From contig NZ_DATFAO010000091.1 in the NCBI RefSeq assembly GCF_035254505.1, forward strand, positions 2,538 through 42,537: a stretch of DNA of 40,000 nt, given 5' to 3'. The stretch's first letter is position 1. Each line of letters starts with the position of its first letter. Source of the DNA: Aromatoleum sp. GTDB lineage: Bacteria > Pseudomonadota > Gammaproteobacteria > Burkholderiales > Rhodocyclaceae. The notes beneath the pieces were generated by a model. That model saw only the letters and a list, made by a program, of their open reading frames with translations, searched no databases and was not told where the DNA came from. Made by a program: the position numbers and the translations under genes. Shown piece after piece: positions 1 to 40,000 of this stretch.

Positions 1-179
1 GCAAAAACCGTCGCCTCGTCCTGCATCGTATGAACGGTGCGTTCGATATCGCCTGCAAGTTCGTTCTTCACCGACTCGAGCATCTCGCGGAAGTGCGCCA
101 GCTGCTTCTCGCTCATGTAATCCTCGCCCTTGGCGGGAACGTACGGCGGAAACTGTTTGTGGAGTGTATCGTCTGGCAT
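1..179 (-). CDS. dksA: RNA polymerase-binding transcription factor DksA, N-terminal part (runs off the window)
   Basis: My reverse-strand translation from CAT at 177-179 gives MPDDTLHKQFPPYVPAKGEDYMSEKQLAHFREMLESVKNELAGDIERTVHTMQDEATVF. This matches the DksA N-terminal region (compare E. coli ...EEYMNEAQLAHFRRILEAWRNQLRDEVDRTVTHMQDEAANF). It is absent from the ORF track because it is truncated by the window edge. Confidence 0.85.
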   Translation of the reverse strand, partial: MPDDTLHKQFPPYVPAKGEDYMSEKQLAHFREMLESVKNELAGDIERTVHTMQDEATVF

Positions 180-309
180 GACTTCGACTTCCGGTTGGTT
201 AATGAAAGAAGCCGAACTAATATCAGAATCCGACGCGTCGGGCAAGCAACAAGCGTAAGGGCACGCGCTTTGAACGTCTCTTGGTATATACGTTTTTTGT
301 AATCGGTAT

Positions 310-338
310 TTGACGCGTGATTAAGGTGTGTGTATTAT
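310..338 (+). promoter_or_regulatory. Candidate sigma70 promoter of the tRNA operon: -35 TTGACG (310-315), 17-nt spacer, -10 TATTAT (333-338)
   Basis: Near-consensus hexamers with 17-nt spacing. The -10 ends 10 nt before the first tRNA at 349. An A/T-rich stretch (about 282-309, tatatacgttttttgtaatcggtat) lies upstream, like the UP elements of stable-RNA promoters. Confidence 0.5.
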
Positions 339-348
339 TCTCAGCTCT

Positions 349-425
349 CGGGGTGTAGCGCAGTCCGGTAGCGCGCTTGCTTTGGGAGCAAGATGTCGGG
401 GGTTCGAATCCCTCCACCCCGACCA
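349..425 (+). tRNA. tRNA-Pro (anticodon UGG)
   Basis: Acceptor stem CGGGGTG/CACCCCG, D-arm GCGCAGTCCGGTAGCGC, anticodon loop cTTTGGGa, T-arm GGGGGTTCGAATCCCTC, encoded CCA end. Confidence 0.93.
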
Positions 426-453
426 GCTATCCCCGAATATAGCCCAACGGGAT

Positions 454-530
454 CTGCCCGTAGCTCAATTGGATAGAGCACCGGCCTTCTAAGCCGGGGG
501 TTGCAGGTTCGATCCCTGTCGGGCAGGCCA
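454..530 (+). tRNA. tRNA-Arg (anticodon UCU)
   Basis: Acceptor stem CTGCCCG/CGGGCAG, D-arm AGCTCAATTGGATAGAGC, anticodon loop cTTCTAa, T-arm GCAGGTTCGATCCCTGT, discriminator G plus CCA. Confidence 0.93.
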
Positions 531-571
531 AATGGTTTTCGAATGCAGGATTTTCCTGCATTCAAAAGAGT

Positions 572-648
572 GGCGGCATTAGCTCAGTTGGTAGAGCACT
601 GGATTGTGGCTCCAGTTGTCACCGGTTCGATCCCGGTATGTCGCCCCA
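572..648 (+). tRNA. tRNA-His (anticodon GUG), copy 1, with encoded G-1
   Basis: G-1 at 572 pairs with C73. Acceptor stem GCGGCAT/ATGTCGC, anticodon loop aTTGTGGc, T-arm ACCGGTTCGATCCCGGT, CCA end. Confidence 0.93.
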
Positions 649-662
649 AGCTACGCCAAGAG

Positions 663-689
663 CAGGCGCCTTCGGGCGTCTGTTTTGTT
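663..689 (+). terminator. Rho-independent terminator-like hairpin after tRNA-His copy 1
   Basis: 8-bp stem caggcgcc/ggcgtctg with a ttcg loop, followed by ttttgtt. Confidence 0.6.
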
Positions 690-724
690 CTTGTTAGTGG
701 TGCATTGTCCGCATCAACGAAAGT

Positions 725-801
725 GGCGGCATTAGCTCAGTTGGTAGAGCACTGGATTGTGGCTCCAGTTGTCACCGGTTCGATCCCGGTATGTCGCCCC
801 A
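725..801 (+). tRNA. tRNA-His (anticodon GUG), copy 2; integration target of the island
   Basis: 77 nt identical to copy 1 by eye. The downstream flank differs from that of copy 1, consistent with an island-derived flank. Confidence 0.93.
757..801 (+). repeat. attL-like core: 45-bp 3' half of tRNA-His copy 2
   Basis: ttgtggctccagttgtcaccggttcgatcccggtatgtcgcccca is repeated exactly at 24750-24794. Confidence 0.85.
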
Positions 802-814
802 AAAACAAAGAGAT

Positions 815-839
815 ACGGCACCCTTCGGGGTGCCGTTTT
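815..839. terminator. Hairpin plus T-tract between tRNA-His copy 2 and the integrase 3' end; possibly a bidirectional terminator
   Basis: acggcaccc-ttcg-gggtgccgt followed by tttc. On the opposite strand the same hairpin is followed by a T-rich run (atctctttgttttt). Confidence 0.6.
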
Positions 840-875
840 CAATACTGAGCTCGATTTTCAAAACTTCTTGCCGCT

Positions 876-1499
876 TTATTCCAGCGGGTTGGCCTTCTTC
901 ATGCTCCTGCGGTCATAGACTTTTTCGACGATCGATTCGGATGCGTGCCCGGAAAGCGATTTCGCATCTCGCCCAGCGGCTTTCAAGTCGGTCACGGTTT
1001 TCGCCCGATTGTCGTGAAAGTGGAATCGCTCTGAAATTGCGTTTTCGGCGATGGCTTTATCCATCGTTCGACCCCAGGCCGTTTTCCGGCCTTCAAGCGT
1101 CATCGGTGATCCATCGCGGCTTGTTACGAGCTGGGTGCTCGAAATTGGCCGCTTGATTTCCGTCAGCGCTTTTATTGGGAAGGGGGCCAGGCAATGCAGA
1201 TCTGGACCGGCGGTGTGCGTGCTGTCTTGCTCGCGGACGGGGTTGTCCTTGCAGTGGCCCCACATGATTGCGTGGCGCATTACGTCCTGCAGCAGTGAGC
1301 GCTCGCGGTTGGCACGGACCTTCGATGTCTTCGCGCGGGCCTGCACGAAATCCCATACGTCGGCCGCAGTGATGTCAGCTGGCTTCATCGACCCGAAGAC
1401 CTTCGTCAGCGTCGAAGGTTCGAGTTTGTTGCTCGCTTGGGTGGTCTTGGCTTTCTCGGGAACGACTTCCTTCAGGTAGCGGCCTATCACGCCCGACAT
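876..1499 (-). pseudogene. Tyrosine recombinase/phage-type integrase, truncated or degenerate (207 aa)
   Basis: The N-terminal SAM-like core-binding region (YLKEVVPEKAKTTQ..VRANRERSLL) and the C-terminal HxxR...Y segment (FHFHDNRAK...GHASESIVEKVYDRR) are recognisable. The segment that should carry the first catalytic Arg and Lys is missing, as is an arm-binding N-terminus. An in-frame TAG lies 12 codons upstream of the ATG. Confidence 0.7.
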
Positions 1500-1534
1500 C
1501 GTCTCTGCCGGCGCATTCGTGTTTTCGAATTCAG

Positions 1535-1820
1535 CCTATTTCGTCCGAGCAACGGACAGATCGCGCCCGAGATTGATCCATCCGCCCCTTGCGGCATACC
1601 AATACGACCGCCCTTTGAGGGGGCAAGCACCACGGCGCGTAGAGCCAGCCCTCGGCCGCCCACAGGTAGGTGAAGTCCGCGACCCATTTCTGGTTCGGGC
1701 CTGCCGCCCGAAATTCGCGATTCAGGACGTTGTCGGCGATGGCGCTGCGAATTCCCCGGTCCTGCGGCAACCCGCGCCGACGTGGACGGGCCCGCAGCGC
1801 ATGCCCACGCATGCCGTTCG
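1535..1820 (-). pseudogene. IS3-family (IS407-like) transposase orfB internal fragment
   Basis: ALRARPRRRGLPQDRGIRSAIADNVLNREFRAAGPNQKWVADFTYLWAAEGWLY is typical of the IS3 orfB N-terminal region. It has no start, no DDE core and no terminal repeats. It may continue in another frame below about 1635; boundaries are approximate. Confidence 0.55.
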
Positions 1821-2514
1821 ATGCGGCGTAGAGCACAGTGATGACTGCCAGCACGAAGGCGAATGCCGCGACGGACTTGCCGAGAATGATGATCGCCAGC
1901 ACACCCAGCACGTGCCATGGCTGTTCCACCAGAATCGCGGGATCGAACAGCATGCCCACCGACACGAAGAAGAGCACGGAAAACGCATCGCGCAGCGGCA
2001 AGGACTCTTCCGCCGCACGATGGCTGAATTCCGACTCGCGCATGACCATGCCAGCGAAGAAGGCTCCCAGGGCAAACGAGACGCTGAACAATGCAGCCGC
2101 CCCGTAGGCAATGCCAATGGCACTTGCGATGACCGCGAGCGTAAACAACTCGCGCGGGCCGGTGCGCGAAACTTGCCACAGCATCCAGGGCAGCACGCGC
2201 CGGCCGGCGATCAGCATCAGGGCCAGGAAGGCGCCGACTTACAGCAGCGTTTGCCCGATGGTGATCCACAAGGGCTTGGCAGCCGCTGCCTGGACGGTCT
2301 CTGAACCGCCCAGGACGCCGGCCAGCGGCGGCAGCAAGACCAGGACCAGCACCGTGGCGAGGTCTTCAACGACCAGCCAGCCCACGGCGATGCGACCATT
2401 CATGCTTTCCAGCACGCCACGGCTCTCCAGGACCTTGAGCAGCACGACGGTGCTGGCGCACGACAGCGACAAGCCGAAGATCAAGCTGCTGCCCCACCTC
2501 CAGTCCCATCCCCA
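1821..2514 (-). pseudogene. YbaL/KefB-type monovalent cation:proton antiporter, internal fragment with an in-frame stop
   Basis: GLSLSCASTVVLLKVLESRGVLESMNGRIAVGWLVVEDLATVLVLVLLP ... GRRVLPWMLWQVSRTGPRELFTLAVIASAIGIAYGAAALFSVSFALGAFFAGMVMRESEFSHRAAEESLPLRDAFSVLFFVSVGMLFDP. An in-frame TAA lies at 2239-2241, and both termini are missing. Confidence 0.7.
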
Positions 2515-3050
2515 CGCGTCGCGGAAGGCGGCTTGGACGAGCGCCTCGTAGTCGGCCACTGCGACGTCGCGGCGCGCCTCGGCGAGCTCCAGGTTGGCTC
2601 GGTTGCGGCCGCCGTCGAAGAGCGGCAGACGCAGGGCCGGGGTGAAGCTCCAGCTAGCGCTGCCGCCGCGGAAGAGGCCGTCAAGCTCGGCACTGGCGGT
2701 ACCGGCAAAGCCGGTCAGGGTGATGTTGGGGAAGAAAGCGGCGCGGGCGGCACGGACGCTGGCGCGGCTGGCGGCGAGGCGTTGCTCGGCCGCGCGGATG
2801 TCCGGGCGACGGGTCAGGAGTTCGGCCGGCAGGCCGGGCTGCAGTTCGCGTTCCAGACCCTGGTCGGTGAGGGGAGCGGGCGGTGGGTGCTGTCCGGCCG
2901 TATAGCCGGTGAGCTGGGCAAGCAAGGCCTCGTTCTGCGCCGCCTGGCGCCGCAGCGCCGCGAGCTCGACGCGCGTGCCGACGAGGAGGGTTTCCACCTG
3001 GCGCAGCTCCATATCTCTACCAGGTTCCCCGTCAGTCCGTGCGCCGCCAC
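2515..3050 (-). pseudogene. NodT/OprM-family efflux outer-membrane factor, internal fragment
   Basis: ELRQVETLLVGTRVELAALRRQ...LPAELLTRRPDIRAAEQRLAASRASVRAARAAFFPNITLTGFAGTASAELDGLF..SWSFTPALRLPLFDGGRNRANLELAEARRDVAVADYEALVQAAFRD aligns with the second half of OprM-type OMFs. It lacks the lipobox/N-terminus and the last roughly 70 aa. The upstream boundary is uncertain. Confidence 0.7.
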
Positions 3051-3189
3051 CGATGGGATGCGGCTCGAGTCGGACCACGTGTGCGAGCCCAGGTTAAAGG
3101 TGGCGGGGGCGATGACATGGCGCACTGCGCCGATGTGACGCTAGTTCACTTGCGTTGCGCCCCGGGAGGTGCCGGCGGCCGGGGAAGGT

Positions 3190-3735
3190 TCAGCGCGCGC
3201 GGGGGATCTGCGCGAGGTAGTCGTTCTTCAGGCGGACGTAGTGCTCGGCCGAGTAGCGCAGGAAGACGCGCTCCTCCGGAGTGAGCGGGCGGACCGGCAC
3301 GGCCGGCCGGCCGACGTAGAGGTGGCCGCTTTCGAGGCGCTTTCCGGGCGACACCAGGCTGCCGGCGCCGAGGATGACTTCGGGGCCGATCACGGCGTCG
3401 TCCATGACGATCGCGCCCATGCCTATCAGACAGGCGTCGCCGATCGTGCAGCCGTGCAGGATCACCGAATGGCCGATCGTGACGTGGCTGCCGATGACGA
3501 GTGGCGAGCCGTCCGGCTTGGCCGCGTTTCGGTGCGACACGTGGCACATGGTGAGGTCCTGCACGTTGCTGCAGGCGCCGACGATGATGCTGTTGACGTC
3601 GCCGCGCAGTACCGTGTTGCACCAGATCGAGACGTCGCGACCCAGGCGCACGTCGCCGATCACCTGGGCGGAGTCGTGGATGAAGACACCCTCGGCGAGC
3701 GTGGGCGTGATGCCACGAAGGGAATCGATGGACAT
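3190..3735 (-). CDS. Gamma-class carbonic anhydrase-like / hexapeptide-repeat (YrdA/PaaY/CaiE family) protein
   Basis: MSIDSLRGITPTLAEGVFIHDSAQVIGDVRLG... shows left-handed beta-helix hexapeptide periodicity and family His residues (MCHVSH, IGHSVILHGC). Start chosen at ATG 3735 with GAGGAAG 5 nt upstream; the 262-aa ORF-track version is an Arg-rich extension. Confidence 0.85.
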   Translation of the reverse strand: MSIDSLRGITPTLAEGVFIHDSAQVIGDVRLGRDVSIWCNTVLRGDVNSIIVGACSNVQDLTMCHVSHRNAAKPDGSPLVIGSHVTIGHSVILHGCTIGDACLIGMGAIVMDDAVIGPEVILGAGSLVSPGKRLESGHLYVGRPAVPVRPLTPEERVFLRYSAEHYVRLKNDYLAQIPRAR

Positions 3736-3806
3736 GTTCTTCCTCCGATGCGATCTAAATCGTGCCGGGACTCGCCGCTCGGCCGACCGGCGCGCGCAGG
3801 ATCCGC

Positions 3807-4352
3807 TCAGCGCTTGATTGCGGCGAGCGGGTCGTCCGGCTTGTAGGTCGGCGTAACCGGTCTCGGCGAACCCAGCATGACACACATCAGCGCCTCCTCG
3901 TCGCCGACGTTCTGTTCGCCGCGATAGACGCCGGGCGGTACCGAGATCAAGTCGCGCTCGCCGACCACCGCCTCCCACCTCTCCCCCTCGGGCGACTCGC
4001 AGAACACCTTCACCTTGCCGCGCAGCACGAAGAAGATCTCCTCGGTGTCCGTGTGCAGGTGTAGCGGGCCCGTGTGGCCGACCGGGATCTTCATCGTCGA
4101 AAAGGTGAAATGCACGGCCGGTACGACGTTGCCATCGGAATGCACGCCGGTGCCGCCGGTGCCGACGTAGCGCATCTGCGCGCGCGCATAGGTGGGATCG
4201 ACCTCGGTCTGGAACTTCAGCGCGTTCCAGTCGTAGCTGCGCGTCGAGCGCAGCACGCAGCGGGAATTCATCCAGTCCTCGAATGACGCGCCGTTCGGAC
4301 GCTGCAGGGTCCGGCTGGCTTCTTCGGTCAGGTTGGCGATGTGGTCGTTCAT
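3807..4352 (-). CDS. Cupin-domain protein
   Basis: Cupin motif GHTGPLHLHTDTEEIFFVLRG ... PPGVYRGEQNVG. Start at ATG 4352, preceded by GAGGAGGA. Confidence 0.75.
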   Translation of the reverse strand: MNDHIANLTEEASRTLQRPNGASFEDWMNSRCVLRSTRSYDWNALKFQTEVDPTYARAQMRYVGTGGTGVHSDGNVVPAVHFTFSTMKIPVGHTGPLHLHTDTEEIFFVLRGKVKVFCESPEGERWEAVVGERDLISVPPGVYRGEQNVGDEEALMCVMLGSPRPVTPTYKPDDPLAAIKR

Positions 4353-4493
4353 GCTTCCTCCTCGGGTTTGGCTTCGTCTTGCGCTCGTTCTTTTCGACCT
4401 CGCCACGCGCCCGTCGGGGGCGCTCCGGTCTCGGTGTCGAAAAGGAAAAATCGGCGGTGCCGCGAACGTGGTGCGGGCGTCAGTACGCCAGAT

Positions 4494-4777
4494 GTTCCAC
4501 TGGTGAAACAACAGGTTACCTACGGAACAACGCAACCCTAGTTCCGTCGCGCAGGGCGTGGCAATTGCGGAAACTACGAATTGACAAACGCAGGAACTTT
4601 AGTCTTCGAGCTTCGCCCTTGGGTCGAAGGTGATGCGCCCTTCTTGCGGTGGAGTGCCTGCAGCTTATCCGCGCTTGCCCATCAGTACGACGCAAATAAA
4701 TAGTCAATCAGGGATAACCCTAATTGATTGCACTAGTGCGACGCGAGTAGCGTTCGAGTCGTTCCAAGCAAGGAACG
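4494..4777. promoter_or_regulatory. Cluster of palindromes in the 502-bp divergent control region; candidate operator sites
   Basis: GTTCCAC-tg-GTGAAAC (4494-4509); CGGAAC-N12-GTTCCG (4523-4546); CAATcAGGGataaCCCTaATTG (4705-4726); CGTTCC-aagcaa-GGAACG (4760-4777). All were read directly from the sequence. The binding protein is unknown. Confidence 0.3.
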
Positions 4778-4854
4778 TTGTTTCATAGGTAAAACAAACC
4801 GGCAGCAACATGCCGGCACAGACGACAAGAACACGCACACCGCGAGAGGAGAAC

Positions 4855-5718
4855 ATGTTCATCAAGCATAAGTACGCCGCGACCGCCCTGCTCGCAGGGC
4901 TCGGCGCGACGGCGTCGATTCCCGCCCCTGCCGCCACCTGGTCCGACGCGATGGTCGGCTACCGCGTCGGCAACGACTTCCACGACCCCGGCATCGACGA
5001 CGACGTCCGCAAGAACATCGTCCAGTTCAGCTACGTCGGCGGCTACAGCTATGGGCAGAACTACTTCAACCTCGACGTCCTGAACTCCGACAGCGCCGAT
5101 CCGGCCAATGGTAGCCGAAACGGCGCGACCGAGTTCTATGCCGCGTACCGCCACCAGCTGCATCTCGGCAAGCTACGCGACGCGCCGATCGCGTTCGGTC
5201 CGGTGAAGGACGTCGCGATCACCGCGGGCCTCGACCTGCAGACCAAGAACAACACTTTCGCGCCGCGCAAGCGCATGTTCGTCGTGGGCCCGACGCTGAA
5301 GTTCGACGTGCCCGGCTTCCTCGACGTGAGCCTGCTGTACGCGCAGGAATGGAACCACTGCGGCCTGCCGGCGTGCCGCAGCGTGCCCGGCTTCAGTACC
5401 GACATCAAGTTTGATCCCTATCCGCGCCTCGAGGTTGCGTGGGGCATCCCCTTCGAGCTCGCCAGGTTGCCTTTGAAATACCAAGGGTTCCTGGCCTACA
5501 ACGGCAGGAAGGGCAAGGATTATTTCAAGAAGGAAACCGGCAGGGAAATGCTGTTCCGCTCGGCCCTGATGCTCGATGTCGGGCAGCTCGCGTTCGGCAA
5601 GAAGAACACCTTCCTGATGGGCGTGGGCTACGAGTTGTGGCGCAACAAGTTCGGCAACCGCGACATCCCCGGCGTGGACACCGACACCGCAACGCTCAAC
5701 GCGGAGTTCCACTTCTGA
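4855..5718 (+). CDS. Outer-membrane beta-barrel channel (Tsx-like / nucleoside-specific-channel-like family)
   Basis: Signal peptide MFIKHKYAATALLAGLGATASIPAPAA, alternating amphipathic strands, aromatic girdle residues, C-terminal ...LNAEFHF. GAGGAG lies upstream of ATG 4855. Family assignment is by resemblance only. Confidence 0.7.
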   Translation: MFIKHKYAATALLAGLGATASIPAPAATWSDAMVGYRVGNDFHDPGIDDDVRKNIVQFSYVGGYSYGQNYFNLDVLNSDSADPANGSRNGATEFYAAYRHQLHLGKLRDAPIAFGPVKDVAITAGLDLQTKNNTFAPRKRMFVVGPTLKFDVPGFLDVSLLYAQEWNHCGLPACRSVPGFSTDIKFDPYPRLEVAWGIPFELARLPLKYQGFLAYNGRKGKDYFKKETGREMLFRSALMLDVGQLAFGKKNTFLMGVGYELWRNKFGNRDIPGVDTDTATLNAEFHF

Positions 5719-5840
5719 TTCCCGGCTCTCCCCCGTCCGCGCAGCTGCAGCAGCGATGGCGGCCGGGCGAGCCCCTTGTACCGGACCACCGCGCAGCCGA
5801 GCTGCACCCACCGTCTCGTTGCAGTGTTTGAGGAAAAGTC

Positions 5841-6710
5841 GTGATCGAGATCGAATCCCGCAACACCCGCCGCCTGTCCTCCCCGCAGGGGGAGGCCGGC
5901 CGCCCCAGTACCGGCGAGGATCTGGACGTCCAGATCGAGTTCCGCAACGTCAGCAAGCGCTTCCCGACGAAGCGCGAACCGAATCCGCCCTACGCCGTCA
6001 AGGATCTGAACATCCGCATCCGCGCCGGCGAAGTGGTCTCCATCGTCGGCCCCAGCGGTTGCGGCAAGAGCACGCTGCTGAACATGGGCGCCGGGCTCTA
6101 CCTGCCCAGCGAGGGCGAGGTGCATGTCGCGCAGCAGCGCGTGACTCGGCCGGTAAAGCAGATTTCCTTCATGCTGCAGAAGGACCTGCTGATGCCCTGG
6201 CGCACGATCCGCCAGAACGTCGAACTGGGGCTGGAGATCGACGGCGTCGCGCGCGAGCGGCGCCGCGCGGTGGCGCTTGAGCTGATCGCCAAGTGTCACC
6301 TCGTCGGTTTCGAGAACCACTACCCGTACCAGCTCTCGGGCGGCATGCGCCAGCGCGCCGCGCTCGCCCGCACGCTGGCGACCGATCCGCAGGTGCTGCT
6401 GCTCGACGAGCCGTTCTCGGCGCTCGACGCGCAGACCAAGATGGTGCTGCAGCAGGATCTTGCGCAGATGCTGTATGACGCGAAGAAGACCGCGCTCTTC
6501 ATCACCCACGACCTGGTCGAGGCGATCGCGCTGTCCGACCGCCTGCTGGTGATGAGCCACCGGCCGGGCACGATCATCGAGGAGATCACCGTGCCGCTGC
6601 CACATCGCAACAACCCGCTCGAGCGCCGCAAGCTCCCCGAGGTCGGTCCGCTCGTGAGCCGCCTGATGGAGCTGCTGCGGGTCGGCCAGGACGGCCTGGA
6701 AGGACACTGA
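5841..6710 (+). CDS. ABC transporter ATP-binding protein (NitT/TauT family)
   Basis: Walker A GPSGCGKST, Q-loop, signature LSGGMRQR, Walker B LLLDEPFSALD, H-loop. GTG start with GAGGAA upstream. Confidence 0.9.
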   Translation: MIEIESRNTRRLSSPQGEAGRPSTGEDLDVQIEFRNVSKRFPTKREPNPPYAVKDLNIRIRAGEVVSIVGPSGCGKSTLLNMGAGLYLPSEGEVHVAQQRVTRPVKQISFMLQKDLLMPWRTIRQNVELGLEIDGVARERRRAVALELIAKCHLVGFENHYPYQLSGGMRQRAALARTLATDPQVLLLDEPFSALDAQTKMVLQQDLAQMLYDAKKTALFITHDLVEAIALSDRLLVMSHRPGTIIEEITVPLPHRNNPLERRKLPEVGPLVSRLMELLRVGQDGLEGH

Positions 6711-6765
6711 GCGCGCACCGGGCGCGCCGCCTACAAAACATAAAGACACCCCACAGGAGACGAAC

Positions 6766-7758
6766 ATGAGATCCACCCTGCGCAAACTCGCCGGCTCCGC
6801 GCTCGCGGCCGCGAGCCTCACCACGACCCTGCCCGCGGCGGCGGTCGCCAAGGAGAACGTCACTTATCTGCTGCCCGCGCCCCCCACGCTGCCCGCGTTC
6901 GCGCCGTGGATCGTCGCGAAGCAGAACGGCTATTACGACGCCGCGGGCCTCAACGTGACCTTCGTCGCCGCGCGCGGCGGCGTCGACGTCGCCAAGCAGA
7001 TCGGTTCGGGCAACGCGATCGTCGGCGGCGCGATCGGCGACACGCCCATCATCGTGCGTGCCAACGGCGTCCCGGTCCGGGCCGTGGCAGTGCTGGGCGG
7101 CGGTTCGCTGACGATGATCGCGGCGACCAAGGCCTCGGGCGTGAACAACGTCAAGGATCTCGCCGGCAAGACGATGACCGTGATGTCTTACGCCGACACG
7201 ACCTATTACGCGCTGCTCGGCTCGCTGAAGCTCGCCGGTCTCGACAAGCAGAAGGTCGCGGTGCAGGCGTCGGGGCCGGCCGGCGTGTGGCAGATGCTCG
7301 CCGGCGGCCAGGTCGCGGCGATGGCGGGGGTACCGGACTGGGTGGTCAGTGCGCAGGAGGCGGGCGGCGACATCCACCTGCTGCCCGCCGAGCAGCAGTT
7401 CAAGAGCATGGGGCAGGCCATCCTCGCCTCCGATGAGGCGATCCGGAAGCAGCCCGAGCTTTTGCGCAAGCTGGTGCAGGCGACGCTGCACGGCATGAAG
7501 GACATCATGGACGACCCGGCGGCCGCCGCGAAGTCCTTCGCAGCCGCGGTTCCCGCCTACCAAGGCAAGGAGGCGACGCTCGTCGCGGTCTTCCGCCTTT
7601 ATGGCAAGCACGTCTATCCGGGCCAGGAGACGCTCGGGCTGATCGACGCGAAGCGTCTGAAGGAAGTGCAGGACTTCTATCTCGCCGAGGGCATCGTGCA
7701 GCGCGCGACCCCGGTCGAGGACCTCTACACCAACCAGTTCGTGAAAACGGGCCAGTGA
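6766..7758 (+). CDS. ABC transporter periplasmic substrate-binding protein (NMT1/THI5-like, SsuA/TauA-type)
   Basis: Signal peptide ...LPAAAVA/KE and NMT1-like fold signature (APWIVAKQNGYYDAAGLNVTFV...). AGGAGA RBS. Confidence 0.9.
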   Translation: MRSTLRKLAGSALAAASLTTTLPAAAVAKENVTYLLPAPPTLPAFAPWIVAKQNGYYDAAGLNVTFVAARGGVDVAKQIGSGNAIVGGAIGDTPIIVRANGVPVRAVAVLGGGSLTMIAATKASGVNNVKDLAGKTMTVMSYADTTYYALLGSLKLAGLDKQKVAVQASGPAGVWQMLAGGQVAAMAGVPDWVVSAQEAGGDIHLLPAEQQFKSMGQAILASDEAIRKQPELLRKLVQATLHGMKDIMDDPAAAAKSFAAAVPAYQGKEATLVAVFRLYGKHVYPGQETLGLIDAKRLKEVQDFYLAEGIVQRATPVEDLYTNQFVKTGQ

Positions 7759-7777
7759 TTCCGGGAAGCATAGCGCC

Positions 7778-8551
7778 ATGAACAATTCTTCCACGCTCTG
7801 GGGCAGCGCCGTGCTGCTCGCACTGACGCTTTCCCTGTGGCAATGGGCGCCCGGCTGGGTCGGCCTGCCCGAGTACATCTTCCCGACCCTCTCCAGCACG
7901 GTCGAGCAGGCGGGCCGGATGTGGTCGGAAAGCCAGCTCCTCCAACATTTCGGCGTCACCGCGCTGGAGGTCGTGCTCGGCTTCGTGCTGGGCTCGCTGC
8001 TGGGCATCGCGGTCGGCGTCGCGCTGGGCCTGTCACCGACTGCCGAGGCGATGCTCTCGCCCTACATCCTCGCGCTGCAGATCGCGCCGAAGGTCGCGTT
8101 CGCGCCGCTCTTCGTGATGTGGCTGGGCTACACGATGTACCCGAAGATCCTCGTCGCGATCCTGATCGTGTTCTTCCCGGTGATGGTCAACGTGCTGGCG
8201 GCGATCCGTACCGTCGATCCGGACATGGTGAACCTCGTGCGCACCCTCAACGCGACGCGCTGGCAAATCTTCACTCTGCTCGAGTTCCCGTCGGCGCTGC
8301 CGAACCTGTTCTCGGGCCTGCGCATCGCCTCGACGCTGGCGGTGATCGGCGTGACGGTCGGCGAGCTGGTCGGCGGCAACCTCGGTCTGGGCTTCCTGCT
8401 CGTCGCCTCCGAAGGGCAGGGCGACACCGCGGGGGTGTTCGTCGCGATCACCGGGCTGACCATCATCGGCATTGTCGCCTACGCGGCGGTGATCCTGATC
8501 GAGAAGAAGGTGTTGCACTACATGCCCAAGGCAAGCCGGACCACGGTGTGA
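7778..8551 (+). CDS. ABC transporter permease (NitT/TauT family)
   Basis: Six predicted TM segments and an EAA-like loop (LNATRWQIFTLLEFPSALPNLFSGLRIA). Confidence 0.9.
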   Translation: MNNSSTLWGSAVLLALTLSLWQWAPGWVGLPEYIFPTLSSTVEQAGRMWSESQLLQHFGVTALEVVLGFVLGSLLGIAVGVALGLSPTAEAMLSPYILALQIAPKVAFAPLFVMWLGYTMYPKILVAILIVFFPVMVNVLAAIRTVDPDMVNLVRTLNATRWQIFTLLEFPSALPNLFSGLRIASTLAVIGVTVGELVGGNLGLGFLLVASEGQGDTAGVFVAITGLTIIGIVAYAAVILIEKKVLHYMPKASRTTV

Positions 8552-8553
8552 GG

Positions 8554-9318
8554 ATGGATGCGATGAATGGATTGCTAACAGGAAAGCGGGTGCTCGTCAC
8601 CGGCGGCGCACGCGGACTGGGGCTCGCTTTTGCCGAGCGCATCGCACGCGAGGGCGGCACGGTGGTGATCGCCGACCTGCGCGACGAGCTCGCCGCGGCC
8701 GAAGCCGCACGCCTCGCGGCCGAAGGGCTGGCGGTGCATGCACTGTCGCTCGATCTCGCGGATCCGGAGTCGATCCGCAGCTGTGCGCGGCAGGCGTGCG
8801 AGGTGCTTGGTGGCCTCGACGGCCTGGTGAACAACGGCGCGGTGACCGACTCGGGCGGCGTGCCGGCCGAGGAGCTCGAGGTCGCGACCTGGGACCGCGT
8901 GATGAACGTGAACGTGCGCGGCACCTGGCTGATGACGATCGCGTGCGCTGCGGCGCTGCGCGCCTCCGGCCGCGGGGCGGTGGTGAACCTCGCTTCCGAC
9001 ACCGCGCTGTGGGGCGCGCCGCGTCTGCTGGCCTACGTCGCGAGCAAGGGAGCGATCGTCGCGATGACGCGCAGCCTCGCCCGCGAGCTCGGCGACGGCA
9101 GCGTCACCGTCAACGCGATCGCGCCGGGGCTCACGCTGGTCGAGGCGACCGAGTACGTGCCCGAGGCACGTCACCGCCTCTATATCGAGCAGCGCGCGCT
9201 GCAGCGCGAGCAGGTGCCCGAGGACGTGTGCGGCGCGGTGCTCTTCTGCTTGTCCGATCTCGCGCGCTTCACGACCGGCCAGCTGCTCGCCGTGAATGGC
9301 GGCTTCGTGATGAACTGA
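8554..9318 (+). CDS. Classical short-chain dehydrogenase/reductase
   Basis: TGGARGLG cofactor motif, NNGA, catalytic S...YVASK with 13-residue Ser-Tyr spacing. The start is 2 nt after the permease stop; ATG 8563 is an alternative. Confidence 0.9.
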   Translation: MDAMNGLLTGKRVLVTGGARGLGLAFAERIAREGGTVVIADLRDELAAAEAARLAAEGLAVHALSLDLADPESIRSCARQACEVLGGLDGLVNNGAVTDSGGVPAEELEVATWDRVMNVNVRGTWLMTIACAAALRASGRGAVVNLASDTALWGAPRLLAYVASKGAIVAMTRSLARELGDGSVTVNAIAPGLTLVEATEYVPEARHRLYIEQRALQREQVPEDVCGAVLFCLSDLARFTTGQLLAVNGGFVMN

Positions 9319-9333
9319 GGCGGGGCGACGGAC

Positions 9334-10191
9334 ATGAGAACGCATGAAGAACGCCTCGCTGCCCTCGGCACGCATTTCCCGCTCGTCGAAGCGGGCGAGG
9401 GCGGGCGGCGCTGGACTTACCGGACGACCGGCCGCGGCGGGCGCACGCTGGTGCTCCTGCACGGCATCGGCTCGAGCTCCGCGTCGTGGCTCGATGTCGC
9501 GCTGGCGGCGGGCCGGGACTTCCGCGTCGTCGCGTGGGACGCGCCCGGCTACGGCGGCTCGACCCCGCTTGCGGCGGAGCGCCCGCTCGCGACCGACTAC
9601 GCGCAGTCGCTCGAAGGCTTCCTCGCGACGCTCGGCATCGAGCGCTGTGTGCTGGTCGGACACTCGCTCGGAGCGCTGATGGCGACCGCCTACGCCGCGG
9701 CCTACCCGCGGGGACGCGCGGCGCAGCTCATCCTGGTGTCGCCGGCGCGCGGCTACGGTGCGCGCGAGTTCGACGCCGAGCGCGAGCGCGTGCGTGCCTC
9801 CCGCCTGCAGGCGCTGGCCGCGCTGGGCGTGACCGGCATGGCCGCGGAGCGCGCGGGGCGGCTCGTGTCGCCGTCGGCGGGCGCGCCGGTGCGTGAATGG
9901 GTGCGCTGGAACATGGCGAGCCTGAATGCCGACGGCTATCGCCAGGCAACCGAGCTGCTGTGCGGCGACGATCTCGCCCGCTACGCTCCCGCGCCTCTGC
10001 CGGTCGCCTGCTTCTGCGGCGCCGACGACGTCGTGACGCCGCCGGCGGCCTGCGAGGCGGTCGCCGCCGCGTACGGCGTGCCACTGGTTCTGTTACCGGG
10101 CTGCGGCCACGCAAGCCCGGTCGAGATTCCCCACCTCCTCGCGGCGACGCTGCGGGAGTCCATCGAAATGCAAGGAGAGCGCTGTGAGTGA
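9334..10191 (+). CDS. Alpha/beta-fold hydrolase
   Basis: HGIGSSSASW oxyanion region, nucleophile elbow GHSLGA, C-terminal GCGHASPVE His. Confidence 0.85.
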   Translation: MRTHEERLAALGTHFPLVEAGEGGRRWTYRTTGRGGRTLVLLHGIGSSSASWLDVALAAGRDFRVVAWDAPGYGGSTPLAAERPLATDYAQSLEGFLATLGIERCVLVGHSLGALMATAYAAAYPRGRAAQLILVSPARGYGAREFDAERERVRASRLQALAALGVTGMAAERAGRLVSPSAGAPVREWVRWNMASLNADGYRQATELLCGDDLARYAPAPLPVACFCGADDVVTPPAACEAVAAAYGVPLVLLPGCGHASPVEIPHLLAATLRESIEMQGERCE

Positions 10192-11011
10192 CGACAATTC
10201 CCTCGACAACCCGGGCAGCAAGTACTCGGTGCCTGCGCTGGAGCGCGGCCTGCGCCTGCTCGGCGAGTTCAGCCGCCACGATCCGGTGCTGTCGGCGCCC
10301 GAGCTCGCGCGCCGGCTGGACCTGCCGCGCTCGACCGTGTTCCGCATGCTGTCGACGCTGGAGGACCTGGGCTTCGTCGAGCGCGCCGAGGGCGGGCGCG
10401 ATTTCCGCCTCGGCATCGCGGTGCTGCGGCTGGGCTTCGAATACCTCTCGTCGCTCGAGCTGACCGAGCTTGGCATGCCGATCCTCGGCCGGCTGCGCGA
10501 CGTGATCGGCTACGCCAGCAACCTCGTCGTGCGCGACGGCCGTTCCATCGTGTATGTCGCGAAGGTCACGCCGGCCTCGTGGATCGCGTCCTCGGTCACC
10601 GTGGGCACGCGCCTGCCGGCGCATGCGACGGTCTTCGGCCGCATCCTGCTGGCGGAGCTGTCGCTCGACGAGCTGCGCGCGCTCTATCCGGAGGAGCATC
10701 TCGAGCGCCACAGCGGGCAGACCCCCGCGACGGCGATGGATCTGTTCAACCTGCTGCAACTCGACAAGGGTCGCGACTGCGTCGTCGGCGAAGGCTTCTT
10801 CGAGCCCAGCATCTCGACCGTCGCGGCACCGGTGCGCGACCGCGAAGGGCAGGTAATTGCCGCGCTCGGCGCGACGGTGCCCTTCGGCCAGATCGAGGAG
10901 GGGCTGCGCGAGAGCCTGGTTACCCACATCCGCGCCGCGGCGCTGGAGCTGTCGTCCGCGCTCGGCTATTCGCAGCGCCGCGCCCGCACGGGCAAGATCA
11001 TTTCGCTGTGA
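10184..11011 (+). CDS. IclR-family transcriptional regulator
   Basis: N-terminal wHTH (VPALERGLRLLGEFSRHDPVLSAPELARRLDLPRSTVFRMLSTLEDLGFVE) plus an IclR effector domain. GTG start with GGAGAG upstream; overlaps the hydrolase stop by 8 nt. Confidence 0.9.
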   Translation: MSDDNSLDNPGSKYSVPALERGLRLLGEFSRHDPVLSAPELARRLDLPRSTVFRMLSTLEDLGFVERAEGGRDFRLGIAVLRLGFEYLSSLELTELGMPILGRLRDVIGYASNLVVRDGRSIVYVAKVTPASWIASSVTVGTRLPAHATVFGRILLAELSLDELRALYPEEHLERHSGQTPATAMDLFNLLQLDKGRDCVVGEGFFEPSISTVAAPVRDREGQVIAALGATVPFGQIEEGLRESLVTHIRAAALELSSALGYSQRRARTGKIISL

Positions 11012-11021
11012 CGGGGGAGCG

Positions 11022-11825
11022 ATGATGGCAATCTGCAATCTCGAAGACTCGGTCGCCGTCGTGACCGGCGGCTCGTCCGGCATTGGTCTCGCCTGCGTCG
11101 CCGAGTTTCTCGCGGCTGGCGCGGCCGTCGCCTTCTGCGGCCGTGACGAGGCGCGCCTGCGCGGCGCCGAGAGGCAGCTGCGCGAGCGCTTTCCCGGCGC
11201 GCGCCTGCTCGCCGCCCCGTGCGACGTGCTCGACGCGGCCTCGATGCAGGAGTTCGCGGCGCGCACCGAGGAGACCTTCGGCCCGGCGTCCATCCTCGTG
11301 AACAACGCCGGCCAGGGGCGCGTGTCGACCTTCGCCGACACCTCCGACGAGGCCTGGACCGAGGAGCTGCACCTGAAGTTCTTCTCGGTGCTGAACCCGA
11401 CCCGTGCCTTCCTGCCGCAGCTCGAGCGCCGGGCGGATGCGGCGATCGTCTGCGTCAATTCGCTGCTCGCGCTGCAGCCCGAGCCGCACATGGTTGCGAC
11501 TTCTGCTGCGCGGGCCGGCATCGCGAATCTCGTGCGCTCGCTGGCCGTCGAGTTCGCACCCAAGGGCATCCGCGTGAACGGCATCCTCATCGGGCTCGTC
11601 GAGTCCGGTCAGTGGCGCCGCCGCTACGAGCTGCGCGAGCGCCGCGAGCAGGGCTGGGACGCCTGGAGCGCCGAGCTCGCCCGTGCGAAGCAGATTCCGC
11701 TCGGGCGCCTGGGCCGCCCCGAAGAGGCCGCCCATGCCGTCTTTTTCCTGGCTTCGCCGCTGTCCTCCTACACGACCGGCAGCCATATCGATATTTCCGG
11801 AGGTTTGTCCCGCCATGCAAGATAA
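11022..11825 (+). CDS. SDR-fold protein with a non-canonical active site (T-x3-R in place of Y-x3-K)
   Basis: TGGSSGIG and NNAG motifs and Ser147 (VNS) are present. Thr160 and Arg164 occupy the Tyr/Lys positions (VATSAARAG). Confidence 0.85.
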   Translation: MMAICNLEDSVAVVTGGSSGIGLACVAEFLAAGAAVAFCGRDEARLRGAERQLRERFPGARLLAAPCDVLDAASMQEFAARTEETFGPASILVNNAGQGRVSTFADTSDEAWTEELHLKFFSVLNPTRAFLPQLERRADAAIVCVNSLLALQPEPHMVATSAARAGIANLVRSLAVEFAPKGIRVNGILIGLVESGQWRRRYELRERREQGWDAWSAELARAKQIPLGRLGRPEEAAHAVFFLASPLSSYTTGSHIDISGGLSRHAR

Positions 11826-13500
11826 GAACACCGTCACCGTCGGCGCCGCCATCGCCGCCTTCCTCGAGCGCTGCGGCGTGCGCACGGCCTTCGGCGTGAT
11901 CTCGATTCACAACATGCCGATTCTGGACGCGTTCCACGAGCGCGGCCGCATCCGCTTCGTGCCCGCACGTGGCGAAGCCGGCGCGACCAACATGGCGGAC
12001 GCCGCGGCGCGCACGACCGCGGGCCTGGGCGTGTGCCTCACGAGCACCGGCACCGCCGCGGGCAACGCCTCCGGCGCGATGGTCGAGGCGCTCACGGCCG
12101 GCACGCCGCTGCTGCACATCACCGGCCAGATCGAGAGTCCCTACCTCGACCGCAACCTCGCCTACATCCACGAGGCGCCGGACCAACTGACGATGCTGAA
12201 GGCGGTGTCGAAGGCCGCGTTCCGCGTGCGCAGCGCCGAGACCGCGCTCAGCACGCTGAAACTCGCGGTGCAGACGGCGATGAGCGCGCCGACCGGCCCG
12301 GTCAGCGTCGAAATCCCGATCGACATCCAGGGCGCGCACATCCCGATGCCCGAGGACCTGTCGCCGCTGCCGCTGAAGACGCTTGCGCCTTCGGCCGAGG
12401 CGCTCGACCAGCTCGCCGACCGCCTCGCGAGCGCGCGCCGCCCGCTGCTGTGGCTCGGCGGCGGTGCGCGCCAGGCCGGCGCTGCGGTCAAGCGTCTGCT
12501 CGACATGGGCTTTGGCGTCGTCACCAGCACCCAGGGCCGCGGCATCGTGCCCGAGGACGATCCGCGCTCGCTCGGTGCCTACAACCTGCACGCGCCGGTG
12601 CAGGCCTTCTACCGCGGGTGTGACGCCATGCTGGTCGTGGGCTCGCGCCTGCGCAGCAACGAGACGCTGAAGTACGAGCTCGAGCTGCCGCGCCCGCTGT
12701 TCCGCATCGACGCGGACCCGTCCGCCGAGGGGCGCTGCTACAACAGCGACTTCTTTGTCACGGGCGACGCCGTGCTCGCGCTCGAAGGGCTCGCCGACCG
12801 CCTCGAAGGGCGCATGCAGGTCGATCCCGAGCACGCCGCAGCGCTGCGCCGCGCGCACGACGAGGCCGTGCGCGGCCTCATCGACGGCCTCGGACCCTAC
12901 GCGCAGCTCGTCCGGACGCTGCAGGCGCGCCTCGGCCGCAACTTCAACTGGGTGCGCGACGTGACCGTTTCGAACAGTACCTGGGGCAACCGCGAGCTGC
13001 GCGTCTTCGAGCCGACTGCGGGCGTTCATGCGCTTGGCGGCGGCATCGGCCAGGGGCTCGCGATGGGCATCGGCGCCGCGGTGGCGGCGGCCGTGAGCGG
13101 CTCGGGGCGCAAGACCGTGTGCCTCGCCGGTGACGGCGGCTTCATCCTCAACCTCGGCGAGCTCGCTGCCGCCGTGCAGGAGGAGGCCGACCTGCTGATC
13201 GTGCTGATGAACGACAAGGGCTACGGCGTCATCAAGAACATCCAGGACACCTACTACGGCGGGCGCCGCTGCTACGTCGACCTACACACCCCAGACTACG
13301 CGCAGCTGTGCGCCGCACTGAGCCTGCGCCACGCGCGGGTGAGCGAGCTCGGCGGGCTGGGCGCCGCGCTCGACGGCGCGCTGTCGCGCAAGGGGCCGTT
13401 CCTGCTCGAGATCGACATGCTCGCGATCGGCAGCTTCAAGACGGTGTTCGCCGGCCCGCCGGTGAACAGCAAGAGCGACCTCGAGAAGAGCGCGGCATGA
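11815..13500 (+). CDS. Thiamine-diphosphate-dependent enzyme (acetolactate synthase/decarboxylase-like)
   Basis: N-terminal Pyr domain (ARGEAGATNMADAAAR), ThDP-binding motif GDGGFILNLGELAAAVQEEADLLIVLMNDKGYG. Overlaps the upstream SDR by 11 nt. Confidence 0.9.
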   Translation: MQDKNTVTVGAAIAAFLERCGVRTAFGVISIHNMPILDAFHERGRIRFVPARGEAGATNMADAAARTTAGLGVCLTSTGTAAGNASGAMVEALTAGTPLLHITGQIESPYLDRNLAYIHEAPDQLTMLKAVSKAAFRVRSAETALSTLKLAVQTAMSAPTGPVSVEIPIDIQGAHIPMPEDLSPLPLKTLAPSAEALDQLADRLASARRPLLWLGGGARQAGAAVKRLLDMGFGVVTSTQGRGIVPEDDPRSLGAYNLHAPVQAFYRGCDAMLVVGSRLRSNETLKYELELPRPLFRIDADPSAEGRCYNSDFFVTGDAVLALEGLADRLEGRMQVDPEHAAALRRAHDEAVRGLIDGLGPYAQLVRTLQARLGRNFNWVRDVTVSNSTWGNRELRVFEPTAGVHALGGGIGQGLAMGIGAAVAAAVSGSGRKTVCLAGDGGFILNLGELAAAVQEEADLLIVLMNDKGYGVIKNIQDTYYGGRRCYVDLHTPDYAQLCAALSLRHARVSELGGLGAALDGALSRKGPFLLEIDMLAIGSFKTVFAGPPVNSKSDLEKSAA

Positions 13501-14321
13501 GCGGGCCGGCCAACGTGAAGCGCGTGACCATGATCGGCTTCGGCGCGATCGGCGCCGGCGTGCTGGAGCTCGTGCGCGGCAACCCCGAGATCGCGATCGA
13601 CGCCGTCGTCGTCCCGGACCCCGCGGACGCGGCGCTGCGCGAGGCGCTGCGCCGTGCCGCCCCGGGTGCGAGGCTCGCCGCTGCGGTCGAGCTCGAGGCC
13701 GGCCGTCCGGACCTCATCGTCGAGTGCGCCGGACATTCGGCGATCGGGCAACACGTGATCCCGGCGCTCGAGCGCGGCGTACCCTGCCTCGTGATCTCGG
13801 TCGGCGCGCTGTCCGAGGACGGGCTCGCCGAGCGGCTGGAGGAGGCGGCACGCCGCGGCGGCACGCAGGCGCAGCTCCTGCCCGGCGCGATCGGCGCGAT
13901 CGACGCGCTCGCCGCGGCGCGCCTCGGCGGCCTCGAAGAGGTGCGCTACGTCGGACGCAAGCCGCCGCAGGCCTGGAAAGGCACGCCGGCCGAGGCCGAG
14001 CTCGACCTCGACATGGTCGTCGAGCCGGTGCGCATCTTCGTCGGCACCGCCCGCGAGGCCGCGCACCGCTTTCCGAAGAACGCCAACGTCGCCGCCACCG
14101 TCGCGCTCGCCGGGCTGGGCCTGGACGCGACCCGTGTCGAGCTGTGGGCCGACCCCCGCGTCGAGGAGAACCAGCACCACATCGACGCGCAGGGCGCCTT
14201 CGGCCGCCTCGAGCTGACGATGAGCGGCAAGCCGCTGCGCGCCAATCCCAAGACCTCCGCGCTGACGGTGTTCTGCGTCGCGCGGGCGCTGACCAACAGC
14301 GCGCACGCGATCACGATCTAG
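13497..14321 (+). CDS. Aspartate dehydrogenase (NadX)-family NAD(P)-dependent dehydrogenase
   Basis: N-terminal Rossmann motif VTMIGFGAIGAGV and a C-terminal AspDH-type domain (FPKNANVAATVALAGLG...HHIDAQGAFGRLELTMSGKPLRANPKTSALT). ATGA start/stop overlap with the ThDP gene. Confidence 0.85.
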   Translation: MSGPANVKRVTMIGFGAIGAGVLELVRGNPEIAIDAVVVPDPADAALREALRRAAPGARLAAAVELEAGRPDLIVECAGHSAIGQHVIPALERGVPCLVISVGALSEDGLAERLEEAARRGGTQAQLLPGAIGAIDALAAARLGGLEEVRYVGRKPPQAWKGTPAEAELDLDMVVEPVRIFVGTAREAAHRFPKNANVAATVALAGLGLDATRVELWADPRVEENQHHIDAQGAFGRLELTMSGKPLRANPKTSALTVFCVARALTNSAHAITI

Positions 14322-14329
14322 GAAACGCC

Positions 14330-15832
14330 ATGTACGACCCCGACCAGATTCAATCCATCTGCATTGCCGGCGAATGGCGCCGGGGCGGCGGCGACGTCTA
14401 CGCCTCGCTCTACCCGGCGAGCGGTGAAGTCGTCGCGCGCCTCAACGCGGCGAACCTTGCCGACGTCGAGGAGGCCATCGCCGGCGCGCACCGCGCCTTC
14501 GAGACGAGTGGCTGGGCGCAGAAGAAGCCGCACGAGCGCGCGCTGGTGCTGTATCGCGTCGCCGAGCTGATCCGTGCCCGCGGCGAGGAGCTCGCGCAGA
14601 AACAGCGCCTCGACAACGGCAAGCCGATCCTCGAGACGCGCGCGCTGGTCGCGAGCGCGGCGGGCACCTTCCAGTTCTTCGCCGCGGCCTGCGAAACGCT
14701 CGAAGAGGCGATCACGCCGGCGCGGGGCGACTACCTGTCGATGAGCGTGTACGAGCCCATGGGCGTGGTCGCCGCGATCACGCCGTGGAACTCGCCGATC
14801 GCGAGCGAGGCGCAGAAGATGGCGCCGGCGCTCGCGGCGGGCAACGCGGTCGTCGTCAAGCCTGCCGAGGTCACGCCGCTGCTGGCGCTCGAGCTCGCGC
14901 GCATCTGCGAGGAGGCGGGCGTGCCGCGCGGCATGATCAGCGTGCTGCCGGGCAAGGGCTCGGTGATCGGCGACGCGATCACCCGTCACCCGCTGGTGCG
15001 CCGCGTGTCCTTCACCGGCGGCACGACGACGGGCCGCCACATCGCGCACATCGCGGCCGACAAGTGCATGCCGGTGTCGCTCGAACTCGGCGGCAAATCG
15101 CCGACCATCGTGTTCGACGACGCCGACCTAGATCACGCGGTCAATGGGGTGCTCTACGGCATCTTCAGTTCGTCGGGCGAGTCCTGCATCGCCGGCTCAC
15201 GCCTCTTCGTCGCACGCGCCCTTTACGAGGACTTCGTCGCGCGCCTTGTCGCTGGTGCGGAGGCACTGACGGTCGGCGACCCGGCGAGTGAGCGCACGCA
15301 GATGGGGCCGCTGATCACCGCGCAGCACCGCGAATCGGTCGAGCGCTACGTCGCGCTCGGCCGCGAGGAGGGCGGGCGCGTGCGCTGCGGCGGCGCGCGG
15401 CCGCAGGGCGCACATCTGGAGCGGGGCAACTACTACCTGCCCACGATCCTCGACGGGCTCGACAACCGCAAGCGCCTCTGCCGCGAGGAAATCTTCGGGC
15501 CGGTGCTGGTCGCGCTGCCCTTTGACGACGAGGCCGATCTCGTCGCGCAGGCCAACGACAGCGTCTATGCGCTTGCCGCGGGCATCTGGACGCGCGACTA
15601 CCAGCGCGCCTGGCGTGTCGCCCGCGCCGTGCAGGCGGGCACCGTGTGGATCAACACCTACAAGCAGTTCTCCGCCTCGACGCCCTTCGGCGGCTGGCGG
15701 GACAGCGGCCTCGGCCGTGAGAAGGGGCGCCTGGGGATCCTGCAGTACATGGAGCAGAAGGGCGTCTACTGGGGCATGAACGAGACCCCGCTGGCCTGGG
15801 CCGCGCCGCGGACCGACTTGGCGGGCGTCTGA
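14330..15832 (+). CDS. NAD(P)-dependent aldehyde dehydrogenase
   Basis: ITPWNSP, catalytic Glu in LELGGKSP, catalytic Cys in SGESCIAGSR, EEIFGPV. Confidence 0.92.
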   Translation: MYDPDQIQSICIAGEWRRGGGDVYASLYPASGEVVARLNAANLADVEEAIAGAHRAFETSGWAQKKPHERALVLYRVAELIRARGEELAQKQRLDNGKPILETRALVASAAGTFQFFAAACETLEEAITPARGDYLSMSVYEPMGVVAAITPWNSPIASEAQKMAPALAAGNAVVVKPAEVTPLLALELARICEEAGVPRGMISVLPGKGSVIGDAITRHPLVRRVSFTGGTTTGRHIAHIAADKCMPVSLELGGKSPTIVFDDADLDHAVNGVLYGIFSSSGESCIAGSRLFVARALYEDFVARLVAGAEALTVGDPASERTQMGPLITAQHRESVERYVALGREEGGRVRCGGARPQGAHLERGNYYLPTILDGLDNRKRLCREEIFGPVLVALPFDDEADLVAQANDSVYALAAGIWTRDYQRAWRVARAVQAGTVWINTYKQFSASTPFGGWRDSGLGREKGRLGILQYMEQKGVYWGMNETPLAWAAPRTDLAGV

Positions 15833-15898
15833 GCAATCGTCACGGGGCGCGACAGGCGCCCCGGAAGAAATACAGAGAGAATGAGAGGAGACAGCATC

Positions 15899-16873
15899 AT
15901 GGCGGTACTGGGCATCGACGAGATCACCTATCGCGCCGAGGATCTCGCGACCTGCGGGAAGTTCTTTGCCGACTGGGGCCTGCGGCTTGTCGCCGAGCGC
16001 GACGACGAGCTCGTGTTCCACACGCTGAACGACTGTGTCGTGCGCGTCGCCCACCCATCGCGCGCCGGCGTGCCGGCCGGCATCGAGGACGGCCCGACCC
16101 TGGTCGAGGTCGTGTGGGGCGTCGACAGCGAGGCCAATCTCGCGACCTATGCCGAGGGCCTGCGCGATGCGCCCGGCTACTCGGTCGCGGACGGACGGGT
16201 GCGCTGCATCGACCCCAACGGCATCGCACTCGGCCTGCAGGTGAGCCGCAAGCGCGCGGTCGAGGTCGAAGGCGCCGAGTTCAACACCTGGAACCGGCGC
16301 CCGCGCGTGAACCGGTCCGCGCCAATCTACGAGCGCGCGGTGCCGATCGAGGTCGGCCACGTCGTGTTCTTCGCCGCGCATCGCGAGAAGGCGGTGCGCT
16401 TCTACACGGAGAAGCTCGGTTTCGCGCTGTCGGACCAGTACCCGGGGCGCGGCAGCTTCCTGCGCTGTGCGCCCCATGGCGGCCATCACGACCTGTTCCT
16501 GCTGCAGCTGCCGAGCGGCAAGAACGGCCTCAACCACGTCGCCTTCACGGTGCGCGACATCCACGAGGTGATCGGCGGCGGGATGGCGATGGACCGCTGC
16601 GGCTGGCGCACCCAGCTCGGCCCGGGTCGCCACCCGGTGTCCTCGGCCTACTTCTGGTACTTCGAGAACCCCGCCGGGGGGCTCGTCGAGTACTACGCCG
16701 ACGAGGATGAGCTCACCGGCGAATGGGTGCCGCGCGACTTCGAGCCCGGCCCGACGGTGTTCGCGGAATGGGCGGTCGAAGGCGGTATCGACGGGTTCAG
16801 TCGCCGGCCGCACGGGGCGGACGCGCCACGCTCGGGCTTTCTCACGGACCGCAGCGGCGAGACCGACCGCTGA
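15899..16873 (+). CDS. Two-domain VOC-family protein, extradiol ring-cleavage dioxygenase-like
   Basis: Putative metal ligands GHVVFF, LNHVAFT and LVEYY, plus HHDLF and a YFWY region as in type I extradiol dioxygenases. GAGAGGAG RBS before ATG 15899. Confidence 0.85.
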   Translation: MAVLGIDEITYRAEDLATCGKFFADWGLRLVAERDDELVFHTLNDCVVRVAHPSRAGVPAGIEDGPTLVEVVWGVDSEANLATYAEGLRDAPGYSVADGRVRCIDPNGIALGLQVSRKRAVEVEGAEFNTWNRRPRVNRSAPIYERAVPIEVGHVVFFAAHREKAVRFYTEKLGFALSDQYPGRGSFLRCAPHGGHHDLFLLQLPSGKNGLNHVAFTVRDIHEVIGGGMAMDRCGWRTQLGPGRHPVSSAYFWYFENPAGGLVEYYADEDELTGEWVPRDFEPGPTVFAEWAVEGGIDGFSRRPHGADAPRSGFLTDRSGETDR

Positions 16874-16950
16874 GGGGCCGACAAACCTTTATTTCACGCC
16901 ATCGCCGCGGCATGCACCCGCAGCGAGTCAATCACGAGGAGACATCACAT

Positions 16951-17181
16951 ATGTGTATCGCAAACCGGCCGCTCTATCTCGAGCCGCACCAGGCCCGCAG
17001 CGCGGCGCCGACCCCCTTCGAGGACCTGCTGGGCGACGCGATCGAGCGCGCCTACGCTCAGGGCATCCACGAGCTGGAGTCCTTGGTCGCCTATCTGAAC
17101 CAGTCCGGCCCCAGCGCGCCGAACGGCTCGCAGTGGACGACCGAGCTGTTCTGCGCCGAGATGGCCCGCCTCGGCGCCTGA
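16951..17181 (+). CDS. 76-aa conserved hypothetical protein (recombinase-like HTH-type small protein)
   Basis: ACGAGGAG RBS and host-like codon usage; lies between the VOC and Rieske genes. From memory, homologues are annotated recombinase-like helix-turn-helix domain proteins. Function unknown. Confidence 0.6.
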   Translation: MCIANRPLYLEPHQARSAAPTPFEDLLGDAIERAYAQGIHELESLVAYLNQSGPSAPNGSQWTTELFCAEMARLGA

Positions 17182-17216
17182 GCGCCGCGACTCGATAACG
17201 AATCGGAGATACCAAA

Positions 17217-18245
17217 GTGAGCACCAAGGAAATCGACCCCATCGACGAATACCTCGCGGACGGCCTGAAGGACCGCTGGTACGCGATCTGCCCGTCCAGC
17301 TTCGTCACCGACCGCGCCATCAGCCTGCGCCGCCTCGGCCTCAAGCTCGCCCTGTGGCGCGATCCCGCGAGCGGAACGATCCACTGCCTCGAGGACCACT
17401 GCCCGCACCGCGGCGCGCCGCTGTCGGTCGGCGTCGTGCTGGGCGACCGCATCGCCTGCGCCTACCACGGCGTCGAAGTGCGCTGCGACGGCGTCGTCAC
17501 GCGCGTGCCCGGCAGCCCGGGATGCAAGCTCGAAGGCTCGCGCACGACACGCTCGTACCACGTGCAGGACGCCGCCGGCATGATCTTCCTGTACAACGCC
17601 GCGAGCCCCGTCGAGGTGCCGCCGCCGCTGGAGCTGCCCGAGTACCTCGCCTCGCCCGAGTGGAGCAGCTTCCACTCCTACATGGAGTGGAAGAGCGACT
17701 ACCGCTACGTCGCCGACAACGTCATGGACCCGATGCACGGCGCCTACCTGCACCGCCAGTCGCACTCGATGTCTGAAGGCGACATCTCGGCCGACTTCGT
17801 GATCCGCGACACCGACCACGGTTTCTTCTTCGAGAAGAAGGGCCAGCGCAACGTGAACTTCGACTGGACCGAGCTCCACGACGACGGCAAGCTCATGTAC
17901 CACCGCCTCGAGATCCCCTACCCGAAGACTGGCGGCCCCGGCGGCAACTTCACCATCATCGGCATGTACGTTCCGATCACGCGCGACACCTGCGGCGTCG
18001 TGTTCTGGCGCTGCCGCAAGCTGGGTGGCTGGCAGCGCGACGTGTGGCGCTTCCTGTACAAGAACCGCCTTGAGGCGCGGCACTGGGAAGTCGTCGAACA
18101 GGACCGCACGACGCTCGAGCTGATGGAGCCCGATGCGTGCGAGCGCGAGTTCCTCTACCAGCACGACATGGGTCTCGTGCGCCAGCGGCGCTACATGCGC
18201 AGCATCGCGGCAGAGCAGATCGAGGCCGCCCAGTCGGCCCGCTGA
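17217..18245 (+). CDS. Rieske non-heme iron oxygenase, alpha-only (phthalate/VanA-type, class IA)
   Basis: Rieske CPHRGAPLS...CAYHG; mononuclear iron motif DPMHGAYLH. GTG start with GGAGA upstream. Confidence 0.9.
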   Translation: MSTKEIDPIDEYLADGLKDRWYAICPSSFVTDRAISLRRLGLKLALWRDPASGTIHCLEDHCPHRGAPLSVGVVLGDRIACAYHGVEVRCDGVVTRVPGSPGCKLEGSRTTRSYHVQDAAGMIFLYNAASPVEVPPPLELPEYLASPEWSSFHSYMEWKSDYRYVADNVMDPMHGAYLHRQSHSMSEGDISADFVIRDTDHGFFFEKKGQRNVNFDWTELHDDGKLMYHRLEIPYPKTGGPGGNFTIIGMYVPITRDTCGVVFWRCRKLGGWQRDVWRFLYKNRLEARHWEVVEQDRTTLELMEPDACEREFLYQHDMGLVRQRRYMRSIAAEQIEAAQSAR

Positions 18246-18296
18246 GCGGGTCGCCCACACGACGGGCCGTCCGCATACCGGACGGCCCGCGAGCCG

Positions 18297-19268
18297 ATGG
18301 ATATCGAGATGACTACAGACGAAACCGTGACGATGCGCGTCGAGGCCATGCGCTACGAGGCCGAGGGCATATTGAGCATCGAACTGGCCGCCCCCGACGG
18401 CGCCGAACTGCCCGTGGTGGCTGCGGGCGCGCACGTCGACCTCTTCCTCCCCAACGGAATCGCGCGCAGCTACTCGCTGGTCGTGCCGCGATCCTCGCCG
18501 CGCGCCTACGTCGTCGGCGTGCTGCTCGACCGCTCGAGCCGCGGCGGATCGCGCTACATCCACGAGCAGCTGCGCGTCGGCCAGGAGATCCCGGTGTCGC
18601 GCCCGCGCAACCATTTCGTCCTCGACGAGGATGCGGGCGACACCGTGCTGCTCGCGGGCGGCATCGGCATCACGCCGATCTACAGCATGTACGCGCGCCT
18701 CGTCGCGCTGGGGCGGCCGGTGCGCCTGCTCTATAGCGTGCGCTCGCGCCGCCAGGCCGCGTTCGCGCGCGACATCGAGCGGCTCGGCGGCGCAACCGAC
18801 TGGCACATCGACGACGAGGCGGGCGGCCCGCCGGACCTCAAGGCCTACCTTGCAAGGTTCGACGTCAAGGCGCATTTCTACTGCTGCGGGCCGACACCGA
18901 TGATCGACCGCTTCGAGGCGGTGTGCGAGGAGCTCGGCTATCCCAACGTGCATGTCGAACGCTTCGCCGCGCGCACCGACCAGGCGCCCGCCGAAGCCGG
19001 TGGCGCCTACGAGCTCGTGCTCCAGCGCAGCCGCCGCAGCCTGCACGTCGCCGCGGGCGAGTCGCTCATCAGCGTGCTGCAGGCGAACCGTATCGAGGTG
19101 CCGTTCAACTGCCAGGAAGGGGTGTGTGGCTCGTGCGAGACGCGCATCATCGAAGGCGAGGCCGACCATCGCGACTCGGTGCTGAGCAAGGCCGAGCGGG
19201 CGGCCAACAAGAGCATGATGGTGTGCGTCTCGGGCTGCAAGGGCGCGCGCCTGGTGCTCGATCTCTGA
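18297..19268 (+). CDS. PDR/VanB-family oxidoreductase (FMN, NAD and plant-type 2Fe-2S)
   Basis: RSYSL flavin motif, GGIGITP NAD motif, C-terminal CQEGVCGSC...C ferredoxin. Confidence 0.9.
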   Translation: MDIEMTTDETVTMRVEAMRYEAEGILSIELAAPDGAELPVVAAGAHVDLFLPNGIARSYSLVVPRSSPRAYVVGVLLDRSSRGGSRYIHEQLRVGQEIPVSRPRNHFVLDEDAGDTVLLAGGIGITPIYSMYARLVALGRPVRLLYSVRSRRQAAFARDIERLGGATDWHIDDEAGGPPDLKAYLARFDVKAHFYCCGPTPMIDRFEAVCEELGYPNVHVERFAARTDQAPAEAGGAYELVLQRSRRSLHVAAGESLISVLQANRIEVPFNCQEGVCGSCETRIIEGEADHRDSVLSKAERAANKSMMVCVSGCKGARLVLDL

Positions 19269-19292
19269 GCGGCCGGCGGGCGGGAGAGGGCG

Positions 19293-20078
19293 ATGCAAAT
19301 CTGCGTCGCGCAGTCGTGGAGCGACCTGCAGGCGCTGCTCTTCGAGGGCGCGTGGAACGAGCGCATCCTTCGCTACCGCTCGCCCTGCGCTTTCCGCGGC
19401 CTGGACGATGCGGGCCATCGCCTTGCGACCAGCCTCGCCCGGCTGGGCGGCGACAGCGCGCGGCTCGAGCGCCATCTGATCCGCAACTTCATCAAGTACG
19501 CCCACCGCGACGTCGTCGAGCGCGACTCCCTGTGGCACTGGCTCTCGGTCGCGCAGCACCACGGCCTGCCGACGCGCCTCCTCGACTGGACGCACTCGCC
19601 ACTGGTCGCGATGCACTTCGCGACCGCCCGCGCCGAAGCGATGGAGTGTGACGGCGCGATCTGGTCCATCAACTACGAGCGCGCCCACCGCCTGCTGCCC
19701 GCCGTGGTGCGCGACGCGCTCGACCGCGAGGGGGCGAACGCCTTCACGACCGAGATGCTCGCGCACACCGTGACGACGCTGGACAGCCTCGAGGCCATGT
19801 CCGCGCAGTCCTTTCTGCTGTTCTTCGAGCCGCCGTCGATCGACGACCGCATCGCGAACCAATACGCGCTGTTCTCGGTGATGTCCTCGGCGGCGGCCGG
19901 CGTGGACGACTGGATCGCGCGGCACCCGGCGCTGTGCCGCAAGATCGTCGTGCCGGCGGCCCTCAAGTGGGAGATCCGCGACAAGCTCGATCAGTGCAAT
20001 ATCACCGAGCGGGTGCTGTTCCCCGGGCTGGACGGCCTGAGCCGCTGGCTGGCGCGTCAGTACCGTGCGCGTGCCTGA
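19293..20078 (+). CDS. FRG-domain protein
   Basis: AFRGLDD motif, SVAQHHGLPTRLLDWTHSPLVAMHFA, RIANQYALFSV, LFPGLDG. These are the hallmarks of the FRG domain (PF08867, function unknown). Confidence 0.8.
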   Translation: MQICVAQSWSDLQALLFEGAWNERILRYRSPCAFRGLDDAGHRLATSLARLGGDSARLERHLIRNFIKYAHRDVVERDSLWHWLSVAQHHGLPTRLLDWTHSPLVAMHFATARAEAMECDGAIWSINYERAHRLLPAVVRDALDREGANAFTTEMLAHTVTTLDSLEAMSAQSFLLFFEPPSIDDRIANQYALFSVMSSAAAGVDDWIARHPALCRKIVVPAALKWEIRDKLDQCNITERVLFPGLDGLSRWLARQYRARA

Positions 20079-20409
20079 GGGGTCCCCGCCCCGGGGCGCG
20101 ATTCTGCCCGGATGGCATGGATCGCGCGGGTCGGCCGCGAGCGCGGCGATGACGGCCCCTTGGCCGCGACGATCCGCGGTACTGGCCGTAGTCGACAGCC
20201 GCGGCGCGACCTCGGAGTGTGTGCAGTTGCCGCCGGCGCGATGGGGCACCAGCAGCGGCGCCCAAAGGAGGGCGGGCGATCACGGTGAGGGGGCCGGCCA
20301 GGTAGGGTATCGAGGCAGAGCAGCCCTCGCGAAGGGGGGCGCTGCGAGAGGATGAGTCCGCAGCCGTCTCCAGCCCGGACCGACTCGTTGCTGCCGTTGG
20401 CGGCGGTGC

Positions 20410-20814
20410 TTAGGGCAGGGTGACTTGCTGCCCGTCCGGGCGATAGGTCAGCAGATGCTTGACCACTCCGCCCTGAATCGACTTGACCATGGTTTCCAGT
20501 GCCTGCTGCGTCGCCTCGTCGCTCGGTTCTCTGCGTCCTTGCCCGCTTAGGCAGCCGACAAACACCATGTCCCAGGATTGTCCGGTGTGGCGCGATTCTT
20601 CCACCAGTTCAGCGAAGCTCTGGATTTCGTTGGTTTTCTTGTCTACGTACATCACGGGAACGAGCGCGCCCCCCTGACCATTTTCAAAGATCCGCTTTTC
20701 TTCTGCAGAGGCGCCTTCAGGCAATTCGGCCCGCACGAAAACGAACAACAAACGCTGCGGCTCGGGTTGCCGGCGAGCAGTCTCCAAGAGATTTTGAAAC
20801 CCTGAAATGATCAT
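20410..20814 (-). CDS. Conserved hypothetical protein (134 aa)
   Basis: Clean ORF with lower GC than its neighbours. The sequence (QPEPQRLLFVFVRAELPEG...GQGGALVPVMYVDK...SFAELVEESRHTGQSWDMVFVG) resembles, from memory, a small family common in Pseudomonas/Burkholderia that is sometimes mis-annotated. Confidence 0.65.
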   Translation of the reverse strand: MIISGFQNLLETARRQPEPQRLLFVFVRAELPEGASAEEKRIFENGQGGALVPVMYVDKKTNEIQSFAELVEESRHTGQSWDMVFVGCLSGQGRREPSDEATQQALETMVKSIQGGVVKHLLTYRPDGQQVTLP

Positions 20815-20907
20815 CTTTCCGTACTTCCCTTCCTGTCGTCAGGAAGCGAATTCTGTCACAAAACCACGAAGGGGCAACGAGAGTGAATCGCCGGGGGCGG
20901 GATGCGA

Positions 20908-21109
20908 CCATGGCCTTCGTCACCGCGCGGTAGTAGTCCTCGCCCGATCCGGTCAGCGTGATCTGGCGATGGCCGCGGTGCAGCAGTCGGATGCCGAGCG
21001 TTTCCTCGAGCGACCGGATCTGCCGGCTGACGGCGCCGGGCGTGACGTGCAGTTCGTCGGCGGCGACGGTGTCGGCATGGTGGCAGCGCAATTCCTGTCG
21101 AAGCGTGGG
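20908..21109 (-). pseudogene. LysR-family regulator, N-terminal HTH fragment only
   Basis: AADELHVTPGAVSRQIRSLEETLGIRLLHRGHRQITLTGSGEDYYRAV is a LysR wHTH. There is no start region and no effector domain. Confidence 0.65.
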
Positions 21110-21118
21110 GGAGTGGTC

Positions 21119-21499
21119 AGAACGCTGCGCATCGGGCTCGGCATCTCGTTGGTCTCGGCGCTCGCGGCGCTGATGGTGGCCGCGGGCTCGCAACCGACAC
21201 TGCTCCAGCTGCTCCTGCCGCAGCTGCCGCTGGCCTTCGGGGCTGGTCTCGTGATTCCGAGCGCCATTGCCGGCGCAGTGACGCCCCAAGGTCAGCGCGC
21301 GGGGCTCGCGGCCGGATTGCTCGGCTGTCTGCAAATGTTCGGCGCTGCGCTGTTCGGCTACGTCGCAGTGCGACTCTATGCGGGAACGGCGGTGCCGATG
21401 CTGGCGATCCAGGTCGGTGCGTTCGCACTCGCCGCAGCCGTGATGCTGCTGATCCATCGCCAATCACCGGACGCCACCGCGGCGCGGCAGTCAGTGTAG
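21119..21499 (+). pseudogene. MFS (Bcr/CflA-like) transporter, C-terminal fragment
   Basis: LRIGLGISLVSALAALMV...PLAFGAGLVIPSAIAGAVTPQGQRAGLAAGLLGCLQMFGAALFG covers only the last roughly 4 TM segments. It abuts the LysR fragment head-to-head with no intergenic region. Confidence 0.6.
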
Positions 21500-23401
21500 C
21501 GTCGCGTGGAACATGTCTTCGGGCAGATGCCAGCTCGCGAACTCCTCCGCGGGCAGCGGCTGGCTGATGAAGTAGCCCTGGGCAACGTCGCACTTGAGCG
21601 CGGCCAGGCGGGTCCATGTCGCCTGGTCCTCGACGCCTTCGGCGATCACGCTGAGGCCCAGGTCGTGGCCGAGGTCGATCGTCGAGCGCACGATCGCGTC
21701 CGAGCCTTCGTGCTCGAGCATGCGGCCGACGAAGGACTGGTCGATCTTGATCGAGTCCGTCGGCAAGCGCTGCAGATAAGTGAGGCTGGAAAAGCCGGTG
21801 CCGAAGTCATCGATCGCGAGGTGGACGCCCAAGTCCCTGAGGCGCTTGAGCGTCTCGAGCGACCCGCGCGGATCCTCCAGCAGTGCGCTTTCGGTGATTT
21901 CGAACTGGACGTTCCCCGCGTCGACGCCCCAGGTGAGGAAGAGCCCGCGGATGCGGTCCACGAGGCGGGAGTCGAGGAGGTCCCTCGTGGATAGGTTGAT
22001 GGCCAGCGGTACCGCGATGCCGTCGGACTGCCAAGTGTAGACCTGTCGAAAGGCCTCGCCCAGCACCCAGTTCGTGAGCGGTGTGATCAGGCCGGCCTTC
22101 TCAGCCATCTTGATGAAGCGGTCCGGCCCGATCAGCCCGTGCTCGGGATGGGCCCAGCGCACCAGCGCTTCGGCGCCGCAGGGGATGCCGGTGGCGATGT
22201 CGACCTTGGGCTGGCAGTACAGGCGCAGTTGCTCGTCGGCGATCGCGTGATGCAGCTCGGCGACCAGCGACAGGTTGCGGTTGCAGTCGCGGTCCAGGTT
22301 TCCGGTGAAGATGGCGAAGTTGCCTGGGCTCTGGCGTGCCTCGCGCGAAGCCAGCGCCGCACGTCGCATGAGGGCGTCCGGGCCGGGGCCGTGGCCGGGG
22401 AACAGCGCGATCCCGACGCGCGGCCGCGCGTCGATTGCGAAGCCGGACAGTTTGAGCGGTTGGTCGAAGGCCGCGAGAACGCGGACTGCTCTCTGCCCCG
22501 CGCGCTCGGCGTCAGTGTCGCGCCACAGCACTGCAAACTCGTCGTCGCTGACCCGCGCGAGCAGGTCCTCGTCGTCGAGAAGAGGGCGCAGGATTGCCGC
22601 AGCCTGGACCAGCAGTTCGTTGCCGTGCTGCGCCCCGAGCAACTCGTTGACCTCGCGGAACTGGTCGAGCGCGACGATGCTGACGGCAAACGGGCGAGGC
22701 GTTCGCGGCGATCGCGCGATCAACTCGCCGAGTCGTTTGTGGAACAGCGAACGGTTGGGCAGGTCGGTCACCGGGTCGTACAGGGCCACGCGCTGCAAGG
22801 CCGCTTCGGCCTCCAGCTGGCGATTGCGCGCGCGGAGGGCTCCGATGCCGAACGCCACGTCCTCGGCAAGTTCGCTGAGCACGTTGACCTCCTCGTTCCC
22901 GAAGGCGTCCTTGTCGCCGGCGATGATGGTGAGATTACCCTCCACCTGGCCGTCGATGATCAACGGAAAGGCACTTACGGCCACGTAGCCGCGTTTGCGC
23001 TGCTCGGCGTGCAGGAATGCGAGCGCGGGATCCTCCTGCACGAGATGGCTCACGCGCGGTGCGCCGCTGCGGATCGCGAGTGCCGTGGGATGCTTGATTT
23101 CGTCGGCCCACGACAGCGGGAAAAACTCCCAGATCCCTTCCTCGGCCCCAGCACACGCCATCATCCGGATGGTCCGTTTCTCGTCGCGGTCCGCGTAGCC
23201 GATCCATGCCATGCGGTAACCGCCCTGATCGACGATGGCGTGGCACATGTCCTGCAGCAGGGCTTCTTCGTCGACCGCGCGCGCAAGCGTCCGGTTGCCG
23301 GCGCTCAGCGTCTTCAAGGCCCGGTACAGGCGCTTGTAGTCCTCGATGGACACGCAGGCCGCTTCAGGGGGCCGCGTGCTTTCGTCCTTGGCTCCGTCCA
23401 T
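21491..23401 (-). CDS. GAF sensor, degenerate GGDEF and EAL domain protein (probable c-di-GMP phosphodiesterase)
   Basis: The GGDEF signature reads RVSDDEF. The EAL domain is complete (EALVRW, N, EITE, DDFGTGFSS, KIDQSF, EGVE, QGY). Start at ATG 23401 with AGGAGG upstream. Confidence 0.9.
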   Translation of the reverse strand: MDGAKDESTRPPEAACVSIEDYKRLYRALKTLSAGNRTLARAVDEEALLQDMCHAIVDQGGYRMAWIGYADRDEKRTIRMMACAGAEEGIWEFFPLSWADEIKHPTALAIRSGAPRVSHLVQEDPALAFLHAEQRKRGYVAVSAFPLIIDGQVEGNLTIIAGDKDAFGNEEVNVLSELAEDVAFGIGALRARNRQLEAEAALQRVALYDPVTDLPNRSLFHKRLGELIARSPRTPRPFAVSIVALDQFREVNELLGAQHGNELLVQAAAILRPLLDDEDLLARVSDDEFAVLWRDTDAERAGQRAVRVLAAFDQPLKLSGFAIDARPRVGIALFPGHGPGPDALMRRAALASREARQSPGNFAIFTGNLDRDCNRNLSLVAELHHAIADEQLRLYCQPKVDIATGIPCGAEALVRWAHPEHGLIGPDRFIKMAEKAGLITPLTNWVLGEAFRQVYTWQSDGIAVPLAINLSTRDLLDSRLVDRIRGLFLTWGVDAGNVQFEITESALLEDPRGSLETLKRLRDLGVHLAIDDFGTGFSSLTYLQRLPTDSIKIDQSFVGRMLEHEGSDAIVRSTIDLGHDLGLSVIAEGVEDQATWTRLAALKCDVAQGYFISQPLPAEEFASWHLPEDMFHATLH

Positions 23402-23716
23402 GTTCCGCCTCCTTGCAGCCCGATGACCGAGGGGGCCCGCGAGGCGGCACCCGCGCAAGCGTTCATCCCCGTCGCGAAGAGACGCATGAACCACTCCGCA
23501 AAGCGCCTCATTTCTTAGTCAGGGAAGTCCGCGGTGCGTTCCATCGTGGCTTGCGCTGACTTGAGTAAAGCTCAAGCAAGTCCGTGTGATTTATCGATTG
23601 TCGCGGCTTTGTCGGAAAGCAACCATGCCGCATCGTGAACATCTCCCCACGGGCGTGGCTCGGCGGCGAAGGGCGGGGTGGCCCTGATCACGGTGACGGG
23701 AAGCAAGGTTCCTGCA

Positions 23717-23774
23717 TGTACATCCGTCGTATTTACAAGATAGTTCTCCCAGACTAGTGTACATACATCGTACA
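23717..23774 (+). promoter_or_regulatory. Candidate vapBC promoter/operator with repeated TGTACA motifs
   Basis: TGTACA at 23717-23722 and 23758-23763 and GTACA at 23770-23774, within 80 nt upstream of vapB. AbrB-type antitoxins usually autoregulate at such repeats. Confidence 0.4.
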
Positions 23775-23793
23775 TCCACCGCAGGAGCTTCCC

Positions 23794-24030
23794 ATGCGCA
23801 CCACGCGCGCATTCAAGAACGGCAATTCACAGGCCGTGCGCATTCCATCGGACCTGGCTTTCGAACGCACCGACATCGAGCTGGAAATCGAACGCGTTGG
23901 CGACGAGTTGCGCATTCGTCCCGCTCGTCGGTCTCTCGCTGGTGTGATGGCCAAGTTCGCGAGGTTCTCCCCGGACTTCATGGCTGAAGGTCGCGGCGAT
24001 CAGGAGCAAGCCGAAAGGGATTCGCTGTGA
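23794..24030 (+). CDS. vapB: VapB antitoxin (AbrB/SpoVT-type)
   Basis: MRTTRAFKNGNSQAVRIPSDLAFE...LRIRP...FSPDFMAEGR is a typical VagC/VapB. Confidence 0.88.
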   Translation: MRTTRAFKNGNSQAVRIPSDLAFERTDIELEIERVGDELRIRPARRSLAGVMAKFARFSPDFMAEGRGDQEQAERDSL

Positions 24031-24446
24031 TGGCGCGGTACATGCTCGACACCAACATGTGCATCTATCTGATGAAGAACCATCCCGAGGAGGTCGCTCG
24101 ACGTTTTGCCCAGTGCTATGTGGGGGATGTCGTGATGTCAGCAATCACCTTTGCCGAACTTCAATACGGCGTAGCGGCCTCGGCCGATCCGGAGCGCGAG
24201 CGCGCCAATCTCGACGACCTCGCTCAGGATATCCCCGTCATGCCGTTTGATGCCGAGGCTGCACTTGCGTATGGCCCGATCCGACTGGCCTCTCGCGAGA
24301 GCAAGAAGGATCATCTCGACAAGTTGATTGCAGCCCATGCGGTGGCGCTCGGCGTTACGGTCGTCACCAACAACACGAAGGACTTCGCAAGGTACCTCGA
24401 AGTGGTGACGGAGAACTGGCTGACGCCAACGGAACCGGAGCATTGA
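24027..24446 (+). CDS. vapC: VapC PIN-domain ribonuclease toxin
   Basis: YMLDTNMCIYLMKN ... ITFAELQYG ... DKLIAAHAVALGVTVVTNNTKDF contains the PIN acidic residues. The more likely start is ATG 24030, which overlaps the vapB TGA by 1 nt. Confidence 0.9.
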   Translation: MMARYMLDTNMCIYLMKNHPEEVARRFAQCYVGDVVMSAITFAELQYGVAASADPERERANLDDLAQDIPVMPFDAEAALAYGPIRLASRESKKDHLDKLIAAHAVALGVTVVTNNTKDFARYLEVVTENWLTPTEPEH

Positions 24447-24749
24447 CTGCCGACGGAGAGCTTCAACGTGGTGGAGACTACTGTTCAGCCTCTCAGTGTC
24501 ATGGGGGACCCATCGGATCTTGCCGAGGATGCGGCCGTGCGGCTGCTCTCGCCGATCGATCCGAGTGGTGATTACTTGGTAGCATCCGGTGGTGACTGTC
24601 GTGTGGATAAGGACATCGGCATCAGCCAGCTTACACCCGACGGCCTTTGAAAACTCCGCCGTAGTTCCGCGCCGTCACTGGGTTTGGCGCGGCGTTGTGT
24701 TGAAATAAAAGTGACGTAAGTGTTTGATTTACTAGCTTAGAACCCGGTC

Positions 24750-24794
24750 TTGTGGCTCCAGTTGTCACCGGTTCGATCCCGGTATGTCGCCCCA
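24750..24794 (+). repeat. attR-like core: displaced 3' half of tRNA-His, not a functional tRNA
   Basis: 45/45 identical to 757-801. Identity stops at 24749 (c here, a in the tRNA). The upstream sequence cannot form D-arm or acceptor 5' strands. Confidence 0.85.
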
Positions 24795-24807
24795 AGCTAC
24801 AGCAAAA

Positions 24808-24836
24808 ACAGGCGCCTTCAGGCGCCTGTTTTGTTT
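24808..24836 (+). terminator. Rho-independent terminator; the original tRNA-His copy 2 terminator, displaced by the island
   Basis: acaggcgcc-ttca-ggcgcctgt followed by tttgttt. The flank from 24795 resembles the flank after tRNA-His copy 1 (649-690). Confidence 0.6.
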
Positions 24837-25078
24837 CGCCCCTATTTCAATATCGGCTTTCGTTCAGAGCGAAGTTGCGCCCTCCAACTGTGTTTTGCGT
24901 CCCGTGCCGTATGTCCGGCTTAATGTTGTCCCGCGGAAGCGCTGGCGCTATTCTCCTTATTGATTGTTGAGTGCGGGCTCCCCGGCGGAGTTCGGCTTTC
25001 GAAAACACACGCGCGGCTGACGGACTGCATGTCGTAATTTGATGTGCTGCGGTCCGCGTGCCAAATGGATGGCAAATT

Positions 25079-25396
25079 ATGTCGGACGCTTCTGGCGCTA
25101 TTGATCTAGACCAAATCAGGGAATTGCTGCGGCAGGTTATTGATCCGGAGGTCGGCATCAATATCGTTGACCTGGGGTTGATATACGGCCTTGAATTCGC
25201 TGACGACGAATTGCTCATTCGTCTGACCATGACATCCCCGGCCTGCCCTCTCGGCGACGTGATTGTCTCGGATATCGATTCAGTGCTGGACCCTGCTGTG
25301 CCTCAGGACATTCGAATCCGGGTGATGCTGGTCTGGGAGCCGCCCTGGAGTCCGGAGTTGATGACGCCGGAAGCGCGCAAACATTTTGGATGGTGA
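25079..25396 (+). CDS. DUF59 / MIP18-family (SufT-like) metal-sulfur cluster assembly protein
   Basis: IRELLRQVIDPEVGINIVDLGLIYGLEF...TMTSPACPLGD is the DUF59 signature. GTG 25058 is an alternative start. Confidence 0.8.
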   Translation: MSDASGAIDLDQIRELLRQVIDPEVGINIVDLGLIYGLEFADDELLIRLTMTSPACPLGDVIVSDIDSVLDPAVPQDIRIRVMLVWEPPWSPELMTPEARKHFGW

Positions 25397-25421
25397 GTCG
25401 GTTCGGTCCGCGACTTCATAT

Positions 25422-26534
25422 ATGCGTAGCCGACTGATACTTCTTTTGCCGGCCGTGATGATCCTGATCGCGGCTGTGATGGCTGGTATCGCTCGCCTCG
25501 GCGTTCCGACGCCGCTGCAGGCGTCCATTCTCGCAGCGGTGCACGGGCCGCTGATGGTGTGCGCCTTCTTCGGCACCGTTATCAGCCTGGAGCGCGCCGT
25601 CGCCCTTGGCGGCGCCTGGGTTTATCTCGCGCCGGCGGCCTGTGCCTTGGGTGGCGTCGCGCTGGTGGTAGGATTGCCTCCGGAGGCGGCTGCGCTCTTG
25701 TTTGTCTGCGGTAGTGCTGTTCTCGTTGCCGCGAGTATTGAGGTGATACGGCGTCATCTGGCGGCTCATACGGTGACGTTGCTCCTGGCCGCACTGTGTT
25801 GGCTCGTGGGGAACCTTGTGTGGGCATTCCGTGCAGAGGGGGCGCTGCCGGTGGCTGCCTGGCTCGGCTTCCTTGTGATCACGATTGCCGGCGAGCGTCT
25901 TGAGTTGACGCGTTTGTTGCCACGGAAGCGTGCGGCGCTGCCTATGTTTCTTCTTGCGGTCGGCGTCGTTTCGGCCGGGTGCCTGATGTCGTTCCATATG
26001 CCGGACGTCGGAAATCGGGTCTTCGGTCTTGGCCTGCTGTTGCTTGCCTTGTGGCTCGCACGGTACGACATTGCGCGTCACAACGTCAGGCAGAGCGGCC
26101 TTACGCGCTTCATTGCGGTCTGCCTGCTGTCAGGCTATGGCTGGCTGGCCTTTGGCGGTGTTCTGGCGGCATTGGGCGGCTTGGAGGTGGGCGTGCCATG
26201 GCGTGACGCGGCGCTGCACGCGGTAGGGCTTGGGTTCGTGGTCGCGATGGTGTTCGGCCATGCGCCAATCATCCTGCCGGCCGTCGCGCGCGTGCGCATC
26301 GCCTATCATCCCGCGATGTATTTTCCGCTAGTGCTTCTGCACCTATCGTTGGCACTGCGGGTCGCGTCATTTGCACCGGCGCTGCATGGGCTTCATGCCG
26401 CGTCCGGCGTCGCGAATGCAATCGCTCTCGCTGTTTTCGGGATAGTGATCGGCAGTCGCGTTTCCCGCGCGGGGGGACATCCACGGCAATCCCCCATCCG
26501 GAGGCAAAACGCCGGGCCCGGCCGATCCGAATGA
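25422..26534 (+). CDS. Polytopic inner-membrane protein, function unknown
   Basis: About 10-12 hydrophobic segments, with several intramembrane His (AAVHGPL, ALHAVG, FGHAPI, LLHLS). No family recognised. ATG 25422 preferred over the ORF-track start 25386. Confidence 0.65.
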   Translation: MRSRLILLLPAVMILIAAVMAGIARLGVPTPLQASILAAVHGPLMVCAFFGTVISLERAVALGGAWVYLAPAACALGGVALVVGLPPEAAALLFVCGSAVLVAASIEVIRRHLAAHTVTLLLAALCWLVGNLVWAFRAEGALPVAAWLGFLVITIAGERLELTRLLPRKRAALPMFLLAVGVVSAGCLMSFHMPDVGNRVFGLGLLLLALWLARYDIARHNVRQSGLTRFIAVCLLSGYGWLAFGGVLAALGGLEVGVPWRDAALHAVGLGFVVAMVFGHAPIILPAVARVRIAYHPAMYFPLVLLHLSLALRVASFAPALHGLHAASGVANAIALAVFGIVIGSRVSRAGGHPRQSPIRRQNAGPGRSE

Positions 26535-26634
26535 CCGCTTGCTGATGCAGGAGAGATCTCTCTGCCTCGGCGGGAGGGGCGGTGCGACGATAGCGCTGCT
26601 AAAATGCCCGGCCCCAACATACTTCGGCTAGACA

Positions 26635-27141
26635 ATGAAACGTATTGAATCTGCCTTCGAGCATGCGCTGTTTGCCAGCCGATGGCTGATGGCGCCTGTG
26701 TATATGGGCCTTGTCCTGGCGCTTGTTGTGCTGCTCGTGAAGTTCGGCAAGGAGATCTATCACCTGTTCGCCAACATCATGGAAGCGACGGGCGGCGAAA
26801 TGATCATCGGCGTGCTGTCGCTGGTGGATATCGCACTGATCATGAGTCTATTGGTGATCATCATGTTCAGCGGCTATGAGAACTTCGTGTCGAAGATGGA
26901 GGATCTGCATTCGCATGCAGACCGTCCCGAATGGATGGGACACATCGGCTTTTCCGACCTGAAAATCAAGCTTATCGGCTCGATCGTAGCGATCTCCGGT
27001 ATTGAATTGCTGAAGGCCTTCATGAACGTCGGAAATCTGCCCGACCGCCACCTTGCGTGGATGGTCGGTATTCATTTGACGTTTGTCGTTTCCGGTCTGC
27101 TCTATGCATTGATGGACCGCCTTCACGGCAAAGGGCACTGA
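26635..27141 (+). CDS. yqhA: YqhA-family (UPF0114) membrane protein
   Basis: MKRIESAFEHALFASRWLMAPVYMGLVLALVVL... matches UPF0114/YqhA. Confidence 0.85.
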   Translation: MKRIESAFEHALFASRWLMAPVYMGLVLALVVLLVKFGKEIYHLFANIMEATGGEMIIGVLSLVDIALIMSLLVIIMFSGYENFVSKMEDLHSHADRPEWMGHIGFSDLKIKLIGSIVAISGIELLKAFMNVGNLPDRHLAWMVGIHLTFVVSGLLYALMDRLHGKGH

Positions 27142-27144
27142 CTG

Positions 27145-29724
27145 CTAGAGCTGGAGTCGCTCGAGGAGTTCTCGCTCGATCTGCAGGACGCGTGAATCGA
27201 TCGAGAGCGCTTGGCCGCTGACCAGGAAGGTGTCTTCGACTCGCTCGCCGAGGGTCGCGATCTTTGCCGTGTAAAGCCGGATTTCATGCTGGGCCAGGAC
27301 TTCGGCCACCGAAAACAGCAGCCCGGGGCGGTCCGCAGCGACCAGCGACAGTATATGGTGCTTGCCTGAATCGTCGGGCTGGATGCTGATCTGTGGGGTG
27401 ATCGGAAAGTGCTTCACCTGGCGCGAGAGGCGACCGGTCGCGGGTCGATCGGGCGCAGCAGGTTTCGTCAGACGCTCCGCGAGGTCGTGCTCGATGAGCG
27501 TGATCATGTCGCGGTAATGCAAGTCGTTACCAGGATCTTGCAGGACGAAGCTGTCGAGCGCATAGCCGTGACGGGTCGTGTGCACTTTCGCGTCCAGGAT
27601 CGAGAACCCCAGTCGCCCGAAGAAGCCGGTCAGTCGCACGAACAGATCCTTCTGGTCGCGCGTGAAGACCATGACCTGGACGCCCTGGTTTTCTTCAGGG
27701 ACCCGCGCCTTGACGACCGGTTCGTCGGCATCGGGGCGAAAATAGAGCATCCGCGAATGCCAGGCGATTTCCTCGGCCGAATGGCGCATGAAATAGACGG
27801 CATCTAGCTGCTTCCAGAACGCGTCCTCCATTCCTGGGCGCAGTCCGTAATAGCGGAGCAGGGCGCGGGCATTTTCCTGTCGGTCGTCCAGTCCGAGAGC
27901 TTGCTGCGGCGTCGCGCCGCGTAGCAGTTTCTGTGTGGCGAAGAACAGATCCTCGAGCAGCTTTCCCTTCCAGCCATTCCAGACTTTCGGGCTGGTTCCA
28001 CGGATGTCGGCGTGGGTGAGGAGGTAGAGCGCAACAAGGCGACGCTCCTCGCCGACCGTGTCGGCAAACCGGCGAATCACCTCCGGGTCCGACGTGTCCT
28101 CCTTCTGAGCGACATGCGACATCGTAAGGTGGTGTTCGACCAGCCATACGACAAGATCGGCGTCCTTCTGCGAAAGGTTGTGCGTTTCGCAGAATTCGCG
28201 CGCCTCGACCATTCCGAGCTTCGAATGATCACCGCCTCGTCCCTTCGCGACATCGTGGTATAGCGCAGCGATGTAGAGCAGCCAAGCCCGCTCGAAGCCG
28301 AGAATCAGGCGCGTCATCAACGGGTATTCGTGTGCATGTTCGCCCATCGTGAATCGCCGGACGTTGCGCAGCACCATCATGATGTGCTGATCCACCGTGT
28401 AGACGTGGAACAGGTCGTGCTGCATCTGGCCGACGATCCTGCGCCACGGCGGGAGGTAGCCACTCAGGATGCCATATTGATTCATGCGCCGAAATTCGTG
28501 CACGATGCCGCGGCGTTGCTGCAGCAGTTCTAGGAACAGGGCCTGGTTTTTCGGGTCGGCGCGGAAGCTCGCGTTGATGCGTTTACGATTCAGCCACAGC
28601 GCGCGTAAGGTGCGCGCCGTCATGCCTTTCAGTTCCGAGCGCTGCTGCAGCAGGAGAAAACACTCCAGCAGGGCCGAAGGGTGGTTCTCGAAAGTGTCTT
28701 CCGTGCGCATGTCCAGCAGTTCGCGTACTGCCTGGAAGCGTTCGTTGATGACTATGGCCGGCCCGCCACGGTTCGGGAAGATCTCGGCGCCGTAGTTTTG
28801 CAACAGGATCGTGTTGGTCTGCGTGATCTTCTTCGCGTTCACGTAGTAGCGCTGCATGAACACTTCGGAGGCGCGCTTGCCGGCCGTGGCCTCCACACCG
28901 AAGGCGCGCGCGAGCTTCTCCTGATGGTCGAACAGGAGCCGATCCTCGGCGCGTCCCGCCAAGTAGTGCAATCGGATGCGGACGTGTTGGAGGAAGCGTT
29001 CGATGCTGCGCAGATCCGTCGCCTCGGCACCCGTGATCAGGCGTCGCCGGGCGAGGTCGCGCCAATTGCGTCCCAGACCCGCGGCGCGGGCAATCCATCC
29101 GAGCATTTGCAGATCCCGCATGCCGCCCGGGCTTTCCTTGCAGTTCGGCTCTAGCGCGTATGGCGTGTCGTTGAAGCGTGCGTAGCGATTTTCCTGTTCG
29201 AGTTGCTTGGCCTTGAAGAAGGCGCGCACGTCGAGTCGCTCGCGGTATTCGTTTGCGAACCGATCGAACAACGTTCGATTGCCGGCGAGGAGGCGAGCTT
29301 CGAGGAGGTTTGTCTGAACCGTGATGTCTTGGTCTGCGGCGGCGAGGCATTCTTCGATCGTACGCACGCTTTGACCGATTTCCAGTCCAACGTCCCACAG
29401 CGCGCCGATTAGGGTGGAAAGGCTGGCCTGGAGCGCGCTGTCGGGTTCGGATGGAAGGAGGACCAGGAGGTCAACGTCTGAATGAGGGAAAAGCTCGCCG
29501 CGCCCATAACCCCCGACCGCGACAAGTGCAGCATCGGCAGGTATTCCGCAAATGCGCCAGAGGTGCAGGACGGCTTCATCGACGAGGTGCGCTCTGCCGC
29601 GCAAGACTGCCGTGGTGGCCGGATGCACCTCATAGGCGGCGCGGATGCGCGCACCGCCGGCGGCGAGGGACCCGCGTGCGTTCGCAATGGCCGCCTGGAT
29701 TGCGTCGATCGATATTACGCTCAT
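27145..29724 (-). CDS. glnD: Bifunctional [protein-PII] uridylyltransferase/uridylyl-removing enzyme
   Basis: 859 aa with a nucleotidyltransferase domain (GGYGRGELFPHSDVDLLVL), an HD domain (YHDVAKGRGGDH) and two C-terminal ACT domains. Confidence 0.95.
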   Translation of the reverse strand: MSVISIDAIQAAIANARGSLAAGGARIRAAYEVHPATTAVLRGRAHLVDEAVLHLWRICGIPADAALVAVGGYGRGELFPHSDVDLLVLLPSEPDSALQASLSTLIGALWDVGLEIGQSVRTIEECLAAADQDITVQTNLLEARLLAGNRTLFDRFANEYRERLDVRAFFKAKQLEQENRYARFNDTPYALEPNCKESPGGMRDLQMLGWIARAAGLGRNWRDLARRRLITGAEATDLRSIERFLQHVRIRLHYLAGRAEDRLLFDHQEKLARAFGVEATAGKRASEVFMQRYYVNAKKITQTNTILLQNYGAEIFPNRGGPAIVINERFQAVRELLDMRTEDTFENHPSALLECFLLLQQRSELKGMTARTLRALWLNRKRINASFRADPKNQALFLELLQQRRGIVHEFRRMNQYGILSGYLPPWRRIVGQMQHDLFHVYTVDQHIMMVLRNVRRFTMGEHAHEYPLMTRLILGFERAWLLYIAALYHDVAKGRGGDHSKLGMVEAREFCETHNLSQKDADLVVWLVEHHLTMSHVAQKEDTSDPEVIRRFADTVGEERRLVALYLLTHADIRGTSPKVWNGWKGKLLEDLFFATQKLLRGATPQQALGLDDRQENARALLRYYGLRPGMEDAFWKQLDAVYFMRHSAEEIAWHSRMLYFRPDADEPVVKARVPEENQGVQVMVFTRDQKDLFVRLTGFFGRLGFSILDAKVHTTRHGYALDSFVLQDPGNDLHYRDMITLIEHDLAERLTKPAAPDRPATGRLSRQVKHFPITPQISIQPDDSGKHHILSLVAADRPGLLFSVAEVLAQHEIRLYTAKIATLGERVEDTFLVSGQALSIDSRVLQIERELLERLQL

Positions 29725-29742
29725 CCCGTTCTTGGCTTCCGC

Positions 29743-30555
29743 TCAGGAAAGAAGTGGGGCAACGAGTGCCGGTGGAGGAGGGCAGTCGGGTGAGACCGTG
29801 AGGACCTCGAAACCTGTCGGCGTAATGAGGATCGTGTGTTCCCATTGGGCCGACAGGCTGCGATCCTTGGTCACTATGGTCCAGCCGTCCGGCAGTTCGG
29901 AGATGGCCGCCTTGCCCGCGTTGATCATCGGTTCGATGGTAAAGGTCATGCCGGGAAGCAATTCGGGCCCGGTTCCAGCTTTGCCGTAGTGCAGGACTTG
30001 GGGCTCCTCATGGAATTTGAGTCCGATTCCGTGACCGCAGAACTCCCTTACAACCGAAAAACCACTGTCTTCGGCATGCTTCTGGATGATCTGGCCGATG
30101 TCGCCAAGTCGTGCGCCCGGCTTGACGACGGAAATGCCCAGCCACAGACACTCAAGGGTCACTTGGCAAAGGCGCCTGGCCAGGATACTTCCATCTCCTA
30201 CGATGAACATGCGACTGGTATCGCCATGGTATCCGTCCTTGATGACGGTGATGTCGAGGTTGACGATATCGCCCTTCTTGAGTGCCTTCGGGCCCGGTAC
30301 GCCGTGGCACACTTGATGGTTGATCGAAGTGCAGATCGACTTGGGATAGGGCGGATAGCCGGGGGGGGCGTAGTTCAGCGGAGCGGGAATGGTCTGTTGG
30401 ACGTTGACCATATACTCATGACATAGCTGATCCAGCTCGCCGGTTGTCACGCCGGGTTTGACGAAGGGGGCGATGTAGTCGAGAACTTCGGCGGCGAGTC
30501 GGCCGGCGACGCGCATTTTCTCGATTTCGTCGGGTGTTTTTATCGTGATGCTCAT
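29743..30555 (-). CDS. map: Type I methionine aminopeptidase
   Basis: Pita-bread fold metal ligands (DIVNLDITV, GYHGD, GHGIG, TIEP, EHT). Confidence 0.95.
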   Translation of the reverse strand: MSITIKTPDEIEKMRVAGRLAAEVLDYIAPFVKPGVTTGELDQLCHEYMVNVQQTIPAPLNYAPPGYPPYPKSICTSINHQVCHGVPGPKALKKGDIVNLDITVIKDGYHGDTSRMFIVGDGSILARRLCQVTLECLWLGISVVKPGARLGDIGQIIQKHAEDSGFSVVREFCGHGIGLKFHEEPQVLHYGKAGTGPELLPGMTFTIEPMINAGKAAISELPDGWTIVTKDRSLSAQWEHTILITPTGFEVLTVSPDCPPPPALVAPLLS

Positions 30556-30662
30556 TTGTCGGGGGTCCGAAGCTAATTCGCTAAAGGAGGAAGGCTAGCG
30601 CATGGAGCGGGTCGCAGCAAATTGCCCGCGTCGGCCTGAGGAGGTCCGCTTGTATGCTCGCC

Positions 30663-30692
30663 TTGAGTGGGTGGGGTTGAAGCTGTTATCAT
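30663..30692 (+). promoter_or_regulatory. Candidate rpsB promoter: TTGAGT, 18-nt spacer, TATCAT
   Basis: Hexamers read from the sequence. This would leave a leader of about 150 nt before rpsB. Confidence 0.35.
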
Positions 30693-30845
30693 CTCGGGCT
30701 TGTCCGCCTTTGCGTGCGGGCAAAATCCCCACGCCCGGCAGTGCGCCGAAAGGGTCCGCTGTCCGGCTCAATGCCTGATGGCGGTGGTGACGGTCAAACG
30801 CCGTCGTGCCGGGCGGAGGTTCAACCCTTTGATTTGGAGTAACAC

Positions 30846-31601
30846 ATGTCCGTCACGATGCGCCAGATGCTGGAAGCTGGCATCCACTTTGGTCACCAAA
30901 CCCGCTTCTGGAACCCGCGCATGGCCCCGTATATCTTCGGCCAGCGCAACAAGATCCACATCGTCAACCTCGAGAAGACGCTTGCCAAGTACAACGAGGC
31001 AATGGATTACATCCGCAAGCTTTCCGCCAATCGCGGCAATGTGCTGATGGTCGGCACGAAGCGTCAGTCGCGTGAAATCGTTGCGGAAGAAGCTCGCCGT
31101 GCAGGTGTTCCGTTCGTTGACGAGCGCTGGCTGGGCGGCATGCTGACCAACTTCAAGACGGTCAAGCAGTCGATCAAGCGCCTGAAGGAAATGGAAGCCA
31201 TGGTCGAAGACGGTTCGATCGAGCGCCTTTCCAAGAAGGAAGCGCTGATGGCGTCGCGCGAAATGGACAAGCTGCAGAAGAGTATCGGCGGCATCAAGGA
31301 TATGGGCGGCCTGCCCGACGCGCTGTTCGTGATCGACGTCGGCTATCACAAGATCGCCGTCACCGAAGCCAAGAAGCTCGGTATTCCGGTCATCGCCGTG
31401 GTCGATACGAACCACTCGCCCGAAGGCGTGGATTACATCATTCCCGGTAACGACGATTCGTCGCGCGCGATCCGTCTCTACGCCCGTGGCGTTGCCGATG
31501 CCGTACTCGAAGGTCGTGCGCTGGCCATGCAGGACATCGTTGCCGGCGGCTCCGACGAGTTCGTCGAAGTCGAAGAAGAAGGCGCGGACGATCAGGCCTG
31601 A
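30846..31601 (+). CDS. rpsB: 30S ribosomal protein S2
   Basis: [26 protein letters not shown]... is canonical S2. Confidence 0.97.
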
Positions 31602-31653
31602 GCCTTCCCGGTTGTCGATGACAACGCATTGAATTCGTAATTCAGGAGTTAGC

Positions 31654-32541
31654 ATGGCGGAAATTACCGCAAGCATGGTCAAGGAACTGCGCGAGAAGAC
31701 CGACGCGCCCATGATGGAATGCAAGAAGGCGCTGACTGAAGCTGCCGGCGACCTCGCGAAGGCCGAAGAGATCCTCCGCGTGAAGTTGGGTAACAAGGCG
31801 AGCAAGGCTGCATCGCGCGTGACGGCTGAAGGCATCGTCTCGACCTACCTGTCCGCGGACCGCAAGCTCGCCGCGATGGTGGAAGTGAACTGCGAAACCG
31901 ACTTCGTCGCCAAGAACGATGACTTCCTCGCGTTCGCCGCCTCGGTCGCCGAGCTCGTCGCGAAGAACAATCCAGCCGACGTGGGCGCGGTGGCGGCGCT
32001 CGATCTGAACGGCCAGTCCGTCGAGGCCGTCCGTACGGCGCTCGTTGGCAAGATCGGCGAGAACATCACCGTTCGTCGTTTCACTCGCGTCGATGCCAAG
32101 GGCGCCGTCGCCAACTACATTCACGGTGGCGCCAAGATTGGCGTGCTGGTGGATCTCGTCGGTGGCGACGAAGCGCTGGGCAAGGACATCGCGATGCACG
32201 TCGCTGCTGCCAAGCCCAAGGCACTGACCGCCGCTGAAGTTTCGTCCGAGCTGATCGACACCGAGCGTCGGATCGCGATCGAGAAGGCGCGCGAAGCTGG
32301 CAAGCCCGACGCGATGCTCGAGAAGATCGCGGAAGGCAGCGTGCAGAAGTTCCTGAAGGAAGTCACGCTGCTGAGCCAGCCGTTCGTCAAGGACGACAAG
32401 CTCACCATCGAAGCGCTGGCCAAGTCGCGCAATGCTTCCGTCGCAGGCTTCACGCTCTATCTGGTTGGCGAAGGCATCGAGAAGAAGGTGAACGACTTCG
32501 CCGCCGAAGTTGCCGCGCAAGCTGCTGCTGCAAAGAAGTAA
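31654..32541 (+). CDS. tsf: Translation elongation factor Ts
   Basis: [27 protein letters not shown]... is canonical EF-Ts. Confidence 0.97.
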
Positions 32542-32551
32542 GAGGTAAGCG

Positions 32552-33268
32552 ATGAGTGTTGCCGCCTATAAGCGAATCATGTTGAAACTGTCCGGCGAAG
32601 CCCTGATGGGTGACGACGCGTACGGAATCAACGAGGACGTCGTCGGTCGCATCGTCGCCGAAATCGCCGAGGTGCAAAGTCTCGGTGTGCAGGTGGGAGT
32701 CGTGATCGGGGGCGGCAACATTTTTCGCGGGATGAAGGGCGCCGCATCGGGCATGGATCGTGCAACGGCCGATTACATGGGGATGCTGGCGACCGTCATG
32801 AATGCCATGGCGCTCGCCGATGCGCTGCGTCGCGCTGGAGTCGAAGCGCGAGTGCAGTCTGCTCTGCGGATAGACCAAGTCGTCGAGCCCTATATTCGCG
32901 GGCGCGCCATACGGCATCTTGAAGAAGGCCGTGTTGTAATTTTCGCGGCGGGTACCGGTAATCCGTTCTTTACGACCGACACCGCGGCGGCGTTGCGCGG
33001 TTCGGAAATGGCCGCACAGATCGTCCTGAAGGCGACCAAGGTCGACGGCGTTTATACGGCCGACCCGAAAAAGGACCCGGACGCAAAGCGGTACCACCGA
33101 ATCAGTTTCGACGAAGCAATCGGGCGCAACCTGGAGGTCATGGATACGACCGCGTTCGCCCTGTGCAGGGATCAGAAGCTACCGATCAACGTGTTCTCGA
33201 TCTTCAAGTCGGGGGCACTCAAGCGTGTCGTGCTTGGTCAGGACGAAGGCACGCTGGTTCATTCCTGA
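32552..33268 (+). CDS. pyrH: UMP kinase
   Basis: [15 protein letters not shown]...GGGNIFRG... Confidence 0.97.
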
Positions 33269-33275
33269 GGGCTCG

Positions 33276-33836
33276 ATGATGATTGCCGAACTCAAGAAAG
33301 CGATCGAGCAGAAGATGCAGAAGTCGATCGATGTGCTCAAGACGGACTTGGCCAAGGTCCGTACCGGACGAGCCCATACCGGTCTGCTCGATCACGTGAT
33401 GGTGGAATACTATGGCAGTATGGTGCCGATCAATCAGGTCGCGAACGTGACGCTGGCAGACGCCCGCACGATCGGCGTCCAGGCGTGGGAAAAGCCCATG
33501 CTGGCGAAGATCGAGAAGGCGATTCGCGAAAGCGATCTGGGCCTGAACCCGTCGAACATGGGTGAAATGCTTCGCGTGCCTATGCCGGCGCTGACCGAGG
33601 AGCGTCGCCGCGACCTGACGAAGGTTGTCCGCCACGAAGGCGAGACCGCGAAGGTTGCCGTGCGGAACCTGCGCCGCGATGCAAACCAGCAGCTCAAGGA
33701 TGCCGTAAAGGACAAGACGATCTCCGAAGACGACGAGCGCCGGGCGCAAGACGACGTTCAGAAGCTGACCGACAAGTACATCGGTGAGGTCGACAAGCTG
33801 CTCGCCCAGAAAGAACAGGAACTGATGCAGATTTGA
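33276..33836 (+). CDS. frr: Ribosome recycling factor
   Basis: [38 protein letters not shown]... ATG 33279 is equally possible. Confidence 0.95.
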
Positions 33837-33885
33837 TCCCGTCGGGATCGATTTGCATTACCGGACGGCACGCGGGGAGCGCGGA

Positions 33886-34695
33886 ATGGCGAGGTCACCT
33901 TTTACCAGTTCTACGCGTGACGTGCCGGTCGTTTCGGCAGTACCGCGGCATATCGCCATTATCATGGATGGTAACGGCCGCTGGGCACGAAAGCGCTTCC
34001 TGCCTCGGGTCGCCGGGCACGGACGTGGCGTGGAGGCTTTGCGCAGCACGATCCGCGGTTGCATTGAACGCGGAGTGTCCTATCTGACTCTCTTTGCATT
34101 CAGTTCCGAGAATTGGCGGCGTCCGGCGGATGAAGTGTCGTTCCTGATGCAGCTATTCATGCGTTCGCTGCAGAAGGAGGTCGTTCGATTGCATGAAAAC
34201 GGAATCCGTTTCCGCGTTATCGGCGATCTTTCCCGCTTCGACCCTGCCTTGGTCGAACTGATCCGAAAGGCCGAAGCGCTGACGGCGGGCAATGAAGGGC
34301 TGACCCTGACCGTCGCTGCGAATTACGGCGGCCGCTGGGACATCATGCAGGCGATCAATCGGTTGCTCGCCAAGTACCCGGAGCGCAGGGGCGATTTTAC
34401 AGAGGACGAATTGAGCGGCGAGCTTGCGCTGAATTATGGTCCCGAGCCGGATCTGTTTATCCGCACCGGCGGAGAGCAGCGTATCAGCAACTTCCTCCTT
34501 TGGCAGTTGGCGTATTCAGAACTGTATTTCACGGACACCTTGTGGCCGGATTTCGATGATGACGCCTTGGGGCATGCGATTCAGTCGTATCAGTCGCGCG
34601 AGCGCCGTTTTGGAAGAACCAGCGAGCAATTGCGGGAAACGGAAAAGCGCGTGAGCACTTCGACGGCCGAAGGCGTACCGGGGAATCATGCTTAG
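33886..34695 (+). CDS. uppS: Ditrans,polycis-undecaprenyl-diphosphate synthase
   Basis: [15 protein letters not shown]...[14 protein letters not shown]...[20 protein letters not shown] 33886 with GGGGAG upstream is preferred over TTG 33853. Confidence 0.93.
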
Positions 34696-35512
34696 AACCC
34701 GAGTAATTACGGCCTTTGTCCTGCTGGGCGGTCTGTTGTCCGCCGTCTTCTTTCTTCCGCCGGCTGGATGGCTCATCCTGGTCGCATTGATCTGTGCTGG
34801 AGCCAGCTGGGAATGGGGCGGACTTGCACGGTTTTCGCGTCCTCAGCGGATGACATTTGCCGTGTTGATGGCAGGCGCATGTCTGCTGGTCGGGGGCGCA
34901 AGCGGTCTTGCAGAGGATTTGCAGGAGGCACCGCTTCCGGTTGCGGGTTTCTATCTCGCGGGCGCACTGTTTTGGCTTTGCGCCGTCCCGTTCTGGCTTA
35001 AGCGAAAGTGGCACCTCGGTAGCATTCCTGGTGCCGTGTCGGTAGGGGCAGTCGTGCTGCTGCCGCCCGCGCTGGCGATGGCACACCTGCGGCTGGTAGA
35101 CCCGTGGCTTCTTCTTGGCGCGATCGCAGCGGTGTCTGTCGCGGATATCTCGGCCTATTTCACCGGCAGAGCGCTTGGGCGGCACAAGCTGGCGCCGAAC
35201 ATCAGTCCTGGGAAAACGTGGGAAGGGGCTGCCGGTGCGGTTGCGGGAGTGTGTCTGTTCGGTCTGATTATTGCGACGACCAGCAAGGTAGAGGCCATTC
35301 GCGCCATCTCCTTGCCTCTCCTGTTTCCGCTGTTGATTGCCTACACGGCCGTCAGTATCCAGGGGGATCTGTTCGAGTCGCTGCTCAAGCGCCAAGCGGG
35401 CTTGAAGGACAGCGGAACGATTCTTCCCGGGCACGGCGGGATTCTCGACCGAATCGACAGCCTCACATCCACGCTTCCGCTGGTCGGCCTCGCGGCTCTC
35501 TGGCTCGCATAG
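34688..35512 (+). CDS. cdsA: Phosphatidate cytidylyltransferase
   Basis: C-terminal signature [28 protein letters not shown]. Overlaps uppS by 8 nt. Confidence 0.92.
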
Positions 35513-35518
35513 TCACAG

Positions 35519-36721
35519 ATGACCGAAACAAGAATTCAACGCGTAGCAGTGCTAGGCGCGACCGGCTCGATCGGGATGAGCACGCTCGATGTCATCGCGC
35601 GTCATCCGGACCGGTTTGAGGCTGTAGCACTTACCGCGCATGTCCAAGCCGAGCGAATGGCCGAACTGTGTGCCAAGTTCCGCCCTCGCTTTGCCGTGAT
35701 GGGTGACGCTGCGGGTGCTGCTCAGCTGCGCAAGATGCTGGCCGGCAGCGACGTATGTACGGAAGTATTGTTCGGGGCCGATGCGCTCGTTGATGTTGCC
35801 GCGCACGCGGAAGTTGATACGGTGATGGCCGCGATCGTCGGCGCGGCCGGATTGCCATCTGCCCTGGCAGCCGCGCGTGCCGGAAAGCGGGTTCTCCTTG
35901 CGAACAAGGAGGCGCTCGTCCTGTCCGGGCGGCTCTTCATGGATGCGATTTCGGAAAGCGGCGCCGAGCTGCTTCCCATCGATAGCGAGCACAACGCCGT
36001 CTTCCAGGCGATGCCCTCGAGCTACGCCCGCAATGCCGACGCCTGCGGGATCCAGCGCATACTGCTGACTGCATCGGGTGGTCCGTTTCGTGAGCGTTCG
36101 CTCGAAAGTCTCCAGGATGTCACGCCGGAAGAAGCCTGCGCTCATCCCAACTGGGTCATGGGGCGGAAGATATCGGTCGATTCCGCGACAATGATGAACA
36201 AAGGGCTCGAAGTCATCGAAGCCCATTGGCTGTTCGGCGTGCCCCCAGAGCGGATCGATGTCGTCGTGCATCCGCAGAGCGTCATCCATTCGATGGTGGA
36301 GTACGCGGACGGCTCAGTGCTGGCGCAGTTGGGAAATCCGGATATGCGTACGCCCATTGCGCATGCCATGGCTTACCCCGATCGCATCGAAGCAGGCGTG
36401 CGTTCGCTGGACTTGTTCGAGATCGCGCGTCTGACGTTCGAGCGTCCTGATGTTCGTCGTTTCCCATGTCTCGACCTCGCCTACCAGGCCCTACGGGCCG
36501 GGGGCGCTGCTCCGGCCGTGCTGAATGCTGCAAACGAGATCGCGGTAGCGGCCTTTCTTGAGCGACAGCTGCCATTTCAATGTATCGCCGATGTCATTGC
36601 GGCGACGATGGAACGCGCGCAAGGATTATCGGTCGATTCGCTGGAATCGATTCTCGCAACCGATGCCCGGGCGAGGGAGCTCGCCCGTGCGGAACTCGCG
36701 GCACGCCAAGTTCGCCGATGA
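35519..36721 (+). CDS. dxr: 1-deoxy-D-xylulose-5-phosphate reductoisomerase
   Basis: [15 protein letters not shown]...LANKE...DSEHNA...NKGLE.. Confidence 0.96.
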
Positions 36722-38082
36722 ACCTGTTTGATTACCTGATCCCCTTCCTTCTGGCCTTAGGGCTGCTCATCCTCGTTCATGAGCTTGGGCACTATCTGAT
36801 CGCCAGATTGTGCGGTGTGAAGGTCTTGCGGTTTTCGATCGGTTTCGGCCGTCCGCTCGTCCGTTGGACGGCTGGCGCGGACAGTACGGAGTGGGCGCTT
36901 GCGGCATTTCCGCTGGGCGGCTACGTCAAGATGCTCGACGAGCGGGAGGGGGCGGTCGCTCCAGGCGAGCTTCATCGCGCCTTCAATCGCCAGCACGTGC
37001 TGCGCCGCTTCGCGATCGTCGCAGCGGGTCCTCTGGCCAACCTCCTGCTTGCGGTCGTTCTGTACTGGGGATTGTTCGTCGGTGGGACCCAGGAACTCAA
37101 ACCGCGGCTTGCGGCGGCGGAAGCGTCCACCATTGCCGCCCTGGCTGGCGTTCAAGAGGGCGACCTGGTGCTCGAGGTGGATGATGAGCCGGTCCGTAGC
37201 TGGCCCGAGTTGCGCTGGGCCCTGTTGCAACACGCACTCGACGCGCGGGAGGTGAAGCTGCGTGTGCGGACTCTCGCCGACGTCGAAACCGATCGACACA
37301 TTGACCTGTCCGGCACGCACATCGAGGACGGCGAGCGCGATGTCATTGCCGATCTCGGTTTGAAACTGTGGCGGCCGCCCATCGATCCGGTCATCGGCAA
37401 GGTGATCGACGGAGCTGCGGGTTCGCGGGCCGGTTTGCTCCCGGGGGACCGATTCGTGATGCTCGGCGGCAAGCCCGTCACCTCATGGGTGGAGGTGGTC
37501 GAGCGGGTGCGCGAACATGCCGGTACGTCGCTCCCGGCGGAGATTTTCCGGTTGGGCAAAGAGGTGTCGGTGACTTTGGTTCCCGATGTCGCTGAAGAGC
37601 AGGGGCGCCGTGTCGGAAAGATCGGGGTTGCGGTGGCGGAGCCCGCCGCGGGCGACGACTCGGTCTTCGTGATCGTCCACTATGGTCCAGCGGAAGGTTT
37701 GGGGAAGGCGCTGAAGCAGACGTGGGAAACGAGCACCTTGAGTCTCAAAATGATCGGCCGCATGCTGACAGGCGAAGTCTCGTGGCGAAATCTTTCCGGG
37801 CCCGTTACGATTGCCGACTATGCGGGTCAGTCTGCAAAGTTGGGCTTGGGCCATTATCTGAAGTTTATTGCGCTCATCAGCATCAGCCTTGGCGTGCTGA
37901 ACCTCCTGCCCATCCCAGTGCTGGATGGCGGGCATTTACTGTATTATGTGATAGAGATTATCAAGGGCGGCCCAATTCCGGAGCGGATCATGGAGGTCGG
38001 TCAACAGATCGGCTTGATCTTGCTCGCGATGCTCATGGCGTTCGCCTTCTACAACGACATAAATCGTCTCATTTCCGGCTAA
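36718..38082 (+). CDS. rseP: RIP zinc metalloprotease RseP
   Basis: HELGH motif ([11 protein letters not shown]), two PDZ-like regions, [16 protein letters not shown] overlap with dxr. The 500-aa ORF-track version is an upstream extension. Confidence 0.94.
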
Positions 38083-38089
38083 ATCCTCG

Positions 38090-40000
38090 ATGAAACAGAA
38101 GCTCCTCTCCGGGCTTGTTATGGCCCTGTTTGCCGCCGCGCCGGCTTTCGCATTCGAGCCGTTCAAGGTCAAGGATATCCGCGTCGAAGGTCTTCAGCGC
38201 ACCGAGGCCGGCACCGTCTTCAATTATCTCCCGGTTCGCGTCGGGGAGACCTTCACGGAAACCCAGGCAGCGGACGCGATTCGCGGCTTGTTCGCCACCG
38301 GGTTTTTCAAGGACGTGCGGATCGAGGTCGAGAACGATGTGCTGGTCGTCATCGTCGATGAACGGCCGGCGATCGCACAGATCGACTTCGTCGGAGTGAA
38401 GGAGTTCGACAAGGATCAGCTAAAGAAGGGCCTCAAAGAGGTCGGTCTGGCTGAATCGCGCATCTTCGATCGCGCCTTGCTTGATCGCGCTGAGCAGGAA
38501 CTCAAACGCCAGTATCTGAGCCGTGGAAAATATGCAGCGGTGATTGAGACGACCGTTACGCCCCTAGAGCGAAACCGTGTCGGGATCAATTTCAAGGTCG
38601 ATGAAGGCGAAGTGGCCAAGATTCGCCAGATCAGCATCATCGGGAACAAGACGTTCAAGGAAAAGGAGCTTCTCGACCTGTTCCAATTAACGACTCCCGG
38701 CTGGCTGACCTGGTATACGAAGAATGATCAGTACTCGAGGCAGAAGCTGTCGGCGGACCTTGAGAATCTGCGCTCGTATTACCTGAATCGCGGTTACCTG
38801 GATTTCAATATCGATTCCACGCAGGTATCGATTACGCCCGACAAGAAGGACATTTACATCACCCTCAGCATCACGGAGGGAGAGCGTTACACCGTTTCGG
38901 CGGTGCGTTTTGCCGGTGACCTGGTACTTCCCGAAGAGGAATATCGTAAGCTTGTCACGATCCGGCCTGGTGAAATCTTCTCTCGCGAGCGGCTCACCGA
39001 GACCACCAAGGCGGTGGCGGATCGCCTCGGCAATGAAGGTTATGCCTTTGCGAACGTAAATGCCTCTCCTGAGGTGGACAAGGACAAGCGCGAAGTCGCC
39101 TTTACGATCTTCGTTGACCCGGGGCGTCGCGTATACGTGCGTCGGATCAATGTCGGAGGCAACACGAAGACGCGTGACGAAGTTGTCCGCCGTGAGATGC
39201 GGCAGATGGAAGGCGCCTGGTACGACGCCGAGCAGATCAACCGCTCGCGCACTCGGATCGACCGCCTGGGGTATTTCGAGGAAGTCAACGTTGAGACGCC
39301 GGCGGTGCCGGGAACGACAGACCAGGTCGACGTCAACTTCAATGTCAAGGAGCGCGCGACGGGCACGCTGTCGGTCGGTGCCGGCTTCTCCAGTTCCGAA
39401 AAGATCGTGCTGTCCGCCTCCGTGTCGCAGCAGAACCTGTTCGGTACGGGCAACTCCTTGACGCTGGGCCTCAATACCAGCAAATCGAGCCGTACGTATG
39501 CGCTGTCGTTCACGAATCCGTACTACACGGTCGACGGGGTGAGCCTCGGCTGGGATCTGTACCACCGCACCTATGATCCGTCCACGTCGCTGTCGGTCGG
39601 TCGCTACAAGACGGTCTCGACGGGGGCGGGTTTGCGTTTCGGCTTCCCGATCGGCGAGGATGACTCGATCAACTTCGGCCTCGCGGCAGACCGCACGGTC
39701 ATCTCGACCTTTACGGACAGCCCGCAGCAATATCTGAATTTCTGCGATCCGGCGAAGGACGATTTCAACTGCGATAACGTCACGAGCCTGGTCGCGAGCG
39801 CCGGCTGGTCGCGGGACAAGCGCGACAGCGTGATCTATCCGCGTTCCGGCAGCTATCAGAAGGTGCACGCCGAAGTGGCGGTGCCGCCGGGCGCCGTGCA
39901 GTACGGCAAGATCAGCTACCAGAACCAGCAGTGGTTCCCGATCGGCCGCGACTATGCGCTGATGCTGAACGCCGATGTGGGTTGGGCGAAGGGCTACGGC
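38090..40000 (+). CDS. bamA: Outer-membrane protein assembly factor BamA, N-terminal 637 codons (runs off the window)
   Basis: My translation gives MKQKLLSGLVMALFAAAPAFAFEPFKVKDIRVEGLQRTEAGTVFNYLPVRVGE..., with POTRA repeats followed by the start of the barrel. It is absent from the ORF track because no stop lies in the window. Confidence 0.95.
   Translation, partial: MKQKLLSGLVMALFAAAPAFAFEPFKVKDIRVEGLQRTEAGTVFNYLPVRVGETFTETQAADAIRGLFATGFFKDVRIEVENDVLVVIVDERPAIAQIDFVGVKEFDKDQLKKGLKEVGLAESRIFDRALLDRAEQELKRQYLSRGKYAAVIETTVTPLERNRVGINFKVDEGEVAKIRQISIIGNKTFKEKELLDLFQLTTPGWLTWYTKNDQYSRQKLSADLENLRSYYLNRGYLDFNIDSTQVSITPDKKDIYITLSITEGERYTVSAVRFAGDLVLPEEEYRKLVTIRPGEIFSRERLTETTKAVADRLGNEGYAFANVNASPEVDKDKREVAFTIFVDPGRRVYVRRINVGGNTKTRDEVVRREMRQMEGAWYDAEQINRSRTRIDRLGYFEEVNVETPAVPGTTDQVDVNFNVKERATGTLSVGAGFSSSEKIVLSASVSQQNLFGTGNSLTLGLNTSKSSRTYALSFTNPYYTVDGVSLGWDLYHRTYDPSTSLSVGRYKTVSTGAGLRFGFPIGEDDSINFGLAADRTVISTFTDSPQQYLNFCDPAKDDFNCDNVTSLVASAGWSRDKRDSVIYPRSGSYQKVHAEVAVPPGAVQYGKISYQNQQWFPIGRDYALMLNADVGWAKGYG

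Follow-up and report, generated by a model that had tools for sequence, protein, structure and literature searches.

What substrate does the catabolic gene array on a genomic island of Aromatoleum petrolei serve, and which of its genes make up the pathway? The window, a stretch of 40,000 nucleotides analysed as a whole, had been interpreted from its sequence alone as carrying sixteen co-directional genes on an island, with a complete uptake, oxygenation and meta-cleavage gene set and no assignable substrate.

An island-borne catabolic array

The region 802-24795 is a tRNA-His-bounded island of about 24 kb in A. petrolei, and the Rieske oxygenase of the array shares 100% identity with a protein of that species. 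The G+C content is elevated within the island (0.68-0.73, against about 0.60 beyond it) and falls on its right-hand side beyond about 24 kb. Together with the tRNA-His, an integrase fragment and a 46-nt repeat, this contrast confirms that the array is island-borne. The boundaries, genes and candidate operators are as follows.

726-801, + strand: tRNA-His, left island boundary (attL), second of two identical copies (ARAGORN; direct-repeat family D1)
876-1499, - strand: phage-type integrase fragment, central domain only (PF22022, E 5.8e-8)
3807-4352, - strand: cupin, proposed metal-dependent dihydroxypyridine-ring-opening dioxygenase (Cupin_2)
4493-4510, no strand: operator-like palindrome TGTTCCACTGGTGAAACA, candidate IclR site (family TGTTTC-N6-GAAACA)
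4779-4796, no strand: second operator-like palindrome TGTTTCATAGGTAAAACA, 59 nt upstream of the channel gene
4855-5718, + strand: outer-membrane channel, Tsx/OmpK family, lineage-specific accessory (homologues match PF03502 or are named OmpK/Tsx)
5841-6710, + strand: ABC ATPase (NitT/TauT type), accessory uptake module (PF00005 and NCBIfam)
6766-7758, + strand: NMT1/SsuA-like periplasmic binding protein, SBP (PF09084)
7778-8551, + strand: ABC permease (PF00528)
8554-9318, + strand: SDR1, classical SDR, proposed dihydrodiol dehydrogenase (adh_short)
9334-10191, + strand: alpha/beta hydrolase, proposed post-ring-opening amide or C-C hydrolase (Abhydrolase matches)
10184-11011, + strand: IclR-family regulator, core member (HTH_IclR and IclR_C)
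11022-11825, + strand: SDR2, atypical SDR, proposed side-chain C=C reductase (NF005468, 447 bits against a cutoff of 266)
11815-13500, + strand: ThDP enzyme, proposed 2-oxoacid decarboxylase (three TPP domains)
13497-14321, + strand: predicted L-aspartate dehydrogenase, AspDH, an iminoaspartate/oxaloacetate enzyme (NF009827, 404 bits against a cutoff of 226)
14330-15832, + strand: aldehyde dehydrogenase, ALDH (PF00171, 556 bits)
15881-16873, + strand: two-domain type I extradiol dioxygenase, VOC (PF00903; HpaD/C23O-like matches)
16951-17181, + strand: HTH_62 small protein, 76 aa (PF20552, E 3e-32)
17217-18245, + strand: alpha-only Rieske oxygenase, VanA_C type (PF00355 and PF19112)
18297-19268, + strand: PDR/VanB-type reductase with C-terminal 2Fe-2S domain (Fer2 and NAD_binding_1)
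19293-20078, + strand: FRG-domain protein
24750-24795, + strand: 46-nt repeat of the tRNA-His 3' end, right island boundary (attR; direct-repeat family D1)

All sixteen ORFs of 4855-20078 were found, every one on the + strand, and the junctions agree with those first described: a 2-nt gap (8551/8554), an 8-nt overlap (10184-10191), an 11-nt overlap (11815-11825), an ATGA (13497-13500) and an 8-nt gap (14321/14330). Likewise, the motifs CPHRG..CAYHG, DPMHGAYLH and GHSLG occur in the translations and every family call is backed by Pfam and NCBIfam; the SDR2 start is corrected from 11019 to 11022, and the two genes that had been left unnamed encode the HTH_62 and FRG-domain proteins. The description of a complete meta-cleavage gene set was overstated, since hydratase, aldolase, tautomerase and decarboxylase are all absent and the array is therefore not a canonical meta-cleavage pathway.

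A conserved unit of twelve genes

The conserved unit comprises twelve genes, not sixteen: the cupin, SDR1, SDR2, alpha/beta hydrolase, IclR regulator and ThDP enzyme, followed by the AspDH, ALDH, extradiol VOC, HTH_62 protein, Rieske oxygenase and reductase. All twelve families recur in nearly every full-flank locus among the best 80, which were drawn from at least 581 species genomes; four plasmids also carry all twelve, the Novosphingobium one in shuffled order. Conjugative and mobilizable plasmids thus harbour the unit, as do an island in the present genome and the chromosome in P. aeruginosa, and it is also present in Delftia and Comamonas, classical quinoline-pathway taxa. Gene neighbourhoods in hundreds of species and on plasmids thus bear out the earlier suggestion of a widespread, mobile and co-conserved unit, with its membership revised: the divergent cupin gene is part of the core, whereas the gamma-CA and FRG genes lie outside it. 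The cupin gene is displaced and divergent here, its homologues (about 76 of 84 loci, 56-69% identity) usually standing between SDR1 and the hydrolase, while ALDH identity between loci is 60-83%. The HTH_62 gene was found in about 78 loci, always directly 5' of the Rieske gene, and a fold search with a predicted three-helix model of its product gave no significant match. In Caballeronia, a ferredoxin and an FAD reductase stand in for the PDR/VanB-type reductase, and OYE ene-reductase genes lie close to the cluster in 5 loci.

Uptake genes vary. Between loci, MFS, TTT and porin genes can take the place of the ABC importer and Tsx/OmpK channel: the ATPase gene is present at about 25 of 84 loci, the SBP gene at the same ones, and the channel gene is missing from the 84 loci other than this one, which have a Porin_4 gene in its stead (the channel itself gave no match in a Pfam search). 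The importer type had been offered as a hint to the substrate; because it occurs in only about one-third of loci, it tells little, and the swappable ABC, TTT and MFS transporters and porins are compatible with an organic anion. The TGTTTC-N6-GAAACA motif is enriched 17-fold upstream of operon heads (41 of the 80 loci).

Kynurenate as a candidate substrate, and its rivals

No substrate assignment for the gene set was found in the literature searched or in the source names of thousands of homologues, in agreement with the sequence-only reading that the combination maps to no characterised pathway; a substrate can nevertheless be proposed. On chemical grounds, and with a probability of roughly 45%, we suggest that the operon, under IclR control, serves the catabolism of an N-heteroaromatic carboxylate, of which kynurenate (4-hydroxyquinoline-2-carboxylate) is the likeliest. 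The classical "quinoline pathway" of tryptophan degradation begins with kynurenate and, in the KEGG tryptophan map, runs through a double hydroxylation that uses NAD(P)H and O2, a dihydrodiol dehydrogenase, an 8,8a-dioxygenase and a side-chain reduction, then an oxidative decarboxylation to 5-(2'-carboxyethyl)-4,6-dihydroxypicolinate. The enzyme types and number in the gene set match these 1960s steps, and N1-C2(COOH)-C3-C4(O) of kynurenate corresponds exactly to iminoaspartate, in line with the presence of an AspDH. The picolinate is a documented compound, and the classical work includes Taniuchi & Hayaishi 1963 and Horibata et al. 1961.

In the proposed route, kynurenate would enter by any transporter that the host supplies, and the Rieske oxygenase and PDR reductase, possibly with the HTH_62 protein, would form its 7,8-dihydrodiol, which SDR1 would oxidise to 7,8-dihydroxykynurenate. 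Cleavage by the VOC dioxygenase between positions 8 and 8a would yield 5-(3-carboxy-3-oxopropenyl)-4,6-dihydroxypicolinate, whose side-chain double bond would be reduced by SDR2; the ThDP enzyme would then turn the 2-oxoacid into an aldehyde by decarboxylation, and from this the ALDH would make 5-(2-carboxyethyl)-4,6-dihydroxypicolinate. The cupin may then open the beta-dicarbonyl-like pyridone ring oxygenolytically, so that the alpha/beta hydrolase could free 2-oxoglutarate and iminoaspartate/aminofumarate, the latter to be reduced to L-aspartate by the AspDH or, in RidA-bearing genomes, hydrolysed by RidA to oxaloacetate and ammonia. We know of no direct precedent for ring-opening by a cupin and hydrolase on a kynurenate-derived substrate.

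Judged by sequence, catalytic residues are intact throughout the enzymes. The VOC ligands H160/H219/E270, already thought intact, are invariant with H202/H203 and Y260 in 121 sequences. Across homologues, the Rieske and mononuclear-iron ligands of the oxygenase, S148/Y161/K165 of SDR1 and S111/D232/H259 of the hydrolase (best PDB matches HsaD and BphD) are invariant too, and at Cupriavidus, Ralstonia and Caballeronia loci the SDR1 and Rieske genes overlap, in keeping with the dihydrodiol dehydrogenase role proposed for SDR1. In all 82 SDR2 sequences, the positions of the catalytic Tyr and Lys hold Thr and Arg instead; C=C-reducing SDRs often lack these residues, and the substitution fits the side-chain reduction of the kynurenate route. 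The ThDP enzyme (NF005470, 910 bits against a cutoff of 495) has as its nearest named subfamily 5-guanidino-2-oxopentanoate decarboxylase, a 2-oxoacid decarboxylase working with an ALDH, as the kynurenate route would have it. The cupin keeps an invariant H98/H100/E104 triad, with R144 at the fourth-His position, and its best PDB match, though weak (E 1.8e-7 over 60 residues), is the ring-cleaving quercetinase QueD, again in favour of kynurenate. By its profile score, and by a catalytic His and NPKTS motif that align with 2DC1 and 1H2H, the AspDH is a canonical one and belongs to an experimentally verified L-aspartate dehydrogenase family; characterised enzymes are reported from R. eutropha, Delftia and P. 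aeruginosa PAO1. The RidA genes inside the cluster, the nearby OYE genes and the presence of the unit in Delftia and Comamonas also speak for kynurenate.

Other observations count against kynurenate. Among solved structures, those closest to the Rieske protein are for the most part monooxygenases (SxtT, DdmC, KshA); CarAa, phthalate dioxygenase and OxoO belong to the group too. Known cis-dihydrodiol dehydrogenases were not the best match in SDR1 profile scores. No genes for tryptophan dioxygenase, formamidase or kynurenine aminotransferase recur beside the cluster in the loci compared, and in rich medium kynurenate is reported to build up in a P. aeruginosa kynU mutant, reaching 100 uM, so that this species is not quick to clear it there.

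The same single pathway might serve another N-containing aromatic acid, a serious if somewhat doubtful possibility: a quinoline, indole or aminoaromatic carboxylate, or a 2-aminomuconate-type route in which the AspDH-fold enzyme would reduce the enamine, as human ASPDH does. Co-conservation and enzyme types alone do not fix the substrate, human ASPDH is a 2-aminomuconate reductase and the fold thus admits other alpha-imino/enamine acids, bacterial 2-aminomuconate deaminases belong to the RidA family (RidA genes lie within the cluster in 15 loci), and an FAD monooxygenase lies within it in 23. Yet the bacterial enzyme scores above the equivalog cut-off for AspDH and has its catalytic His where prokaryotic enzymes have it, the Delftia and Klebsiella AspDHs barely accept pyruvate or 2-oxoglutarate, and no alternative substrate was found that gives all nine enzymes a role.

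A canonical monoaromatic route, in which VanA-like O-/N-demethylation or hydroxylation would lead to a catechol and ordinary meta-cleavage, is improbable. It draws on the VanA_C domain, the nearness of DdmC and matches below family cut-offs of the VOC (HpaD, catechol 2,3-dioxygenase), the ALDH (HpaE, 2-hydroxymuconic semialdehyde dehydrogenase) and the hydrolase (BphD, HsaD); but 4-oxalocrotonate tautomerase/decarboxylase, 2-oxopent-4-enoate hydratase, aldolase and acylating dehydrogenase are absent from the window and do not recur in the 80 loci, and the ThDP enzyme, AspDH, cupin and SDR2 would have no roles. Very improbable is an Ehrlich-type route for aliphatic or sulfonated amino acids (such as cysteate via sulfopyruvate and sulfoacetaldehyde to sulfoacetate) with the AspDH, ThDP enzyme and ALDH as its core, a trio chemically sensible for an aspartate analogue and hinted at by the TauT-type importer, whose SBP, permease and ATPase match SsuA, TauC and SaoA-type models best, all below cut-off; that importer gives way elsewhere to MFS or TTT systems, and the Rieske oxygenase, reductase, VOC, cupin and hydrolase would have no role, yet are conserved as tightly as the trio. 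Hardest to credit are two unrelated side-by-side modules, a PA3504-PA3514-type block and a separate oxygenase/VOC/reductase block: inserts of 1-3 kb part the VOC from HTH_62/Rieske in many loci, but the halves co-occur in essentially every full-flank locus, remain joined despite shuffled order in Novosphingobium, Comamonas/Delftia and Cupriavidus, and share one palindrome upstream of differing operon heads.

Comparison with known systems

The kynurenate reading has its closest counterpart in the classical pathway of the Hayaishi laboratory (EC 1.14.99.2, 1.3.1.18, 1.13.11.10), which resembles the gene set in reaction types and number. To our knowledge, the steps that follow the picolinate intermediate have never been defined; the end products reported for the pathway are glutamate and alanine. 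The literature searched yielded biochemistry without assigned genes, and it is we who infer the tie to the cluster.

The naphthalene, biphenyl and carbazole upper pathways share a Rieske dioxygenase, SDR dihydrodiol dehydrogenase, type I extradiol dioxygenase and alpha/beta hydrolase with the array, whose oxygenase, in contrast, is alpha-only with a PDR-type reductase, and which lacks a hydratase-aldolase, a 2-oxoacid side chain being proposed to pass to the ThDP decarboxylase and ALDH instead. AruI/KauB of the arginine transaminase pathway likewise couples a ThDP 2-oxoacid decarboxylase to an aldehyde dehydrogenase; AruI's subfamily is the nearest named relative, but the substrate differs, and at 262 bits against a cut-off of 500 the array enzyme is therefore no member of it. 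The logic of a dioxygenase for a ring or beta-dicarbonyl and then an alpha/beta hydrolase is also that of nicotinate (NicX/NicD), picolinate and pyridoxine ring opening and of the Dke1/quercetinase cupins; in those pyridine-ring pathways the hydrolase frees an amide or enamine fragment, as proposed here, although NicX belongs to a dioxygenase family other than the cupin's. NadX/AspDH of NAD biosynthesis and human ASPDH, reported to act on an alpha-enamine acid in late tryptophan catabolism, share fold and catalytic His with the array enzyme, whose setting, unlike that of NadX, is catabolic, neither nadA nor nadC lying next to it; L-aspartate is oxidised in vitro by the bacterial AspDH clade and not by human ASPDH.

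The P. aeruginosa block, which by gene count we take to be PA3498-PA3514, adjoins nth/rnf. Its order, ATPase-SBP-permease-SDR-(cupin)-hydrolase-IclR-SDR-ThDP-AspDH-ALDH, bears out the PA3514-PA3504 arrangement named in the sequence-only reading; that span was right but too short, because P. aeruginosa has the entire twelve-gene set, with VOC, HTH_62, Rieske, RidA and reductase also there. Families and order are identical from permease through reductase. The P. aeruginosa block differs in its additional RidA gene and unassigned 105-aa gene, in a cupin inside the operon where that of Aromatoleum is divergent, and in its place on the core chromosome rather than on an island.

Gene array and genomic setting in the window

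Sixteen ORFs on the + strand between 4855 and 20078 make up the co-directional array proposed in the sequence-only reading, and its junctions are exact: gaps of 2 nt at 8551/8554 and 8 nt at 14321/14330, overlaps of 8 nt at 10184-10191 and 11 nt at 11815-11825, and ATGA at 13497-13500. Pfam and NCBIfam agree with the gene families named from sequence, identifying the ATPase and permease of an ABC importer with an NMT1/SsuA-like binding protein; an IclR regulator; an alpha/beta hydrolase, two SDRs and an aldehyde dehydrogenase (ALDH); a ThDP enzyme with three domains (NF005470, 910 bits, cut-off 495) and an aspartate dehydrogenase (AspDH; NF009827, 404 bits, cut-off 226); a two-domain VOC protein; and a Rieske/VanA_C oxygenase together with a reductase that has NAD-binding and 2Fe-2S domains. 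Of the sixteen genes, two had been left unnamed and encode an HTH_62 protein and an FRG-domain protein. The outer-membrane channel label is correct, since homologues of that protein carry PF03502 or OmpK/Tsx names. The features concerned, with the integrase remnant discussed below, are as follows.

876-1499: integrase fragment, 207 aa, central domain only
4855-5718, + strand: outer-membrane channel gene, first of the array, with no Pfam match itself
16951-17181, + strand: HTH_62 protein, 76 aa (PF20552)
19293-20078, + strand: FRG-domain protein (Pfam), starting 24 nt past the reductase gene

Upstream of the array, the cupin and gamma-carbonic-anhydrase/PaaY-like genes are divergent, as had been claimed. 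No convincing intrinsic terminator was found on the + strand within the array, the first lying at 20609-20633, and a promoter scan detected nothing. The window is assigned to Aromatoleum petrolei, one of whose proteins is 100% identical to its Rieske protein.

The array lies on a tRNA-integrated island of about 24 kb with a decayed integrase, which agrees with the earlier island claim. Four tRNA genes occupy 349-801, and the last two of them (573-648 and 726-801, 153 nt apart) are identical copies for tRNA-His directly ahead of the integrase fragment. The final 46 nt of the second copy, its 3' part, recur identically at 24750-24795, and G+C is 0.68-0.73 from about 2 to about 23 kb versus about 0.60 in the glnD/map region on the right. 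No intact integrase is present; the 207-aa central-domain ORF is all that remains. On the - strand, a chimeric ORF at 2239-3078 fuses outer-membrane efflux (OEP) and Na+/H+ exchanger fragments, and this ORF, that at 1487-2304 and further unassignable ORFs look like gene debris at the island's left end. Also inside the island on the - strand are an ORF at 20717-21463 with a LysR HTH segment alone (residues 132-175), probably a fragment, and, adjoining it, a GAF-GGDEF-EAL protein at 21491-23494.

A twelve-gene core conserved across genomes and plasmids

A megablast search of the region against plasmids returned four replicons with the same gene families: a conjugative plasmid from Cupriavidus pauculus, a mobilizable one from Caballeronia with integrase genes close by, a Ralstonia wenshanensis megaplasmid and a Novosphingobium resinovorum megaplasmid in which the order is shuffled. 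When one genome per species was scanned with a ThDP protein alignment, at least 581 genomes proved to hold relatives. By tblastn of 18 window proteins against all 84 loci compared, twelve occur at 40-83% identity in nearly every fully flanked locus, namely the cupin, SDR1, hydrolase, IclR, SDR2, ThDP, AspDH, ALDH, VOC, HTH_62, Rieske and reductase proteins. The commonest order is [transporter] SDR1-cupin-hydrolase-IclR-SDR2-ThDP-AspDH-ALDH-VOC-[0-3 kb]-HTH_62-Rieske-[RidA]-reductase, and the same set takes three other arrangements, in Comamonas/Delftia, Cupriavidus/Ralstonia and Novosphingobium. The cupin gene, now divergent, is the sole one displaced in the window relative to the usual order. 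Co-conservation through these rearrangements led us to reject a chance juxtaposition of two unrelated modules.

The neighbourhood comparison bears out the idea of a conserved unit, and the ThDP relatives in at least 581 species genomes, with the unit's presence on four plasmids and a tRNA-integrated island, bear out that of a widespread, horizontally mobile one. Its extent had to be redrawn: the cupin and most array genes belong to the core, but the gamma-carbonic-anhydrase/PaaY-like gene, absent from all 84 loci by tblastn, and the FRG gene, with weak matches in only 3 of the 84, are not members. Those FRG homologues (34-40% identity) come from Pseudoduganella, Massilia and a Burkholderiaceae MAG, where they lie a few kilobases beyond the cluster on its downstream side (loci L008, 20098-20760; L035, 20202-20864; L030, 16912-17280).

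Several loci carry additional genes. A conserved protein of about 105-111 aa without a Pfam family lies between VOC and HTH_62 in locus L079 (16119-16454) and 17 others; this spacer protein of about 105 aa, also seen in the P. aeruginosa locus L085 (9441-9758), occurs in Pseudomonas and some others and is absent from the window. In the same interval, 23 loci, Variovorax and Herbaspirillum among them, have a FAD_binding_3 monooxygenase gene (L049, 16149-17318, and 22 more), which may add a hydroxylation or let a related substrate into the pathway by a side entry. In 8 loci, Herbaspirillum L015 (18868-19722) among them, a chemotaxis gene (4HB_MCP + HAMP) directly follows the cluster, and its product, a methyl-accepting chemotaxis protein, could be a chemoreceptor for the cluster's substrate. 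Locus L083, labelled Gordonia sp. IEGM753, has about 87% DNA identity to Pseudomonas fluorescens-group loci and 59% G+C; judging from these values, the label is probably wrong or the assembly contaminated.

The likeness to the PA3514-PA3504 block of P. aeruginosa, proposed in the sequence-only reading, holds, but that block was drawn too short. On the P. aeruginosa contig the order is permease-SDR-cupin-hydrolase-IclR-SDR-ThDP/AspDH-ALDH-VOC-105-aa protein-HTH_62-Rieske/RidA-reductase-406-aa protein, and then nth (endonuclease III) and the rnf genes. Families and order in the window match this PA3498-PA3514-type block (L085 and the Pseudomonas loci L021, L026 and L079), the cupin position alone differing. 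Counting from nth, which we take to be PA3495, ALDH is PA3504 and AspDH is PA3505, so that the block runs on through VOC, HTH_62, Rieske, RidA and reductase (PA3503-PA3498). In L085 (GCA_002156655.1), a single 811-aa product (4523-6958) covers ThDP and AspDH, and a single 432-aa product (10001-11299) covers Rieske and RidA; in the window and other Pseudomonas loci these genes are separate and overlapping, and the joined products stem either from a 1-nt error in the assembly or from a genuine fusion.

A shared regulatory signal is suggested by the palindrome TGTTTC-N6-GAAACA, often perfect (TGTTTCATATATGAAACA), which is 17-fold enriched upstream of operon heads (5% of the sequence scanned) and found there in 41 of the best 80 loci out of at least 581; its exact-match count is weak, the motif emerging only with one mismatch allowed per half-site. 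Both copies in the window, at 4493-4510 and 4779-4796, lie between the cupin and channel genes and so place the two transcription units in a single regulon. The obvious candidate binder would be the IclR protein of the cluster; it has Pfam IclR domains and, at 161.6 bits against a cut-off of 284.75, scores below the PcaR/PcaU/PobR subfamily (TIGR02431).

Enzyme classes and a candidate kynurenate pathway

In the VOC protein, H160/H219/E270 are invariant in 121 sequences, with a second-sphere His and Tyr also kept, as in type I extradiol dioxygenases with a 2-His-1-Glu site. Likewise, C62/H64/C81/H84, H174/H179 and D296 of the Rieske protein are invariant in 81 sequences, giving the CxH...CxxH cluster and His/His/Asp mononuclear iron site of the phthalate/VanAB type (class IA), and no locus compared has an oxygenase beta subunit. 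In the reductase, scored for the NAD and plant-type 2Fe-2S domains of the flavin/NAD/2Fe-2S architecture, NAD_binding_1 and Fer2 were found; Caballeronia has a ferredoxin and FAD reductase instead of the single reductase. The hydrolase keeps its Ser/Asp/His triad, the cupin has retained H98/H100/E104 and has an invariant Arg at the usual fourth-His position, and SDR1 is a classical Ser/Tyr/Lys SDR. SDR2 has Thr and Arg in place of the catalytic Tyr and Lys in 82/82 sequences; SDRs without the catalytic Tyr include reducers of C=C bonds such as dienoyl-CoA reductases. AspDH belongs to EC 1.4.1.21 by its NF009827 score and by the His of QHH, which aligns with the His of 2DC1 and 1H2H; it keeps the prokaryotic catalytic His and NPKTS motif, and its setting is catabolic in all 84 loci, without the nadA/nadC neighbours of a NAD-biosynthesis context.

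PDB sequence searches gave no close characterised homologue for the Rieske, VOC, ThDP, cupin, hydrolase or channel proteins. Matches to the Rieske protein were distant (SxtT, DdmC, CarAa and KshA at about 1e-19 to 1e-15), as were the nearest solved structures for VOC, an uncharacterised Novosphingobium protein, and for the ThDP enzyme, acetolactate synthases. The nearest named subfamily of the latter is 2-ketoarginine decarboxylase, which is partnered by an ALDH, as proposed here. A single-sequence model of HTH_62 (pLDDT 79, three-helix bundle) had no Foldseek match with E <1.

Consistent with the earlier failure to match a characterised pathway, our literature search found no functional assignment for the PA locus tags or the enzyme combination, and the source names of thousands of Rieske and VOC homologues are generic. 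It likewise found no gene-level work on kynurenate degradation and no experimental data on activity of the cluster on, growth on or induction by kynurenate. Breisch et al. are said to have described growth of A. baumannii on kynurenic acid in 2022. Characterisation has been reported for the AspDHs of P. aeruginosa PAO1, Ralstonia eutropha JMP134 and Delftia sp. Cs1-4; the Delftia enzyme and that of Klebsiella act only very weakly on pyruvate and 2-oxoglutarate. A 2026 preprint identifies human ASPDH as a 2-aminomuconate reductase, showing that the AspDH fold can take other substrates.

From the enzyme types, we suggest that the cluster serves catabolism of kynurenate (4-hydroxyquinoline-2-carboxylate), at a probability of roughly 0.45. 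That it encodes the whole pathway, with enzymology not described before, is put forward a shade more tentatively. An intact enzyme of the type needed for each described step of the quinoline pathway is present: Rieske plus PDR/VanB-type reductase, SDR1, VOC, SDR2, ThDP and ALDH. With the classical reactions from Hayaishi's laboratory ordered as in the KEGG tryptophan map, the Rieske protein and reductase would carry out a double hydroxylation to the 7,8-dihydrodiol, SDR1 would dehydrogenate it, and VOC would cleave the 8,8a bond to yield 5-(3-carboxy-3-oxopropenyl)-4,6-dihydroxypicolinate. The side chain would be reduced by SDR2 or by OYE enzymes, which were found near five loci, and oxidative decarboxylation by the ThDP decarboxylase and ALDH would give 5-(2-carboxyethyl)-4,6-dihydroxypicolinate. 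This compound and two key kynurenate-pathway papers were confirmed to exist.

In later steps, the cupin would cleave the beta-dicarbonyl-like C4-C5 bond of the pyridone, for which the comparable cleavage by Dke1 and quercetinase-type cupins on their own substrates is the model, and the alpha/beta hydrolase would split the resulting amide into 2-oxoglutarate and aminofumarate/iminoaspartate, the latter a four-carbon unit identical to the N1-C2(COOH)-C3-C4 fragment of kynurenate. AspDH could reduce iminoaspartate to aspartate, and RidA, whose gene lies inside the cluster in 15 loci, could hydrolyse it to oxaloacetate and ammonia. The proposed route gives every conserved enzyme a role. Delftia and Comamonas, the classical quinoline-pathway taxa, carry the cluster (L059, L062, L063, P0240). 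The products of the proposed ring opening would fit the synthesis of glutamate that Horibata et al. (1961) name in their title, and also alanine, likewise reported as an end product of kynurenate degradation.

Caveats attach to kynurenate: SDR1 is distant from known dihydrodiol dehydrogenases, kynurenate builds up in rich-medium cultures of a P. aeruginosa kynU mutant, and no kynurenine-pathway gene (TDO, formamidase, aminotransferase) recurs beside the cluster among the loci compared. A related N-aromatic acid handled by the same twelve-gene unit is the next candidate, a possible but rather doubtful one, and other readings are far less probable than either. The canonical catechol meta-cleavage pathway has its extradiol dioxygenase present but its lower-pathway genes missing: 4-OT, 4-OD, 2-oxopent-4-enoate hydratase, HOA aldolase and acylating dehydrogenase are neither in the window nor recurrent near the best 80 loci of at least 581, so the meta-cleavage gene set earlier described as complete is not. 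A sulfonate or cysteate substrate, hinted at by the transporter type, was rejected because the transporter is not conserved, the ABC importer occurring in about 25 of the 84 loci and MFS transporters, TctC-type binding proteins or Porin_4 porins taking its place elsewhere.

Implications of the kynurenate assignment

No genes were found to have been assigned to EC 1.14.99.2, 1.3.1.18, 1.13.11.10 or the later bacterial quinoline-pathway steps since the early 1960s. If the cluster encodes the whole kynurenate pathway, a route for which no assigned genes were found for sixty years would gain a full set, and several roles not described before would follow: a catabolic AspDH acting as iminoaspartate reductase, opening of a dihydroxypyridine ring by a cupin, ene-reduction by an SDR that lacks the catalytic Tyr, and obligatory partnership of the small HTH_62 protein with an alpha-only Rieske oxygenase. 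The presence in a catabolic operon of mesophilic "aspartate dehydrogenases", which have been studied only as biocatalysts, would be explained as well. Host AhR and GPR35 bind kynurenate, which P. aeruginosa makes during infection, so a dedicated route for consuming it, in this pathogen and in abundant environmental bacteria, would matter to medicine and ecology; a host immunomodulator would be open to consumption by P. aeruginosa and by many Betaproteobacteria of soil and freshwater. The cluster supplies named candidates for every quinoline-pathway step in tractable organisms, with PAO1 transposon mutants available for its loci.

Overall, the earlier interpretation was largely right, but needs the twelve-gene core, the P. 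aeruginosa extension and the meta-cleavage correction. Even with another substrate, the cluster would rank among the uncharacterised operons for aromatic catabolism that are most widespread in Proteobacteria. Compared with known systems, it is a widespread uncharacterised variant of the aromatic catabolic operon, now with a concrete substrate hypothesis.
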